Source of the DNA: a virus
Virus record (IMG/VR): IMGVR_UViG_3300035704_000006
Location: 3,456 to 67,455 of that record
Direction: 5' to 3' (one strand)
Length of the DNA: 64,000 bases
Positions 1 through 64,000 of the stretch are shown here, one piece after another (positions within the stretch are counted from its first letter, which is position 1; each line of letters starts with the position of its first letter). A program made the position numbers and the translations under genes. The notes under the pieces are model-generated. The model did not search any database, had not been told where the DNA came from, and worked only from the letters and a program-made list of their open reading frames with translations.

Positions 1-22
1 GCGCAAGCACAGGTGACCAGTC

Positions 23-502
23 ATGAGCGAATTCGTCGTGAAGCTCCGCCACGATAACGGCATAGTAAGCCTCCGCGTGCATTCACCTGATGCGATGTCT
101 GCCATGGAAATGATCGCCAAAGCAGAGAATGCGCCCAGGTCGGCCGTGATCTCAGTCACCCCGTATCAGGCCTCCGATGACAAAATCACTCCGGCTGATG
201 CCGGATGCTGGCTAGATGGCTCAGTGGGCTGGCATAACACCTACCGCGTTTGCTGGCGTGCCTTTGCCTACGGGTGGCTGGCAGACAATCCGGACGATAA
301 GGCAGAGCTAGAGAAGACTATCTCCGCCTATCAGGGCGATTTTGATCCTGACTCTGATGTGCCCGAGGTAATGCACGATGCCAGTAACGAGGCGACTGAG
401 TACCTTCAGTCACTCGCCCCGGAGGACTACTACTTTGAATGGGATGCCGGCGAACTCTGCCTTATCCACGTGAGTGAAAGTGAAAGTGAGCTGCCAGAAT
501 GA
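23..502 (+). CDS. Hypothetical acidic protein
   Basis: 159-aa ORF, ATGA overlap with next gene. Confidence 0.65.
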   Translation: MSEFVVKLRHDNGIVSLRVHSPDAMSAMEMIAKAENAPRSAVISVTPYQASDDKITPADAGCWLDGSVGWHNTYRVCWRAFAYGWLADNPDDKAELEKTISAYQGDFDPDSDVPEVMHDASNEATEYLQSLAPEDYYFEWDAGELCLIHVSESESELPE

Positions 503-792
503 CCCAGGACAACAGCATCCCCGTTCACCTTCAGTTCTGCCTGACTGAGGAGAACATAGATATCACCGGTTCTCCCTATGCCGAGACAGACGCCACTGAA
601 GTACGGCTCTGGCATGAGGACGCGACGAACATAGCCACTGTCCGCAAACTAAGCGACGCATCCGGACAGTGGGAGGCAGTCAGCAGCGATGAAGCTCGCT
701 ATGACGACCTTTCCGGTAATTCCTACGGATCCTGGCAGGATGCCATGAATGCGATCCTTGACCGGACCATCTACGCGATTCCCTCGCACTAA
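499..792 (+). CDS. Hypothetical protein
   Basis: 97-aa ORF translationally coupled to upstream gene. Confidence 0.6.
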   Translation: MTQDNSIPVHLQFCLTEENIDITGSPYAETDATEVRLWHEDATNIATVRKLSDASGQWEAVSSDEARYDDLSGNSYGSWQDAMNAILDRTIYAIPSH

Positions 793-865
793 CAGGCCGC
801 CGCTTGCCAGTGCGCCATCCTCTTTACGAGAGGATGGCGCGCTAGCTCGTTACGGATACCCAGAA

Positions 866-894
866 CACTCAATCCCGGCAAAGGAAAGAGCAAT
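866..894 (+). repeat. 29-bp direct repeat CACTCAATCCCGGCAAAGGAAAGAGCAAT, copy 1 (copy 2 at 2253-2281)
   Basis: Exact match read from sequence. Confidence 0.95.
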
Positions 895-2038
895 GACAGC
901 AGAGCAGTACGATCCTGATCAGTCAGCTAAGGCGCCGGAAGATACCGCCGGCGCCCAGGTACTCAATGAAGCCCAATCGCACATCGGGCGCTTCCTGGTA
1001 TTCCCTCATGACGGATGCCTTCCTGTCGTCACATTGTGGTGCGCGGCTACCTGGATTCATCAGGTATTCCCGTCATTCGGCCGTCTCGCGCTGCTCTCCG
1101 ATGAGCCAGGGTCAGGCAAGACAAAGGTTCAGCAGGTAATGATGCCCCTGTGCTGCCGGCCGGAAGACATCGTGGATCCGACCGGCCCGGTACTCGCGAC
1201 GATGATCGATCAGATGCACCCGACCACGTTCCTTGACGAGACAGACACAATCTGGACCGCCGGCGGTTCTGACAGTTCTAACCGGAAACTGCGGGCCATC
1301 CTGAATAAGGGATACAAGCGAGGGGGAACACTGCCGCGGAAAAACGGGAAGACCTTCACGCGCGAATCTGTCTACGGGCCGGTGTGCTTCGCCGGCCTGG
1401 GCAACCTTCCCCGCACGATCATGACCAGGTCACTGGTTATCAGGATGGAACCGCGCAAGCCAGGCCAGCTAACCGAGACCTACTACGATCGAAGCCATTC
1501 CCCCATGGGGGAAGCTCTGGGCAAAGCTCTCGGAGAATGGACGGCGACCATAGCGGAAGATGCTGAGGGGCACTGGCCGGAGATGCCCGACGGCATTACC
1601 GACCGCAAGCAGGAAATCAGCGAAGCTCTCCTGACGATTGCCGACCTGGCCGGCGGCCACTGGCCAGCCACGGCACGCGCCGCGGTCAGAACCATTCTCC
1701 TCGATCAGTCGGAAGCTTCCGGCCCTACTCCCGCACAGCAGCTCCTCTCCGATGTGCGGGCAGTGTGGCCGCGCAGCATGCCGGCTGTCCACTCCCAGGA
1801 TCTGGCGTCGCTGCTGACCTCTGACCAGACCATGGCATGGGGTTCTCTCTGGTCACCGGACAACGCGCAGAGAGAACTCTCGATGCTCTTGCGCTCCCTT
1901 TCCCCTGCTGTCTCGCCGGTCAAGGTCACGGTAGCGCGCAAGTCCCTGCAGGGTTACCGCCGGTCAGACTTCGCCGTTCACTGGCTGGCCGCCGATCGCC
2001 TCGAAGAGACAGGCACTAACGGAGATGATGACGAGTGA
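893..2038 (+). CDS. DUF3631-family P-loop ATPase (replication-associated)
   Basis: RFLVFP..TLW.AATW, Walker A PGSGKT, LDETD, C-terminal GYRRSDF..W; ATG 893 follows AAAGGAAAG. Confidence 0.75.
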   Translation: MTAEQYDPDQSAKAPEDTAGAQVLNEAQSHIGRFLVFPHDGCLPVVTLWCAATWIHQVFPSFGRLALLSDEPGSGKTKVQQVMMPLCCRPEDIVDPTGPVLATMIDQMHPTTFLDETDTIWTAGGSDSSNRKLRAILNKGYKRGGTLPRKNGKTFTRESVYGPVCFAGLGNLPRTIMTRSLVIRMEPRKPGQLTETYYDRSHSPMGEALGKALGEWTATIAEDAEGHWPEMPDGITDRKQEISEALLTIADLAGGHWPATARAAVRTILLDQSEASGPTPAQQLLSDVRAVWPRSMPAVHSQDLASLLTSDQTMAWGSLWSPDNAQRELSMLLRSLSPAVSPVKVTVARKSLQGYRRSDFAVHWLAADRLEETGTNGDDDE

Positions 2039-2184
2039 CAATCAAGGTATCGGCCGGAGATACGGTAATAGTCCCCGGAGTTATGGGGCCTATTCCGGTC
2101 AAGGTCATGACAGTACATCAAGACGGCACTTTCACAAGTGATCTTAATTCCCGTATCTACCGGATTAGCCAGATTCTCAAATAG
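2035..2184 (+). CDS. Small 49-aa beta-rich protein (MTIKVSAGDTVIVPG...), absent from ORF track
   Basis: GTGA overlap with upstream stop; manual translation to TAG 2182-2184. Confidence 0.5.
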   Translation: MTIKVSAGDTVIVPGVMGPIPVKVMTVHQDGTFTSDLNSRIYRISQILK

Positions 2185-2284
2185 TAACTCGCCGTAGGCC
2201 AGCGCGCGGCGCCCAGGTGAAGGGCGCCGCGCGCTGGCTCATTACGAGCAATCACTCAATCCCGGCAAAGGAAAGAGCAATATC

Positions 2285-2818
2285 ATGACAATCACTCAGT
2301 GCGGAGTTCCGGCAATTCCGCAAGTTCCGGATGCTAGCGCAGTACGCGAGGAGATAGCCGCTTACATGGAATCCTCGCCCGCTCGTGAGGCTGTCACCCG
2401 CGAGTACTACCGGGCGAGAAAATCTGGCTGGTCTCCGGTGGCCGCTATGGAAGCGGCACGCGGTTACATCGCCCTGCGACACGCGGAAATTCAGGGACAC
2501 GTGACGATCGCCTGGGTTACCGATGAAGCCTTCGACCTGGGCAACTTCACGGACATTCCTGAGCTTGAGCGTGAGACGAGAGAAAACCTTGCGGACGGAA
2601 CATGGTCAGCAGATGTCTGCGAGGTCTTCAGGGGCGAGATGGACGGCAATACGGCCTATCCCTTCCGCAACGCCGTACCTGATGCTTCGCTCTGCGGCAT
2701 CGTCACCGGGTGCAGCGCATCAGATGAGACCTACCGCCGGTCAGTCGCCGCAGACCTGGCCGCCGACCTGGGCATCATTGATCTCTCCGACTACTCGCAC
2801 CCTCGGCTCAAGCGGTAA
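2285..2818 (+). CDS. Hypothetical protein
   Basis: 177-aa ORF preceded by conserved start-associated motif/RBS. Confidence 0.65.
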   Translation: MTITQCGVPAIPQVPDASAVREEIAAYMESSPAREAVTREYYRARKSGWSPVAAMEAARGYIALRHAEIQGHVTIAWVTDEAFDLGNFTDIPELERETRENLADGTWSADVCEVFRGEMDGNTAYPFRNAVPDASLCGIVTGCSASDETYRRSVAADLAADLGIIDLSDYSHPRLKR

Positions 2819-3511
2819 CCCGCGCTGGCCAGGTATCCCCTCCCCTGAGGTACCTGGCCAGCCCAGCCCGGCCAGCCCGGTCACCTGGAAGGGATAAGAG
2901 CCGTCCTGTCCGAACTGCCCGATATAGTCCGATATGTCCGTTTACTTCTTAAAAAGCGCCGCGCACCCTGGGATTTTAACCCTCGCGGGAATTAATAGTT
3001 TTAGAACTCCAAGATTATATTAATTTAATTAATTAAGCTCAACAATAAAATGCGTGACTTAGAGGGTTTTCGCCGCTAGATTTCACTGCATCATAATATC
3101 CAGCAGATGCCTGCTGACATAATCGGTTTTCAGCAATATTACATGCCCGCATGATAGTAACGCTATACGGCCATGCCTGAGCACGCCTTAATTAAAAGAT
3201 TATGGCGTATTTGTTCTCCCGCTGCCACGTGCATGCTGTTCGCCTGTAATACTCTGATGCAGGACTATGCATGTGTGATGCTACCATAAGCTAGTAAGCA
3301 TAAATGCTATCTGCCAGCGCTAGTGCAGGTTTTGCACATGAGTTATCTTATTTTTACAGCGCTAGCGCTCCGGAGTCCTTCCAGAGGGATCTCCTGAGAG
3401 CACTGGCACTGTTGCCTTTATGTAAAAGCATGCTTACGCTGATCAGTAAATAGCGCTCCGGAGTCCCTTTCGGAGAAAACCCTCCCCTCGTTTACTTCCG
3501 GGCAGGCGAAA

Positions 3512-3537
3512 GGGGCGGGAGATATCTCCCGCCCCTC
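3512..3537. terminator. GC-rich hairpin downstream of holin gene
   Basis: AGGGGCGGG...CCCGCCCCT inverted repeat; T-run follows on minus strand. Confidence 0.6.
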
Positions 3538-3579
3538 CGGCGAGGCGCCGCGTCTTTCCAGTGCTCCTGGAGCTTACTG

Positions 3580-3792
3580 TTACCTCCGGTCAGGAGGCAC
3601 CCGGATTCCCGGCGATCCCAGGTCAGGTACCTGGCTCTTGTTGGGCACCGTATACACGCCCAGGGCGGTCAGGATCGCGATCACGATGCTCACCCAGTGC
3701 TCCTGGGCCAGGCCCAGTGCGGACGCCACGGTCACGGCCAGGCCGATGACGGCGATGACCGACTTGGCGTACTGAGCGGGAGTCTTCTTCAT
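3580..3792 (-). CDS. Putative holin (two TM helices)
   Basis: 70 aa, two hydrophobic segments, TALGVYTVPN motif typical of actinophage holins. Confidence 0.7.
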   Translation of the reverse strand: MKKTPAQYAKSVIAVIGLAVTVASALGLAQEHWVSIVIAILTALGVYTVPNKSQVPDLGSPGIRVPPDRR

Positions 3793-3832
3793 CTCTTCTC
3801 CTCCTTTCTTTCCTGCTTTCTGCTTCTGCTTC

Positions 3833-4186
3833 TCAGTTACGGCCGATGATGCGGAGCACGACGGCGCCGGAGACGGAGCACAGGCCCCTGATCACGTCGC
3901 CGCTGCCCATCGGCAGGCCGTCCGGCCCGGCGTCGAACACGGTCACGACGCCGTTCGCTGCCACCGGCTCAGCGTTCGCCATCTCGTTTCCGGTGGCGTC
4001 GGCCGCTCCGGCGAGCCCGTGCCACAGCGAGACCGTGACCGCCGCCGTAGTGGTGTTAGTGGCGATGATCCGGGAGATGAAGGCATTGTCCCCTCCCGCG
4101 GTCACCAGCACGGCGGCCGACCCGGCCGGCTGCCCCTCGTAGATGTCCCCGGTCGACCCGAAGTCCCCGTCGAAGAACGCGCTCAT
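3833..4186 (-). CDS. Paralog of the head-decoration-like protein at 50500-50853
   Basis: Shared YEGxP, IIATNT, HG..GAA, AANxV, GDVIRGL, RIxGR. Confidence 0.7.
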   Translation of the reverse strand: MSAFFDGDFGSTGDIYEGQPAGSAAVLVTAGGDNAFISRIIATNTTTAAVTVSLWHGLAGAADATGNEMANAEPVAANGVVTVFDAGPDGLPMGSGDVIRGLCSVSGAVVLRIIGRN

Positions 4187-4386
4187 GATTTCCTTTCCCG
4201 GACATCGGCAGCTGTCTCCAGGATCCAGGCGAGCTTGCGCGCGGTGTCCGGGTCATAGCAGGCCCGGAGCACGACCGGATTATCAGGATGGGAAACGATA
4301 ATCCCCTCGTCTCCGATCGTCACGATGATGACGGCATTCCCGTTCTTGTCTTCCAGCGTGAAAACGCTGCTGATCGTCCCGGCCAT
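4183..4386 (-). CDS. Small hypothetical protein, paralog of 4669-4926
   Basis: ISSVFTLED..GNAVIIV vs ITSVMTLED..RQAIVIV; TAATG coupling. Confidence 0.6.
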   Translation of the reverse strand: MAGTISSVFTLEDKNGNAVIIVTIGDEGIIVSHPDNPVVLRACYDPDTARKLAWILETAADVRERKS

Positions 4387-4700
4387 TACAGCGCCTTTTC
4401 TTCCGAAAGCCACAGCTCCTGGCGCAGGAGATAGCCTTCCAGCTTCCAGATCTGGCTTTCGGCCCGGTCCCGGGCAATTTTCCGCCCGAGGTCAGCGTCG
4501 AAGTTAGCCGGGCTGGCCGCTGCCGATTCCCCGGTCACGCTGAACCCGTTTCGCAGGGTCAGCAGACAGACGGTCACGGTGGTCCCGGGGAATACGATGT
4601 ACTGCTCCCCGGTAATCAGGGACCTCACGTGCTCCCCGGTAACCCGCGGGGCATTCAGCCCCTTCCCGTCAGCTTCCTTCTCTATTTCTTCGTGATTCAT
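4386..4700 (-). CDS. N4 gp49/Sf6 gp66-family protein (Acb4-like anti-CBASS sponge candidate)
   Basis: APRVT..TVCLLTLRNGFSVTGESA..SPANFD..GRKIA...IWKLEGYLL family signature. Confidence 0.8.
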   Translation of the reverse strand: MNHEEIEKEADGKGLNAPRVTGEHVRSLITGEQYIVFPGTTVTVCLLTLRNGFSVTGESAAASPANFDADLGRKIARDRAESQIWKLEGYLLRQELWLSEEKAL

Positions 4701-4926
4701 CGTTCTCCCTTGCCAGTGCGGCCATCTTCATCAGCATCCTGCCGGTGTCCTCCGCATTATCCGGGGAGAACGAGACTGCGGGGACGCTGTCATAAGACGG
4801 GAAATCAAGGACAATCCCGGCGTTTTCCAGGGAGACAATCACTATCGCCTGCCTTCCGGAATCTTCCAGGGTCATCACGCTGGTAATTTCCGTCTTCCCC
4901 GCGTATTCAGGATGCGTGCTGGCCAT
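4669..4926 (-). CDS. Small hypothetical protein, paralog of 4183-4386
   Basis: ATG at 4926 overlaps the lysin stop (TAATG); similarity as above. Confidence 0.6.
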   Translation of the reverse strand: MASTHPEYAGKTEITSVMTLEDSGRQAIVIVSLENAGIVLDFPSYDSVPAVSFSPDNAEDTGRMLMKMAALARENDESRRNREGS

Positions 4927-5780
4927 TACCCGGCCCTCCCGCCGCGGTGCGCGGTGTAGTAGACCAGGCCCTCGGGCATGATCTTCGAGGTCCCGCCGGC
5001 GACGTACTTCCGGAATGCCGCCAGGGCCTCGCCGTCGAGGTTCTCCTCCGAGACCATCACGAGGTAATCCGCGGTGGCATGGCGGATGAACGCGGTCTGG
5101 TCGAGGCTCCAGGCGCCCTTCGCCACGCGGCGCCATGCGCCCCGGCCGCCTGCCAGTGCGTTCAGCGCCTCCCTGGAGCCCCGGAACGCCGAGCAGTCAG
5201 CCGGGGCCGGGAAACCGGGGATGACGGCGCTGGCGCTGAACTGGAGCAGGCTGGGACCCTCTCCGCCGTACCGGCCCCACCAGCCGTCCGGCACCCTGGC
5301 GTACAGGTCCGCCGGGGAGCCTTCCCCCTCGACATAGGAGGAAGCGAACAGCCAGTCGAAGAACCGGAGCCCGGCGTTGCCGCTGTACCAGTGCGGCGCG
5401 TACCCGCCGACCTGGTGATACGGGTACAGCACCCGCAGTTCGGCTACGATCGCGCGGGCGTCGGCGATCGTGGCGCTCGGCCCCAGGGAGTTCCGCTCCA
5501 CGTCGACGACCAGCGCCCAGCCGTCCAGCGGCCCGGCGTGCTCCCTGAACCAGCGGGCCTGGTCAGATGCCCGCGAGCCGTCCGCGAACAGGTAGGCGCC
5601 GGCCAGGAAATCGCCTTCCGAGGCCAGCTCTCCCAGGATTTCCGACTGCCCGGCCCACAGGGGATTCAGGTAACCCGATCCCTGGGTGACCTTGGCAATG
5701 CAGCCGGCCAGCGTCCCGGCCGCCTCCTTCAGGTTCACGTCCCCGTTGTTCGAGCTGGTGTCTCCTACGAAAAGAACCAT
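4926..5780 (-). CDS. Endolysin, GH25 muramidase-like with C-terminal putative binding domain
   Basis: DTS, KVTQG..Y.NP, AYLF, DVE, LLQFS, DCS.F motifs. Confidence 0.8.
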   Translation of the reverse strand: MVLFVGDTSSNNGDVNLKEAAGTLAGCIAKVTQGSGYLNPLWAGQSEILGELASEGDFLAGAYLFADGSRASDQARWFREHAGPLDGWALVVDVERNSLGPSATIADARAIVAELRVLYPYHQVGGYAPHWYSGNAGLRFFDWLFASSYVEGEGSPADLYARVPDGWWGRYGGEGPSLLQFSASAVIPGFPAPADCSAFRGSREALNALAGGRGAWRRVAKGAWSLDQTAFIRHATADYLVMVSEENLDGEALAAFRKYVAGGTSKIMPEGLVYYTAHRGGRAG

Positions 5781-5786
5781 TCTTTA

Positions 5787-6215
5787 TCAGGTCTCCTTTG
5801 CCGGGATGCCTTTTACTGTCTCCAGCGGGATTTCGGGCAGTGCAGCCGGCCCGAAGCTCGCCATTGCCGCGCTCATGCCCCCGTAATCGGTGGCGAAATT
5901 AGCGTACACGCTGTACACCAGCGTGATCAGGAGGAGAATCTTGGACGGGGCGAAAAAATAAAGGACCAGAACGACCGGGATATTGACCAGCCAGTACGCC
6001 GATCCCCAGAAATGCACCTTGTACTGGAGCCGGGGATCAGTTTCCAGGCCCTTGACCAGGTGCCTCAGCCAGGCGTACCGCCCCGCTCCGCCTCCGGCGC
6101 CCCCCGTCTTCATCCCCAGGTGCGCCCTCAGCGCCGTGACCTCGTGCCTGAGCGCCCGCATCTCGTGCTCCAGGGCCGATCCCGGTCCCGCGCCTGCTCC
6201 CGCGCCTGCTGCCAT
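5787..6215 (-). CDS. Membrane protein (possible lysis accessory)
   Basis: Two hydrophobic segments, adjacent to lysin. Confidence 0.55.
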   Translation of the reverse strand: MAAGAGAGAGPGSALEHEMRALRHEVTALRAHLGMKTGGAGGGAGRYAWLRHLVKGLETDPRLQYKVHFWGSAYWLVNIPVVLVLYFFAPSKILLLITLVYSVYANFATDYGGMSAAMASFGPAALPEIPLETVKGIPAKET

Positions 6216-6551
6216 TCATTCCTTCCTGAGGCCCGGATGCGCCCGGCCCGCGGCGAGGCCGGGATTAACGCGGGCGCCGATCATGGCCGCCCGCTCCGCG
6301 TTGGTGACCTGGGCGCCTTCCCGGCCGCTCTTCGTCCGGTGGTGCGCCCGGCACTTGGCGCCCAGGTTCTCCGGCTCATCGCCGGCCAGCCTGTCCAGGT
6401 GGTCCGCGTCAGTGGCCGGCTCCGGGCACCGCAGGCTCCCTCTCGCGGTCCTGATCACTTCCGTGCACTGCCATCCGTCCCTGGCCAGGCACGCGAGCCG
6501 CCGGGCCGGCCAGTCAGCCGGAAGCGGCCGGACCCTCCAGCTCCCCGCCAC
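6216..6551 (-). CDS. HNH endonuclease (packaging-associated type)
   Basis: LPADW..RR..L.RDGWQC...C...ATDADH.....NL...C..HH.TK; GGAGG before GTG 6551. Confidence 0.8.
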   Translation of the reverse strand: MAGSWRVRPLPADWPARRLACLARDGWQCTEVIRTARGSLRCPEPATDADHLDRLAGDEPENLGAKCRAHHRTKSGREGAQVTNAERAAMIGARVNPGLAAGRAHPGLRKE

Positions 6552-6867
6552 CGGCGTCCTCCGCGATGATGCCGCCCGCTCCGGCCTCGCGGCCTGCGAG
6601 CAGGTCAAGCCGGGCATGAATCTTCCGGAACGTGACATTGACCTCGTCGCGCATTGCCGTGATATCCACCCGGATCCGGTCCTGGTCAGCGCGGATCTCA
6701 TCCCAGATCCGCATCGGCGCCCCGGTGCCGGGTGCCTGCGCCTGCGCCTGCACGGGAATCCCGGCTTTTTCTGGATGCCCGGATTCCCGCCAGCGGGAGA
6801 TCTGCTCCTGGCCGGAAATCATGTCGCCCAGGGTCAGGTCCCCGGCTTCTGCCTGCTGCTCTGTCAC
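6514..6867 (-). CDS. Hypothetical coiled-coil protein
   Basis: Fills gap in operon; start uncertain. Confidence 0.45.
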   Translation of the reverse strand: MTEQQAEAGDLTLGDMISGQEQISRWRESGHPEKAGIPVQAQAQAPGTGAPMRIWDEIRADQDRIRVDITAMRDEVNVTFRKIHARLDLLAGREAGAGGIIAEDAGGGELEGPAASG

Positions 6868-6871
6868 CGGC

Positions 6872-7213
6872 TTACGGCTCGAAGACGGTGACCTTGACGG
6901 AGGTCGCCGAGGCGGTGAACACCATCTCCCGGCCGTACACGTCCGGGTCGACCTCGCCGAACCAGGCGCCGCCGGGAGACGTGACCGCGGTCGGGATCGT
7001 CCAGACAAGGTCCGAGAGGGTGTCATCGTGGAACTCGACCGCCGGGACGACCGTCACGGTCACGGTCGCCGAGGTCGAGGAGTTGACGAACCGGAATCCG
7101 GTCCTGCCGGTGTTGACGGCGACGTTGCCGTTGACCGCGTCGCACGTGGCGCCCGCCGGGTCGTTCAGGGCGGCATTGCTGAGCTGGCTGGAGGCTACTG
7201 CGGTTGCTGACAT
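6872..7213 (-). CDS. Beta-rich, virion-structural-like protein
   Basis: T/V/S/A-rich composition, GGAG RBS. Confidence 0.55.
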   Translation of the reverse strand: MSATAVASSQLSNAALNDPAGATCDAVNGNVAVNTGRTGFRFVNSSTSATVTVTVVPAVEFHDDTLSDLVWTIPTAVTSPGGAWFGEVDPDVYGREMVFTASATSVKVTVFEP

Positions 7214-7492
7214 GGCTCCCTGGGGTCGGGGACAAAGGTCCAGGCTCGGATATTACCACTCCGGGCAGGGACCGGACAGCATGCGCTCATCACTGTTTCG
7301 GGGACACCGATGCCTTCAGGTCGCTGATTGCCCGGGAAACCCTGGCTCGCAGCGCTTCGGTAGCGGCCGATGCCTCAGGGCAGCATCCCGCGCACAGGCC
7401 GCAGTCGTGCCTGCTGCTTTCGGCCCTCTGGGTAACAGAACCGCACTGACCGCATTTTCCCGTGATGACGACCGGGGCGCCGGGAACGGGAA

Positions 7493-7876
7493 TCACGGGA
7501 CCAGGTACTTCCAGTTGGCCCTCAGGCTCTCGCCGAATTCCGCCTGCATCCTGAGGGCGTCAGATGCGGTAAAAGCATAGACGCTGACGGGAATGGTGAC
7601 CTCGCGGCTGAAAAATGCGATGGTGATGTCCCACCAGATGACCGCCGTGCCTGATATCGCGCCCGCGTCGTCCAGGCTGACCTTCAGCGGGCTCACGTCC
7701 GGCTCGCGGACCCTGCGGGGAAGAATCCCCCGCTGGAGGACGGGCACCCTCATCTCGGCGCGGCACACGAATATCTCCATGACCGCATGCTCATGCCCGT
7801 CCCCGGCCGGGGCGAAAGAAGGAGGATTCCTCGTCATCCTCGCCCCGGCAACCGATGCCAGCCTTAATTCAGTCAC
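7493..7876 (-). CDS. Hypothetical protein
   Basis: ORF with GAGG RBS, overlapping neighbours. Confidence 0.5.
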   Translation of the reverse strand: MTELRLASVAGARMTRNPPSFAPAGDGHEHAVMEIFVCRAEMRVPVLQRGILPRRVREPDVSPLKVSLDDAGAISGTAVIWWDITIAFFSREVTIPVSVYAFTASDALRMQAEFGESLRANWKYLVP

Positions 7877-8111
7877 GTAATCCTCTTGCCTCTCCTCCGC
7901 CAGTTTCCCCGGCCGTTCCGTCGCGTCCGCTGCCGATGCGCATCGCGCGGGCGGCGTCGGCGGCCCGGTCGAACAGGCCGGTGGCATCCGCCACTCCCGC
8001 TGCTCTCGCCGCTTCGGCGAAGTCGTCGCACTCGATCAGGGCGGCGATTGCCAGGACCACCCGGTCTGCCCGCGCGTAAGTGACTTTCTTCCTGTGCATT
8101 GCCACGCTCAT
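7869..8111 (-). CDS. Small helical protein, possibly HTH
   Basis: FAEAARAAGV segment. Confidence 0.4.
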   Translation of the reverse strand: MSVAMHRKKVTYARADRVVLAIAALIECDDFAEAARAAGVADATGLFDRAADAARAMRIGSGRDGTAGETGGGEARGLRD

Positions 8112-8842
8112 GCGGCAATTGTACTAGATGCCCATCCCTCGATGCCCGCGAGCTGAGCGCGCAGCCACGGGGAATCCTGCTCTTCCTCCTGCGCCGGGAT
8201 ATCCCGGAGGGACCGCAAGGCAGCCGCAGCGCGAGCGGTCACATCCGGAGGGTTCAAGAAAGAGGGAGTACCCCAGGGACGAGCCGGAGAAGAAGCCGGA
8301 GCGGGAGGGGAAACCCTGGCGGGGAACTCCGGCTTCTTCCTCTCCGGAGGAACGGGAGGAGCAGGAACATGGTCGAGCAGCCTCCACGGCGGAACTCCGG
8401 CGACCTCCGGAGGCCGGGCCGACCGCCAGGCCGCCACCGAGGCCGCGTAGAGGGGTCCGTCCTCCGGCTGGACCTCCGGCTTCCACTGGGTGCGGGCAGC
8501 AGGCCTCGCGCGCCCGGACAGGACCATGACGGGAGGCGCAGGCGGTTCGAGCCGGGCGCGCGCTCCCGTCCGGGGAAGTGATGACTCGCGGGACAGCTCG
8601 TCATACAGGTCGGCCAGCTTCCTGCGCGGGGCCGGCCGTGCCCCGGGGACAGCGAGAGCGGGAAAAGCAGGAAGCGTGTCCTGGTGCTGCTGCCAGGCGG
8701 CGCGCTCGGCGGCTCCGGGGCGCAGCGGGGCTGACGAGGGAACCGGGCGGAGGGCCGGGGAGAAACGGGAAAGGCGGAGTGCCATGAAGATGATCACTGC
8801 GGAAAGGACGATTGCCAGTGTGATGGTTGCCGGGATGAACAT
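8108..8842 (-). CDS. Membrane-anchored proline-rich protein
   Basis: N-terminal TM helix, AAGGAGG RBS. Confidence 0.55.
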   Translation of the reverse strand: MFIPATITLAIVLSAVIIFMALRLSRFSPALRPVPSSAPLRPGAAERAAWQQHQDTLPAFPALAVPGARPAPRRKLADLYDELSRESSLPRTGARARLEPPAPPVMVLSGRARPAARTQWKPEVQPEDGPLYAASVAAWRSARPPEVAGVPPWRLLDHVPAPPVPPERKKPEFPARVSPPAPASSPARPWGTPSFLNPPDVTARAAAALRSLRDIPAQEEEQDSPWLRAQLAGIEGWASSTIAA

Positions 8843-9185
8843 GTGAGACCTCCTTGAGAAATCATCCTGCGCTTGCGCCCCCGCGAAGTCAACCGGAACG
8901 GAGGAACGACTGTCCCCCAAGATGATCTTCTTTCATGTATCCGCGAGTTCAGCCCCGCATGCGCGATGTGCGCGGGCGCGACGCGCGCACGTACATAACG
9001 CGTATGAGTAGTAAGTAGTAATAAAGATGAAAGACATGAAAGATAGTACTGTTTTACCAGGTCACAGTCTTTCGCCTTCGGTCGCGCAACCCGGAGGGAA
9101 CATGGAAGACACGGAAGGATCTTCCGGGTTCTCTTCCGTGTTCAGGATGCTGAAGGCGAAAGACCCGGTCAGCGCCGCGCGGGCT

Positions 9186-11588
9186 TCAGCCGGACTCCCG
9201 GGCAAGACGGATTCCGTAGCGGTACCGGACGCTTTTCCTCATCCCGGAGCTGTACTCAGTGTCGTGCAGGAGGTAGCCGCTGTCCGTCAGGTGCCTTCCG
9301 AAAGCCGTCTGCGTCGGCTTGTCCGATGCGCGGAGCCCTTCGGCTTCGTACCAGGAGGAGTAGCTGTCGAAAAGGACCGCAGGCGTCGTGCGATAAGAGA
9401 GGTCAGTCTCGCAGCACTCGGAGATGAACTGGTCAATCGGGTTCAGTGACTGGCGGAGGGTTTCCGTGGCAATTCTCGCAGCGCCCGGGGGATCGCCTAT
9501 TGCCTGGTCACGGGCATAGTCCTCGTAGCCCTCGCAGAGCCAGGCGAGTACCGCTTCCCGGTCCCGGCTGCCGAGGCGCGCGCGGAAGCCGGCGTCCTCC
9601 TCGCCCTGCCTGACCTGCTGGCTGAACGGGAAGGCGAAGAGCCTCCGCTTGGTCGCGGCGTCGGCGTACTGGACGACGGGGTACTCATTGGTCGCGATGA
9701 CGGGCACGAAAGCGGGGGTCCGCTCGGTGAAGTCGTTGGAGCGCATCCCGCGCGCCTCGATCTTTCCTCCTGAGGTAAGCGACTTGATGGTGTCCGCGTG
9801 GAGTTTCCATTCGGTAGATCCCTCTTCCGCGACGATCAGCCGCCGGGGCATGCTCTTCAGGATGTCGGGCCTGGGCGCATCATCCCGGCGCGTCCTGAAC
9901 ATCGAGAGCTGGAAAGTCCCGGCGAATCCCGAGCCCAGGGTGTCCAGGAGGATGTTCAAGAAGGTGGTTTTCCCTGTGGAAGTCGGCCCCGAGATTACCA
10001 GGATGATGCGGTCCTTGTTCCAGCCGAGCAGCATGTAGCCGCAGATCCGCTGGAGCCACGCTCTTTCCTCGCGCTCGGGCACGAACCGGTCGAGGAATTC
10101 ATCCCACGCCTCTGATCGTGCTCCTTCCTTGTATGACACGGGAACCATCCGGGTGAACTGGTCTTCCCTGCGGTGCTCCCTGAGGTTTATCCCGTGGTCG
10201 GCGAGTTCCAGCGTTCCGTTTGCCACCGGGAGAAGATGCCGGGCAGCATCGACTGAGTTCTCTCCTGCGGACCTCCCGATGTAGGCCGCTCCCCTGACCA
10301 TCTCCCTGATGCGCGCCCCGTTGCCGCACGAGACCGCGAACTGCCTCATCATTCCCGCGAGCTTGGGGTCCCGGCACTCCCTCGCCAGCTCGAATCGCCG
10401 CGCGACCACGTCCATGCACATCGCGTGAATCCGCTGGTCGTCCTCTGCCCACCGCTTCCCGTCCCAGGCCAGCAGCCGGTCTGTGCCCCTTATATGCAGG
10501 ATGTCCGGACCGTGCAGGTCTCTGAGGATCTCGGCGTTTCCGGTGTCATTGCGGGCATATTCGTCTCCCGCTCCCTCCCCCTCTCCGGCCTTCTTCCCGC
10601 TGACCGCCTCCCAGCCGAGCCCCAGCGCCTCCAGGATCTCCTTAACCCACGCGGTGTGCTCCTCGCCGCGGGCCATGCCTCCCGGGCACGAGCACGCCAG
10701 CACCAGTCCTCCCCGGGCACCTTCAGCCACGCCGAATGACGGATTGGCATCCTCGTGCCCGGGGTGCGGGCACGAGTGCTTCTCTCCGGCCTCCCTGCAT
10801 CCCGCCTTGCCCAGGGCCGCCCGGAACGCCTCCAGGAGATGGCCGCCGTCCCCTCCCTTCGCCTTCGCCTTCCCGGAGCCGGCCAGCGCTACTCCCGAAG
10901 CCGAGCTTGAGCCTTCTTTCGCCGCGCGGGCTTCAGCCAGCGCCGCCTTCACTTCTGCCTTCAGCTCGCGGACCGGGATCGTCCGGCAGTCTTTAAGACT
11001 ATTATTCCGATCAAGATAGTCGGAAATGTCGCCGGGCTTCGCGCCCCCGGAAGCCAGCTCCCCCTCCTTGCCCCACCCCCTGATCCGCACCCTGACGCCG
11101 GCCTCTTTCAGCCGCCCGTACCGGTCGAGGGCGTGCTTCATCCCGGTCAGGTCGTGATCGAAATAGAGGAGCACCCTCCCGGCGAACCCCTCGAACAGCT
11201 TCGCCTGGGCGTCGGTCACGGGGGAGTTCTCGCCCTGATGGACGCACGTGGCGATCGCCTTCGAGCCCGCAGAATCCAGTACGTCCTGGACGCGCTCGGC
11301 GTCCTTCTCGCCCGCGCACCAGAGCACGTCATGGCCTGAGGCCAGTGCCCCGGTCAGGCCGGGCATGTTCCACAGCAGTTCCCCCAGGACCGCGGGTTTC
11401 TTCCCGCACCACAGCGAACCCTTAGCTACCCCGTCGCCGCCGTGCTCGGCGCATTCTCCCCTCTCGATCTCCCTATGGCTGAGCTTGTGCCGGTAGGACC
11501 ACCTTCCGTCGTTGCTTTTGCGGTGCTCCGCAATAATTTTCCCGTCCTCATTCACCCACTGATGGGTCCTCGCGGGAACCGACTTCAC
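9186..11588 (-). CDS. Primase-helicase (TOPRIM + zinc finger + D5-like SF3 helicase)
   Basis: GEKDA and DHD TOPRIM motifs; CPHPGHED..CSC; NDTGNA; GPTSTGKTT Walker A. Confidence 0.9.
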   Translation of the reverse strand: MKSVPARTHQWVNEDGKIIAEHRKSNDGRWSYRHKLSHREIERGECAEHGGDGVAKGSLWCGKKPAVLGELLWNMPGLTGALASGHDVLWCAGEKDAERVQDVLDSAGSKAIATCVHQGENSPVTDAQAKLFEGFAGRVLLYFDHDLTGMKHALDRYGRLKEAGVRVRIRGWGKEGELASGGAKPGDISDYLDRNNSLKDCRTIPVRELKAEVKAALAEARAAKEGSSSASGVALAGSGKAKAKGGDGGHLLEAFRAALGKAGCREAGEKHSCPHPGHEDANPSFGVAEGARGGLVLACSCPGGMARGEEHTAWVKEILEALGLGWEAVSGKKAGEGEGAGDEYARNDTGNAEILRDLHGPDILHIRGTDRLLAWDGKRWAEDDQRIHAMCMDVVARRFELARECRDPKLAGMMRQFAVSCGNGARIREMVRGAAYIGRSAGENSVDAARHLLPVANGTLELADHGINLREHRREDQFTRMVPVSYKEGARSEAWDEFLDRFVPEREERAWLQRICGYMLLGWNKDRIILVISGPTSTGKTTFLNILLDTLGSGFAGTFQLSMFRTRRDDAPRPDILKSMPRRLIVAEEGSTEWKLHADTIKSLTSGGKIEARGMRSNDFTERTPAFVPVIATNEYPVVQYADAATKRRLFAFPFSQQVRQGEEDAGFRARLGSRDREAVLAWLCEGYEDYARDQAIGDPPGAARIATETLRQSLNPIDQFISECCETDLSYRTTPAVLFDSYSSWYEAEGLRASDKPTQTAFGRHLTDSGYLLHDTEYSSGMRKSVRYRYGIRLARESG

Positions 11589-11662
11589 GGAGTGACTTTG
11601 CGGAGGGCACAGCTAGCATGTAGTCTCTTCAACGTGTGATCTCATTCTTTGCCGGGATGAGA

Positions 11663-11694
11663 CAGGAGGCGGCTCCCTAGGGAGCCGCCTCCTG
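11663..11694. terminator. Perfect 32-bp palindrome upstream of primase
   Basis: CAGGAGGCGGCTCCCTAGGGAGCCGCCTCCTG. Confidence 0.6.
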
Positions 11695-12014
11695 GTTTTA
11701 CAGGGTCAGGAGAGCCTACTCCCCGGAGGAGGCAAGCCCCTGCTGGCGAACCCAGATACTGATCATGATCCGCCAGTCAGCCTCGGACATCAGCGCCGCG
11801 CAAGCTCGTTCTCCCAGCTCGGCGATAAGCCCGGGGTCCCGGGCCGGAGCCGCGTCACTCCTGGCTGCTGGCTGATCCGCCGTAGTGCTGTTGATCTGCC
11901 AGAGGTGTTCCGGGTCAGCCCGGGTCGTGATCACCGCCAGGTGAGGCAGCGGATCGGGCCACTCGTGAACCTCGTCGAAGATCACGAAGTTCGCGGCAGG
12001 CCCCGTGCTTCAGA

Positions 12015-12335
12015 TCAGGCACCGGTCTTTGCGCCGCGCCGCGCCCGGGCGCCTGCCGGCTCCTGCTCTTCCTCTTCATCGCCGCTGGTTTCCTCGTCAT
12101 CTCCGTCGTCTTCTCCGGCCAGGCCGAAGGCGATGAGGGCCTTGGCCGCCGCGCGCCCGGTGGGGGTGTCCTTCATCGCGGTCCTGCGGACGTTCGCCTC
12201 CAGGCTGGCGGCAATCGCCAGGCAGGCCTCCGGCTCGCGCCGCGGCGTCAGGTTCTGACCGGACAGGTCGGTGATCTGCACCACCGGGAGTTCATTGCCG
12301 GTCTTGGTGACTTCAGCCTTCAGTTCGACTTTCAT
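12015..12335 (-). CDS. Hypothetical protein with acidic tail
   Basis: Preceded by start-associated motif. Confidence 0.65.
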   Translation of the reverse strand: MKVELKAEVTKTGNELPVVQITDLSGQNLTPRREPEACLAIAASLEANVRRTAMKDTPTGRAAAKALIAFGLAGEDDGDDEETSGDEEEEQEPAGARARRGAKTGA

Positions 12336-12433
12336 CTTGCTCTCTTTCTTTTGCCGGGATAATCAGCCAGGGGTTTTCCGGGATATCTATTACCGTTCCC
12401 TGTATTGCTTCTTCGAGTCTCCGATCTCGCGGG

Positions 12434-12799
12434 TTACCACAGCGGGATCCTGTTCGCCGGGTCGGGATCATAGTTGCCGCCGACCGGGTGGACTTCCCAG
12501 ACTTCGGCCGAAGCCCCGTCCTGGTCGCGGTGCTCGATCCGGCCGGTGCGGATAGCGAGCGCCGCCCGGTGCGACTCTTTGCGGTCGAGCGTCAACGGAG
12601 GCTCCTGGGGCCGATGATCCCAGCGTCCCTCCATGTCCCGGGGCATGAAGCCGGGCGGCACGCCGGGAGCAGCCCTCCAGACTATGAACAGGGGCCGGTC
12701 AGAAAGCTTAACCTCGGGCACCCTGCGGGGATATGAGAAGGGGGCGGCCGGTTCCTCTGGCCGCGAGGTTTTCCGCTTGGCCCGTCGCGGTTTATCCAC
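12434..12799 (-). CDS. Hypothetical protein
   Basis: ORF in operon. Confidence 0.5.
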   Translation of the reverse strand: MDKPRRAKRKTSRPEEPAAPFSYPRRVPEVKLSDRPLFIVWRAAPGVPPGFMPRDMEGRWDHRPQEPPLTLDRKESHRAALAIRTGRIEHRDQDGASAEVWEVHPVGGNYDPDPANRIPLW

Positions 12800-13112
12800 C
12801 TGCTTTCCTCCTCTCCGCTATGACCAGGCACTGATCGTGCATCGTGAATAGGGCAGTTATCAGCGGGTTAGCGGTCGCCCCGTACAGGGCACGTTTCCCG
12901 GCCGCCTTGAATACCTCAGCCCATTCCTCCGGCGACATCGGGCGGTCGGCTGCGGGCTCAGGAGGACTGAATGCGGTAACAGTCCTCCCTCTGATCTCCA
13001 GGATGTAGTCGGTAATCCCTCGCTGCCTCAGTTTCTCCTGGGCGTCTTCCACGAAAAAGCCGAAGTCCATGTGCCCGGGAACCGTGTAAGTCGCCAGTAC
13101 CTTGCGTTCCAC
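12792..13112 (-). CDS. Hypothetical protein
   Basis: AGGAG RBS, overlaps next gene. Confidence 0.55.
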   Translation of the reverse strand: MERKVLATYTVPGHMDFGFFVEDAQEKLRQRGITDYILEIRGRTVTAFSPPEPAADRPMSPEEWAEVFKAAGKRALYGATANPLITALFTMHDQCLVIAERRKAGG

Positions 13113-13121
13113 TGGACTCTC

Positions 13122-14360
13122 CTAAGCCGGCCTGATGATAGTGACGTTAGCCGATGCCCGGGTGATCGCGGTGTAGAGCCAGCGGTGCGCGTCGGCGCGG
13201 AAGACCCGGGACTCGTCCATGACCAGGACGGATTCCCACTGGCTGCCCTGGGACTTGTGCGCGGTGATGGCATGTCCCCAGGTGGCGAAGACGTTGAGCT
13301 GGCGGGTATGGTACTCGGTCTGCTTGATCTTCTTCTCGCCGTCGAGGCCGCCGCGGAAGGGCGCCGACCAGCAGCGGATCTCGCGCTCGTTGCCCTCGTC
13401 ATCGGTCACGGCCAGCTCAGTCACCCAGTCAGCATCAGCCTCCTTGCACTCGGTGACGGTGAACTGCTGGCCGTTGATCACCTGGAGGATCTTGTTGTTC
13501 TCCAGGACGATGATCTTATCCTCCGGCTCGGGCTTCCATCCCTTGCGCCCGAGGCCTTTCCTCATGCCCGCGCAGATGCGGGCGCGCGTGGCGTTCTTGC
13601 CGACGATGACCTGGTCGAATTCCGCGTACCGCCACGCGGACAGCAGCTTGTAGGCGCGGGAGTCCCCGTACTTGCCCGGCTTGATCGGCCTGCCCTGCCG
13701 CGCCATCGTAGCCAGGTCAATGATCGGGTCGCCGGCTTCCTGCCGGTAGATCTCGGTCAGGAAGCAGTCCGGGTCGAGGTCGAACGCCCCGGCTCCGCCG
13801 ACCGGGGGAAGCTGGCCGGGATCGCCCAGGATCAGGACCCGGCATCCGAAGCCCAGCAGGTCCGCGGCCATTTCCTCGTCGACCATGCTGCATTCGTCGA
13901 CCACCAGCAGCCTGGCGTCGCGGAGGGGGCTTTCCTCGTTCAGCAGGAATCCCGGCTGGCTGAGGTCTTCGGCCATCTTGTCCCGCTTCGCGATCTTCTT
14001 CGCATGGGCCTTGGTGAGCCTGAAGTCGTCGGACAGCTCGGCTTCGGCGATCTCCCTCTCCATCTCGCGCAGCTCGGCGCGGCCTTTCGCCTGGGGAATG
14101 TAGATCAGGCTGTGCAGGGTGCTGGCCGGGCAGCCCTTGCTCATCAGCACCTGGGCGGCCTTGCCGGTGTAGGCGGCGTAGAGAATGCCGTCCTCGCCGT
14201 GCGCCAGTCCGAACTGCGCCGGGAAATTCTTCGCCAGCGTGGTCTTTCCCGAGCCGGCATAGCCGTGAAGCCGGAACTGCTGCGGCCCGTGGACCGGGTC
14301 AGGGCCTCTGCCTGCCCACCAGTCGCTCATGCGGGCTGCCGCTTCTTCCTGCTGCGTCAT
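13122..14360 (-). CDS. RecD/Dda-like SF1B helicase
   Basis: GYAGSGKTT, VDECSMV, GDPGQLPPV, LTEIYRQ, TAHKSQGS, YTAITRA. Confidence 0.92.
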   Translation of the reverse strand: MTQQEEAAARMSDWWAGRGPDPVHGPQQFRLHGYAGSGKTTLAKNFPAQFGLAHGEDGILYAAYTGKAAQVLMSKGCPASTLHSLIYIPQAKGRAELREMEREIAEAELSDDFRLTKAHAKKIAKRDKMAEDLSQPGFLLNEESPLRDARLLVVDECSMVDEEMAADLLGFGCRVLILGDPGQLPPVGGAGAFDLDPDCFLTEIYRQEAGDPIIDLATMARQGRPIKPGKYGDSRAYKLLSAWRYAEFDQVIVGKNATRARICAGMRKGLGRKGWKPEPEDKIIVLENNKILQVINGQQFTVTECKEADADWVTELAVTDDEGNEREIRCWSAPFRGGLDGEKKIKQTEYHTRQLNVFATWGHAITAHKSQGSQWESVLVMDESRVFRADAHRWLYTAITRASANVTIIRPA

Positions 14361-14542
14361 CAGTCATCATTTCCTTTGCCGGGATTTACGTAAGAGCGTT
14401 TCTGGTTGTAACCGGTCCAGCCGTTCGGCTGAGGGTGAATCGCGCGGTACCTGCGCATCTCCTTTGCTTTCCAGTCGCGGCATTCCTGGCACCGGCACCT
14501 CTTGTACCAGCCGTACCGGGTTCCGTGAGTGAATTCTCTCAT
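14360..14542 (-). CDS. Small zinc-finger protein
   Basis: HGT..G...CRC..C motif. Confidence 0.55.
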   Translation of the reverse strand: MREFTHGTRYGWYKRCRCQECRDWKAKEMRRYRAIHPQPNGWTGYNQKRSYVNPGKGNDD

Positions 14543-14670
14543 CTTACAAGCAGCCCTTGTAGCACAGCCTTCCGGTTTCCTTGCAGTGTTTTTCCCCGGA
14601 GAGGCACCCTTCGCAGGAAACGCAGTAGCATTCTTTTCCCGCTCCGGGCGCGATCCGGATCGCGCCGTGC

Positions 14671-14976
14671 TTAATCCTGGACAGGAATCGCACGCGGCTG
14701 CCGTGACGTTCGCCAGTCGAGAATGTAGCGGTCATCGTGAGCATCTGATTCGCCGTAAACATGATCGATGATCACGAATTCCTGGGCTGGCATGCCCGGA
14801 GGGTCGATCTGCACCTTGTTGCCGACCTTGAGGTCCGCTCCGGGCACCATCGCCCGCAGGTAAAGCCCCTTGACTTCCACTTCGCACCGCGTGACGGTGA
14901 AAGGCGTGCGGTTCAGCCCGACAGAAAGGCTCCCGAAAACCCTGGGCGCCTGCTCCGCTTCTATCTCTTGCCCCAT
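14671..14976 (-). CDS. Hypothetical protein
   Basis: GGAGGAGG RBS; N-terminus duplicated in upstream gene. Confidence 0.55.
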   Translation of the reverse strand: MGQEIEAEQAPRVFGSLSVGLNRTPFTVTRCEVEVKGLYLRAMVPGADLKVGNKVQIDPPGMPAQEFVIIDHVYGESDAHDDRYILDWRTSRQPRAIPVQD

Positions 14977-14987
14977 GCTTCCTCCTC

Positions 14988-15485
14988 CTATACGAGATGA
15001 GACCTGAGTCTTATCAACTTGACATCTTTACGACTGCTTTTCCAGTTGTGGTCTGTCCACCACCCGGCCTTCTTGAAGCAATACCCAGGATTGTCGGATG
15101 CAATAAGTGATGGAGCTACCCAGGTAATCCACTCATCTCTCGGCTTGTCTGGCCATTTTTCAGACCAGAGTGACTGAGTAAACAACATTGCATCCTTGAT
15201 GAGTACACTGGATATTAAGGGCTCGCTCTCATTCCGGAACATCGTGCATCGGTAGGAATCCATACCGTCTTTTGCCAGGTGAGCATATGGCCAATGAGAA
15301 ACCCATAGAGCAAGATTGTCCTGACTCAGGAAGCACAGGAGTCTGCCAGGGGGGCCAACCATAACGCCTTGCTTGCCGAAGGCGATCCTGCTGTAGTGGT
15401 GATTAGCTAGTTCGACCGCCCTAGGATTACTTTTCTTGACCTTGTACCAGAAGTCACTCTGGATAAATTCTATCTCTTGCCCCAT
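14988..15485 (-). CDS. Mom-like/GNAT-fold putative DNA-modification protein
   Basis: HYSR..PPG..C..FRNE..SS.LI..T.V..S.NPGYCF..AGW pattern; lower GC. Confidence 0.55.
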   Translation of the reverse strand: MGQEIEFIQSDFWYKVKKSNPRAVELANHHYSRIAFGKQGVMVGPPGRLLCFLSQDNLALWVSHWPYAHLAKDGMDSYRCTMFRNESEPLISSVLIKDAMLFTQSLWSEKWPDKPRDEWITWVAPSLIASDNPGYCFKKAGWWTDHNWKSSRKDVKLIRLRSHLV

Positions 15486-15991
15486 GCTTCCTCCCTGAGT
15501 GTCTCGCTCTTCTTTGCGCGGCGGAAGAAATGCACCATGTGACGCTGCGCGTCACGGGCGTGTTCCTTGCCGCCTTTCCTGATGTAGAGATCCCAGTCCT
15601 TGAGCCGCTGGTTGGTGACTGCTTCCTTTGCTCCTGCCGGGGTCTGGTAGAAGATCGGGATGCTGAAGCTCGCGCGGCGAACCTCTTCCTTGATGAGGGC
15701 GTTGATCCGCTCTGGCGACAGGAGATCAGGGCCGCGGATAAACTTGCGGAGCCCGAATTGCTCGGTGACCAGGGGAATCCGGTCGCAGTGATTAAGCTCC
15801 GACATCTGGTAGCAGACATTCACGATGTTCCAGGCGTGGAGGCCTTCCTCAGCGTCGTCGAACTCGTCGTAGAAAAGGATCTCGATCCCCTGGTAAGGCA
15901 TGTCCCCGAAGATGGTCTCCTCGGGCACAGCCCCGGCGCACACTCCCGAGGTTCCTCCAGGATCAGCCCCGACGACAATGAGCTTGCTCAT
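15470..15991 (-). CDS. RuvC-like Holliday junction resolvase
   Basis: VVGADPGGTSG, E, HARDA.RH motifs. Confidence 0.7.
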   Translation of the reverse strand: MSKLIVVGADPGGTSGVCAGAVPEETIFGDMPYQGIEILFYDEFDDAEEGLHAWNIVNVCYQMSELNHCDRIPLVTEQFGLRKFIRGPDLLSPERINALIKEEVRRASFSIPIFYQTPAGAKEAVTNQRLKDWDLYIRKGGKEHARDAQRHMVHFFRRAKKSETLREEAWGKR

Positions 15992-16482
15992 GCCGGGAAA
16001 TCCAGTTCTACGACAACCTTTCCCTTGCAAGGCCGGGTGACATGAGCTGAGCCTCCGGGACCTATTTTGTCCCGGAGAATAATTTCATATCCCTTCAGGT
16101 TATTGGTGTCCTTCAGGTACCAGAGCATTGTCTCGGTGATTGCCCCGGAAGGATCAGGATGGTCTGCCAATTTGTTCTGAGGAGTTGCTGACGACCTGAT
16201 GAATTCCGTTTCGGCCACAGCCCAGGCGATGGAGTCCTGCTGGTACTCGGAAGCCAGCTCGGCGAATCTTCCCCTGAGGTACTTCGCGTCCTTATCGGCA
16301 TTCAGGCCAAGCTCGAAGCAAAAGCACATGTTCTGGTAAGGCTGCATCGGAAGAGATGCCCAGACTCCGTGGATCTGGCTGGCTATCGCCCGGACTTCTT
16401 CATGGACTTCCCGGGTGAAGTCTGACCATCTCTGCTGAGTCAGCTTGTCATCAGAGTTTCCGATGCTCACGTAAATGATCAT
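15988..16482 (-). CDS. Hypothetical protein
   Basis: YVSIGNSDDKLTQ..W; AAGGA RBS. Confidence 0.6.
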   Translation of the reverse strand: MIIYVSIGNSDDKLTQQRWSDFTREVHEEVRAIASQIHGVWASLPMQPYQNMCFCFELGLNADKDAKYLRGRFAELASEYQQDSIAWAVAETEFIRSSATPQNKLADHPDPSGAITETMLWYLKDTNNLKGYEIILRDKIGPGGSAHVTRPCKGKVVVELDFPA

Positions 16483-16733
16483 GCTGCTTCCTTCTCCGCG
16501 ACGTAGTTAACGAGCCGCATTGCCACTGCGATGTATTCGGGGGACGGGTCCTTGCGGATTTCCTGGCCGGGAACGTAGACCGCCCAGAGTTCGTTCTGCA
16601 TCTTCCTGGGAATCATCCGCCAGTGCCGGGCACACATGAAAAACTTCGGAGCTACCGGCCTCTTGCACTTCCGGGCATGGCAGTGATGAGGAGGGCTATT
16701 CGTCGATGCCCTCGCTGCGCTCGGCGCTGACAT
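16479..16733 (-). CDS. Small zinc-binding protein
   Basis: HHC....C..........C..HW. Confidence 0.55.
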   Translation of the reverse strand: MSAPSAARASTNSPPHHCHARKCKRPVAPKFFMCARHWRMIPRKMQNELWAVYVPGQEIRKDPSPEYIAVAMRLVNYVAEKEAA

Positions 16734-16925
16734 ATCTCACCAGCCCTGAATCGAGGGGGATGAGGGTGAAACTCTCCGGGTCCAGCGGATCGGTAAGAGC
16801 GAGGATGGTCTCCCCCTTGATGCTGAGGATGACCTCGGGCCAGGCCGCAGGTGTCTTCTGCTCTTTCCAGTGAACAGTGACATCACTGATGACGGGCTCT
16901 TCCGGGCTCTGGCCGGCCGCCGTGC

Positions 16926-17534
16926 TCATGCGAACCGGCCGGGGGCAACCGGAGCATAAGCAGGGAAGCTGTCTTCTCTCAGGTCGTATTTCGGATCGTC
17001 GAGCTTTGAGCAGAGGCTGCTTCCGCATTCCCTGGGGCACACGCACTTAGCGCTGGCCTGCACCGAATGCGGACTGCACTTGAGGCAGTCGAACCTGACC
17101 CGGCATGGCACGGGAGCCTGCCCTTGGGGATAGAGGACCCGGAAGCACCGCATCCCGCAATTACGGCAGTGGAACCCGTTCCTGACAGTCCATTCCAGGC
17201 CTCTGATCCCGAGTTCGGCGAAGCAGCAATCAGAAATAGCTACTTCTGCCTGCGGATCGAGGATTGCCGTGGCCGCGTCGAGGGCATCGGTAACGCGAGT
17301 GCTCTTCGGGAGGTCATCTCCGAAGACTACCTTCTTAAGTTCTTCGGCTGTCGGATGAGATATCTTCTGCCCGGCGGGATGATTCCGGACGGCGACTGCG
17401 ATTCTCGTGCCGATGATCCTCGATCCCACCCTGATGGCGCGGCTGATCAGAAGCGCTGATGCCAGCATGACGAGCGAAAGGAGAATCGATACTGCTGCCA
17501 GGGAGAATTCTATCTCGTTGAATATGTCCTTCAT
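16926..17534 (-). CDS. Membrane-anchored protein with Cys-rich C-terminus
   Basis: TM segment, many Cys; motif upstream. Confidence 0.55.
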   Translation of the reverse strand: MKDIFNEIEFSLAAVSILLSLVMLASALLISRAIRVGSRIIGTRIAVAVRNHPAGQKISHPTAEELKKVVFGDDLPKSTRVTDALDAATAILDPQAEVAISDCCFAELGIRGLEWTVRNGFHCRNCGMRCFRVLYPQGQAPVPCRVRFDCLKCSPHSVQASAKCVCPRECGSSLCSKLDDPKYDLREDSFPAYAPVAPGRFA

Positions 17535-17574
17535 TTCCTGTCCTTTGCCGGGATAGCATTAAGTGCTCATATTA

Positions 17575-17892
17575 TTAAGTGACGTTCCCTGACCAGATAA
17601 GTCTCTTCGTGAATGCTCCTTTCTCCTCTGCCTTTTCGAGCTGGGCTCTCTGCAAGTCAGTCCAGGTGGCTCCCTGGTAAGCAGCCAGCGCCCTGACGAC
17701 TTCGAGAATGTCAGCCAGCTCCTCCAGCCTCTCCAGATCATCGGTCGAAGACAGGTATTCCTCTGTCTCTTCCAGAAGTTTCTTCCTGAGGAAGGTGCGG
17801 TATTCGGCGTGCTCAGCCGTATGTATCACCGGTAGCTGTCCTGACGCCCGGATGATCTCCGGGATATTGTCTCTTACCAGTTTCTGATTCAT
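17575..17892 (-). CDS. MazG-like nucleoside triphosphate pyrophosphohydrolase
   Basis: KLVRDNIPEII, KLLEE..E, EELADILEV, KGAF. Confidence 0.85.
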   Translation of the reverse strand: MNQKLVRDNIPEIIRASGQLPVIHTAEHAEYRTFLRKKLLEETEEYLSSTDDLERLEELADILEVVRALAAYQGATWTDLQRAQLEKAEEKGAFTKRLIWSGNVT

Positions 17893-17899
17893 CCTGCTA

Positions 17900-18079
17900 T
17901 CACCACCATTCGTAGTCTCCTCGTCTTGTTCTTTTCCTGCCGCCAGGGGGCTTGTCTATCTCCCTGGCTGCCCGGCGCGCTATGGCAGCGCCTTTCTTGT
18001 CTCCGTTTCTTTCCCTGATCTTTGCCACCTGTCTCCAGGTATCCCGGATATCCCGGCGGCTTACCCAGTTTCTAGCCAT
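17900..18079 (-). CDS. Small basic 59-aa protein (MARNWVSRRDIR...), absent from ORF track
   Basis: Manual translation; fills gap, overlaps DnaE stop. Confidence 0.45.
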   Translation of the reverse strand: MARNWVSRRDIRDTWRQVAKIRERNGDKKGAAIARRAAREIDKPPGGRKRTRRGDYEWW

Positions 18080-20288
18080 CGGCGATTACCCACATGCGGT
18101 CGACGCGGATGGCGGCGCCGAAGCCGCGGACGGCGCGGCCGGTAATCAGGATGCCGTCGCTGCCGGGCACTATTTCCGCGACCTGGCGGGCGAACTTGCG
18201 GTACTGGAACCGGCCGATGCGCAGGTAGACCTCTCCGGCGCCGTCGTCGTAGCACTTGAGGGTGACGCTGCGGGTCAGGTGCGGTGACTTGATCCCGGTC
18301 ATGTCCGGGTTCCCGGCCGCCCTCTCGTCTTCGGCCAGGTCCCTGTACGCCACGTCACGGATCAGCCCGCACCAGGTGACCTTCTTCCTGTCCTCGATCG
18401 CAAGGAGGCTCTGGCTGTCGCAGTCAGGCAGAGGAAGCTTCTGGCTTACGACGATGGCCTTCCGGACGCTGGCAATAAACCGCCCGGCCTTGTGAATCCC
18501 GAAAGGATCGTCGCTGTTCGCGAACTCCTGCATTTTCCGGACGGTTACCTGGCCGACTCCCTTGACCCTCAGCAGGTCACCCCAGCTTTCGAATGGCTGC
18601 CGGTCGTGCTCGTCGCACAGGGCGTGAGACATTACCGAGCCGATGCCGGGAACCTGGATGAACCCGGGAGTGATCACGTCGCCGCGGAGGTGCCAGGTGA
18701 TATGGCCGCAGTCATACCTGGGCTTGCCGATCCGGAACCCGTGCGCCTCGGCGTCCCTGATCAGCAGCGCGACTCGCTCCTTGTCATCAGACGGATGGCA
18801 TTTCTGCAAGCTGGCGGTAAAGAACTCGATCGGGTAATGCTGCTTCAGGTACATGCACCAGAGCGCGAGCTTGGCATAACTGACCGAGTGCGCGGTATTG
18901 AATGCGTAAGCGCTGGCCTTGGACATCGAGTGCCAGATCTTCAGCGCTTCTTCGCGCCGGATCTTGTGAATCTTCTCCGCGCCCTTGGCGAACGGCTCGA
19001 AGAAAGAATTGAACTGAGATTCTCCCAGTTTCTTGGCGACAATCTTCCGGATCTTGTTGGCCTGATCGAAGCTGAGCCCGCCGACCTGCATGGCCACCAG
19101 GATGATCTGCTCCTGGTAGATGATGACGCCTCGGGTGCCTGCTGTGATCTCCTGCATGGGCACGGGCATCTTACGGCGGGATTCCCGGTCATTCGCCACG
19201 TACCTGGGCGCCTCATTCAGGGCACCCGGACGTGACAAAGCTACAATGTCGGCTAGCTCCATGAAAGTACGAGGCTGGACAGCCAGTGAAATTCCCCGGG
19301 TTGCCCGGCCGTCGAACTGGAATATCCCGGTCACGTCATCCGAGCGGAAACCCTCCATTGACTTCTTGTCCGTATCCGGGACCGCATAAAGGTCGGTCAG
19401 CTCGATGCCGGCCAGGTGGCAGGCATGAGCAATCATTCCCATGGTGGTCAGGCCCAGGAAATCAGCCTTCAGCAGGCCCAGGTACTCAGCGTCGTACTTA
19501 TCCAGGCTCAGCACCCGAAGGTTTCTCTTGCGGTCACCCGTGCCGGAGGAGACGCTGTAGAGCGCCGCGCACGCCGTCAGGGGCTGAGTGGAGATAATGA
19601 GCCCGGCCGCGTGGACAGAAGGCGATTTCATCTGGCCTTCGAGGCGGAGAGCGTCAGCCAGGTCAGGGAAACGCTCGAAAGCATCCTGCACCTGGGGGAA
19701 GAGGCCGATGGTGTCTTCCAGCGTATTCCAGCGGCGGTCGTCCCCGTCCCCCCGGTCGACTACCAGGTCAGCAACAGCCTGCGTGATCCCGCGGCCGATC
19801 GAGTGAGCTGATCCGATGGCCTGGAGAGCTGCCCGGCCGCCGAACCGGACATGGTTGGCCACGTTGCCGACGTTTACCTGGCCGTACTTGTTCTCCAGGT
19901 ACACCCTGACCTCGTCGCGCCGTTCATCGTCGAAGTCCAGGTCGATATCGGGAATGTCCGATCGGTTCGGATCGAGAAACCGTTCGAGCATCATGGCCGG
20001 GTATTCAATCGGATCGATCTCAGTGATCCAGAGGACATAGCAGACCAGGGAAGCGGCAGCAGAGCCGCGGGCCGGTCCAACTGCTATTTTCTGGCGCTTG
20101 GCCCAGCGAACTGCATCACTCGTGATCAGGAAGAAATTAGTGAAGCCCTTCTCCCTGATCATTTTCATCTCACGGGCAATGCGCCTGAAATGCTTCTTGC
20201 TGACTGCTCCTCTTTTCTCCATTCCCTGCTGGACCCAGAATTTGAGGAGCCTGTAAGAATCATCTGCCAGGGAATCTATCAGGTCCAT
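18072..20288 (-). CDS. dnaE: DNA polymerase III alpha-like, catalytic part lacking PHP
   Basis: GPARGSAAASLV.Y, ERF, PDIDLDF, HAAG, K.DFLGL, YQEQ, YAFN.AH. Confidence 0.93.
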   Translation of the reverse strand: MDLIDSLADDSYRLLKFWVQQGMEKRGAVSKKHFRRIAREMKMIREKGFTNFFLITSDAVRWAKRQKIAVGPARGSAAASLVCYVLWITEIDPIEYPAMMLERFLDPNRSDIPDIDLDFDDERRDEVRVYLENKYGQVNVGNVANHVRFGGRAALQAIGSAHSIGRGITQAVADLVVDRGDGDDRRWNTLEDTIGLFPQVQDAFERFPDLADALRLEGQMKSPSVHAAGLIISTQPLTACAALYSVSSGTGDRKRNLRVLSLDKYDAEYLGLLKADFLGLTTMGMIAHACHLAGIELTDLYAVPDTDKKSMEGFRSDDVTGIFQFDGRATRGISLAVQPRTFMELADIVALSRPGALNEAPRYVANDRESRRKMPVPMQEITAGTRGVIIYQEQIILVAMQVGGLSFDQANKIRKIVAKKLGESQFNSFFEPFAKGAEKIHKIRREEALKIWHSMSKASAYAFNTAHSVSYAKLALWCMYLKQHYPIEFFTASLQKCHPSDDKERVALLIRDAEAHGFRIGKPRYDCGHITWHLRGDVITPGFIQVPGIGSVMSHALCDEHDRQPFESWGDLLRVKGVGQVTVRKMQEFANSDDPFGIHKAGRFIASVRKAIVVSQKLPLPDCDSQSLLAIEDRKKVTWCGLIRDVAYRDLAEDERAAGNPDMTGIKSPHLTRSVTLKCYDDGAGEVYLRIGRFQYRKFARQVAEIVPGSDGILITGRAVRGFGAAIRVDRMWVIADG

Positions 20289-21214
20289 GGATTCCAGTCC
20301 TCCTCAGTCGCAGGGAATTTCAGGGGAGGAGCTTTCGGCAAGCGCACGTTGCAGCGCTCGGCTAGTTCAAGCGTGTTATCGATTGCCTCCTGTGCAGCAT
20401 CCGGCGACAAGCCTGTCTTGTAGAGAGACATGAACAACTCATCCCTGGTTTCCGGATACGTCAGGCGCACATCGTATTCCCAGGTCTGCTCCTGGCGGTC
20501 AGTAGTTACCCCGCCGCGCCCGGTGGCGTGGAGAAGGACTTGCATGGCGTTGTTATCGGGATACGGGTAATGCACGTCCCGGGTCGCTATGAGCGGGATT
20601 CCAAGTCGCCGAGCCAGAAATTCGTAGCAGGGATTGATTGCGCGGGTCTTGTCCAGATCAGGGAAAGCCTGAACCTCCAGAAAGTACCGATCTCCGAATA
20701 GATCACGGAACTGTCCGGCAGTTTCCTCGGCAGCACGAAGATCAGGCGCGTGATCTTCGCGTCCCTTGCCGCCCACGAGATCGCAAGCGAGCTTACTTCC
20801 AGTGCAGCCGGAGAGCACAGCAATCCCGTCTGAGTGATCCGCGAGCGAGCGCCCGGAAATTGTCGCTTCATAGTAGAAATCCTCTCCCCAGGATTGAGTC
20901 ACCATTTCCATCAGGTTCGAGTAGCCGACCTGATCCATCGCCAGCAAGCCCAGGTGCCAGCGCGGCTTGATCTTGTCCGCAATGAAATCACCGGGCGCCG
21001 TGTATGCTTCGAGCCCGTAAATCGGCTTGATCCCTGCCTTGTCGCACGCCTGCTCCAGCCGGGCGTGCGAGGAGACATTCCCGTGCTCGGTCAGGGCCAG
21101 CGAATTCATGCCAAGCTCAGCGGCTCTCGCCACGTGGGCGTCAGGCATGGCATAGCCGTCAAGGTAAGAGAAAGTGGAATGGGTATGCAGGCTTGCCCAC
21201 CAGCCGTCAGCCAT
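20279..21214 (-). CDS. dnaE: Stand-alone PHP domain of DnaE
   Basis: LHTHS.FS.LDG, TEHG, GLEAY, SGC, DVHY. Confidence 0.92.
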   Translation of the reverse strand: MADGWWASLHTHSTFSYLDGYAMPDAHVARAAELGMNSLALTEHGNVSSHARLEQACDKAGIKPIYGLEAYTAPGDFIADKIKPRWHLGLLAMDQVGYSNLMEMVTQSWGEDFYYEATISGRSLADHSDGIAVLSGCTGSKLACDLVGGKGREDHAPDLRAAEETAGQFRDLFGDRYFLEVQAFPDLDKTRAINPCYEFLARRLGIPLIATRDVHYPYPDNNAMQVLLHATGRGGVTTDRQEQTWEYDVRLTYPETRDELFMSLYKTGLSPDAAQEAIDNTLELAERCNVRLPKAPPLKFPATEEDWNPWT

Positions 21215-21583
21215 TGCTTCTCCCTGAGCTGTCGGGCATCGTTCCCCTTGACCCGTCAGGCCGCAGGAAAGCGGTCTTTCCGCATACGACCGCTGAAATG
21301 AACTTGCACTTGAGGCAGCGGATCCACGGGCATGTCCGCTTATCCGGGCAATGCCTGCGGACAGTCCTCGACTGGCAGCCGAAGCAATGGTCGGGGATCT
21401 TCATCAGTGGCGCGCGAATCTGACCGGGCACGGTGACTGAGGAGGGGTCTTCTCTGCTTCGTAGCTGGCGTCGCACTTGGCTTTGTCACAGGAGATTGTC
21501 CCTTGTATTTCCTTGCCCCACTGGTGGCGCCGGGAGCCTTTGCGATTGCGTCTTTTGCCGGGACGAGTATTGCGGGGCACGTT

Positions 21584-22183
21584 CTAAAATCCTTTCAGCA
21601 ATTCAGCGAATGACTTGATGATGCGAGGGAAATCGGCTCGGGCTTCGGCGTCCCTCAATGCGGCGGAAGGATGCCAGCAGATCATCACGCGGGGAGCGTC
21701 AGGGTGTTCCTCGTCGGTGATTACCTCTCCTGCTTTCCGCGCGATCGGGACTGCCTGGCCGAATATCGCCTTGGCCGCCGTCTTCCCGTACGCCAGGACG
21801 GCGATCGGCTTCCCGGAATCCCTGGTGACAAGGCCAAGCTCGGTCATCAGGTAATTCCGGGAGCACATGATCTCATCGTGATCAGGCGTCCGGTTCTTTC
21901 TCGGCCGGTATTTCACCGCGTTAGTAATCCAAAGAGTCCAGGGATCGATTCCCGCCTCATTCAGGTGACGCCGGAGGAACTGACCGGAAATGCCGACGAA
22001 AGGACTGCCCAGGGCGTCCTCCTGTGCTCCGGGCGCCTCTCCGACTATGACTCCCCGAGGGGGAACATTGCCTGTGCCGTGAACCAGGGAGGGCTTCCGC
22101 ATCCCGTATTCCTTGATGAGATCCTGGAGCGCTGGCTCATTGCCGTAGTTCTCGTAGATCTTCTCAAGCGCTTTCGTGAACAT
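21584..22183 (-). CDS. Uracil-DNA glycosylase family 4-like
   Basis: VGEAPG..ED..G.PFVG.SG, TNAVK.RP..NRTP, HPSA. Confidence 0.88.
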   Translation of the reverse strand: MFTKALEKIYENYGNEPALQDLIKEYGMRKPSLVHGTGNVPPRGVIVGEAPGAQEDALGSPFVGISGQFLRRHLNEAGIDPWTLWITNAVKYRPRKNRTPDHDEIMCSRNYLMTELGLVTRDSGKPIAVLAYGKTAAKAIFGQAVPIARKAGEVITDEEHPDAPRVMICWHPSAALRDAEARADFPRIIKSFAELLKGF

Positions 22184-23276
22184 GCCCGAGCCCCTCCTCT
22201 TTCTCGTGCAGCCTCCGGTGATAAGCGCGGTACACGATCTCGACGGCCTTCGAGATCGTTCCGGGAAGCCGGGTCTGCCCGGCCAGGTGCTCGTGATGAC
22301 GCCTGGTGAAATGCCTGGCGAAAGCCCTGGAGTCCATCTCTTCGGCAGAGATTACCGTGACTATTTCTTCGTCTTCATTTCCTTTTCCGTCCACGATTCC
22401 TCCGGGGAAGCAGATAGCGGTGAGAAGAAGCCGGATCCCGAACGCCATCTGATCCGGGAAAACGCCGTTGCCGATGAGCTTCAGGTGATCAGTCCGGGTA
22501 AGCCCGGGGACATCGGTTACCCATCCGGCGGGCAGCCCCATCATCCATTCCGGAAAGCGAGCGGCCAGCCTGGGCTTTCCTCCCCTGCCTGGCTCAACAG
22601 GAGCCGGGTAATCACCGAATATGGCCGCCCACCGGTCGACAGCAGCCTGGTATTTTCCCCAGCCTTTCCCCTCGATCGTCATTACTCCCGGAAGAATGCC
22701 CGGCATCAGCGGCGTGACGGAGAGATGCTCGACCTGGTCGGCAAGCGTCGGCCCGTGACCGCCCGCGCGGCGCTTGTCCGGTGGCTGGCTGCCTCCGTTG
22801 ATGGCGAGCTGAGCAGTCGGGGTAACCAGGAGATCCTGACGCTTCTCGGTCAGCCTGGCGCCGGGGAGGAGGCCCAGGACGGCTCCGGTGAGCATGGTGT
22901 CGCCGCGGGTGCGGTGCTGGTTCGGTGATCCGTGGCGGGCCTCGCCCGCCACGATGGTAGGCAGGAGATCGGTGATGACCTCGGGCAGGGGCTTATCGGA
23001 ACCGGTGCGGATCCGGCCGTCCGATCTCGGACGGCCGATGGGCTTAGTCGGCCCTTTCCAGTCCCGCCGGGTCGGGGTCGGAAGGCCATGCGAGGATGAC
23101 GACGCGCTCCCTTTTGTGCGGGGCACCCCGGTCGGAAGCTCGTACGCAATCCCACTGCGCGTCATACCCGATGCCGGCCAGGTCCCCGAGTACAGCACCG
23201 AGTGCCCGCACGGTCCTGTCCGGGTCGTTTCCCATGCAGCCTCGGCAGTACTCCAGGCCGCTATCCGCTTTAGCAC
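22164..23276 (-). CDS. C5-cytosine methyltransferase C-terminal polypeptide (motifs IX-X) with in-frame extension
   Basis: TWP.SGMTR.G.AYELPT, LPTP repeats, EWMMGLP.GWVT, LIGNGV. Confidence 0.75.
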   Translation of the reverse strand: MLKRIAAWSTAEAAWETTRTGPCGHSVLYSGTWPASGMTRSGIAYELPTGVPRTKGSASSSSHGLPTPTRRDWKGPTKPIGRPRSDGRIRTGSDKPLPEVITDLLPTIVAGEARHGSPNQHRTRGDTMLTGAVLGLLPGARLTEKRQDLLVTPTAQLAINGGSQPPDKRRAGGHGPTLADQVEHLSVTPLMPGILPGVMTIEGKGWGKYQAAVDRWAAIFGDYPAPVEPGRGGKPRLAARFPEWMMGLPAGWVTDVPGLTRTDHLKLIGNGVFPDQMAFGIRLLLTAICFPGGIVDGKGNEDEEIVTVISAEEMDSRAFARHFTRRHHEHLAGQTRLPGTISKAVEIVYRAYHRRLHEKEEGLGHVHESA

Positions 23277-23625
23277 TGGTCAGCCCTCTGACATTCTCGA
23301 TGACAACTAGGTCGGGACGCAGAACCTTGATGGCCCGGAAGAAGTATCTCCAGACACTGGATTTCTTTCCGGACAGCCCGGTCCTGTCCCCGGCGCAGGA
23401 AACGTTCTGGCAGGAGAACCCGCCGCACAGGATGTCCGGGCGCTCGATGTTTTTCCACCGGACCTGAGAGATATCCCCGAGATTAGGGATGCCGGGGAAA
23501 TGGTGCTCAAGCAGCACGGACGCAGCGGGATCATTGTCCGCGATCCAGATAAGGTCGCCGCCGAAAACCTCCTGGACAGCCATGTCCAGGGCGCCTGTGC
23601 CGGTGCACACGGAGGCAATCGTCAT
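23044..23625 (-). CDS. C5-cytosine methyltransferase N-terminal polypeptide (motifs I-VIII)
   Basis: CTGTGALD, GDI, GGFSCQ, ENV, GAPHKRER. Confidence 0.88.
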   Translation of the reverse strand: MTIASVCTGTGALDMAVQEVFGGDLIWIADNDPAASVLLEHHFPGIPNLGDISQVRWKNIERPDILCGGFSCQNVSCAGDRTGLSGKKSSVWRYFFRAIKVLRPDLVVIENVRGLTSAKADSGLEYCRGCMGNDPDRTVRALGAVLGDLAGIGYDAQWDCVRASDRGAPHKRERVVILAWPSDPDPAGLERAD

Positions 23626-23865
23626 CAGGTCTCTATCCTTTGCCGGGATAAGTGAAAAGGCGGCTCCCTCCCCGCGAGATGGCGGGTTAGCGGGGAGGGA
23701 GCCAGGTGCGGCCGGCGCGGTCCGTCAAAGCGTCGCCTCCGGCCGCCGTGCGGCCAGGGATACGGGCCGGGGAGAGGTTGCAGCGGTGGCATCCGGGCAC
23801 GGGGATGCCCGGCTTGCTGCTGCTCTCTTTCAGGCGCCCCTGCCCGTATCCCCGGGGCTCAGGAG

Positions 23866-24402
23866 TCAGAAATCCTTGTCGTCCGAGTCGTCATCGTCGT
23901 CAGGCTCGTCAGCCTCATCGGCGGGCAGCCACTTGGAAACCTCGTTGCGGATTTCGCCTTCGTACTTGCTGCGGCTGGCCAGGACGCGGCACGCGGCATC
24001 CTCGCCAGGCTTGAACTTGGCGATCTTGTTGACCGGGTTGCCGTTGTTCTCCTCCTCATCCCCGATGTCGATCTTCTTCTGGATGTCCTTGAGGGTGATC
24101 CCGAAGGCGGCCAGGTAGGGATCCCAGTGGAATCTGGCCTTGGGAGTGAACGTGACCCGGTCGAATAGCGGCATGCCGTTGAACTTGGCCTTGTCCCCGG
24201 CGTTGCCTTCCGCGATGAAGAGGTTCACCAGCATGAGGTTGCCGGCGGTGGAGCGGGAAGTCCAGACCTTCTTCAGGTGGCCGGCGAGGATGGTGTTCTT
24301 GGGAGCGACCGGCCCGTCGTACTTGACGTAATCTTCGCTGACCTCAGCCTCGTCGAGTTCATCCATGTTGAAAACATCGTCGTCTAGCTGGAGCTTTGCC
24401 AT
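23866..24402 (-). CDS. SSB-like protein (DUF669-like) with acidic tail
   Basis: Follows AAA gene; acidic C-terminus ending KDF. Confidence 0.6.
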   Translation of the reverse strand: MAKLQLDDDVFNMDELDEAEVSEDYVKYDGPVAPKNTILAGHLKKVWTSRSTAGNLMLVNLFIAEGNAGDKAKFNGMPLFDRVTFTPKARFHWDPYLAAFGITLKDIQKKIDIGDEEENNGNPVNKIAKFKPGEDAACRVLASRSKYEGEIRNEVSKWLPADEADEPDDDDDSDDKDF

Positions 24403-24444
24403 GTGACCTTTCCTGTTCTTTTCCTTTGCCGGGATTATCTGATG

Positions 24445-25281
24445 CTACTTCTGCGGGGCGCGCTTCTCCTCGATCGCCTTGATGATGCGCTCCATTACCC
24501 TGTAATCGCCGTCTTTTACGTTGATGTAGCGGGGGAGAGCCTGGAACCTGTCCTTAGCCCAGATCGGAGGGACAATTTCCGTCGTGAGCCTGCGCCTTGT
24601 CGGCGTGTCCTTGTTCTCCTGGGGAATGGCGGCCAGGTGCAGGCAGACATCGAACTGGGCCATCACGTAGGCGGCTACCTCATGGGCTTTTCCCCGGCCG
24701 CCGAGCAAAGCAGGCCAGGTCCAGTCTTCTCCTTCCGCGTCCTCGTGCTCCATGGTCTGCGCGACCATGATGGTATTGTAAGGAGCCTCGATCATGCGAT
24801 CGATGAACCTCTTGAATTTGTTCTGCCATTCCTGGTGATCCTGGATAGCAGGGATATCCAGGCTGCGGGACTCATTCTCGTCATGGGCGAGCCCGAGAAT
24901 GTCCCTGAGCATCAGGATCTGCATTTTGCTGATCGAGTCGGGAATCAGCCAGTCGCCTTTGCCGAGATCCCTGTCTGCTGTTTCCAGGCCTGAAAGGACG
25001 TGCGCCCAGGTCGGCGTGCGCATGATGCCGGCGTTGCTGCCGACTACCTTGGCTGAGACAGCTCCGGCCTCAGTGGAAAGGAACGTGGCCCTGGGCGCGG
25101 ACGCGGCGGTAACCGTCTTCCCGGTGCCGCTGTCGCCGATCAGCAGGATGTTAACTGACTCATCGAAATCAGCCAGATCCTCAATCCTGACGACGGGCAG
25201 CACCCTGTCTGTCCCGCGAGCCCGCGGCGCATCATCATCGGCTTTCCGGGACTTGCGCCCCGCGGCTAGCGTTGCGGCCAT
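24445..25281 (-). CDS. AAA_24/Sak4-like ATPase
   Basis: GDSGTGKT, DSIS, AKDRF. Confidence 0.8.
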   Translation of the reverse strand: MAATLAAGRKSRKADDDAPRARGTDRVLPVVRIEDLADFDESVNILLIGDSGTGKTVTAASAPRATFLSTEAGAVSAKVVGSNAGIMRTPTWAHVLSGLETADRDLGKGDWLIPDSISKMQILMLRDILGLAHDENESRSLDIPAIQDHQEWQNKFKRFIDRMIEAPYNTIMVAQTMEHEDAEGEDWTWPALLGGRGKAHEVAAYVMAQFDVCLHLAAIPQENKDTPTRRRLTTEIVPPIWAKDRFQALPRYINVKDGDYRVMERIIKAIEEKRAPQK

Positions 25282-25412
25282 TCATTCCTTTCTGCTGGCT
25301 AGCCAGCCACTTGCTGACGCTGATATCCGTCAGAGATGAGACGAGGGTTTTGGTCAGCGAGCCAGCCAGGAACCACCACAGCGGATCAAGACCTTTCAGC
25401 AAGATGGTTCTC

Positions 25413-26423
25413 CTAGTCAGCCGAAGCGGTTTTCTTGTCCTGGTAAGCATACGGGTCACGTCTGACAAACATCGCGTCAGCGAACTCGGTCCAGGCACCA
25501 TCGGGAGAGGGGTCGTCGTCGTTGAGCTTGCACAGGTCGAAGAAATCGCAGTAGGTGCATTCACGCGTGCGGTTTTTCCAGAGGGGAAGTTCGCCGTTGC
25601 GCTGCGCGAGCATTATTTCTGCTTCGTTCTGGATATTGGAGAGAATCGACCGGCGCTCTCCGCGTGATCTCTCGACAGGTTCGCGCACGAAGAAAGGCGC
25701 AGGCTGCCGCTTGCTTACGGTTCCGTTCTGGTTCAGGTACGCGCCGCCGGGCGATCTCGGCCGGGTGTCCGGCATCCCTTTGCGCAGGAAGTTGTAGAGG
25801 ATGCCGGAGATCTTGTCTTTCTTCCCCAGGATTCCCATCTGCCTGAGAAGGTACTCCGCAAAGAGCGAATATGATCCGGCCTGCTCATCGTGAGGAAGAT
25901 GTGCAGTTACGATCCGGGCAGCGCTCTTGTGCTCCAGGAGAAGAAGTTCTCCTTCCCAGTAGAGCACTCCGTCGAAGACGAAACTGTAAAGAGCCAGCGG
26001 CTCGCTCGCATCGGAATCTGCCTGCGAGACAAGTACTTCGCCGAATTGCTCAGTTGCGACGATATCCAGCTTCTCGTCCCGGCCGTAGGTCTTGTAGTAG
26101 GAGAGCAGCATGGCTTCTCCCAGTTCCCCGGCGCCGACGAAGATGTCATCGTCGAAGTCGTCGGTGACTGAGGAGCGGATCCATGAGTCTCTTTCGTCTC
26201 CGATCCACCTGGCGAACGCCACGTCGGGCCTCAGCCCGCGTCTCTTGCCCTCGCCGTACCACTGCGCCAGGACTTCATGCACTCCGGTCCCGAACCACCG
26301 TGCCCCTCTGTCGGGCGTCCGCGGCGTCCAGCCTTCCCGGTAGTTCCACCACCACTGCTGCGGGCACCGCGCCCAGGAGATGCGCTCGCTGGTCGTCAGC
26401 CGGGGGATCAGGGGCTCGCTCAA
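25413..26423 (-). CDS. Cas4/AddB-like PD-(D/E)XK exonuclease
   Basis: S.....CP, GTGVH, D..EHKS, Q...Y, CTYCDFFDLC; TTG start after GAAGGA. Confidence 0.82.
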   Translation of the reverse strand: MSEPLIPRLTTSERISWARCPQQWWWNYREGWTPRTPDRGARWFGTGVHEVLAQWYGEGKRRGLRPDVAFARWIGDERDSWIRSSVTDDFDDDIFVGAGELGEAMLLSYYKTYGRDEKLDIVATEQFGEVLVSQADSDASEPLALYSFVFDGVLYWEGELLLLEHKSAARIVTAHLPHDEQAGSYSLFAEYLLRQMGILGKKDKISGILYNFLRKGMPDTRPRSPGGAYLNQNGTVSKRQPAPFFVREPVERSRGERRSILSNIQNEAEIMLAQRNGELPLWKNRTRECTYCDFFDLCKLNDDDPSPDGAWTEFADAMFVRRDPYAYQDKKTASAD

Positions 26424-26502
26424 ATCAGGGTCCTTCAGGAATGGGAGGGCTAGCCGGGCAGTACTCCGATGGTTACTGCCCGGCTGGCGTCGTAGCGGCG
26501 GC

Positions 26503-27147
26503 TTAGTAGGGAGCTGGCTTGCCAGTGCGGCGAGGCTTGGCCGCAGATGCAGCCGGCTTCGCAGCCGGAGCAGGAGAGCCCTTGGCCTTCTTAACCGGAG
26601 GAGCCGCCTGCTCCTCTTCCTCATCTTCGTCGTCGTCCTCGTCGGGCTCATCGAGCACGGCGGCCGACTTGCCGCTGGGAACCTCGGTCTCGTCGTCGTC
26701 CTCGTCGTCGTCGGGCTCATCGTCCGGATCGGGATCGGGATCAGCATCCCGCTCCGGCGCGGAAGCCGGCTGGCGCCTGGTGCGCGGGGCCGGAGCGGGA
26801 GCGGAGGCAGTGGTGCTGTCGGCCTCGTCTTCGCCGGCGTCGGTATCGGCGTCAGTCTCTCCGGATCCCTTCTGCTCCCTAGCCTCCGATCGCGCCCACT
26901 TGGCCTCTTCCTTGGCCTTGGCATCCCTGATCGCGATGTTGATGGCCCTGCGCCTGGCGGAGGCCCGCCTGCGCTCGGGAAGTTCGGAGAACGACTTGCG
27001 CAGAAGGCAAGCGAGGGAGACAGCAGCAATGTCAACCTTCGCCCCCGTCTCCTGCTCGATGAAGGCGTGAAGGTCAACAGCGAACTTCGTGGGTGGCTTC
27101 TTCACCAGATGCACACGAGGAGCATCCGGGTTAATTACGCGGGCCAT
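26503..27147 (-). CDS. Protein with basic N-terminus, long acidic tract and K/A/P-rich tail
   Basis: Composition; motif plus GGAGG RBS. Confidence 0.7.
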   Translation of the reverse strand: MARVINPDAPRVHLVKKPPTKFAVDLHAFIEQETGAKVDIAAVSLACLLRKSFSELPERRRASARRRAINIAIRDAKAKEEAKWARSEAREQKGSGETDADTDAGEDEADSTTASAPAPAPRTRRQPASAPERDADPDPDPDDEPDDDEDDDETEVPSGKSAAVLDEPDEDDDEDEEEEQAAPPVKKAKGSPAPAAKPAASAAKPRRTGKPAPY

Positions 27148-27194
27148 GGCCCTCCTTTGCCGGGATTATTTCAGGGGTAGCTGATCGTAGCATC

Positions 27195-29159
27195 TTACCC
27201 CGTACTGCGCACCTTAGCCGGAATCATTCTCTTGCGGATATCAATGCCGCGCGCTCCGTCCAGGCGGTCTTTCACCCGGCCTTCTCTCGCGCCTGTCCGG
27301 CGTGCTATCTCTTCCTCGATCGTGCCCAGTGACCGGAGGTAGTAGACAGTGAGCCCGGTCGCATTTCCTACCCGGTGCCCGCGGTCTTCCATCTGCTCCT
27401 GCTCATCAGGAACATTCGTCTCATCCACCATCACCATGTAGTTTGCAGCAGAAAGATTTATGCTTTCTCCCCCAGCCAGGGTATTTACCAGGATCAGGTT
27501 ATGCTTCGGGCTCTCCTGGAAAAAGTCCTGTACTTTTACCCGCCAGCCGGGAGAAGTTTGCCCGGTGAGCGCCAGCGTGAAGGGGAGGTCTCCTCTAAGT
27601 TCCTCAGCAAGGAGGTTTATCAGCTTCGTAAACTGGCTTGCGATAATTACCTTGGCGCTTCCGTCAAGTTCATCGAGGAAGTCTTTTATCCAGTTGAGCT
27701 TGTTTGAGGGGAGAACAGGGAAAAACTCATCGCCGGAGAGCCTTCCGAAAGAACTCGCGAACTGGCGCAGGCGCGTGACCTCTGCCAGCACTGATGCGGT
27801 GGTGAGCCGGCCGCCCAGGATCTCGGCGTCGCCGTTGGCCTGCATGGTGTCGTAGGCGGCCTGCTGCTCTGGCGTCATCTCCAGCCACACGCCAAACGGG
27901 CTTGAAGGATCAGAGGGATCGAGGAGGCTGCCGGCGTACTCCTTCTCCGGCATGTCCGGAGCGACCTCTTTCTTAGTGCGGCGTATCGTCCAGCGCCGCT
28001 GCTCCCGGTCGAACGCCTTCGGCCTGATCAGCTCGCCGATCACGCGCTCTCCGTAGTTGCCGTCCGCCATCTCGAAGTAGGTCTCCAGCCAGCGCCACCG
28101 GGAGGAGAAGAAGTCAGGCCGGAGCCAGTTCAATGTCCCCCAGGCTTGCGTCCGGTCTCCTCGCCACGGCGTGCCGGAGAGGGCGAGCGCCATCGTGTCC
28201 GGGCGCCGCGGGAGCTTCATCATCCCGTTGCGCACCTGGGCGGCCAGCAGGCTCCTGTCTCCGAGCCCGGCCAGCACCCGGTGTGACTCGTCGAGCACGA
28301 TGGCGTCAAACGGCGGCAGCCCGAACAGCTCGGGCCACGCCGGCTTGGCTTCGTACTTCGGCCGCTTGCCATCGGGGTGGCTGTCGCAGTGCTTCTTGCA
28401 CTGCGCGGCGCTCCTGCCGTTCTGGCAGACCTTGGCGATCCTGGCCATCTCGCTGTTGAGCACGAGGAATTTCATCCATGAGGATGGCTGCCAGCCGCAG
28501 GGAAGAGCACTGTCCGCTTTCACGGCAAGCCCGAAGGCCTGGATAGCCGACGCGCGCCGGTCATGCTCCCCGTCCGCAACGTAAACGGTTGCCATCTCGC
28601 CAAGCCACCGGTAGATTTCGCGCTCCCAGACGGTTGTCAGCGCGGTCTTGCGGGCAAAGACCAGGATCGTCCTGGCGTTCCCCTCGACCAGGGCGGAGAG
28701 CGTTTCCAGGGTCTTGCCGACGCCGGGCTGATCAGCGATGAGCACCTGGCGGCTGAGGGAGGCGAACAGCGCGGCGGTCGCCTGCATCGGCCGGTTCTCC
28801 ATCGCTTCCCACAGGACAGGCGCGTACGCATAAGTGCGAGCCAGGAGAGCCAGGCAGGCTTCCGGCTCGGTCTCCCTGATCTTCGCGAGCGTTCTTTCAA
28901 GATCCTGCTCGCGCCGACCCCAGTCAGCCAGTTCCTGGCCGAAGGTGACATTTTCCCTGCCGAAGACGCGCCTCAGCCCGCGCGCCGTGTCCATGGTGAG
29001 CGGGTAAGCCCAGCCCAGGAACTTGTCCCGGCCGGTTCCACGCTTGAAGCGCGGCGTGGCGCCCGGCACTTTCTTCGCGAGTACAGCGCCCTCTCCCTCG
29101 GCATAGGGGATCTGCGCGAGTATCCTGTCCTTGCCGAACCGCTCAGCGGTAACTTTCAT
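27195..29159 (-). CDS. SNF2-family helicase
   Basis: ADQPGVGKT, DESH, LSGTP, RRTK, GGESINL, Q.EDR.HR.G. Confidence 0.92.
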   Translation of the reverse strand: MKVTAERFGKDRILAQIPYAEGEGAVLAKKVPGATPRFKRGTGRDKFLGWAYPLTMDTARGLRRVFGRENVTFGQELADWGRREQDLERTLAKIRETEPEACLALLARTYAYAPVLWEAMENRPMQATAALFASLSRQVLIADQPGVGKTLETLSALVEGNARTILVFARKTALTTVWEREIYRWLGEMATVYVADGEHDRRASAIQAFGLAVKADSALPCGWQPSSWMKFLVLNSEMARIAKVCQNGRSAAQCKKHCDSHPDGKRPKYEAKPAWPELFGLPPFDAIVLDESHRVLAGLGDRSLLAAQVRNGMMKLPRRPDTMALALSGTPWRGDRTQAWGTLNWLRPDFFSSRWRWLETYFEMADGNYGERVIGELIRPKAFDREQRRWTIRRTKKEVAPDMPEKEYAGSLLDPSDPSSPFGVWLEMTPEQQAAYDTMQANGDAEILGGRLTTASVLAEVTRLRQFASSFGRLSGDEFFPVLPSNKLNWIKDFLDELDGSAKVIIASQFTKLINLLAEELRGDLPFTLALTGQTSPGWRVKVQDFFQESPKHNLILVNTLAGGESINLSAANYMVMVDETNVPDEQEQMEDRGHRVGNATGLTVYYLRSLGTIEEEIARRTGAREGRVKDRLDGARGIDIRKRMIPAKVRSTG

Positions 29160-29283
29160 CCTGAGACCTCGCGGATATCGTCTAGCTCATAGGCGATGTC
29201 AATAAGCTTATCCAGGTTTTCTTCAGCCTCTTCTTCGTCGGCGGCTTCGACCTTGAAGGATATGGTTATGTCGAACCAGGGCA

Positions 29284-29580
29284 TTAGTCGCGCGTCCCGG
29301 AGATTGCGGCCTTGGCCATGTCGCTCAGGATCAGGTCATAGGCAGCATTCATGTCTATCTTGTCGATCTGACTGGTTGGCCAAGTAGACCCGATTGTCAG
29401 GATGTAAGGACCGAACTTGACCGGGTGAAAATGATATCTCCAAGTGACCGCTCGTTTCCCGTGGGCGGGATTCTTGTAGGCCATCCCGTTCTTCAGTTCA
29501 GCTTCCTTGACGCGGGCGCTTCCGCCGCGCAAGGGTCCGTCGACGTAGACCGGATGAACCCATGCTATTTTCTTCCCCAT
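29284..29580 (-). CDS. Hypothetical protein
   Basis: VDGPLRG motif; AAGGAG RBS. Confidence 0.55.
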   Translation of the reverse strand: MGKKIAWVHPVYVDGPLRGGSARVKEAELKNGMAYKNPAHGKRAVTWRYHFHPVKFGPYILTIGSTWPTSQIDKIDMNAAYDLILSDMAKAAISGTRD

Positions 29581-29767
29581 CTTCTTCTCCTTCGTTAATT
29601 GTATCCAGGATAAAAGACGCCATCTCCCACCGGCCGTCCCCGTAGTCAGAGTGAATGGTACTGAATATATGGTCAGCGCGGGGTCTCAAGGATGTCTAGT
29701 TTCGCCTGCGCTACGGCAAGCTTTTCCCGGGTAGCGTCTAGCTTCTTTTGCAAAGAGATTGCCCTGG

Positions 29768-30109
29768 CTATTCCCATGCCCATGCTTCCGGGTCTTCCGC
29801 CACGCGGGCTTCAGCCAGGTGCTCTGCCGCAATGCTGACGATATTTTTCGCCTGCATTACCAGGTGATCGGGGAAATAACCGGCGGCATGCAGGCGGCTG
29901 ATGCGCGCCTGACGGGTGCAGGGAGGGATGTACTCTCCTACATCCTGCATTCTGGAGAGAGCGTCAAAGGAAAGGCTGCCGTCTTCGAGGCGCCAGATGA
30001 CGAGCTTGAGCTGCGGCCAGACCGGGTGAATTCCCTGGCCCAGGTAAAGCCCCTTCTGCCCTCCCTTGCCGATCAGGTCTCCGGGGAGCAGGCATTCTAC
30101 AGTTGCCAT
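29768..30109 (-). CDS. Hypothetical protein
   Basis: Preceded by two tandem motif copies. Confidence 0.65.
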   Translation of the reverse strand: MATVECLLPGDLIGKGGQKGLYLGQGIHPVWPQLKLVIWRLEDGSLSFDALSRMQDVGEYIPPCTRQARISRLHAAGYFPDHLVMQAKNIVSIAAEHLAEARVAEDPEAWAWE

Positions 30110-30478
30110 TGGTGCGTCTCTTCCTTTGCCGGGATGAGCATCCTTGCCGGGATGTTTAGGGGGAGGGGCACCGCCCCGGGCTGGGGGGTAGGGCAGTGCC
30201 CCTCGTACTGGACAGCGGAACCGGTTTGCTCCCCCTCTAACCGGGTGTTCCTCGCCGCGCTTGCCCGCGGCGCCGGGGGTCGGCCGTCCAGCAGTTCTTT
30301 CAGCCGCCGTGGTCGAGCGTGGCGGCGATCTCTTTGCGAATTGATTTCTTAGCCGCGCTGACCTCCGCTGAGGCTGTCTTCAGGAACAAGAGCGCCGTGG
30401 AGGTATTGTCCTCGCTGATGCAGATAATGGCTGCCGACAGGTCTCCGATGGCGGAGGCAGCATGGCGGATAGAATCAG

Positions 30479-30901
30479 TCATGTCTTCGTTACTGCTTCC
30501 AGGGCGCGGCGCTGGAAGTCAGGGCCGGCTATCGAGCCGAGTTCCGAGAGAGCCTGAATCCAGTTGACAAAGGACACTGCTCTCCATGGAGCGGCGATGA
30601 AGACCCCCCGGATGCGCTGGTTCGTGACAAGGATGAAGCCTCTTCTGGCTGCGCTCAGAGGGCCTTCTCCGGGCCATTCGTCCCTGTGTTCCGCATTGCC
30701 GAGATCTACCCAGCAACTGAAGCCTTGTTTCCCGAGCCATTCGGAGACGGCCATCGGGTCTTCCTCCGTCCAGACGGACACCGGAAGAAGGCTCCTCAGG
30801 AGGGCGAGAGCGGCGAGGGCGCCCTCGACTGACTCTCCTTCGTGACGCACAGTGTCCAGGTCGATTTGCACCGCCTCGATCCGTGCTGGCGCTTCTGCCA
30901 T
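30479..30901 (-). CDS. Hypothetical protein, possibly degenerate HAD-like
   Basis: IDLD and ILVTN segments; weak. Confidence 0.45.
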   Translation of the reverse strand: MAEAPARIEAVQIDLDTVRHEGESVEGALAALALLRSLLPVSVWTEEDPMAVSEWLGKQGFSCWVDLGNAEHRDEWPGEGPLSAARRGFILVTNQRIRGVFIAAPWRAVSFVNWIQALSELGSIAGPDFQRRALEAVTKT

Positions 30902-30990
30902 TTCCCCACCCCTTTGAGCCCTATCGAATGTTCCGCTCCCTGAGCGCCGTCCGGGACGACTGTACTCAGGAGGCACTCGTGAGTCTAGCC

Positions 30991-31225
30991 TTTGGTAGCA
31001 GTCCTGGTAGCAGTACCCGCTCGTGCGGTGGCGTTCCGGAGAGTACGCGGGTATGCTCTGACCTGCGTATCCGTACGAACGGGTACCCCGCCGTATGTTG
31101 CGCCGGTTCACTCGTAATGAACAGGTCGTCGGTTCGATTCCGACAGGCGGCTCCACGCTTGACCAGCGCAAACTCCGCTTTGAAGATCACCAGAAAATTT
31201 CTTTGGTAGCAGTTTCGGTAGCAGT
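30991..31225 (+). other. attP: core is the 3' half of tRNA-Thr(CGT) (31106-31155), flanked by paired arm-type repeats
   Basis: GTTCA-CTCGTAA-TGAAC anticodon arm, GTCGG-TTCGATT-CCGAC T arm, CCA end; (T/C)GGTAGCAGT at 30993, 31005, 31204, 31216. Confidence 0.88.
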
Positions 31226-31660
31226 TGCATCCGAAGCTGGTTCCCGGCGCTTCGTAAGGCGCCGCTCATGACACGGCGTTTCGTGACGGCAGAGCCATCC
31301 GCCGTTCGCCTGGTAGCAGTCCCTCGGGTCCTGCATCTCATCGCACCACCAGCAGAGGACCGGCTCCAGGGCTCCCTCCTGATGAATCCGGCGGTACTCC
31401 CTGGCATGGAACTCTGCGTTGCGGAACCACTCCCGTCTGTAGATCCCCCTGGCTATCCCGCGTTTGATCCCCTCCTGGATCTCGCTGAGCAGTCCCTGCT
31501 CCCACTCGGCCGCCAGGTCGGCTGCCTTGTATCGCTCCTCGGTAGCCTGAGCAGCGAGCAATGTCGCCTTCTCCGGATCAACCGGCTCGCTGACAGGCGT
31601 CCCGGTGGATTTGTAATCCCGGAAGTCCCCGGTGTCGGGGTCAATGTCGAAGAGGCTCAT
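31187..31660 (-). CDS. Hypothetical protein with C-terminal Cys cluster
   Basis: GGAGG RBS; ATGA overlap. Confidence 0.5.
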   Translation of the reverse strand: MSLFDIDPDTGDFRDYKSTGTPVSEPVDPEKATLLAAQATEERYKAADLAAEWEQGLLSEIQEGIKRGIARGIYRREWFRNAEFHAREYRRIHQEGALEPVLCWWCDEMQDPRDCYQANGGWLCRHETPCHERRLTKRREPASDATATETATKEIFW

Positions 31661-32007
31661 GAAGTTTCCTCCCAATCTTCCTTCCACGTGGCGGCAAGAA
31701 CCGGGACGGATGTCATTGACCGGAGGCACTGATCGAGGTTGCTTATCAGGAAGCCAGTTACGCCGGGCGCATGATAATAGCCCCTGATGAAACTTTCCCA
31801 GGTAATTGGCTGAGGGACATATCGCGTCATCTTGAGTCCATGGACGCGCTTCCAGATGATATTCACCTGGCTCATGTCCGGGCAGACGATGTGGCTGAAG
31901 TCCTTAGCTGCCAGGTAGATCAGCCATTCAATATTGTCGTCATCACTGTCGTGTCGGATAAGTTGAGTTTTTCTTCTGGTGAGGGCGAGATGATAAATGT
32001 CAGTCAT
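31657..32007 (-). CDS. Hypothetical protein
   Basis: ATGA overlaps on both sides. Confidence 0.55.
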   Translation of the reverse strand: MTDIYHLALTRRKTQLIRHDSDDDNIEWLIYLAAKDFSHIVCPDMSQVNIIWKRVHGLKMTRYVPQPITWESFIRGYYHAPGVTGFLISNLDQCLRSMTSVPVLAATWKEDWEETS

Positions 32008-32432
32008 GAGATCTTCCACTGCTCCTTGAAATCGGCATGATCGCTGTAGACGTTCGCGTCGGCCAGGACAGCGCCGTAGCAGGCATCCCGGTAGCCTCGC
32101 ACTGAGTTGTTCTCGTTCATGGTCGCATGCTGAAGTGCGCTCTCTGCCATGCGCCACTGATCTAGGCGCCTGCGCTTGGCGTCAATCTCACGGGAACTCC
32201 GGGAAGGAGAAAGAGTTCGTGAGTAATAGTATGTGGCTTCGGGGAGGTCCTGCCATTCCGGGAGAACATCCTCATCATCCCATTCGGCCAGTACGTCTTC
32301 TTTTCTCTTGTCGTCTTCGGTGATCCGGGCTCTCATGAAGCTGACCAGCGCGGGATCGCATACGGTGGCGATCCACCCTGCTTCGCTGAGCCGGCCGGCT
32401 ATGAAATCGTCGAGGAACGGGAGCTGAGTCAT
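32004..32432 (-). CDS. DUF6221-like protein
   Basis: F.RARI.ED, REIDAKRR, VYSDH.DF..W. Confidence 0.65.
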   Translation of the reverse strand: MTQLPFLDDFIAGRLSEAGWIATVCDPALVSFMRARITEDDKRKEDVLAEWDDEDVLPEWQDLPEATYYYSRTLSPSRSSREIDAKRRRLDQWRMAESALQHATMNENNSVRGYRDACYGAVLADANVYSDHADFKEQWKIS

Positions 32433-32589
32433 GCCACGATGTTACGCCCCGGACGGTGAGGTATGCTCCTTGCGGGCCGGGGCGGGTAGCCGCCCGGAAC
32501 AGTTCGTCCGGAGTGGTCGCCGGAACGCTCTCCGGGAAGGCGGATGCACTCACCATGCAAACTGTTTCGAATGCAGGACCCGCCTCGGC

Positions 32590-33957
32590 TTAGGCCCCGA
32601 GGAGAGCTGCTTCCATCCGGGCGGCTGCGTCGATGCGCAGGGGGCCGGAGACGTACTGGTAGCCGCGGGTGACGCGGATGTCGGAGTGGCCCAGGATCTC
32701 CTGGGTGACGGCGAGGGCGATGTCCTCATTGAGGGCGACCGTGGCTGACGTGTGGCGGGCAGCGTGAACGCCGGCTTTCTCCAGGCCTGCTTCTGCCAGG
32801 ATCTCCTGCCATTCCTGCCAGTCGGCCTTGGAGTCGATCGGGCGCCCGTCCGGCTGGCAGAAGATCAGGCCGTGGTCTTCCCATATCTCTCCGGCAAGCC
32901 TCTGCTCCGCGCCCTGGTCTCTGCGGTGCTCGGCGAGGATCCTGGCCATGGCCGGGCCTACGACGGCGACCTTGCGGCGCTTCTCCTTGATCTCGCGCCA
33001 GACCAGGCCGCCTCCGTGCCGGCCGGGGCACTGGGCAGCATGGCCCTGGCAGCCGGGTTTGCACAGGTTCTTCGCGCCGGCAGGAATACAGGTGTGCGGG
33101 CGGCCGGATGCCCGGATCTTGGGGCAGCGTTTCGGGCACGCGTGCTTATGCTTGCTTCCGGTGCAGGCCGTGATGTCTTCGCAGCCGTGCTGCCAGGGCA
33201 GCCGCTGGAGCTGGTGCCAGATCCGGAGCGTGCCCCCTTCGTTCTCCTCCACCTCCGCGTAAGACCAGCGCAGCCCGAGCGCCTCTCCCTGGCGGAGCCC
33301 GCACACCAGGGCGATAGCCCACCTGGCCCAGTTGCGCCTGTGCCTGATGGCCCCGACAAGGGCTACTGCCTGCTTCTGGGTGATCCCCTCGCGAGCGGGC
33401 TCGCCTAGCTCCGGAGGCTCGACCGTGCAGCACGGATTGCGGAGGGCAAGTCCGCGGCTGACCGCCAGCTCATAGGCGGAGCTGAGTATCGCGTGGACTT
33501 TGACCACCGAAGACTTGGCCAGTCCGGCCGCGAGCATCTCGGCATAGCCTTCCTCGATCTGCTCATCGCGAAGCCGGTCGATGCGCTGGGCGCCCCACCG
33601 GGGGAATATCTGGTGCTCGCACAGGGACATGTAGCTGCGGATCGTATGCGGAGCCCGGCCCCGGCTGACCAGGGTCACGTTGATGTGCCTGGTCAGCATC
33701 TCGCGCACAGTTGGCTTGCGGCCGGGTTTCGTCGTCAGCCCGGCGTCCCTGGCTTTCTCCAGGCTGCGGACTCCCGCATTGCGGGAAGACTCGGTCTTGC
33801 GCTTGACATGGCGCCTGTCCGGCGAACCATCAGGTTTCGTGCCCATCGACACGAAGCCTTCCCAGTAACCCTGGCTGTTCGGTCCTTCCGACAGCCAGGA
33901 CTCTCCGTTACTTCTTCTCTTGGGCTCGGGCTGCGGCCCGCGTTGTCTGGAGACCAC
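32590..33957 (-). CDS. int: Tyrosine integrase with Cys/His-rich insertion
   Basis: GLRQGE, HAARH, LGHS, GY catalytic motifs. Confidence 0.95.
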   Translation of the reverse strand: MVSRQRGPQPEPKRRSNGESWLSEGPNSQGYWEGFVSMGTKPDGSPDRRHVKRKTESSRNAGVRSLEKARDAGLTTKPGRKPTVREMLTRHINVTLVSRGRAPHTIRSYMSLCEHQIFPRWGAQRIDRLRDEQIEEGYAEMLAAGLAKSSVVKVHAILSSAYELAVSRGLALRNPCCTVEPPELGEPAREGITQKQAVALVGAIRHRRNWARWAIALVCGLRQGEALGLRWSYAEVEENEGGTLRIWHQLQRLPWQHGCEDITACTGSKHKHACPKRCPKIRASGRPHTCIPAGAKNLCKPGCQGHAAQCPGRHGGGLVWREIKEKRRKVAVVGPAMARILAEHRRDQGAEQRLAGEIWEDHGLIFCQPDGRPIDSKADWQEWQEILAEAGLEKAGVHAARHTSATVALNEDIALAVTQEILGHSDIRVTRGYQYVSGPLRIDAAARMEAALLGA

Positions 33958-33992
33958 ATCCTGAGGATACCATCCGTGTTGCGCCCGAGCAG

Positions 33993-34014
33993 AGAGTACT
34001 TTCAGGAGTACTCT
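33993..34014. promoter_or_regulatory. Operator-like inverted repeat between xis and int
   Basis: AGAGTACT-N6-AGTACTCT. Confidence 0.4.
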
Positions 34015-34026
34015 TTCAAAAGTTCC

Positions 34027-34251
34027 CTACGATGATCCTCCTAGGCAGAGAGACTTTATGTAATGGTCTACTTCAGCGGTAGGAACCCTGCGGCGCCTTC
34101 CGACTTTGACGGAACCGAGCGTTCCTTCCCGGAGCAGGTCATACACTCCGGTCCTGCTGATCCCGATCCGGGCAGCAGCCTTCTCTACAGTGAGAAGGCT
34201 GCTGCCCGACTCCGCCGCGACAGCAGAAGATGGAGCCCTGTAGGCTGCCAT
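34027..34251 (-). CDS. xis: Excisionase-like HTH protein
   Basis: LLTVEKAAARIGISR..VY.L...G.L.SVKVGRRRRV. Confidence 0.85.
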   Translation of the reverse strand: MAAYRAPSSAVAAESGSSLLTVEKAAARIGISRTGVYDLLREGTLGSVKVGRRRRVPTAEVDHYIKSLCLGGSS

Positions 34252-34651
34252 TTACTGAACCTCCCCATGGGAGAGGGACCTCTGGCAGAGCGGTATCACT
34301 GCCTGAGACCTTTCGCCCATGCTTCTCTTGTTGCCATCCGCGCAGGTCAGTGAGCACGAGAGTCTGTTCCCGGTGGCGGCCGGCCCGGAAGCATCTTCCC
34401 CTGCTTCCCGGTGCGGGCAGAGTTCCCCGCATGACTGCGTCCTCACTGCACGGCTTTTCCTGCGCCGGTTAGTACTGGTACAAGTTGTTCCGTTCCTTAC
34501 CGTTTCGAGCAGATTTATGTGACTAGTCATTAGTGTGCCTCTTGGTAGTCCTTTGCCGGGAGTACGAATCGAGACGATACGCTTGCTGCGCACCTTTGGC
34601 AACGCTAGAGTCAGTTCGTCATACTCAATCCCGGCAAAGAAGGGAACCATT

Positions 34652-35074
34652 GTGAGTTTCGCATTCGGAGGCGCAGGCACCCGGAAGATGGTGATTGCGC
34701 AGGTCTGCGCCAATGCCAGCGATCATGACGGCCAGATGGGCGCCCACTCGCGCGCCCTCGCGATAGGCATCCTCGAAACCCTCGGCGAGGATGATCACAC
34801 CTACGCTGTCAAGGCCAGCGGGCACACCAGCCACGGGCACATCACCCTGAACATCTCCGTCGAGTCCTTCGGCAGGCTGCCTGAGGAAGTTCAGGAAGCA
34901 GAAGAAGTCGCGGAGGAGCTGGTCTCCGAGGGCCTGACCGTAACCGTCCCCCTGGACAGCGAGAACGCGAAGATCGCACTCGGCCCTCACGCCCCCGTCG
35001 ACACCGGGGACGAAGACGAGTCCGAGAAGGGCTACGGGACTTCTCCCGGCATGGCAGAGCGCTTCGTCATCTAG
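34652..35074 (+). CDS. Hypothetical protein, lone divergent gene
   Basis: Motif/RBS upstream, TAGAGT -10-like box, terminator downstream. Confidence 0.65.
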   Translation: MSFAFGGAGTRKMVIAQVCANASDHDGQMGAHSRALAIGILETLGEDDHTYAVKASGHTSHGHITLNISVESFGRLPEEVQEAEEVAEELVSEGLTVTVPLDSENAKIALGPHAPVDTGDEDESEKGYGTSPGMAERFVI

Positions 35075-35093
35075 CCAGCAGTTCGCCAGAGGC

Positions 35094-35133
35094 AAAGAGC
35101 CCGCGCACAGGGGAAGTTGTGCGCGGGCTCTTT
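35094..35133. terminator. Bidirectional intrinsic terminator
   Basis: AAAGAGCCCGCGCACA-loop-TGTGCGCGGGCTCTTT between convergent genes. Confidence 0.85.
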
Positions 35134-35160
35134 CAGTTCCGGTAATTCCGGAAGTTCCGG

Positions 35161-35487
35161 CTAGGTGAACGTGATGAACCCGGAGATCAGGTCAGGTGCC
35201 TCAGGATCGCTGGTGACCTTGAACCGGTACTTGTAAGTGCCCCGAGCAGAGGAGAAATCGAATGCGGTCCCAGGGCCGGCCAGGGCCTGCCCTGTCGACG
35301 GCTTGGCGGCATCCGGATCCCACTGCACGCCTGCGGTCTTCCAGTCCGCGGACTGAGGATTCCCGTAGTCGGTCGGCAGGATCGCCGCGGACAAGGGGAG
35401 GGATTTAGGGTCGGTCACTGAGGACGGGACGATGATGTCGGCGCTGATGTAGATCACCGAGCTTGCGGGGACAGAGAGCGGGCTCAT
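35161..35487 (-). CDS. Minor tail/tail-fibre-associated protein
   Basis: Position, beta-rich. Confidence 0.55.
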   Translation of the reverse strand: MSPLSVPASSVIYISADIIVPSSVTDPKSLPLSAAILPTDYGNPQSADWKTAGVQWDPDAAKPSTGQALAGPGTAFDFSSARGTYKYRFKVTSDPEAPDLISGFITFT

Positions 35488-36749
35488 GCGTACGGTGCTC
35501 CGATGCTCCAGCCGGCGTAAGGCTGGCCGGCACTCCAGTTGATGTAAGGACCGGCTGCGCTCCACTCGACATAAGGAGCGCCTGCCGCTATCCCGGTCAA
35601 GTCGGCTGCCGGCTGCGAGCCTTCCGAGACCGAAGCCGATCCTTGTCCGGATGACGTACCGGTCCCCGAGCCCGCGATCGATACTGCTGCCGCGAACGCG
35701 CCCTGTCCGGCTGAGGTCGCTCCGCCTGCCGCGCCGATGCTTTCAGCCGCAGTGAATGAGCCCTGGGCGCCCGACGTACCGGAAGCTGATCCTCCTGCTG
35801 ATTCAGCAGAGGAGAGTGATCCTCCTCCAGCCGACGTCCCAGAAGCCGACGCGCCCGCTGATTCGGTCAGGGTCATGGATCCGGTGGCAGCCGAGAAAGT
35901 GCTCCCCGTTCCTGCAATCGCGGCAGGGGCAAGCGTCATGGATCCAGTGCCCGCTGATCCCGAGGAACCGGCAGCCGACATGGCCGCGGGGTCGAGGACA
36001 GCCGAGCCGGTGCCAGCCGATGCAGATGCCCCCGTGGCGGACATGACCGCGGGAGTCTCGGTTAGCTTCCCGGTGCCGGATGACGTGCCGCTGGCGCCGC
36101 CGTCAATCTCTGCGGGAGCAGAAGGAGTGAGGCTGATGATCGCCCCGCAGACGGCGGCCGATCCGGAGGCAGTGGTCAGGCTGTATTCGTAGGAAGCCCC
36201 GGTCGAGGTAATGACCTGGTAGCCGGTGAACGCGAAATTACTGGGGTGCGTCAGCTCAGTCCAGGGAGCCCCGGCGCCGGTCAGTGCCTCAGCGAAAGCG
36301 ATGTTGATGCCGACGACCAGTGCGGGAGCTTTCGCCGGAGTGATAGATCCCGAGTCAGCTTTCCCGCTCGCTGCGTTCTTCGAGTTGCTCACGTCGACAA
36401 CAGGACTCGGGCCGAGGCCAGTTATGTTGAGGGCGTGCAGCCCGTCAACAGTGGCCATGCCCCCTCCGGTTTCCGTCACTGAGACGGATTTACCGGCCGA
36501 CTGGACATTGGGAAGTACCCAGAACGCTGAGACAACGCCGTTAGAACTCGGGGACTGGACTATGACGGGTTCACTAGCTCCGGTGACAGGGGAGCCGTTG
36601 TACAGCGGCGAGGTAAACGTGATGGTGCCGCCGGAGGTAGTGAACCCTGTCAGGCACAGCAGGATAGTGTCGCCCACATTGCAATTACTTGCGAAGCTCC
36701 CCGAGAATGTCTGGTCTACATCGAGAGTCTGGGCGACGGCGATAGTCAT
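35484..36749 (-). CDS. Minor tail protein with Gly/Ser/Thr/Ala repeats
   Basis: Repeated G.S.GTGS-type units in C-terminal half. Confidence 0.7.
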   Translation of the reverse strand: MTIAVAQTLDVDQTFSGSFASNCNVGDTILLCLTGFTTSGGTITFTSPLYNGSPVTGASEPVIVQSPSSNGVVSAFWVLPNVQSAGKSVSVTETGGGMATVDGLHALNITGLGPSPVVDVSNSKNAASGKADSGSITPAKAPALVVGINIAFAEALTGAGAPWTELTHPSNFAFTGYQVITSTGASYEYSLTTASGSAAVCGAIISLTPSAPAEIDGGASGTSSGTGKLTETPAVMSATGASASAGTGSAVLDPAAMSAAGSSGSAGTGSMTLAPAAIAGTGSTFSAATGSMTLTESAGASASGTSAGGGSLSSAESAGGSASGTSGAQGSFTAAESIGAAGGATSAGQGAFAAAVSIAGSGTGTSSGQGSASVSEGSQPAADLTGIAAGAPYVEWSAAGPYINWSAGQPYAGWSIGAPYA

Positions 36750-36755
36750 GGCTTA

Positions 36756-37181
36756 TCAGGTCAGCGTCAGCGCGAAAGCATTGGCGGCCGACTGGAGAGA
36801 GTCCCCGGTCAGAGGGGTCCTGGCGGTGGTCATCAGGAGCGCGGCATACAGGTTCGCCGTGGTCGAGGAAGAACTGTCGCACAAGACTCCCCACGTTCCG
36901 GTCCCCGGTGCGCTGGTGAACGGGCCGAAGGTGATGGTCGAGGAGTTGCTGACGACGCTCGGGCTCGCGCTGCTGGGAGTCCCGGCCCCGTAAGCCTGCC
37001 GGGCATAGCCGGTCGCGGTGGCGTACTCCGTCTCCGAGGTCATGATCGTGTCGGTCGCCGTAGGCGCCGCGGTGAGGATAGCCAGGAACGGCGTGTAGGT
37101 CGTGGCCGTCGCGCCTACGGCCGCCTTAGCCGCGTTGACTTCGCCCTGCTTCATGAGCTGGCCGGCAGACAAGGCAGTCAT
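36756..37181 (-). CDS. Tail fibre-associated protein
   Basis: GYARQ..N..TITF..GDSL motif. Confidence 0.7.
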   Translation of the reverse strand: MTALSAGQLMKQGEVNAAKAAVGATATTYTPFLAILTAAPTATDTIMTSETEYATATGYARQAYGAGTPSSASPSVVSNSSTITFGPFTSAPGTGTWGVLCDSSSSTTANLYAALLMTTARTPLTGDSLQSAANAFALTLT

Positions 37182-37663
37182 CAGATCCCCCCGTTCGCCA
37201 CGCGGGCTTCAGCCAGGGCATCCTGGTTCTTGCCGCACGCTTCGCAGGGATTCCGGTCGGGAGCCCCGTCCGGGCGGATCCTGCCTTCGCGGTGGAACTC
37301 GCCGCGCTCGTAGTCGGCTTCCTGGCGCATGCTGCCGGTGGCGATGTCCCCGGGGAGAACGTTCTCCGGGTGCCGGGTGAAGTTGGCGGCGAAGAACTCA
37401 GGGGCGACTGATGTCGCGCGTGGCGTCCCGTGAGCGTCGATCCACTCGATCCGGTGCGTGCCGTCCGGGTTGATCTCGGAGAACTCGACGGGCGTGCCGT
37501 GGTGCAGGTCGAGGCGCTTCATCAGCGCGTAGTGCTCGGCGATGATCTGGGACTCGTAGTCGGGAAGGCCCGGAGGCGCGGCCATCGTGCGGCCTTCTGC
37601 CTTGGCGTGATGCTCTCCTACGGCGAGATGATCGGGGTGTTCGTAGATGTGAGTTGCTTGCAT
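37181..37663 (-). CDS. Hypothetical protein
   Basis: AAGGGAG RBS; coupled to next gene. Confidence 0.55.
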   Translation of the reverse strand: MQATHIYEHPDHLAVGEHHAKAEGRTMAAPPGLPDYESQIIAEHYALMKRLDLHHGTPVEFSEINPDGTHRIEWIDAHGTPRATSVAPEFFAANFTRHPENVLPGDIATGSMRQEADYERGEFHREGRIRPDGAPDRNPCEACGKNQDALAEARVANGGI

Positions 37664-37704
37664 TTCTCCCTTGGGTTCTGTGTTCCGGAAGTTCCGGCTC
37701 CTGG

Positions 37705-37971
37705 TCAGTAACAATTGTATTTCTGGCCGACGACGAAGAAAGTCCCGAACAGTTTCCGGCCTGTCTCGGTTGGCGGAGGATATTTTTTAGCGTCCTGCGA
37801 CAACTGGGTCAGTGCGGGGCACCAGATCTTCCGGGTCTGGATGTTATACCAGAAGTCTGAGGCAGCGAGAACAAGGGTCGTTACCACTATGATCCGGAAG
37901 ATGACAGCGGTAAACAGTCCAGTTTTCTCGCTGAGTATCCTTATAGGAGCACTTCCTTCAGTATCAGCCAT
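37705..37971 (-). CDS. Small membrane protein
   Basis: One TM segment. Confidence 0.55.
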   Translation of the reverse strand: MADTEGSAPIRILSEKTGLFTAVIFRIIVVTTLVLAASDFWYNIQTRKIWCPALTQLSQDAKKYPPPTETGRKLFGTFFVVGQKYNCY

Positions 37972-38350
37972 TTTCCCTCTCTCCTCTCTGAGCCTCGAAT
38001 AGTTCCATTCGGGCTCTCATCTTGTCCTGGTTATCAGTCATCCCTGCCATTGACTTGACAAGCTGGTCGACTTTATCTTTGACAGATCCTCCCCCGTTAG
38101 GGGAAAGCTCGGCGACAACATGAGCCTGGCTTTTTTCTAGGAGATCGAGCCGTCTTAGCACTCCTGGCCTGGCAGGATGATCAGGGCTCTCCTCCTCACC
38201 GTTCCAGGCACGGAGAAAATCAATGAAGCTGATGACAAGATGCCAGGACTTGCGGAGGAACAGCGCGGCAGTGGCTCCGATCATCGTAATGAGAGCGCAT
38301 CCGGCGACGATTATCCCGGTGGCCACGTTGACATCGTCAGGTGCGGCCAT
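37964..38350 (-). CDS. Membrane protein (lysis-accessory-like)
   Basis: TM, then W.GE...RPGV..RL, EL.PNGG.S.KD. Confidence 0.7.
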   Translation of the reverse strand: MAAPDDVNVATGIIVAGCALITMIGATAALFLRKSWHLVISFIDFLRAWNGEEESPDHPARPGVLRRLDLLEKSQAHVVAELSPNGGGSVKDKVDQLVKSMAGMTDNQDKMRARMELFEAQRGERENG

Positions 38351-39450
38351 CACTGCACCGCCGTGGAGACCACCGGGAAGATCGCGGCAAGAAGGGAAGT
38401 GAAGTCATCAAAGGCACTCTGGAAAGCGGTGACCTTTCCTGAAAGAGTACTGTCGTCGTATTCATATTCCCCGATGATGAACGGCTTGAGGATAGGATTG
38501 GATTCTCCACCGTAACCATAGTCGGTCATCAGCAGCCTGGCTACTCCGCCTGCTCGTTCGCATCCCGGGTCGACTGGTACCCCGTGCGCATTGAGAAGCT
38601 GGCCGGGGACTATATTAAAAGCGTTCCCGAAGTTCACCCGGTTGAATCGTGCCAGCGCGTTCTTCGCGTTCTGCTGGGCAGCACCGGAAGTGGTAACTCC
38701 GTTTCCGGTGATGTCAATGTAGCTTTCTGTCCAGCCATGTTCGTCGCCGTCCTCAGTATTTTCCTCGCTGATGAGGCCGTGCGTGGCGGGAGCGGCAGCA
38801 GAGGTGTTATCGGAGTTGTCCTCGTACCGGACGAAAAGCCGGTTGATATCCTCGGCAAGCGTGCGGGAGACGGGGGTATTGCTGACGAGGTACCTGTTCA
38901 CGACGGAGGGAAGAGAAGGAATGCTTATCGTGCCGTCTCTCCGGTCGATGTCCCATCCCAGGGCACCCTGCACGGTGATCGCATTGAGGAAATCGCTGAT
39001 CTGGATTGATCCTGCATCGGTCTGGTCTCCGAACCACAACCCGGAAGTTCCGCTCAGCCCCGGATTCCGCCAGAGGAGACCTCGTGATATCGCCTGGTTG
39101 AGGTGATCATCGATATCGTCCCAGGTATTCCACACATCACAGAACTGCGCCCCGAAAGAGCTGTTCCCGTGGGCGGTCATCGTCCAGCCGGGGACATCAG
39201 CAGACGGCTCGTCGATCTGGCCGGTCCAGACAGGTCCCCCGCCGCGGAATATCTTGACCAGGCGGCTGGGGTTCATGGCCGTCACTCGTTCGAGCGCGGG
39301 GGTCTGGAAGAGCCAGGATGCTGTCTTGCATCCGCCTGGCCAGGTGAAGCTGTACTTCAGGCCGCTCACGTGGCCGTAGTGCCCGAGGTACCGGGGATCA
39401 GTCCAGCCCTGGCCGTAAGTCACTACCTGGCTGAGGTCTCGTCTCTGCAT
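38350..39450 (-). CDS. Minor tail protein (baseplate hub/Tal-like)
   Basis: Position; PGGC..AS, VWTG.IDEP. Confidence 0.7.
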   Translation of the reverse strand: MQRRDLSQVVTYGQGWTDPRYLGHYGHVSGLKYSFTWPGGCKTASWLFQTPALERVTAMNPSRLVKIFRGGGPVWTGQIDEPSADVPGWTMTAHGNSSFGAQFCDVWNTWDDIDDHLNQAISRGLLWRNPGLSGTSGLWFGDQTDAGSIQISDFLNAITVQGALGWDIDRRDGTISIPSLPSVVNRYLVSNTPVSRTLAEDINRLFVRYEDNSDNTSAAAPATHGLISEENTEDGDEHGWTESYIDITGNGVTTSGAAQQNAKNALARFNRVNFGNAFNIVPGQLLNAHGVPVDPGCERAGGVARLLMTDYGYGGESNPILKPFIIGEYEYDDSTLSGKVTAFQSAFDDFTSLLAAIFPVVSTAVQ

Positions 39451-39454
39451 CTGG

Positions 39455-40054
39455 CTATGCCTCCTGCGCCACGCGGGCCGAGATGACGTTCAGCGTGAAT
39501 CCCGAGCCGGTGAACGCGAACGCCAGTGCCATGTCTCCTCCCGAGGGGCCTGATGCGCCGCCTCCGAGTCCGCTGGTCGTATGAGTGACCGAAGAATAGA
39601 CAGCGGTTGCCGCGGTGCTTCCCGCCGTGCGCCACCAGAGCTTCATGTCGACGACGGTTTCGCTGACGCCGTCCCAGTCGATAATCACGTCAATTGACCA
39701 GGCTGCGTTACTGGCTCCTGACCAGAGCCCGGCGGCCGGAATGTCAATTTCCCCTATCTGGGTCCCTCCCGTGCCCTGCCAGAAGGTAAAGAAGCTTACT
39801 CCGGTCGGAGCACTGCCTCCCGAGCTGAAATTTCCCCTGGCATCGGCTTTCCACCGGGAGCCTGCCTGGATTAGCTGGGAGGGAACAGTGTCTTTGCTGA
39901 GGAGCTTGGTTCCGGTGGTGCTGAATGAGGGCTTGCTGACATCAGCCAGGTTGCATAGCCGGCCCCATTCGGCGGCGAAGTTAATCTCATAGCGTGCGAA
40001 AAGCCGGTTGAGCTTTCTCCAGGCTGCGGTCAGCGTTCCGGCCGGGCTGCTCAT
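39455..40054 (-). CDS. Minor tail protein
   Basis: Position, beta-rich. Confidence 0.6.
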   Translation of the reverse strand: MSSPAGTLTAAWRKLNRLFARYEINFAAEWGRLCNLADVSKPSFSTTGTKLLSKDTVPSQLIQAGSRWKADARGNFSSGGSAPTGVSFFTFWQGTGGTQIGEIDIPAAGLWSGASNAAWSIDVIIDWDGVSETVVDMKLWWRTAGSTAATAVYSSVTHTTSGLGGGASGPSGGDMALAFAFTGSGFTLNVISARVAQEA

Positions 40055-43000
40055 ATAATTGAATCCAGGTAGAACTGCGGGTAATAAGCGGCGCTGATCC
40101 CGGGTGGCCCTTCCACGCAATAGCAGAAGAGCAGGTTATCCCCGGGGTCGACGGTGAGAGGGCCTCCGCTGATCGTCAGGGGGCCTTCGGGAGGTCCCGG
40201 CAGTGCCAGGACTGAGAATGCTGATCCGCGGTCGCTTGCGCTGCCGAGCACGCGGCCTAGGTCTGCGTGCAGATCGGGCTCGTCAATCCAGATATTCTCG
40301 AAGTCCCCGTCGTTCGTATTGACGATGACTGTCTGCCCGAGAGTATCGAGGGCTATGACATCGAAATACCGGTCTGTGGTTACCGTGTCCGTCACGGTAG
40401 CCTTGAACTGAGCCTGGGTATTGTCCGGTGCGATGTCGGCGACGGGAAGGGTAATTGCTCCTACCTCGACGATTCCGTTAACGATATCGGTGCTCGGGGT
40501 GAAAGTCCGGGACACTGTCTGGGTTACCGGATTAGAGCTTCCGCTGAAAGGATACTGGTAGAAAGTCACAGTCACCTTGCGGGAATCAGTCGGGGAACTG
40601 AAGGAGTCAGCTATCAGCAGGATCGTGTAAGTACTGGTGAAAAGAGCGTTGACCCCGGAGATAAGCGACGAGAACGTATAGAAATGAGTTCCGTCCGGAG
40701 TGTCGCTGCCTCCTCCTACGGAGACATAAGGCACCAGTGAGGGAGATGCATTCTGTCCCGGCCGGTGAGCGATCAGGGTTGAGAAAGATGCCAGGGCAGG
40801 CTGCTGGAACTGAAAGGAAACAGGAGCGTGAACGGATCCGAGGATTCCGTCCAGGTTATAGACCGCGCCGCGTGTCCCCGCCACCAGTTGAGTCGATTCT
40901 GGTTTCGCGACGATTTCCGTCATCAGGTAGTTCTGGTAGCTGAGCTTTCCCAGTGTGGTCGCGATTACGATCTCGTACTTCTTGACGGCGCTGTAAATAA
41001 AACCGCTCTTGACCTGCTTGACGGGAATGGATACGTAGTTCCATTTCGGCGTTGCTATGTAAAGGCAGCCGTCAACCTTCTGGCTCTGGCCGAACTGGAG
41101 CGTATTGCCGTGCGAGTCGGTGATCTGGACGATGAAGGTGACTACCTGATTAGCCGGCGAGTTGAGCGGGACCACGAAGGCGCACCAGAAGGCGATCGAG
41201 CTGAGGGGCTCGATGTCAGCCACGCTCCCGAGGGTCTTCGTGTATTCGGCGAATCCCAGGTTTCCCTGGGTCCACTGCGCCGCGTTCGTGCTCCCCGGCG
41301 CAGTGGAAAATGTGGTCTTGACCCACTGAGGACCGCTTACCGAAGAGAAACTGTCGACGACGACCGGACTCGGGGGCGCGGAGGCTCCGCTGATCGGAGC
41401 GGCGAATCCGAGAAGCTTCTGGACCGATGACCTGCCGTAAGGGAGCGCCTGGAATGTGATCTTGAGGAATGCGGTTACCTGGTTGCTGGCGGCCAGGTCA
41501 TAGGTGGGCTCACTCGGCTCTGCGCGGAAGCAGTCCCAGACAAGCGGGGTGATCACGTCGGAGCGAGTCCACAGGAGCGTCCAGGATGGCTGGTCGATCA
41601 GGGCCATGAGGTATTCCTCGGCAACCGCCACTTCCTGGCGGGTTGACCCGAAGATGGTCAGGGGCATCACGAAGGTGCGGTTGCTGGCCCGGGTACCGTA
41701 CGGCATCTCCCCGTCCGTGACCAGGGACTCCGACTGGTCTACCACCGGCTGCGGAGATCCGAAGCTGAAGTCAGGATCGGTGAAGATCCCCGCTCCCGGC
41801 GCACCGGGAATGCAGCCGTAGGTCGGGAGGTTACCCAGCAGCTCGATTGCCCCGGCCAGGATCAGGCTGTCTGTTCCTGTTCCGGCTGGAGAGGGAGGGG
41901 CGATAGGGCCGGAAGGAGTTACGACGGGCAGCGTGACGACGATCAGCGCCCATTTCGTCGAGGCGCTGATCGTGCCAGATGCGATGACAGGGTTCGGGGT
42001 GATGACCGTCTGGGCGGCCATGCCGGAGATAGCGTTAGTGCTTTGCTGAACCCCTCCGGCGATCGAGACCCAGGGATTAGCCCAGGCGATGTCCGCGCCG
42101 CTGGCTCCGTTGGTGACGAACGCCACGCAGGCTTCAGCCGGGGTCTCCAGCACTCCGGTGAGCGCGACGGGAGAGTTCGAGCCAGCGCTGAACGCGGATG
42201 CTACCTGGTCAGGGAACGCGCCTACGAGGATTCCGGGGATTCCCGCAGCAATGATGTTCTTGGCGTTCGTCCCGGTAGTCGAGAAATTTACCGTGATGGT
42301 ATCTGTCCCGGCGACCAGGGCAATTGTCGGCTCATCCGGGCCGCTCCCCGAAGTGGCCACGAAAACAGACATCGCGAATTCAGTCGTGATGGATTCCGCC
42401 AGGATGTAGGAGTTCCCCTGGCTGTCTTCAACAGAAGTGACAGTCTCGGAGGTAACCACCACTGATGCGCCCACGACAATGGCATCACCCTGGCTGGTGC
42501 TGTTCGCGACGGGCACTACGACGGTCTTCGAGCCGGCTGCGGACGCGTCGGTGGCGATCAGGTAGGTAGCAGTGGCCGGGGATCCTCCGGACTGCTGGTT
42601 GATCAGCGACAACTCAGCGACTACGTCATCGCTGTCCGCGCCGGGGAAAGGGACCCCGTTGGTTGCGTTGAAGTAAGGAAAGAAACAGTAGAGGTTATTA
42701 GCGAGAGCATAGGCCCAGGCATCGGAGAACCACTGCGCCGGAGTGCCGGTCCAGGTTATTCCTCCGGTCAGGTCCGTCGTATAATTACATTCCGTGACGC
42801 CGATGACCGGAGATGTAGTAACCGAGCGAACCTGCGTAACGGCGGGAGTGATGCTGTCGACCGCATCGGTAGCGGTCGTGTTCGGATACCAGTCCAAGAA
42901 ATACCCGTCGAGATTTACCCCTCCGTTAGCGACCGAGCATACCCACTGAGACAGGGGGTAATGCGAAGACGCGGTGTAGGCGGTGAATGTCTCGAAGATC

Positions 43001-43389
43001 TGCACGTACATCGCGCCCGCTGCCGCATTGGCATGAAAGATGGGATATACATGCGCGTGCATTGCGATAAGCGTATTGGCGCTGACTCCGGCGGAATGCT
43101 CTCCCTCGTGCCAGAGCGTGACGGCAGCGCCCGCGGGAACCAGCGCGAAGTAAGCGGCAAGCGCCGCGTCGAGCGCTCCGGAAAGTACGGCCGAGATATC
43201 CGGCTTGAGTGAGACAACCGGGAAAGTTACTCCCGAGGGAATCGTGTTCCCTCCGCCTGGCCAGGCGGAGGGGATTCCCTGGGAGGGGGTCAGGTATGCA
43301 CGCCAGCCTGCGACTGAGGCGACGCCCAGGGCCTCGCAGAATTCTTCGTAAGTGGCCTCGGCATCAATGCCGAATATCGGAGCGGTCAT
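40051..43389 (-). CDS. Large minor tail protein: N-terminal glycoside-hydrolase-like domain + distal-tail-like region
   Basis: Follows tape measure; WHE, DWY, GVTE; NRTF.MPL.I and PYGRS. Confidence 0.7.
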   Translation of the reverse strand: MTAPIFGIDAEATYEEFCEALGVASVAGWRAYLTPSQGIPSAWPGGGNTIPSGVTFPVVSLKPDISAVLSGALDAALAAYFALVPAGAAVTLWHEGEHSAGVSANTLIAMHAHVYPIFHANAAAGAMYVQIFETFTAYTASSHYPLSQWVCSVANGGVNLDGYFLDWYPNTTATDAVDSITPAVTQVRSVTTSPVIGVTECNYTTDLTGGITWTGTPAQWFSDAWAYALANNLYCFFPYFNATNGVPFPGADSDDVVAELSLINQQSGGSPATATYLIATDASAAGSKTVVVPVANSTSQGDAIVVGASVVVTSETVTSVEDSQGNSYILAESITTEFAMSVFVATSGSGPDEPTIALVAGTDTITVNFSTTGTNAKNIIAAGIPGILVGAFPDQVASAFSAGSNSPVALTGVLETPAEACVAFVTNGASGADIAWANPWVSIAGGVQQSTNAISGMAAQTVITPNPVIASGTISASTKWALIVVTLPVVTPSGPIAPPSPAGTGTDSLILAGAIELLGNLPTYGCIPGAPGAGIFTDPDFSFGSPQPVVDQSESLVTDGEMPYGTRASNRTFVMPLTIFGSTRQEVAVAEEYLMALIDQPSWTLLWTRSDVITPLVWDCFRAEPSEPTYDLAASNQVTAFLKITFQALPYGRSSVQKLLGFAAPISGASAPPSPVVVDSFSSVSGPQWVKTTFSTAPGSTNAAQWTQGNLGFAEYTKTLGSVADIEPLSSIAFWCAFVVPLNSPANQVVTFIVQITDSHGNTLQFGQSQKVDGCLYIATPKWNYVSIPVKQVKSGFIYSAVKKYEIVIATTLGKLSYQNYLMTEIVAKPESTQLVAGTRGAVYNLDGILGSVHAPVSFQFQQPALASFSTLIAHRPGQNASPSLVPYVSVGGGSDTPDGTHFYTFSSLISGVNALFTSTYTILLIADSFSSPTDSRKVTVTFYQYPFSGSSNPVTQTVSRTFTPSTDIVNGIVEVGAITLPVADIAPDNTQAQFKATVTDTVTTDRYFDVIALDTLGQTVIVNTNDGDFENIWIDEPDLHADLGRVLGSASDRGSAFSVLALPGPPEGPLTISGGPLTVDPGDNLLFCYCVEGPPGISAAYYPQFYLDSII

Positions 43390-46300
43390 GTATTCCTTGT
43401 GGCTGTCGCGAAACGTCCGGCTGATGCCGCATTCCGGGCGGCTCCGTCCAGTCCGGCCATGACCGCATTCCCGGTAGCGCGGCCGGTAGCCCTGGGATTA
43501 CTCCGGAGCAGGCTGATGATCTCGCCGCCCTGTTTCCTGGTCACGTGCTGATTCTCGGAGTCGCGGATTGAGTGCAGGAAAGCCTCGATCTGGTTCACGT
43601 CAGCGCGGCTGAGGGTGCCGGACCCGGCGACTCCCTCCAGGGTGGAGATTCCCAGCGCGACAGACTTGTCGAGCGCCGAGAGGCCGCCTCCGCCGATATT
43701 GAGCCTGCCGTGCAGGGCCTTGATCATCTCCCGGGCTATCTCATCGCCGAGTTCCCTCATGCGCTTCTTTATCTCTTCTTTGTCATGATCGAGGGAAGAA
43801 AGCCAGCCCTTGGTGATGCTCTGCCCGTAGGTAATGTCGGCGGTGCGCTGCCCGATCGCAGTTTCCTCGCGGCCTATCTTCCTCTCGTCCCGGTTAAGCT
43901 CGCCGATCAGCTTTCCCCCGCCGGAAAGGATAGCCTCGGCGTAAGCGGTCCCGTCTTCAGGCCCGAGAGCGATCGCCTGCTCGATCAGGACCTTGGAAAC
44001 TCCCTGGTGATGCAATCGCCCGATAACCTCGAAGAACTTGTGAAGCTGCATCACCTTTTCTTCGAGAGCGGTCTTTATCCCGGCTCCGGTCGGCTCCTGG
44101 ACTCCCTGCTTATTTGTCCTGAAGGAAAGGGAAGAAAGCCCGGAAAAGTTCTGGAGCGACTGGATTTCCTGGCTGGAGGCCTGGCGCATGTTCGCGATCG
44201 TGGTATTGATCTTGTCCTGGACCTTGGCCATCTCGGTGAGAACATTCGTCTGATTGCCGATGATCTTGCCGAGTTCCTTCTCGTGCGGACCCGTGTAGTA
44301 CTTTTCCAGGTCTTCGAGCGCAAGTTTTCCCGAGGCACGGATCTGGGCAGGCGTGCGGCTTGCGGATGCCTCGAATTCCCGGGCAACTGTATCGGCGGCC
44401 GAAGATCCTCCGCTTCGCACGTCAGTCGCGGAACTGCCGAGCAGTCCCACGAATACCTGGAAGGTATCTCCTCCTGCCATCTGGGAGATATTTGCCCCGT
44501 ACCCGGCGATGCCGCCCTGGGCGAAATGCCGGGGCCTGGAACTTCCGCCGGAACGGCCCGAAGAGTAATAGGAATTGGCCGCGTGAATGTAGTCCTCGCC
44601 GACCGCCCTGGTCCATTCCGGGACCATGATCGCTTCGCCTTTAGAGGCCAGGACATGCTCAGTGTCCCGGCCTGGCGCGTATCCGGGGATGACCATTCCC
44701 TTGGCCGACTGGGTGAAGAGATGGGATACCGTGCCGGAGATCGGCGCCTGGCCTCCGGTCTGGGTGGTATTAACATTCACGTCAATACTGACGGTCTTAT
44801 TATGCAGCGCATCAATCGCTGTATTCAGCTCGGCGATGATCTTCCGGGCCTCTCCGCCGTGAACCCCGAGCGCATCGAGCGTGTTCCGCAGGGCTACCAG
44901 GGGCGCCGCAGCCTGCGAGGAGGAACCGGTGATCTGCTTGATGGCCTCGGCGTTGGCAATGGCATCGGAGACCGTCTGGGACATCTGGGTGCCCGCGGTG
45001 CGCTGCGCTGCGGTGAGCGTGCCGACCGAGTCAGCGGAGAGGCCGAGATCGGTTTTCAGGGTGACCATGTCATTGTCAAGCTGATTGGTCGTATTAATCA
45101 TGTTCAGGGTCGGGTTGAACAAGTCGCCTTCTGCCGCGCCCAGGGCCTGAACGCGCGTGGCCAGCGATCCGGCGAGCCCGTTCGCTATTTCCATCTGCTG
45201 ACTGAATGCCTGAGTCGAGGACGCTGCCCCTAGTTCCTTATTGGCGTATGCCTCTATTTTTGCCATCGCCTTATTGCCGGCTTCGCCCTGAGCCTGGAGA
45301 GCATTAGCGCTCACTCCGGATGCCTTGGCTAGCTGAAGGGACTGGATAGAATCCAGTCCGTACATGTGCCCGAGGATTTGCAGCCTGGACGTAAGATTGG
45401 CGTATTTCAGCGTGGCCTGCTCTATCAGCGCATTGTCTTCCTTGACAGCAGGACCGATAAACGATCCTTCTCCCTGCGGAAGGTTCGCTATCGCCTCATC
45501 TTCTTTCCTCAGGGTCTGAAGCTGCTGAATATGCTCGGCGTACCCGGCGATATTGAACCTGACTGCCTTGTCCTGCTTGACCAGGGCGTCATTTTCCTGC
45601 TCGGTAACTTCTTTCAGGTTTCCTGATGCGTCAGTGAGCTTGACGGCCTCGTAAGCCAGGAATCCCAGTCCGGCGGCAAGCGCTCCTATGATGACGAGGG
45701 GATCAGAAAGAATTCCGCTGATCATGGACCCGACAAAGCCCTTGTTCAGGGAGAATCCCTTGGACTCAGTCTCGGCGGCTCCCATCGCGACGGCAAGTTT
45801 CTCTGCGCTCGCTGCCTCCGCATCCATGGCGCCGGAAAAGGCAAGCGCTCCGGCTGTTGCCTGATCCTGGCTGAATCCCATCTCCAGGAGTTTCGCGTTG
45901 GCGGCAGCCGTGCGCTCCTCAGTTGTTCCCTCGGTGATCCCCAGGGCTTCCTGAGCGCGGGCGAGAGCGGCTGAGTCCGCGGTCGCCTTGACGATCGCGC
46001 TGTCCAGCAGGCTTGCCCCGGTGAGCGGGCCGGCCTGCCCGAAGACAGCAGCCCGTTCCTGGGCAGCGGCCTGGGTGTTGATGGCATTGGAGAGGGCGAT
46101 GGCTCCGGCCGCTGCCTCGGCATCAGACAGGCCCAGCGATACGAGGCGGTCCCTGAGAGCCCCGGCCGCCGCGTCGGCGTTGTCCAGGGACATCCCCAGG
46201 AAGTTCTCCGCCTGCTGAAGCTGGTTGGCGTCGTAGGCCGCCTGGACCATGGCCTCGTCGAGCTTGAGCACGCCCGTGTACTTGCTCTGGTCGGCAACGA

Positions 46301-47042
46301 AGCTCTCGGCTTCGCCGCCGGTAATCAGGGACAGCGCCCCGTTGCCGCCCCTGCCGACAACCAGCGCGGCACCCTGCTCCAGTTCCAGGAGGGCATCGCG
46401 GACCTGATCCCATTCGGCAGGGAGCCGCTGAAGCGTGTCCTCGTACCCGGCCCAGGAAGCAGCAGCCTCGTCAGCCGCGTCTGCCTGCGCCATCAGGGCC
46501 GCGATCTGGGCGTCAAGGCCCGGGTTGGCCGCGAGGATATCGGCCTGGAGCTGGCGTTCCCGGTCAGTCAGGGGAATGAGCGCATCCCCGGCTGCCGTGG
46601 CGGCTGCGGCAAGGCTGCTGATCGCCGCGCTGGCATCAGCCGCTGAACTGCCCGCCTCTTCCGTGGCGGCAGCGGCCTCGCGGGATGATGCGGTCAGGGT
46701 GTCCGCGGATGAGGCAGCGGCGTCAAGCGCGGCAGTCAGGTCTTCGGCTTCGGTGATCGCCGGCTCGGCGTCCAGGACGGGTTCCAGGGTCAGATCCCGG
46801 GCGTTCAGCTCACTGAGCCTTTCGTCCAGTCCCTCGATCTCCGCTTCGGCCGGCCCGGTGTCAGCCTCGGGGATCAGCTCGATGTCGTCTGTGGCGGCCA
46901 GGAACGCGGTCCTGAACGCCTCCCCGTACTTCTCCCCCAGGGCTTCGGCGCCGGGAAGGATTTCCTCCTCTGCCTTGGCATTCCAGCCTTCGGCATTAGG
47001 GACGACGGAAACGCCGACGCTGCCTACGACGCTGCCGCTCAT
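43386..47042 (-). CDS. Tape measure protein
   Basis: 1218 aa Ala-rich helical, follows chaperones; VGSVGVSVVP start, FAQGG. Confidence 0.9.
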   Translation of the reverse strand: MSGSVVGSVGVSVVPNAEGWNAKAEEEILPGAEALGEKYGEAFRTAFLAATDDIELIPEADTGPAEAEIEGLDERLSELNARDLTLEPVLDAEPAITEAEDLTAALDAAASSADTLTASSREAAAATEEAGSSAADASAAISSLAAAATAAGDALIPLTDRERQLQADILAANPGLDAQIAALMAQADAADEAAASWAGYEDTLQRLPAEWDQVRDALLELEQGAALVVGRGGNGALSLITGGEAESFVADQSKYTGVLKLDEAMVQAAYDANQLQQAENFLGMSLDNADAAAGALRDRLVSLGLSDAEAAAGAIALSNAINTQAAAQERAAVFGQAGPLTGASLLDSAIVKATADSAALARAQEALGITEGTTEERTAAANAKLLEMGFSQDQATAGALAFSGAMDAEAASAEKLAVAMGAAETESKGFSLNKGFVGSMISGILSDPLVIIGALAAGLGFLAYEAVKLTDASGNLKEVTEQENDALVKQDKAVRFNIAGYAEHIQQLQTLRKEDEAIANLPQGEGSFIGPAVKEDNALIEQATLKYANLTSRLQILGHMYGLDSIQSLQLAKASGVSANALQAQGEAGNKAMAKIEAYANKELGAASSTQAFSQQMEIANGLAGSLATRVQALGAAEGDLFNPTLNMINTTNQLDNDMVTLKTDLGLSADSVGTLTAAQRTAGTQMSQTVSDAIANAEAIKQITGSSSQAAAPLVALRNTLDALGVHGGEARKIIAELNTAIDALHNKTVSIDVNVNTTQTGGQAPISGTVSHLFTQSAKGMVIPGYAPGRDTEHVLASKGEAIMVPEWTRAVGEDYIHAANSYYSSGRSGGSSRPRHFAQGGIAGYGANISQMAGGDTFQVFVGLLGSSATDVRSGGSSAADTVAREFEASASRTPAQIRASGKLALEDLEKYYTGPHEKELGKIIGNQTNVLTEMAKVQDKINTTIANMRQASSQEIQSLQNFSGLSSLSFRTNKQGVQEPTGAGIKTALEEKVMQLHKFFEVIGRLHHQGVSKVLIEQAIALGPEDGTAYAEAILSGGGKLIGELNRDERKIGREETAIGQRTADITYGQSITKGWLSSLDHDKEEIKKRMRELGDEIAREMIKALHGRLNIGGGGLSALDKSVALGISTLEGVAGSGTLSRADVNQIEAFLHSIRDSENQHVTRKQGGEIISLLRSNPRATGRATGNAVMAGLDGAARNAASAGRFATATRNT

Positions 47043-47916
47043 TCGTTCTCCCTCGGCCTTCTCCGCTGTCCTTGTCCTGCGGTTCCATCAGGGCGTCCCG
47101 GAGCCCTGCCGTAGGCCGGAGAGCGCGGGTCGATCGCCATCCGGTGCTCCGGCCGGAGTTCCTTCTTCCTGCGCGCCTTCACCGGCTTCTTCCCGTGGCC
47201 CGGGCGCCGGACCGGATCGGGGAGGGGCGGCTTGCCCTTGGTGCTGTTCGCGCGGATGGTGATGTACTGGAGCTTGCGCATCTCGTCGATGAGCGTGGCC
47301 AGCAGCATGTCCGTGTGCGACCAGTGGCCGTCCGCCGGGTCGTACGGCTCGGAGTCGTCATCGTCTCCTTCCCCCTCCTCTCCGGCTGCCAGAGCCGGCG
47401 CCGTAGCTTCCGCCAGCAGGCGCAGTTCGGTCATGGTCTTCGACTCCGGGGGGAGGCCGTCGATGAGCACGCTCAGCTTGCGCAGCGTGAGCCGTGACGG
47501 GCCTCCCCCGGGCCGGTACATGTCGAGGAGGTCCAGGTGGCAGTACCGGTGGAGGTCGAATTCCAGTGCCCGGCGGCGCTCCCTGGCTAGGTGGAGGACC
47601 GCCGCGCTTTTCCCGCCGAGATCCCGTTGGCCTTGGTGATGGCCTCGCTGAGCGCATCGAGCTGGTAATTGTGCAGCTTCGCTTCGATGAATGCCCGCGC
47701 GTCGTCCTCGTTAAGGACTTCGGCCGCCCAGGCATCCCACATGCTTGCCGCGAGGAACCTGCTCCCGTTGTGAGTCCATTCTTTTCCGTGCGGAATGGAG
47801 ATCACCGTTCCGGGCGCGATCTTGACGGGGAGCGGCTCGCCTACCGCTTCGCGCAGGGTTTCGTCCATCGCCACCAGGTCAAGCGCAACTGATAGCGGGG
47901 TCTCGTTTTCGTCCAC
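47039..47916 (-). CDS. Tail assembly chaperones G (47587-47916) and GT via -1 frameshift at GGGAAAA (47608-47614)
   Basis: G GGA AAA heptamer; the -1 frame stays open (KSAAVLHL..EFDL..DMYRPGG) into ORF 47039-47521. Confidence 0.85.
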
Positions 47917-47942
47917 TGGATATTTTCCTTTGCCGGGAATCG

Positions 47943-47970
47943 GGGGAGTTACCCGCACGGGTAACTCCCC
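47943..47970. terminator. Hairpin after major tail gene
   Basis: GGGGAGTTACCC-GCAC-GGGTAACTCCCC. Confidence 0.6.
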
Positions 47971-47987
47971 TTTGAGAGAAACCGGAT

Positions 47988-48626
47988 TTATTCCGGGGGA
48001 GTGGTGTCGAAGAAAGCGGTGATGTCGGCGTCGCCGTAGTCGAGGTGACGCATGACAGCGCCGTACTGGTCACCGATCAGGGCGCGGTACAGAGTGAAAG
48101 TGAGCTGGAGCATGGTGATGTCATTCTGCTCCTGCTGGTCATTACCACGCCCGGTGCAGTTCACCAGGGGACAGAAGCTCCGCATCCGGGCTTCGGTGCT
48201 CGGGTCGAAGCTGTCGAACACCGCGGCATAGCGGATCTGCTTCGGCGTGCTGTCCATGATGTAGCTGGCCGTGCTCGCGCCGGCGGCCGGCTGGAGGGAA
48301 AGCAGCGGAACGTCGTCGTAGACCGCCCTCACCAGGGGATTCATGCCTTCCAGGGCGGTGACTTCCATGGTCTTGGGAGCGCCCGTGGTGATCGTCCGGA
48401 TCGGGTCGAGGGAGCCGGCGGCCATGATGTCCTTCAGCGCCTTCTTCAGGGCGAAGATGCTGCCGTTGGTGTCCAGCCATCCCATGCACAGCCATGTGGC
48501 GGGATTAAGGGGCTTCGGGCTGCCGATGGTGCCCGGAGGACCCGGATCAGGGGTTCCCTCTGGTGCGAGGAAAGCAAGCACGTCCCCGGCCGCGTAAGTC
48601 GAATTGGCGTTCCTCGTATCGGTCAT
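47988..48626 (-). CDS. Major tail protein
   Basis: APEGT..P, GWL..G, position. Confidence 0.8.
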   Translation of the reverse strand: MTDTRNANSTYAAGDVLAFLAPEGTPDPGPPGTIGSPKPLNPATWLCMGWLDTNGSIFALKKALKDIMAAGSLDPIRTITTGAPKTMEVTALEGMNPLVRAVYDDVPLLSLQPAAGASTASYIMDSTPKQIRYAAVFDSFDPSTEARMRSFCPLVNCTGRGNDQQEQNDITMLQLTFTLYRALIGDQYGAVMRHLDYGDADITAFFDTTPPE

Positions 48627-48643
48627 TCAGTCCTTCCTGCGCC

Positions 48644-49063
48644 TCACCGGGCGCGCACAACATATGTAGCACTATACCGCGTCAGGTCCTGATTCTCGTC
48701 AGGTATCCAGTGCGGTCCTGTATCCTCCCTGACGCCCTGCACTCCTCCTTCCGGGTGCCGGGTCCCGAAAAGGCCGTACAGCATCAGGTTTTCCGTTATC
48801 CTGGCGACGGAAATGGTCAGGTCTTTATTCATCGAGAAGATATCAATGTCAATGACCGCGTCCTGGACGAACTTCGAGACCGGACCCGATGACTTGGTGA
48901 CCCGGCCGTACGCCGCATTGGCGGCCATATTCTCGAAGTAAGGCACGTCATCGCTGAACTGAATGACCTCGTCCATGGCCGTGAAATCAGGACGGGTATT
49001 CAGCCAGTTGATGACCAGCAGCTCGACATCAGCCGCGAGCGGCGGCCTAATCTCCGGCGGCAT
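48644..49063 (-). CDS. Tail terminator
   Basis: DVELLVI.WL, IDIDIF, RYSATY. Confidence 0.7.
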   Translation of the reverse strand: MPPEIRPPLAADVELLVINWLNTRPDFTAMDEVIQFSDDVPYFENMAANAAYGRVTKSSGPVSKFVQDAVIDIDIFSMNKDLTISVARITENLMLYGLFGTRHPEGGVQGVREDTGPHWIPDENQDLTRYSATYVVRAR

Positions 49064-49403
49064 CGAGAGCGTTCCTCAGCGTGCGGTGCGCGACCTGGCC
49101 GCGCGGCCTCTTCGCGGTCGGCGCGAACCCGAACTCGACGACGGCGGCTTCCGGCGAGTCATTCCAGACGTAGGCTGCGGCCCGGTCTCCTTTGGCGCCT
49201 CCGTGATCCTTGGCCTCCAGGCGGAAGGAATCCTTGTACCGGCCCCGGTGGGGGTCTCCGCTCGGCCCGTCATAGACCGGGGCGGTCGCTTCGACTTCGT
49301 CCATGACTGCCTGGCCGCGGGCTCTCATCTCGCCCACCATCCAGGCAGCGTTGAGCATCTCGCCGACGCCGGAGTAGGAAGGGGTGTACTCGGCTGCTGC
49401 CAT
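49047..49403 (-). CDS. Neck protein (HK97 gp10-like)
   Basis: APV..G.Y..S, A..VEFG, HRTL. Confidence 0.7.
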   Translation of the reverse strand: MAAAEYTPSYSGVGEMLNAAWMVGEMRARGQAVMDEVEATAPVYDGPSGDPHRGRYKDSFRLEAKDHGGAKGDRAAAYVWNDSPEAAVVEFGFAPTAKRPRGQVAHRTLRNALDAAGD

Positions 49404-49801
49404 CACAGCCCTCCGATCGCGGAGTTGACGGCGGTATGCGCCGAAGCTCCGGTCACGCGCCTCAGCCGCACCTGAACGGGCGCCTGGAATCCGGTGAAAG
49501 GCGATTTCCAGGAGTTCGGCTGGCCGACGACTTGCCATCTCTGGCCGTCCGGCATGATGACCCGGTCCTGGGGAGTCACCGGAGTTCCCGCCGGAATGTA
49601 GATATCAGCCAGTGCGGTAACCTGATATGCCCCCTGAGTTGCCTCCGCTTCAGAACCCGGAACGAAAGCGCACGGGCCGACCGTGGAATTCCTGTAGGCC
49701 AGGACGACATTTCCCCGGTCTTTTTCTCCTGAGTCGAAAGCGGTTTCCCAGGTGACCATGATTCCGGCGCCCCCGACGACCGGGGGAACCGGCGTGGTCA
49801 T
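49403..49801 (-). CDS. Head-to-tail stopper
   Basis: DRV...G..WQV.G.P..W.SPF. Confidence 0.75.
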   Translation of the reverse strand: MTTPVPPVVGGAGIMVTWETAFDSGEKDRGNVVLAYRNSTVGPCAFVPGSEAEATQGAYQVTALADIYIPAGTPVTPQDRVIMPDGQRWQVVGQPNSWKSPFTGFQAPVQVRLRRVTGASAHTAVNSAIGGL

Positions 49802-50448
49802 CGCAGCCTCATTTCCGCGGTCTCGACCGTGTTCCGGAAATCCTTCAGGCTGTCCAGGTCACTCTGCTTCAAGGCGACGGTAAGTCCTCCGCCGGTTCTT
49901 TCCAGCCGGTAGGAGTACGGGCCGATAGTCTCGCCGATCAGCCCGGCCGCGACGGTCGGGGTAGTGAGGACTGCCTGGACTGCTCCCGCGCCGACAGCGA
50001 CTACTTCATCGGGAACCTGAGGATAACCCCAGGAGTAATTCACCATGAAAGTGCCGGGATACATGTCAGTCTCGAACCAGACTTCAGGGAGGTTGATTAT
50101 TCCCCTGCCCTGGGCATACTTGATCCGGTTTATCCCGTCAAACGTGAACCAGGTGATCGGGACATCCGGAAGCCCCATTCCTCCGCCGATGGCGATCACT
50201 GAGTTAACGGCAGTCCTGGGATCCCCTGACCAGACGACCGGCTTCTCAAGCTCGATCTCTGAATCGACGCCGTAAAGAACCTGCGTCTCGTTGACGTGCA
50301 TCTGGAAATCACGACGGCAGTAGCGGACTATCTGGCTGGTGACATCATTGATCAGGGCTCCGCATTTCAGCGTCTCGGCGTCACTGAGCGCGCGGCCGAG
50401 CCGGACCGCCACGTCATCCGGGCTGAGAAGAGGCGTGTAGGCAGGCAT
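49798..50448 (-). CDS. Head-to-tail adaptor
   Basis: DVA.RLGR.L, Y.WGY..VP, ETIGPYSY. Confidence 0.8.
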   Translation of the reverse strand: MPAYTPLLSPDDVAVRLGRALSDAETLKCGALINDVTSQIVRYCRRDFQMHVNETQVLYGVDSEIELEKPVVWSGDPRTAVNSVIAIGGGMGLPDVPITWFTFDGINRIKYAQGRGIINLPEVWFETDMYPGTFMVNYSWGYPQVPDEVVAVGAGAVQAVLTTPTVAAGLIGETIGPYSYRLERTGGGLTVALKQSDLDSLKDFRNTVETAEMRLR

Positions 50449-50499
50449 TGACTGGTGCCTCCTTTCTCAGCCCGGATGATGCGGTACGTGCGAGCGCGC

Positions 50500-50853
50500 T
50501 CAGTGACGCCGGATACGGCCGGTGATCCGGACGTTGAGCGCGCTCGCGGTCCCCTGCAAGCCGCGGATCACGTCGCCCTCCTTCGCCGCGATCCCGGCAG
50601 GCGGGTTCGGGAGGACGTTGGTGACCGCGTTGGCCGCGCAGGAGGACGCCGAGGCGAGCTGGTTACTGGTCGTGGCCGCAGCGCCGCCGACGCCGTGGTT
50701 GACGGTCAGCGTGGCCGCGACGCTAATCGTGTTGGTGGCGATGATCTCGTCGATCAGCCAGTCTTCGCCGGTCGGGACGGTGGCCAGCAGGCCGGTCGAG
50801 GCGCCTGGGGTGCCCTCGTACAGGGTCTCGCTGATATATCCTTCGAGGCTCAT
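50500..50853 (-). CDS. Putative head decoration protein
   Basis: Immediately after capsid gene; small, beta-rich; GAAGGAG RBS. Confidence 0.55.
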   Translation of the reverse strand: MSLEGYISETLYEGTPGASTGLLATVPTGEDWLIDEIIATNTISVAATLTVNHGVGGAAATTSNQLASASSCAANAVTNVLPNPPAGIAAKEGDVIRGLQGTASALNVRITGRIRRH

Positions 50854-50899
50854 GCCTCTCCTTCAGTTGCGGTTGCACGGACCCGGGAGAACCCGGGGG

Positions 50900-51922
50900 T
50901 TAGCTGGCGATTACGCCGAATGGCCAGCGCATGACGGTCGAGGCCGCGCCGTCGATCGTCTCGCTCGGCTGCATGATGGTGACCGGGTTGGCGACCGCGA
51001 AGGCGAGCCGCATCACCAGTCGCATCGCGACGGCGTCCTGCTGCATCAGGTTGGTGATGACGACGCCCGAGGCGTTCGAGATCACGCCCTCGGTGAACAG
51101 CTTGAAGGACATGTCCTGGCGGATGCCGATGATGGCCTTGCTGAAGTCGCCGCCGACTACCTGTGCCTCGTTGTTCCAGCTTCCGTTGTCAACCATCGAC
51201 AGGTTCCGGCCGTAGAGCCGGCCCGAGGGGGTGCCGCTCTCCAGGTCAGGCTGGTAGATCGGGATGCCCTGGGCGGACCGCAGGCCGATCAGGCGCCAGT
51301 CAATGCCAGGCCGCGCGGCGAAGCCGTTGACCGTATAGCCGGTCTGCGCCATCATGTCGCCGAATGACGAAACGGTCTGCGCGAAGTCCGCTGACGGGTC
51401 GGTTGTCCCGTTAGTCCCGTTCCAGGCCATGCCGTCGTCGACGACGTTGCCCGCGGTATTGGCGCCGGTCCACAGGGGAGTGCCCCAGGTGTTCGGGGCG
51501 TTCGTGCCCCAGAAGACAGCGCCGTCGATCAGCGCGCCCACGGCTTCCGCCATGCGGGGCATGACCTCATCCCAGATGGGCACGTCGGCATCAGCGAGAT
51601 AGGCCTCGGGCACCGGCACGATGGTGGCGATCTCCTCGACCACCAGCGTGACGCCCCGCCACTGCTGGTCGGCCGTCTGCTTCAGGCCGGTGTCGACGCC
51701 AGTGGCGACGAAGTAGGCATTCGGGAGGATGTCGAGGACCGGCATGCGCTGGGTCTTGCTCGACATCCGGACCTGGTGCATCAGGGACAGGGCCGCCGAG
51801 TGCTTCGGGGCTTCCTGGATGATCATGTTTGCCAGGGGCTCGGGAACGAGCGCGTCCTGGTAATCCGTGGTCGCGACAGTGGTATTGCGGGAAACGATAT
51901 TGCTGTAGCCAGACTGGGCCAT
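50900..51922 (-). CDS. Major capsid protein (HK97 fold)
   Basis: LVPEP, EEIATIVPV, GDFS, NLMQQD.VA.R. Confidence 0.93.
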   Translation of the reverse strand: MAQSGYSNIVSRNTTVATTDYQDALVPEPLANMIIQEAPKHSAALSLMHQVRMSSKTQRMPVLDILPNAYFVATGVDTGLKQTADQQWRGVTLVVEEIATIVPVPEAYLADADVPIWDEVMPRMAEAVGALIDGAVFWGTNAPNTWGTPLWTGANTAGNVVDDGMAWNGTNGTTDPSADFAQTVSSFGDMMAQTGYTVNGFAARPGIDWRLIGLRSAQGIPIYQPDLESGTPSGRLYGRNLSMVDNGSWNNEAQVVGGDFSKAIIGIRQDMSFKLFTEGVISNASGVVITNLMQQDAVAMRLVMRLAFAVANPVTIMQPSETIDGAASTVMRWPFGVIAS

Positions 51923-51999
51923 GACCGCCTTAGATAAGGCAGCCCGCGACGAATCAAAACAGGAAAGGTAAAGCGAAAACCGATCGGACCGCGAGGCTG

Positions 52000-52644
52000 C
52001 TAAGACTGATTGATCATTTCGCGGAACATGGCGTTCTTGTCCTTCGGCTGCGCTGAAGTCGCGGGGAGGGCGCCAGGGCGCAGGGACTCAACCGGCCTTG
52101 TTCCGGAGAGGATCCGCCCGGCGGTGCCTGCCGCTCCGGGGGCATTTCCCTGACTGAGCTGCTGCTGAAGGCCTGAGCCGTCAGCGCCAGCATCATTCGC
52201 GCCTGTCGCGCCGTTCATTCTCTTCGCGAGGAGTTCGGCTCTCGCCGTCATGTCCTCGGCGGTCCCGCTGCCGATGAGCATCGCATCATCGGCGTCAAGC
52301 TTGAAATCAATGATGAGCTGATTCCGGAGCACGGCGCCTTCGAGATCCGCCACGCGGGCTTCAGCCGCAGTCGCTCTGCTCTCCAGCTTCTCCTGATCGC
52401 TCATCTGGGCCTGCCTGAGGCCCGTCAGCTCGTCGTTCGCTGTCTTCCACTTGCCTTCGTGCTTCTGCGCGTGCGCCTTCCAGCGCGCCGCATCGGCCTG
52501 GGCCTTGGCCAGAGCCTCATCGGGACTCAGGTTCTGCTGCTGCTGTCCTGCCTGGGCAGCGTCCGCCAGTGCGGCCTGAGCGTCATCGTCCCCGCCGTCT
52601 GCGCCTGTCGCGCCGGCCTGGGCACCCGGAACGGGCTCCGCCAT
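52000..52644 (-). CDS. Scaffolding protein
   Basis: WKA.A.KHE coiled coil, RPVESLRPGA; position. Confidence 0.8.
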   Translation of the reverse strand: MAEPVPGAQAGATGADGGDDDAQAALADAAQAGQQQQNLSPDEALAKAQADAARWKAHAQKHEGKWKTANDELTGLRQAQMSDQEKLESRATAAEARVADLEGAVLRNQLIIDFKLDADDAMLIGSGTAEDMTARAELLAKRMNGATGANDAGADGSGLQQQLSQGNAPGAAGTAGRILSGTRPVESLRPGALPATSAQPKDKNAMFREMINQS

Positions 52645-52720
52645 CGTCTCCTATCCATACCCGGCCTGTCGCCTTGGGTATTGCACGCGAGTATAGACCC
52701 TTCCGGGGACTTCGCGCCAC

Positions 52721-52960
52721 TCAGCCTCCGGGAAAGCCATCCGGCAGCAGCGAGGTAAGCCCGAGCGCTTTCGCGCGGCCCCTGATATAGGCTGCTACTC
52801 CTGCTTTCTTGCCGGCTGCAACCCGGTTGTAATCCTTCAGGGCGTCTTCCAGTTCCCCGCGGTTCCTGATCGGGTACCGAGGCTTAGCTGATCCAGGCAG
52901 CGGCTTCATCGCCTGCCCTTTCGCCAGGGCTGTTTTCCTCTCCGCTGTGCTGACGGCCAT
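52721..52960 (-). CDS. Small protein (DUF6582-like)
   Basis: YPIRN..L..A....I..RAKALG...LLP. Confidence 0.6.
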   Translation of the reverse strand: MAVSTAERKTALAKGQAMKPLPGSAKPRYPIRNRGELEDALKDYNRVAAGKKAGVAAYIRGRAKALGLTSLLPDGFPGG

Positions 52961-53138
52961 TACTTTCCTCCTCTAAGAGGTTCCTGCACGAGAGCATCGT
53001 GAAAAACTGGCGCCGGATTATTTCCCCGGCTGATCATCCGGTCGTAAACAGGTTCCGGATCAGTTGCTTCTTCGCATGGCATGACTTCGCTGAGGCATCC
53101 TCCTCCAGGCCAGTATTCGCACATCTCCTGAAGGCAAT

Positions 53139-53978
53139 TCACGCTGCCATCTCCTTTTCCGTTCCCGTCCCGGTTCCTGAATTATCTCTCGATCGCCAGT
53201 ACCGGCGCCAGGCGTTAATAGCGTCCTTGCCCTTGTAGCCGCGTGTTACTTCTTTCCACTGGCGGTAAAGCTCGTTGTCGAAAAGGCGCGCGACCTGGTT
53301 CTTGCTGAATGCCGGGGCCACGGTGCACATGCAGTGGTTGTGGGCGTCGAAGTCCGCGCTCTGCTCCGTCTTGTACACGGCTCCCCGGCTGGCCAGCATG
53401 GCGCAGAAGGCGCACGGGCGCGGCCCGAGGACGCGCATCCAGGCAACCGCCTGAGGATCCTCGCTGACAGCCTCCAGGATCGCTCCGCGCCCGCCTCCCA
53501 GGGCGATCCGGGCAGCGGCGCCGGAGAGTGATACCGCGGCGCTGCTCATGGCCGCCTGGACTTGCTGGCCGCCGGAGATCCCCTGGAGCATTGTCCAGGG
53601 ACCAGTCATGTCGAGCACGTCACCGATGAACGGAACTTCCGGAACTTCCGGAACTGAAGGAGCAAACGGAGCGGCAGCTTCCCCGATTTCCCCCGCCGCG
53701 ATAGCGATAGCGCGAGCGCGCTCGTAGTAGTCAGTCCCGCCGAGCGCCGATGAAAGCCACTGCTCCTGGACCATCCCCGAGATGACGCTCCGGACAGCAG
53801 GCCAGCTCGCCCTGATCGCATAGGGGTTCATCTGCTGCCAGAGCGAGATGACATCGCGGATCAGCAGTGCCCCCAGCAATGCCTGTCCCTGCCGCCACGC
53901 CTGCGCCATGATCATCGGCGCGTCTTCGGGAACAGGAAGTCCCTCGGCAATCGCCGGAGGAGCCTGATAGGTCGTCAT
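53139..53978 (-). CDS. Head maturation/MuF-like protein
   Basis: PCAFCAMLASRG.VY, HNHC.C. Confidence 0.8.
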   Translation of the reverse strand: MTTYQAPPAIAEGLPVPEDAPMIMAQAWRQGQALLGALLIRDVISLWQQMNPYAIRASWPAVRSVISGMVQEQWLSSALGGTDYYERARAIAIAAGEIGEAAAPFAPSVPEVPEVPFIGDVLDMTGPWTMLQGISGGQQVQAAMSSAAVSLSGAAARIALGGGRGAILEAVSEDPQAVAWMRVLGPRPCAFCAMLASRGAVYKTEQSADFDAHNHCMCTVAPAFSKNQVARLFDNELYRQWKEVTRGYKGKDAINAWRRYWRSRDNSGTGTGTEKEMAA

Positions 53979-54238
53979 CAGTCCTTCCGGGGAATGAAGA
54001 TCCCGTTTTCCGTCATCTTCCAGTTAGTCCAGAATTCTCCGGTCCTGCGGGCGCCTGCGGCATGGTCCTTCAGGCTCTGCTCCATCCGGGGTCTCTCCGA
54101 GTCCAGGAGGATCACGAAGGTCGGCTTCAGGGTGACATTGTGACGGCGGCAAGTCTGGCAGTAAGCCGTCATCTGGTTATCTCGGAAATCCTCCAGGGTT
54201 GCCGAATGTCCCCTGTGCTTCCCGCTGATTACCTGCAT
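53978..54238 (-). CDS. Small protein with KOW-like N-terminus and CxxC
   Basis: VISGKHRG. Confidence 0.45.
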   Translation of the reverse strand: MQVISGKHRGHSATLEDFRDNQMTAYCQTCRRHNVTLKPTFVILLDSERPRMEQSLKDHAAGARRTGEFWTNWKMTENGIFIPRKD

Positions 54239-54241
54239 CAG

Positions 54242-54880
54242 TTAGTACCCGCGTTCGCTGCTCGGCCATACGTCGACGGTGTCGGTCTCGACCTGGACAT
54301 GCTTGATCCCGGCGGCGATCCAGCCCTTGACCAGTTCATAATCCTCGTACGGGCCGGGCTCGCCCCAGGTATGGATGGCCAGGATCTCTCTCCGGTGCAG
54401 GATAGTCGGTGTCCCGCAGGTTCCGTATACTTTCCCCGGCCCCTGAATTCCCGACCGGCTCACGTTGCCGTTCGAGTGGTGGAAGACCATGCAGGAGTAA
54501 GCGAACCCGCACTCCGGATGATCGTCGAGCGCCTGCGCCAGCAGCCGGACGTGCTCCGGCCGGTACTTATCATCGTCGTCCAGGTAGCCGATGTAGTCTC
54601 CGGTTGCCCTTTCCAGCGCTTTAAGCCGGACGCGCGCCCCGTATCCGTCTCCGGATTTCCCCTGCCACATGAAATTAATCGGGAAAGGCTGGTACACCCC
54701 CATGTCCTCATTCAGCCGGATCGAGGCCCAGACCTCAGGGTTCGCCCCGTCGCTCTGGATGATGTGCTCCATCTCTCCCTGGTAATCCTGGGCCTGCACC
54801 GAGGGAATGCACCGGGACATCATCTCGGAACTCCGCCGGGGGAGAGTGGGAGTAATAATTGAGACCTTCTTGAGAAGCAA
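54242..54880 (-). CDS. Glycosyltransferase family 2
   Basis: VSIITPT, SVQAQ.Y, ATGDYIGYLDDDD, EDY. Confidence 0.88.
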   Translation of the reverse strand: MLLKKVSIITPTLPRRSSEMMSRCIPSVQAQDYQGEMEHIIQSDGANPEVWASIRLNEDMGVYQPFPINFMWQGKSGDGYGARVRLKALERATGDYIGYLDDDDKYRPEHVRLLAQALDDHPECGFAYSCMVFHHSNGNVSRSGIQGPGKVYGTCGTPTILHRREILAIHTWGEPGPYEDYELVKGWIAAGIKHVQVETDTVDVWPSSERGY

Positions 54881-54881
54881 T

Positions 54882-55193
54882 TCAGGATCCTTTCCGGTAG
54901 TTAATTGCAAAGCCAGGGATCCCGAGGCCGAAATCCGGATCTGATGATGCCGGGCGCAGCGGCGCATGGAGTTCGGTCTCGTCGACGGAGACTGCGGGGT
55001 GAGATGGCATCAGGCCTGCCGGGACTCCTGTCCACCGGAATTTTTCTCCGCAATTTACGCAGTGAACCCGGATATCAGCCGAGTAAGCAATAACAGGGGC
55101 GCCCGGATCGTCGCTTCCCGTGATCCGGTTAACCTCAACGCTGGCCTCGAAGCTTTCATGCAGGCATGCCCGGTCAGGATCGGAGCGGGCCAT
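54882..55193 (-). CDS. Small zinc-ribbon-like protein
   Basis: C.H..F, C..CG..F.W. Confidence 0.55.
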   Translation of the reverse strand: MARSDPDRACLHESFEASVEVNRITGSDDPGAPVIAYSADIRVHCVNCGEKFRWTGVPAGLMPSHPAVSVDETELHAPLRPASSDPDFGLGIPGFAINYRKGS

Positions 55194-56887
55194 CAGAATC
55201 CCTCGGGGTGACGGACGGCAGTGGCGTAGGGCTCATCGTCGGAGACCTGGCCGCCGGGGACCTGGGACATGGGCTGGCCGGGGCCGGAGAGCTGAGCGGC
55301 CAGCATGCGGTCGAGCTGCTCCAGCACGTCCGGGGTGACGGCGCGCTTCCAGCGGTCGACCTGCTCCTGGGTGACGCCGGGGATCATGGTCCAGAGCTGG
55401 GTAGCCGGCACGCCAAGGCCCTGCGTGAGCTTAGTCAGGCCGTCGACCGTGGCAGCGAAGGCGCGGGCGCCGGTGTCCCTCCACAGGATCTCCGCCGAGG
55501 GATCAGCCCAGGTGGCCTGATCTCCGCTGGCCTTCCCCTGGAGGCGGAAATGCTGCTTGGCCGCCTCAACCTGAGTGCTCTGGATTTCCTCGATCTTCCG
55601 GTCAAGGCCGTCCCTCGCCGCGGTAAGAGCGTCCGCCGAGAGATTCGCGACCTGCCCGAGAAGATGATAAGGCGGCACCTGGGCAATAGTCGCCACGTGC
55701 CGGATAGAATCCGTGCGCCCGTTGAGAAAGTCTTTCAGGTCGGTCTGGCCGAATTCGCCGAATTTCGTCGTAGGGTCTTCAGCTATCCAGAGCCGGTCGA
55801 CTCCCGATCGGAAAGGCTGGCGCGGCCGGTTGTTCTCGTCGACCGGGACCATTCCCGCGATCCACCGCTGCCGGAATGCTCCGTACTGCTGGGCCATCAG
55901 GAGATTGAATGTGGTCGTGTTGATCTGGTCTTGCAGTGCGATCAATGGCCAGACTTCTCCCTCGACATCTTCCTCTCCGTCGAGGTCTATCTGATAAGGC
56001 CACCGGACGACCGGGCAGATTCCCGATCCGTGATAAGCGACAACCGGCGTCGAGGACGGGAGGAAAGGATCGTCTTCTTCCGGCCAGTAGATGTCCGGGC
56101 TGTTCGGCTTTCCCAGGAGAGTGTAAACGTACTGATCGTCATAAAGCCTGACGACGCGGCGCGTCCCCTCGGAGGAGGCAAGCTCGAATTCCTCGACTGC
56201 GAAATCCGGCCATTCGCTGTCGACCGGGTCTTCGTACAGTGCGGTAATGCGCCGGGGACTGATGAACCGGGCCTTGGGAAATCCGCCTCCCCGGCCGCCG
56301 GTATCGGGGAGAACCATCGAGTAGGCGCAGCCGTACTTGATGATCGCGCGCCACAGTCCGTGCTGCCTGCTGCCGAGCCGGTTGGCCTGCCAGCACTGCC
56401 ACGGCCCGTTCTGAGTCGTCCGGTTCGCGCTCTTCTCGATCGAGACGCGGATCTGATCAGCGGCATCGGAGATGATGCCCTCTCGCTCTGATTCGGATGC
56501 GGACAGGATCTGGGCGTGCGTGGCGGAGAGGACGGCGGTCAGGTCGTCGGCGACTTCGCCGGAAGGCGTAGGGCGGTAGCCGTCGATGTGCAGGTTCTCG
56601 GCGATGACCGAGATCACGAGCGGCATGTAGTTGACCACCGACCGCTTCACAAGCCACTTATATTCGACCTTGGCGCCCCTGGGCACGTAGACCGAGTCGT
56701 GCCGGCCGCGGACGTAATGCTCGATCCGCTGGAGACGGCGCTGCTCTGCCCGGCGGATCGTCAGGACGCGCTGCGCGGTATCCATGACCTTCGAGCGGCT
56801 GTCGCTCGAATCATCAGGCGTCGTGGCGGTAACCGAGGGATCTGGCCTCGTGACGCCCCTGCGGGGAGCGAGCACCGCTTGTGCCAT
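55193..56887 (-). CDS. Portal protein
   Basis: HG.G.CPVV, QD.IN, GAFRQRW, NLSADAL; position. Confidence 0.92.
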   Translation of the reverse strand: MAQAVLAPRRGVTRPDPSVTATTPDDSSDSRSKVMDTAQRVLTIRRAEQRRLQRIEHYVRGRHDSVYVPRGAKVEYKWLVKRSVVNYMPLVISVIAENLHIDGYRPTPSGEVADDLTAVLSATHAQILSASESEREGIISDAADQIRVSIEKSANRTTQNGPWQCWQANRLGSRQHGLWRAIIKYGCAYSMVLPDTGGRGGGFPKARFISPRRITALYEDPVDSEWPDFAVEEFELASSEGTRRVVRLYDDQYVYTLLGKPNSPDIYWPEEDDPFLPSSTPVVAYHGSGICPVVRWPYQIDLDGEEDVEGEVWPLIALQDQINTTTFNLLMAQQYGAFRQRWIAGMVPVDENNRPRQPFRSGVDRLWIAEDPTTKFGEFGQTDLKDFLNGRTDSIRHVATIAQVPPYHLLGQVANLSADALTAARDGLDRKIEEIQSTQVEAAKQHFRLQGKASGDQATWADPSAEILWRDTGARAFAATVDGLTKLTQGLGVPATQLWTMIPGVTQEQVDRWKRAVTPDVLEQLDRMLAAQLSGPGQPMSQVPGGQVSDDEPYATAVRHPEGF

Positions 56888-56909
56888 GGACTCCTTCCCG
56901 GGCGGCCGG

Positions 56910-58640
56910 TCAGGCGAACCCGTGGACTGCCCCCGAGCGGGGCTCATCCTTATTCTGGCTGATGAGACTTGCCTGGTACAACCTGCGCACCATCCGCGCG
57001 CCGATCATGGTCACGCAGCCGTCGATCTTCTTCGGAGATTTCGGGTGCTCCTTGCTGACCGAGATTCCCCACTTGTTAGGATAGCGCCTCGCATTCGTGA
57101 CATGGCGTGATATCCGGCTGTCCCCGTCCTGGGTGAAAAGCTCCTCTTCAATTTCGGCATTGCACAGCTCAGCGGCCATCGTGAAATCATACACATGCGT
57201 GCGCATGTCCCAGGCTACCGGCTCAGGATTTTTGCCATGCGGTACAGACCACAGTTTAAGATCCTCACCGTAGCGCACAGGCCATTCCACCTTCGTGAAT
57301 GATTCCCATTCTCTAACGTCCGCGAAGAAAGCCAGGACATTCCAGCGTTCGAACATGTTCTCTACGGCCATGTCGACTTCGCCGACCGGAACGGGGATAG
57401 CTGCCTGGTGCTTGCGGAGGAGAGTCGGCTCCCAGACTCCGATGGTGAATACGTGCCCTGTTTCCAGGTGGCATCCGGTCAGGACAGTGGAGTCATTGGT
57501 GCGGGAACCATCGAAGAAAGCAACGATGTCGTCGCCGTGCTGAACGATATCCGGGCTCTGGTCAGATATCTTTGCCCACTTAGCGGGATCCAGCCATGCT
57601 GTCTCCGGCGGAGTGGGGAGATTCAAATAGAATCTCTTGCCTACTGATATCGGGGTCTTGATATCAAGGATAGCGCCCTTGATGACGCGCTGGTCTACCC
57701 AGTCGCAGTCTCCGTAGACCTGCTCGATAGCGCGCTCAAGAGAATCATCGTCCTCCATGTCCAGGTCATGCGGCGCTATCCGGGCGTCATAGAGAATTGT
57801 CTTCTCAGTGCGCGTCCTGCCTTCTTCCTGGAGAACCCACGCATCAAAAGTCTGCTCGGCATAACTCTCGATCCCGGGTTCCCAGGCATTGCAGGTCTGG
57901 ACTCCGCGTGATCCTGATTTCGAGAGGTTGCGGTCGATCACCAGGGCGAGCTTGTTGCCTCCGTTCTGGGGCAGCCAGTGCTCTGTCTCGTCGAGGACGG
58001 CGAAGGTCACGAGCGCGCCTTCGGCCGCAGTGGCGGAACTGGTGATCACTTCGAGCTGGCCCATGTCGCGGGTGTAGATGACTGTCTTGCCCGCATCCAG
58101 GCCATACTTCTGGACGACCATCGAGCCCTTGGCCGTCATCGCGCGGACCATGCGCATGGTGTTCGCGGTCTGGGACTCCGAAGTCGCCGCGATCTGCACG
58201 AGCGGCATCGCCACGCGCTTAGCGGTGCATCCGCTGAGCAGCCGGAGGAAAGCCGGGTCTCTCGGATTGATGTTTTCCAGGACCCACTGGACAGGCCGGA
58301 TTTCCTCGACCGTATTCAAGCGCACCGGCCCTAGAAGCTCGGTCAGGGAATGCACGGCAGCGAAAGGAGACTTGCCGGCGCCTTTCGCGAGGCGGCGCAC
58401 CGCTTCCCAGAATTCCCAGCGCCCTTCCTCGGTCAGCGCGTAATACCAGAGCAGGAAAGTGCGCTGGCTGCCGGTCGGCCGCCACATCTGCCCTGCATCC
58501 GGACCGTCCGGCTGCTGGAGATTCGCCTGCGCCCAGGCCATGGAATGCCAGCCGACCGAGCGCACTGACCCGTCAAGAGGAAAAGGAGGCAGGGTAACAA
58601 GACGCTCGGCCGGGGCAGCTAGGAGCGGATTAGCATCCAA
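56910..58640 (-). CDS. terL: Terminase large subunit
   Basis: KGAGKS, LDETE, RFYLN, FFDGS..DST, KIDG. Confidence 0.94.
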   Translation of the reverse strand: MDANPLLAAPAERLVTLPPFPLDGSVRSVGWHSMAWAQANLQQPDGPDAGQMWRPTGSQRTFLLWYYALTEEGRWEFWEAVRRLAKGAGKSPFAAVHSLTELLGPVRLNTVEEIRPVQWVLENINPRDPAFLRLLSGCTAKRVAMPLVQIAATSESQTANTMRMVRAMTAKGSMVVQKYGLDAGKTVIYTRDMGQLEVITSSATAAEGALVTFAVLDETEHWLPQNGGNKLALVIDRNLSKSGSRGVQTCNAWEPGIESYAEQTFDAWVLQEEGRTRTEKTILYDARIAPHDLDMEDDDSLERAIEQVYGDCDWVDQRVIKGAILDIKTPISVGKRFYLNLPTPPETAWLDPAKWAKISDQSPDIVQHGDDIVAFFDGSRTNDSTVLTGCHLETGHVFTIGVWEPTLLRKHQAAIPVPVGEVDMAVENMFERWNVLAFFADVREWESFTKVEWPVRYGEDLKLWSVPHGKNPEPVAWDMRTHVYDFTMAAELCNAEIEEELFTQDGDSRISRHVTNARRYPNKWGISVSKEHPKSPKKIDGCVTMIGARMVRRLYQASLISQNKDEPRSGAVHGFA

Positions 58641-58879
58641 GCAATCCTAAGGCGCCGCCGGAAAGAAATTCCGCCAGCATAAATCCGGTTAACCGCAGAA
58701 ATCAATCGGAATGAATCCAGATTATATTCTGGATGCAGTCTGGCCAGTTGCTCCAGTACATCTATAACCTCCTGAGTATTTTTGCTCAGGCCTTCATTCC
58801 TGGCTTTGCACTCATCAGCAGCTCCTTGAGACCACCACAGGTATTCCTGCGTCGTCGATTCTGGGACTCTCGGAGGCAT
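58619..58879 (-). CDS. Hypothetical protein between terS and terL
   Basis: TAATG coupling, lower GC. Confidence 0.5.
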   Translation of the reverse strand: MPPRVPESTTQEYLWWSQGAADECKARNEGLSKNTQEVIDVLEQLARLHPEYNLDSFRLISAVNRIYAGGISFRRRLRIAWMLIRS

Positions 58880-59316
58880 TACTTGACTACAGACAGGAAG
58901 TCTTTGATATCCGTCACTGCCGCGTAGTCCTCGGGGGAACGGTCGTCGATGTCGCCGCGCTCCAGCTCGATCTTGATGCGTCGCCGGTCGCCTTCGGTCG
59001 CACCGAGGAGGGAAAGCCCGTGCAGGACATTGGCCAGCATCATTGCCGAGGGCTTGCGCATGGTGGCCATGATGTGCCGGCAGACAAGAGCGAGGGTTGT
59101 CCAGTCGGATGCCGTGTAGTAGACCGCCTGCCCGGACAGCCGGAAAGACTCGTACAAGTCGAGTGCGAATCCGTCCATCCATTCAGGAGCTTCCGGCCCC
59201 AGGGACTCAGGGAGATAGAGGCTTCCTGTCGATACCTCTGATTCCGCAGCGCTGTTGTGCCCGAGCCTCTGATCCGATCTCTTGGGGATCTGCCCGCGTG
59301 TTCCGACCTGTACCAA
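58879..59316 (-). CDS. terS: Terminase small subunit
   Basis: GTRG.IPKRS..R, SGQA..Y.ASDW, L..TEGDRRR..IEL. Confidence 0.85.
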   Translation of the reverse strand: MVQVGTRGQIPKRSDQRLGHNSAAESEVSTGSLYLPESLGPEAPEWMDGFALDLYESFRLSGQAVYYTASDWTTLALVCRHIMATMRKPSAMMLANVLHGLSLLGATEGDRRRIKIELERGDIDDRSPEDYAAVTDIKDFLSVVK

Positions 59317-59746
59317 TCCTGCCTTTCCGCGCAAGCCTGTCGCCGCGCTGAAGACAGGATAACGGAAACGCGAAGCCCGGCCCAACCTGCTGTCCGGAAA
59401 GCAGATGAGCCGGGCTCGCTTCACCGGCCCATGCCTGCCGGCTGCCTACTTGTCTTCCTTCAGTGGAGCCTGGCTCAGCCCGGCACTAGCTCATCGCATG
59501 CATGCCAGGCCGAACCAGGAACCTGCCTATTCAGGGTTTCGAACCCCCAATGCGCCGTCGCGCCGCCCTCTCTGCTCCCTCCGATCGGGTTGCAGCCGGT
59601 AAGGCAGGGTGGGGCATACCCCGAGGCGTTTCAACCTCTCCCGGGAGCCCGGGTACGATCGGGGCCAGCCATGACACCAGGTGCCGGCCGCTAAGCCGCA
59701 TTGAGCACCTGGAGGCTCCATTCACGCGACAGGCTACCCTCCTCCC

Positions 59747-60343
59747 ATGACACAACGCAACCGATGGGTACGGAGCTGGCTCCCCGAGGATCATCCGCTG
59801 CTGGCGACTGACCGGCCTCGGGTGACCGATCACATCGAGCGGTTCCCGATCGAGAGCTACGACTACCGGCCCCTGATCGAGGACCACGTGAAGCGGTTCC
59901 CCGGCCAGGGCCTGATCCACGTCGACTGGGATACAGCCTTCGGCATCGAGACCCGGGATGCCTTCGAGCGCGCCGCGCGGGCATCAGCCGATGGTGTCCT
60001 GGTCGCCCCCGTCCGCATCTATCCCGACTCAACTGCCCTGCCGGAGACCGTCTGGAATCACCGGCTTCCCTCTGGCCCCGTGGATGAAGACAAGCCGATC
60101 CTGACCGGGGACATGCTCTGGCGCTGGGTGACCTCCGAAGATGAGAAGTGCGCCCTGTTCGGCTTCGGCATGGTGTACATCGACTGGGGAACCTGTCATC
60201 AGTTCCTGCGGAATACTCAGGCGGACGGGCCGCAGAACGATTTCTACTTCTCGAAGTGGTATTACGAGAACTATGGCCTCACGCGGATCACATGGGATAT
60301 CATCCCCGTACATCTCCATTGGCAGAGTGCATTCGAGGAGTGA
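59747..60343 (+). CDS. Putative GT-A fold glycosyltransferase-like protein
   Basis: VDWD, FGFG..Y, D..FS, HLH. Confidence 0.55.
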   Translation: MTQRNRWVRSWLPEDHPLLATDRPRVTDHIERFPIESYDYRPLIEDHVKRFPGQGLIHVDWDTAFGIETRDAFERAARASADGVLVAPVRIYPDSTALPETVWNHRLPSGPVDEDKPILTGDMLWRWVTSEDEKCALFGFGMVYIDWGTCHQFLRNTQADGPQNDFYFSKWYYENYGLTRITWDIIPVHLHWQSAFEE

Positions 60344-60534
60344 CACTCTTGAAGATCCGTTTCGGCCCGTGCCCGGTGTGCGAGGAAGAGGTTGAGGAAA
60401 CTGAGTGGTACCCCCGCACTGGTCTCGTGCTCCTGCCGTGCGGGCACAACTCCCGCAAGAATGATCTCAGCGGCCTTCGCCGGTACGTAGACTACGAGCC
60501 TGGCGAAGAGATTCCGGTGGCTCCCCCGAAGTAA
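60340..60534 (+). CDS. Small zinc-finger protein
   Basis: CPVC...PCGH; GTGA overlap. Confidence 0.5.
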   Translation: MTLLKIRFGPCPVCEEEVEETEWYPRTGLVLLPCGHNSRKNDLSGLRRYVDYEPGEEIPVAPPK

Positions 60535-60584
60535 GCTCCACCAGCAGTACCTGATCCCGGCAAAGGACAGTAGGTGCACGTGCG

Positions 60585-60806
60585 ATGTCACGCGACTGGC
60601 AGTTCTCTGAATGCTGCGACGCTCCCATCTGGCGCAAGAACATCCGTACCATGGGCCGGTGCACGGCCTGCGGCCATCGCAAGATCACCGATGGCTTAGC
60701 TCCCGTCAAAACGCGCTTCCAGCCGTGGCGAATCCCGGCAGAGATCATCGGACGCTGCCAGGCCAGGAAGGCGGGAGGTATCCTCCGCAGGATCCAGGTT
60801 CTGTAA
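60585..60806 (+). CDS. Small zinc-ribbon protein
   Basis: SECC.A, C.ACG; motif upstream. Confidence 0.5.
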   Translation: MSRDWQFSECCDAPIWRKNIRTMGRCTACGHRKITDGLAPVKTRFQPWRIPAEIIGRCQARKAGGILRRIQVL

Positions 60807-60843
60807 GAAACACTTAATCCCGGCAAAGGATGAAAGAGGCATT

Positions 60844-61704
60844 ATGTCATACCCTACCGCTATCATGCTCTGCCCGTCGCGAGGCCGGCCGGCTGCTGCC
60901 GCCGAGCTGATGGACGGATGGCGGGAGTTCGCTGACTTCGCCCGGCTCATCGTCATCATCGACGAGGACGACCCGGAGGGGAGGAAGTACCCGAAGGGCG
61001 ACGACGGCTGGATGTCCCTGCTCCCGGTCGGTCCCTCGATCGACCCTGGGGCCATCGTCAGGTCACTCAGCCAGCCCGTGCTTTTCCCTGCCTACGCGAC
61101 CGGAGCCGTGGGCGCTTCGCATCCCGGATGCAACTACCTCGCGGTAGGCCTCTGCAACAAGTGCGGATGGCGCGACGACGCTCCCCGCGGCATCGGGCCG
61201 CTCATCAACCACGTGGCCGCCGAGCTGTGCGCCGACCCTAACCTGGGCTACATCGGCTTTCTCGGTGACGACCACCGGCCCCGGACTCCGCACTGGGACA
61301 CGCTGCTGGCGCGATCTCTCCAAGGCCGCCCGGGAGTCGCTTACGGCGACGACGGCTTCCAGCACGAGCGCATCCCCACCGCCTGCCTGATGTCCGCGTG
61401 GCTCCCCCGCCTCACCGGGCACATGAATCCTCCGGGATGCACGCACCTGTTCCTGGATAATTTCTGGGCAAGCCTGGGCAACGCGGCCGGCAACCTCAGG
61501 TACGTCCCCGAAGTCTCCATCGAGCATCTTCACCCGATCGCCGGGAAGGCCGTCTGGGACGACGGCTGGAAGCGAGTCAACAGCCGGGAAATGCAAAGTC
61601 ACGATCACAGGGCATTCGTGCGCTACATGGAAGAAGACTGGCCTACCTGTCGCAACAGCATCGCTCTCGCTTTGCAAACCGAGTTCGGCGGCCCCTATTC
61701 ATAG
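60844..61704 (+). CDS. Glycosyltransferase family 2-like
   Basis: PSRGRP, IDEDDP, GFLGDDH.PRT..WD, YGDD, HLF.DN, IEHLHP. Confidence 0.85.
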   Translation: MSYPTAIMLCPSRGRPAAAAELMDGWREFADFARLIVIIDEDDPEGRKYPKGDDGWMSLLPVGPSIDPGAIVRSLSQPVLFPAYATGAVGASHPGCNYLAVGLCNKCGWRDDAPRGIGPLINHVAAELCADPNLGYIGFLGDDHRPRTPHWDTLLARSLQGRPGVAYGDDGFQHERIPTACLMSAWLPRLTGHMNPPGCTHLFLDNFWASLGNAAGNLRYVPEVSIEHLHPIAGKAVWDDGWKRVNSREMQSHDHRAFVRYMEEDWPTCRNSIALALQTEFGGPYS

Positions 61705-61871
61705 AAAGGAAAGAGGACCATTGGACTGGAAGAAAATCACTCTCGCAGTTGCCCGGGCTGCCTGCGAAATCGACGGCTTCGACATCTACATTCAGGAAAG
61801 TTCCTCCCGTCTTAAGGAACTGCTGAGCCCAGATGAATATGAAGCCCTGATGCTCTCTATCAAGGAAGAGA

Positions 61872-62612
61872 ATGGCTGAATACAAACTGTTTGAGGGCGA
61901 TATTCCCTTCGTCTCGACCGCGGAGTTCCACAAGGACCGCGAGCGTGCTCCGCACCTGGAGCAGTCCGGCCATCGCGAGCGCCTTTACCTCGCAGCGGAT
62001 CTGATCAGGAAAACTGCCGAGCACGCTCATGCCCCTTGCGGAACTGCCGAATTTTTCACTCCCACTCTCACCTTTTCCGATCTCGGCTGCGGAGACGGCG
62101 GCCTGCTCTCGGTAGTAGAGATGTGGTTCACCGATGCCTGGGGCTATGATTTCCAGCCGTCGAATGAGGCAGGGTGGAAAGAGCGCAGAGTTAATGCAGA
62201 AAGCATCAACATATTCACTCCGGAGCGATACAAGATCAGCGAGCCCTGCGACGGCGGCTGCGCTAGTAACTGGGGAAAGCCATGCGACTGCGAAGAGGTC
62301 AGGCTTGGCAACATCGTTGCGATGACCGAAGTGCTGGAGCACCTGGCAGATCCCCGCGCGGCGCTCCGGTGGATAAGATCGCGACCAGATGTGCAATACC
62401 TGGTGTGCTCTTCCCCGTACACCGAGACCAGCGAGAGCCACTGCGAGGAGCACGCCTGGGCCTGGGATATCGCCGGCTACTACGAGCTTCTCCGGAGTAC
62501 CGGATGGGTTCCCGTCGAACGTCACCTGACCGGGATGTTCCAGGTAATCCTGGCCGGACGCGACGACTGGAAAAACGAGATCAAGATGATGATCTCAGAT
62601 CGAGAGGGGTAA
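61872..62612 (+). CDS. Class I SAM-dependent methyltransferase
   Basis: DLGCGDG, GYD, EVLEHL.DP. Confidence 0.88.
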   Translation: MAEYKLFEGDIPFVSTAEFHKDRERAPHLEQSGHRERLYLAADLIRKTAEHAHAPCGTAEFFTPTLTFSDLGCGDGGLLSVVEMWFTDAWGYDFQPSNEAGWKERRVNAESINIFTPERYKISEPCDGGCASNWGKPCDCEEVRLGNIVAMTEVLEHLADPRAALRWIRSRPDVQYLVCSSPYTETSESHCEEHAWAWDIAGYYELLRSTGWVPVERHLTGMFQVILAGRDDWKNEIKMMISDREG

Positions 62613-63512
62613 ATGAAGAAAGCACTCATCACAGGTGCCGCTGGGTTCCTCGGACGGCACTTTCACAAGCGTCTCGCCGAAGACGGCTGGGATGTGCACG
62701 GGATCGACCTGAAGCCGAGTGCAGTTAGCTGGCAGACGCACGCGCTCCAGTTCTTCCGGCCTCCGTACTTCTCTGATCACTATGGCCTGGTGCTGCACTG
62801 CGCCGCGGTGGTCGGCGGCCGGGAGGTCACTGACGGCAGCCCGCTCGACCAGGCGGTCAACCTCGAACTCGATGCGGCGATGTTCCAGTGGGCGCTCCGG
62901 ATGAAGCCCAGCCGGGTCGTCTACTTCAGCAGCTCGGCTGTCTACCCGGTCGACTACCAGACCTTCGCCGAGCCGCTGGAATTGTGCGAGGAGATGGGCG
63001 GTCCGGACGTAGGCGGCATTCCGGATGCTCTCTACGGCAGGTCGAAGGTAATGGGAGAGTACCTGGCCACGCTGGCGCAGAATGAAGGCCTTCCGGTTAC
63101 GATCGTCCGGCCGTTCAGCGGCTACGGCGAAGACCAGGACGACTGCTACCCGTTCCCCGCCTTTGTTCGCCGCGCGCGGGCATCAGCCGATCCTTTCATC
63201 GTGTGGGGCGACCCGATGCAGGTCCGCGACTTCATCCACGTGGATGACATCGTGGAGGGCACGCTGGCCATTGCTGAGAGAGGAACCAGCCTGCCGGTGA
63301 ACCTGGGCTGGGGGCGGCCGGTAGAACTGGGCTCGCTGGCCAGGATGATCTGCAAGGAGTCCGGCTACTCACCTGACCAGGTAATCGGAGATGACGGCGC
63401 TCCGATGGGCGTCGAATGGCGTGTCGCGGATGTCGAGCGGATGCTGGACCTCTACAAGCCAAAGGTGACGCTCGAAGAAGGCATCGCCAGGGCGGTAAAA
63501 GCCGCCTGCTAG
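62613..63512 (+). CDS. NAD-dependent epimerase/dehydratase (extended SDR)
   Basis: TGAAGFLG, SSS, YGRSK, RDFIHV.D. Confidence 0.93.
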   Translation: MKKALITGAAGFLGRHFHKRLAEDGWDVHGIDLKPSAVSWQTHALQFFRPPYFSDHYGLVLHCAAVVGGREVTDGSPLDQAVNLELDAAMFQWALRMKPSRVVYFSSSAVYPVDYQTFAEPLELCEEMGGPDVGGIPDALYGRSKVMGEYLATLAQNEGLPVTIVRPFSGYGEDQDDCYPFPAFVRRARASADPFIVWGDPMQVRDFIHVDDIVEGTLAIAERGTSLPVNLGWGRPVELGSLARMICKESGYSPDQVIGDDGAPMGVEWRVADVERMLDLYKPKVTLEEGIARAVKAAC

Positions 63513-63525
63513 CCAGAAGAACAGC

Positions 63526-63570
63526 AAAGAGCCCCGTGCTTTCCGACAATTAGCACGGGGCTCTTTCTTT
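63526..63570. terminator. Bidirectional intrinsic terminator
   Basis: AAAGAGCCCCGTGCT...AGCACGGGGCTCTTTCTTT. Confidence 0.85.
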
Positions 63571-63575
63571 TCCTG

Positions 63576-63818
63576 TCACAGTCGCTTGCGGACCAGAACT
63601 GGCCGGCCGGCCGAGGTGGAATTGGCGCTGAAATGCATTGTCATCAGGTTCGGGGCAGCCAGGGTCAATGATGGCTTGCCCCTGATACGGGGAGTACCGG
63701 GAATTACGTAGTGGTGCGGCACGTACGGCCGGGTAATCGCGTGGACTACAGCCGGCGCAGCGAGCACGAAGGTAAAAGAAAGCGCTGCTGCTATCACCAT
63801 GAGCATTTTCCTGGTCAT
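63576..63818 (-). CDS. Small protein with signal peptide
   Basis: MTRK + hydrophobic stretch + VHA; AAGGAGG RBS. Confidence 0.55.
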   Translation of the reverse strand: MTRKMLMVIAAALSFTFVLAAPAVVHAITRPYVPHHYVIPGTPRIRGKPSLTLAAPNLMTMHFSANSTSAGRPVLVRKRL

Positions 63819-64000
63819 ATCCCCCTCCTTTCTCTGCCGGGACGGGTTTTTCTGCTTCATAGCTTACCGCATGGCGCTGTCTGATGCGGAATTTCCGGAA
63901 CTTGCGGAATTACTATCACCCTGGGGACTCTTTTAAAGGATCCTTTTGTTTTTCCTCTGGATTGGGAGAACTAGAGAAATCGGGGCGGCTGGGAAAGGCT

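Follow-up and report, generated by a model that had tools for sequence, protein, structure and literature searches.

Several families of short repeated elements in phages offer a point of comparison for the motif described here. According to the portions of the literature drawn on here, the start-associated sequences (SAS) of clusters K and EF occur in 10–19 copies in the non-structural half of the genome, in one orientation and at the position of the ribosome-binding site, and their conservation extends past the bases able to pair with 16S rRNA; the authors of these studies lean towards a role in translation (PMC3203893, PMC7302621, PMC11373665). In the phage Adephagia, SigA-like promoters lie within the extended SAS (PMC11373665, in the part cited). 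The stoperators of L5, as described in the section used of PMC9283540, are also asymmetric sites, oriented with transcription and mostly located in short spacers.

We analysed a 64,000-nt window (bases 3456–67455 of a 67,455-bp viral contig) from an uncultivated temperate actinobacteriophage of soil whose cultured relatives are only distant. It carries a 14-nt motif that has its anatomy in common with the cluster K and EF SAS. An earlier note, made from the sequence alone, had likened the motif to both cluster K SAS and cluster A stoperators. The former analogy is apt, judging by the relevant part of PMC3203893, and the latter fails.

Copy number and consensus

Eleven exact copies of ATCCCGGCAAAGGA lie within the window (Table 1), where any match occurred in 0 of 100 dinucleotide-preserving shuffles, and the whole 67,455-bp contig holds 12. 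Read backwards, the pattern has no match in this contig. When up to three mismatches were allowed, we observed 29 matches vs. 8.37 ± 3.11 expected. A scan with a weight matrix built from the copies set apart 22 strong copies at 17.4 bits or more from a next-best match at 14.3 bits, a gap that arises partly by construction because the matrix was trained on hand-chosen copies. Further strong copies are found in the 3.4 kb ahead of the window, at contig positions 579, 830, 2377, and 2569. All coordinates and strands previously given for the exact copies were reproduced; the variant copies are likewise real, with positions that had been 0–2 nt off.

Across 23 aligned copies, T2–G7 (TCCCGG) and A9 are invariant and C8 is kept in 22. 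The invariant part of the motif is TCCCGG plus A9, not the Shine-Dalgarno half, which holds most of the mismatches (positions 1, 8, 10, 11, 12, 13, and 14). A run of 29 nt is identical between 2253–2281 and 866–894, and several other copies have 19–25 nt in common. In most copies, the flanks are unrelated and 8–14 nt stay invariant.

Table 1. Copies of the motif in the window, with the feature behind each copy and local observations
Copy	Coordinates	Strand	Feature behind the copy	Remarks
Exact	872..885	+	7 nt to ATG 893, 381-aa DUF3631 protein	After strong hairpin; carries 5' extension AACACTCA
Exact	2259..2272	+	12 nt to ATG 2285, 177-aa protein, no family	
Exact	5794..5807	-	13 nt to ATG 5780, endolysin	Overlaps 3' end of upstream ORF 5787-6215
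1 mismatch (AAAGAA)	11645..11658	-	No long ORF starting within 40 nt	TTG 12 nt past the copy opens a 15-codon ORF, whose TGA overlaps primase GTG 11588 (GTGA)
1 mismatch (AAAAGA)	12347..12360	-	11 nt to ATG 12335, 106-aa acidic protein	
Exact	14372..14385	-	11 nt to ATG 14360, Dda-like helicase	Overlaps end of 60-aa ORF 14360-14542
Exact	17541..17554	-	6 nt to ATG 17534, 202-aa protein, hydrophobic stretch N-terminal	
2 mismatches, orphan (GTCCCGGCAAAAGA)	21551..21564	-	19 nt past UDG gene stop	No start of a ≥35-codon ORF within 40 nt
Exact	23636..23649	-	10 nt to ATG 23625, N-terminal piece of C5 cytosine methylase	Terminator-like hairpin ends 12 nt upstream
Exact	24422..24435	-	19 nt to ATG 24402, 178-aa protein, acidic tail, no family	Second Shine-Dalgarno-like run GGAAAGG nearer start
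Exact (AAAGGAG)	27153..27166	-	5 nt to ATG 27147, 214-aa protein	
Exact	30122..30135	-	12 nt to ATG 30109, 113-aa protein	
Degenerate tandem partner (ATCCCGGCAAGGA, one A missing)	30140..30153	-	4 nt upstream of copy 30122	18 nt start to start with copy 30122
1 mismatch (CTCCCGGCAAAGGA)	34549..34562	-	18 nt to ATG 34530	Heads leftward ORF92 / Xis-like / integrase block (ORF92 a doubtful protein); predicted sigma-70-like promoter TTGCCA-17-TATCGT ends 11 nt upstream
1 mismatch (AAAGAA)	34628..34641	+	10 nt to GTG 34652, 140-aa acidic protein	Divergent from copy 34549, sharing spacer beside integrase block; predicted sigma-70-like promoter TTGGCA-18-CATACT ends 2 nt upstream
1 mismatch (TTCCCGGCAAAGGA)	47926..47939	-	9 nt to GTG 47916, 109-aa ORF	GC-rich hairpin ends 4 nt upstream
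Exact	60554..60567	+	17 nt to ATG 60585, 73-aa basic Cys-rich protein	Flanks form 7-bp stem
Exact	60817..60830	+	13 nt to ATG 60844, glycosyltransferase	
3 mismatches (GTCCCGGCAGAGAA)	63830..63843	-	11 nt to ATG 63818, 80-aa protein	Signal-peptide-like N-terminus; own Shine-Dalgarno AGGAGGGGG

Orientation, start anchoring, and gene classes

The motif had been described as strand-polarised and start-linked, and this is supported: it is a real signal that marks one set of genes. All 22 strong copies are in sense orientation and co-directional with the ORF behind them, and 20 of them end 5–19 nt (median 11) ahead of a start codon, defined as an ATG or GTG whose ORF runs to 35 codons or longer; the exceptions are 11645 and 21551. 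Their distance from the upstream stop ranges from −26 to >200 nt, with a median of 48. A blind count of contig matches with at most two mismatches (n = 24) found 20 that were start-linked, three that were intragenic (8187, 24955, and 50579), and the orphan at 21551. The description of the motif as genome-wide was too broad, as 21 of the 22 strong copies lie in non-structural parts and 47926 alone falls in the 24-kb structural block (~35.1–59.4 kb).

Four copies (5794, 14372, 24422, and 60817) run into or directly adjoin the stop codon of the ORF upstream and should therefore be transcribed within polycistronic RNA. By inspection, the stretch from motif to start holds no further Shine-Dalgarno-like run in most copies, so the 3' half of the motif must be in the mRNA as ribosome site. 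Untagged genes have GGAGG, AGGAGG, or AGAAAGGAG. The suggestion that AAAGGA doubles as the Shine-Dalgarno does not apply to every copy, since at 24422, 34549, and 60554 it sits intact 17–19 nt from the start, and at 63830 the 3' half is degenerate at 11 nt from the start; in each of these, a second Shine-Dalgarno-like run is nearer.

The functional labels earlier given to the endolysin, helicase, methylase, and glycosyltransferase genes are supported. The SSB label is not: the 178-aa protein that had received it has no Pfam or PHROGs match. The supposed tail chaperone gene behind copy 47926 (47587–47916) has no significant family match either; the adjoining ORF just downstream (47039–47521) matches tail assembly chaperones, and the label rests on position.

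In a relative, L159 (9.4 kb; TerL 76% amino acid identity, about 72% nucleotide identity), the core of the motif is kept at a single one of three corresponding sites. Before the 80-aa gene (63830), the TCCCGGCA core is kept and the surrounding spacer has diverged. The site matching 60554 has GGAGGA instead of the motif, and the site matching 60817 is without it. With ordinary or no Shine-Dalgarno in its place at two of the three homologous L159 genes, the motif is evidently not required for expression of those genes.

A proposed tagged ribosome-binding site

Our leading explanation, which we hold tentatively, is that the motif may act as an mRNA ribosome-site tag, a private SAS read by a trans-acting factor. 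The 14-nt cis element joins an invariant 5' extension, (A)TCCCGGC(A), to a weak Shine-Dalgarno, AAAGGA, and stands on the sense strand 5–19 nt before the starts of ~20 mostly non-structural genes. The AAAGGA half would recruit the 30S subunit by pairing with a 16S rRNA tail that we take to be like the actinobacterial 3' end. The TCCCGGC half would be read by the factor, most likely an RNA-binding protein encoded by the phage, with a component of the ribosome as the less likely choice.

Start anchoring, sense orientation, conservation beyond ribosome pairing, the in-operon copies, and the SAS precedent all count for this explanation, as do core retention in L159 and the complementarity between flanks. 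Pairing between a copy's own flanks averages −3.37 vs. −2.60 kcal/mol for swapped flanks, a value reached in 86 of 5,000 permutations and 3 of 1,000 downstream shuffles. This hairpin signal is weak (mean −3.4 kcal/mol), and folding of the antisense strand is at least as favourable (−4.7 vs. −3.5), so it cannot tell RNA from DNA. The retention of the whole unit 17–19 nt from the start at 24422, 34549, and 60554 would suit a site recognised in its entirety. Counting against the explanation are the lack of a recognised RNA-binding domain in any ORF and the two L159 homologues without the motif; a search for RNA runs containing the phage came back empty. Moreover, transcription from abutting promoters may begin inside ATCCCGGC, in which case the 5' half would be readable only as DNA. 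Copy 21551, which precedes no gene, and copy 11645, which precedes only a 15-codon ORF, fit poorly.

Alternative explanations

An operator or roadblock working at the DNA level, in the manner of stoperators, is unlikely but deserves weight. An asymmetric DNA-binding protein, possibly the immunity repressor, would occupy the 14-bp site, blocking initiation at promoter-proximal copies and, depending on orientation, elongation at in-operon copies, and would thereby keep the early and replication genes silent during lysogeny. The phage is indeed temperate, with an integrase (32590–33957) and an excisionase-like HTH_17 protein beside it. The latter is the only HTH found among the ORFs, none of which was recognised as a CI-like repressor, in agreement with the earlier note. 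The sites number over 20, are asymmetric, follow the direction of transcription, and sit mainly in short spacers, which resembles the arrangement reported for L5 in the cited portion of PMC9283540. The most invariant bases lie outside the Shine-Dalgarno half, three copies stay intact at 17–19 nt from a start, and no gene follows the orphan copy. Three copies directly adjoin predicted sigma-70-like promoters, whose transcription start would fall within the site, and two copies face each other in the divergent spacer next to the integrase block.

However, the positional logic is opposite to that of L5, whose 16 non-coding sites closely follow the preceding stop (median 6 nt) and stand anywhere from −12 to 198 nt before the following start, whereas our motif is fixed to starts and free with respect to stops. 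L5 sites are also found in both arms, in contrast to the single copy in the structural operon here, and a tblastn search of the contig with L5 gp71 found no relative (best E 0.053). On the site positions and on the gp71 search, the stoperator analogy breaks down. Furthermore, a roadblock site needs no Shine-Dalgarno at working distance from the start, and another repeat competes as an alternative operator candidate: a 25-nt array of the TTCCGGAA type, found at contig position 391 and window positions 63886 and 35136.

It is improbable that the motif is a compact phage promoter core, comprising the discriminator and initially transcribed region behind a −10 hexamer of the (A/C)ACACT type. On this view, every tagged gene would make a short-leader transcript of its own, starting inside the motif and with AAAGGA near the 5' end. 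A −10-like hexamer (CACACT, CATACT, or AACACT) does end 2 nt before the motif in three to seven copies, and by inspection a hexamer with A2 and T6 lies at exactly this spacing in 6 of 23 copies vs. about 0.9 expected. Still, these six have one common extended consensus and may be duplicates, and are thus not independent. A TTG-type −35-like hexamer sits 17–18 nt above the −10-like hexamer at contig 1099, contig 2569, and window 34628, the last of which was also picked up independently by a promoter search. Yet most copies are without a −10 or −35 match, and promoter-like matches overall are near chance (4 vs. 3.2 and 3 vs. 3.7 expected). Copies 872, 2259, and 23636 follow terminator-like hairpins at 12–29 nt, too short for a separate promoter, and the Adephagia SAS offers a precedent (PMC11373665, in the part cited). 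Real promoters, however, conserve the −10 and vary the discriminator, the opposite of what is seen here, and the ORFs include no recognisable phage RNA polymerase or sigma factor.

We also consider it doubtful, to a similar degree, that the motif marks RNA processing or decay, with a host or phage endoribonuclease cutting at or beside it. Such a cut might free monocistronic mRNAs with a hairpin-protected upstream partner or inactivate early messages at the ribosome site, as T4 RegB does. The element lies in the sense strand at ribosome sites, and a timed shut-off would agree with its confinement to a single class of genes. Strong GC-rich hairpins, mostly without U tracts, stand 4–30 nt ahead of six copies (872, 2259, 11645, 23636, 30122, and 47926), but 16 of 22 copies have none, and the only nuclease candidates recognised among the ORFs are DNA-type.

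Equally hard to credit is a motif with no dedicated reader, a ribosome-site cassette spread by duplication, gene conversion, or boundary recombination that has not yet diverged. The stretches shared between copies, the tandem half-copy at 30140, and the coming and going of the motif between relatives would suit such a cassette. Against this, the short core is invariant amid mostly unrelated flanks, TCCCGG is free of mismatches in all 23 copies, and L159 keeps the core beside a diverged spacer at about 72% nucleotide identity. The strong non-structural bias would also be hard to reach by drift.

Finally, an ops-like pause signal, also raised in the earlier note, finds no support: an operon leader carries about one ops element, and this motif precedes single genes.

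We return to the ribosome-site tag as our preferred, if tentative, reading. By its likeness to the elements known from mycobacteriophages, the motif fits as a fresh example of start-associated sequences, and the factor reading it would switch translation of the whole early/replication-type gene set on or off together.

A polarized motif ahead of non-structural genes

The earlier note had described a 14-nt word, ATCCCGGCAAAGGA, and its account of the motif proved a good one in need of a single correction. All 11 exact copies that it listed were recovered from the window in the same places and on the same strands, and none of 100 dinucleotide-preserving shuffles contained any match. The whole contig holds 12 exact copies and no instance of the same letters in backward order. 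Allowing up to three mismatches gave 29 hits compared with 8.4 ± 3.1 expected. The 3.4 kb ahead of the window contains strong copies at contig 579, 830, 2377, and 2569 and two degenerate ones at contig 409 and 1099; all other copies are named here by their start coordinate in the window. A weight-matrix scan of the contig returned 22 strong copies at 17.4–25.9 bits and a next best hit at 14.3 bits, a gap that is partly by construction, the matrix having been trained on hand-chosen copies. The weaker group (≤14.3 bits) numbered 11 hits compared with ~4.5 expected in shuffles, including hits within genes at 8187, 24955, 50579, and 60732 as well as three degenerate start-linked copies.

The reported strand polarity and link to start codons also held. 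Each of the 22 strong copies was co-directional with the ORF behind it, and 20 of them lay 5–19 nt (median 11) upstream of an ATG or GTG opening an ORF of ≥35 codons. Between the upstream stop and the motif there were −26 to >200 nt (median 48), and individual stop and start distances may be off, as the gene calls come from a GC3-based heuristic with manual edits. The two remaining copies were 21551, with no start within 40 nt downstream, and 11645, where a TTG 12 nt downstream opens a 15-codon ORF (11585–11632, minus strand). The TGA of this small ORF overlaps the primase start as GTGA, which is the layout expected for translational coupling.

The correction concerns extent. The motif had been called genome-wide, yet 21 of the 22 strong copies lie outside the structural block, and the motif instead marks a non-structural gene set. 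The sole exception is copy 47926. The ORF behind it had been taken for a tail chaperone; it has no family hit, and a tail role is suggested only by its place immediately upstream of an ORF that matches tail assembly chaperones.

Anatomy of the motif

In an alignment of 23 copies, positions T2 to G7 (TCCCGG) and A9 were invariant, and mismatches fell at positions 1, 8, 10, 11, 12, 13, and 14, mostly in the 3′ half, where AAAGGA forms a weak Shine-Dalgarno sequence. All of the additional conserved bases lie 5′ of this weak Shine-Dalgarno, an architecture of its own that is kept as a unit. Which motif bases can pair with the ribosome was judged from the actinobacterial 16S rRNA 3′ tail, assumed to apply to the host. 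Ahead of its untagged genes the phage has ordinary Shine-Dalgarno sequences, among them GGAGG, AGGAGG, and AGAAAGGAG. In copies 24422, 34549, and 60554, AAAGGA is intact at 17–19 nt from the start, too distant for it to act as the ribosome site, and copy 63830, at a distance of 11 nt, has a degenerate 3′ half (AGAGAA). A second Shine-Dalgarno-like run lies closer to the start in all four of these cases, so the tag is retained as a unit also at genes that use another run as their working ribosome site.

The flanks of the 23 aligned copies carried little information. Six to eight copies have a common 5′ extension, (A/C)ACACTCA, together with a 3′ AAGAG, and the segments 866–894 and 2253–2281 are identical over 29 nt. 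The flanks of single copies tend to be complementary to each other, as in CTC..TCC-N7-GGA..GAG, and divergent copies have different flank pairs (GTA/TAC at 34549 and a 7-bp stem at 60554). Folding was better for cognate than for swapped flanks (−3.37 vs. −2.60 kcal/mol), with 86 of 5,000 permutations as low, or 177 of 5,000 for the copies without the CTCA flank, and 3 of 1,000 sets of shuffled downstream flanks were as low as the real ones. However, these are weak stems, and folding of the antisense strand is at least as good. With this modest support and lack of strand asymmetry, we dropped the hairpin as proof of an RNA element and keep it as a lead only. A search of the whole window with the Rfam 15 covariance models at gathering thresholds gave no match, and no tRNA genes were found in the window.

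The phage and its tagged genes

The contig is linear, 67,455 bp long, and estimated to be 93% complete, and the window spans its positions 3456–67455. Its structural block encodes small and large terminase, portal, protease, scaffold, capsid, connectors, major tail protein, and chaperone, with a 1218-aa ORF without a family hit at the tape-measure position. Outside this block lie replication and recombination genes, an integrase with an adjoining excisionase-like HTH_17 protein, and many ORFs without a family. The replication and recombination set includes a D5-type primase, a Dda-like helicase, an SNF2 helicase, a PD-(D/E)XK nuclease, a Sak4-like protein, UDG, a C5 methylase, and a DnaE-like polymerase split into PHP and core genes. 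Among the tagged genes are those for the endolysin, the Dda-like helicase, a DUF3631 protein, a glycosyltransferase, a fragment of the methylase, and ~14 proteins of no assigned function; a 178-aa protein labeled SSB in the earlier note is likewise without a family hit. Pfam and PHROGs searches of the phage ORFs recognized no sigma factor, RNA polymerase, or RNA-binding fold, and no repressor, the search of repressor families being blind to a non-homologous one.

Positions of the main features, in window coordinates unless marked as contig
Feature	Position	Strand	Remark
Structural block	~35.1–59.4 kb	−	Siphovirus-type; PHROGs and Pfam
DnaE-like polymerase, PHP domain	20279–21214	−	One of two adjacent ORFs
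DnaE-like polymerase, core	18072–20288	−	One of two adjacent ORFs
Sigma-70-like promoter TTGCCA-17-TATCGT	Ends 11 nt before copy 34549		
Sigma-70-like promoter TTGGCA-18-CATACT	Ends 2 nt before copy 34628		
Promoter-like TTGCAT-17-CACACT	Ends 2 nt before copy contig 2569		Script search
Promoter-like TTGCAA-17-CACATT	Ends 2 nt before copy contig 1099		Script search
25-nt array	63886–63910	−	
25-nt array	35136–35160	+	
25-nt array	contig 391–415	+	Ahead of window

The best matches of TerL, capsid, and polymerase were all in actinobacteriophages, at 38–49% amino acid identity. TerL reached 49% to Corynebacterium phage Juicebox, the maximum to any cultured phage, the capsid 44% to Mycobacterium phage Muddy, and the DnaE-like polymerase at most 41% to phages of Mycobacterium, Microbacterium, Gordonia, and Streptomyces. 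From these protein matches, we infer that this is an actinobacteriophage. At the nucleotide level, megablast of a 20-kb stretch gave no match among 50,697 phage records. DNA of the phage is present in three soil-metagenome runs, one of which is possibly its source, and no RNA run was listed as carrying its sequence. Contigs from the two other soil runs contributed only short, identical pieces and therefore offered no variation to analyze.

Two gene models deserve a comment. The C5 methylase appears split over two overlapping frames (22164–23625, minus strand), with a Pfam DNA_methylase match at 23044–23625 and a PHROGs methyltransferase match at 22164–23276. The split may be real, or it may stem from a frameshift or a sequencing error. 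Copy 27153 is followed by a 214-aa ORF that (26503–27147, minus strand) overlaps, in another frame, the ORF at 25413–27077 with the PD-(D/E)XK nuclease domain. The overlap is an acidic-repeat coding run, and the gene boundaries drawn there are provisional.

How private the word is

The bare 14-mer was found in at least 117 stretches of viral contigs. The 80 matches listed were without exception single copies, each in a different, unrelated contig, and read as chance. A 20-nt form with the 5′ extension occurred in no other viral contig. A 19-nt form with the 3′ extension gave nine single matches when 185,579 prokaryote species were searched, each represented by one genome; these came from unrelated bacterial phyla, none from an actinobacterium, and none was repeated. 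The same 19-nt form gave 22 single matches in metagenome contigs, only one of which had a second match (≤1 mismatch), with neither copy near a start. A full-text literature search for the 14-mer found no paper. Since the untagged phage genes use canonical Shine-Dalgarno runs, it is also unlikely that the tag is a generic ribosome-site context of the host.

Relatives sought in IMG/VR with the DnaE-like polymerase, primase, and SNF2 helicase yielded none, and TerL found one, a 9.4-kb viral contig with 76% amino acid identity in TerL and ~72% nucleotide identity over coding regions. This relative covers three of the tagged positions. Ahead of the 80-aa gene, it keeps the core TCCCGGCA (as CTCCCGGCAACGGA) followed by its own AGGAGGG within an otherwise diverged spacer, whereas the 73-aa gene has GGAGGA and no tag, and the glycosyltransferase has a shorter, untagged spacer. 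Because the core is kept at one of three positions, the tag is conserved in the lineage yet gained or lost gene by gene, as is also reported for cluster K (PMC3203893).

Comparison with start-associated sequences and stoperators

Start-associated sequences (SAS) are phage-specific words before start codons, known from cluster K and cluster EF phages. The cluster K SAS is a 13-bp asymmetric motif with consensus GGGATAGGAGCCC, present in 11–19 copies per genome, in one orientation and in the non-structural half only (PMC3203893). It lies 3–7 bp upstream of starts, mostly ATG (PMC3203893), or 3–9 nt when PMC11373665 is taken in as well, and combines an internal AGGAG with conserved bases unable to pair with 16S rRNA; it is rare in the host, and its authors favored a role in translation (PMC3203893). 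Extended SAS in phage Adephagia contain SigA-like promoters (PMC11373665). Cluster EF Microbacterium phages carry ten copies of GGGAAAGGACCCC and a DnaE-like polymerase in two genes (PMC7302621).

Our motif resembles the cluster K SAS in its asymmetry, near-identical copies, single orientation, non-structural distribution, ribosome-site position, and Shine-Dalgarno core. Its conservation likewise reaches past the bases that could pair with the assumed 16S tail, and its presence likewise varies between relatives. By contrast, the sequence is unrelated, with nothing in common with the cluster K consensus beyond GGA, and the additional conserved bases lie wholly 5′ of the Shine-Dalgarno, whereas those of cluster K flank it on both sides (GGG...CCC). 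The distance to the start is also longer and wider (5–19 vs. 3–9 nt). About half of the cluster K copies are extended by 17-bp imperfect inverted repeats or a SigA-like promoter, a feature that our copies lack: the regions upstream of them have no inverted repeat in common, only the (A/C)ACACTCA extension, accompanied by a −35-like hexamer in three cases. With TerL no closer than noted to any cultured phage, this phage is only distantly related to those of cluster K.

The likeness to cluster EF extends to a set of ~ten copies, placed where the ribosome binds ahead of non-structural genes, and to the AAAGGA core. The core is all that is common, however, as the flanking conserved bases are GGG/CCC there and ATCCCGGC here. 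Microbacterium phage TinyMiny, which was among the best matches of the polymerase, whose record states only the genus Krampusvirus and which we infer to belong to cluster EF, has a syntenic, distantly homologous replication module consisting of a helicase, exonuclease, RecA/Sak4-like protein, and two-gene DnaE-like polymerase (39.5% amino acid identity). The split of the polymerase in two is thus common to our phage, TinyMiny, and the cluster EF phages described in PMC7302621. In positions 25000–57042 of the TinyMiny record, the variant GGGAAGGAACCC, one deletion from the EF consensus, occurs seven to eight times, with seven copies before six gene starts and one start having a tandem pair, a feature that our phage has as well; the consensus itself has one match with two mismatches there. 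Four of the six tagged starts have a −10-like CATACT, GATACT, or CATAGT 13–24 nt upstream, whereas in our phage such a hexamer, where present, abuts the motif. Taken together, the sequence comparisons indicate that the motif is the SAS of an actinobacteriophage, with an architecture of its own in which a 5′-only extension is kept as a unit.

The earlier note had also offered the stoperators of cluster A phages as an analogy. Stoperators are >20 asymmetric 13–14-bp sites whose orientation is tied to transcription and which lie mostly in short intergenic spacers (PMC9283540). Our motif likewise forms >20 asymmetric sites, oriented with transcription in all 22 strong copies and mostly in short spacers, in a temperate actinobacteriophage. 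In the first 50 kb of phage L5, we found 17 stoperator sites with ≤1 mismatch, 16 of them non-coding, at a median of 6 nt past the upstream stop and −12 to 198 nt from the next start, in both arms. The anchoring is therefore opposite: L5 sites are tied to the upstream stop, whereas our motif is tied to the start and free from the stop. It is also nearly missing from the structural arm, and unlike the cluster A stoperators it carries a Shine-Dalgarno. A tblastn of the L5 repressor gp71 against the whole contig revealed no homologue, the best E being 0.053, in a structural gene. The motif is at most like a stoperator and stands outside that family.

What might read the tag

The reading that we favor, at a little under an even chance, is that the motif is a tagged ribosome-binding site on mRNA recognized by a putative factor. 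Three features of the copies argue for RNA: the distance to starts is fixed and workable, AAAGGA is needed as the ribosome site at most copies, and some copies overlap the end of the upstream ORF. In our working model, one phage factor would act on the ribosome-binding regions of many early mRNAs and shut them off jointly. Phage T4 has such an arrangement in its RegA translational operators and RegB cleavage sites, which lie at the early-gene ribosome sites of many mRNAs and allow a joint shut-off, with targets that are loosely defined and AU-rich or a bare GGAG. The analogy would be in the logic of one factor on many early ribosome sites; no RegA or RegB relative was recognized in the phage. 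More tentatively, and as a rather unlikely version when taken in full, the 14-mer may serve as operator for a regulator new in kind to actinobacteriophages, a phage protein that binds RNA sequence-specifically, reads TCCCGGCA beside the Shine-Dalgarno, and switches translation of ~20 genes, early and replication ones, together as a single post-transcriptional regulon. Candidates for such a regulator include small basic Cys-rich proteins that are themselves tagged, foremost those of 48 aa (contig 2399–2545) and 73 aa (60585–60806), followed by early ORFs of no assigned function.

That the motif instead acts as DNA, as a roadblock or operator, seems to us unlikely, at perhaps a quarter of our belief. 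Sigma-70-like promoters ahead of copies 34549 and 34628, in the divergent spacer beside the integrase block, speak for it, as do the promoter-like sequences at contig 2569 and 1099, from which transcription would begin inside ATCCCGGC. However, promoter-like hits overall were at chance level, and most copies have none. Six copies lie 4–30 nt downstream of strong GC-rich hairpins, and a separate promoter has no room in so short an interval; at these copies, transcription may thus run through the hairpin, the RNA may be processed, or transcripts may start inside the tag. We consider it improbable that the tag is a promoter core, and give equally little weight to an RNA-processing site and to a copy-paste cassette without a reader.

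Several further candidates were rejected. An antisense RNA carrying the motif complement is not encoded in any spacer at ≤3 mismatches. A lone spacer complement, an 8-mer plus a 7-mer (ATCCCGG-AT-ATCCCGGC, 18041–18057, plus strand) in a 180-nt gap after the polymerase gene, is about what chance would give, because the window has 14 stray 8-mers; a minus-strand RNA from there would carry the complement of the motif 5′ half twice. The half-site ATCCCGGC occurs 29 times compared with 5.55 expected, but as scattered half-sites or a DNA palindrome it was set aside, since the 14 extra-motif occurrences lie within genes in both orientations and one is not kept in the 9.4-kb relative. A methylation or restriction link via CCGG or CCSGG was dropped because CCGG is not avoided (1,003 observed vs. 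812 expected).

Other repeats and sequence features

A second repeat family is a 25-nt array of TTCCGGAA-type units (ATTCCGCAAGTTCCGGAA(A/G)TTCCGC), located in spacers near both contig ends and in the convergent spacer after a 140-aa gene. It may be an operator or a recombinase-binding array. The 9.4-kb relative has similar TTCCG-rich runs, and a look-alike at 53630–53654 (minus strand) is coding and encodes a VPE peptide repeat. Another, ~20-nt repeat, CGCC(A/G)CGCGGGCTTCAGCC, has five to six copies at 9173, 10920, 29798, 37194, 42121, and 52348 (written on the plus strand), each within a minus-strand gene and all oriented alike in absolute terms, with related copies at 59960 and 63159. It may reflect a peptide motif that recurs or a DNA signal specific to one strand.

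Between convergent gene blocks at 2930–3460 lies a ~550-bp non-coding stretch, AT-rich by eye and with GC-rich hairpins on either side, which contains all four sigma-70-like promoter hits of the first 18 kb. Candidate roles for this stretch are an origin, a packaging site, and a non-coding RNA locus. The hexamer CTGCAG occurs once in the whole contig compared with 16 expected under a maximal-order Markov model, while the other 4- and 6-mers tested were near expectation; its scarcity may reflect a host restriction system of the PstI type.

Significance

SAS have been known since 2011 (PMC3203893), and their role is still called undefined or untested in papers from 2024 and 2025 (PMC11373665, PMC12699233). 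The motif is a further instance of this described but unexplained phenomenon rather than a new kind of system. What the phage adds is a clean, independent example with a different architecture, and with it the evidence that such tags reach beyond the cultured clusters K and EF. If its reader were found, it would add a new level to the temporal control of genes in actinobacteriophages and could yield a portable translational switch. Should the reading as the target of an RNA regulator prove true, then the motif, together with the SAS of clusters K and EF, would point to a widespread phage strategy in which a private tag addresses a class of genes to the ribosome.
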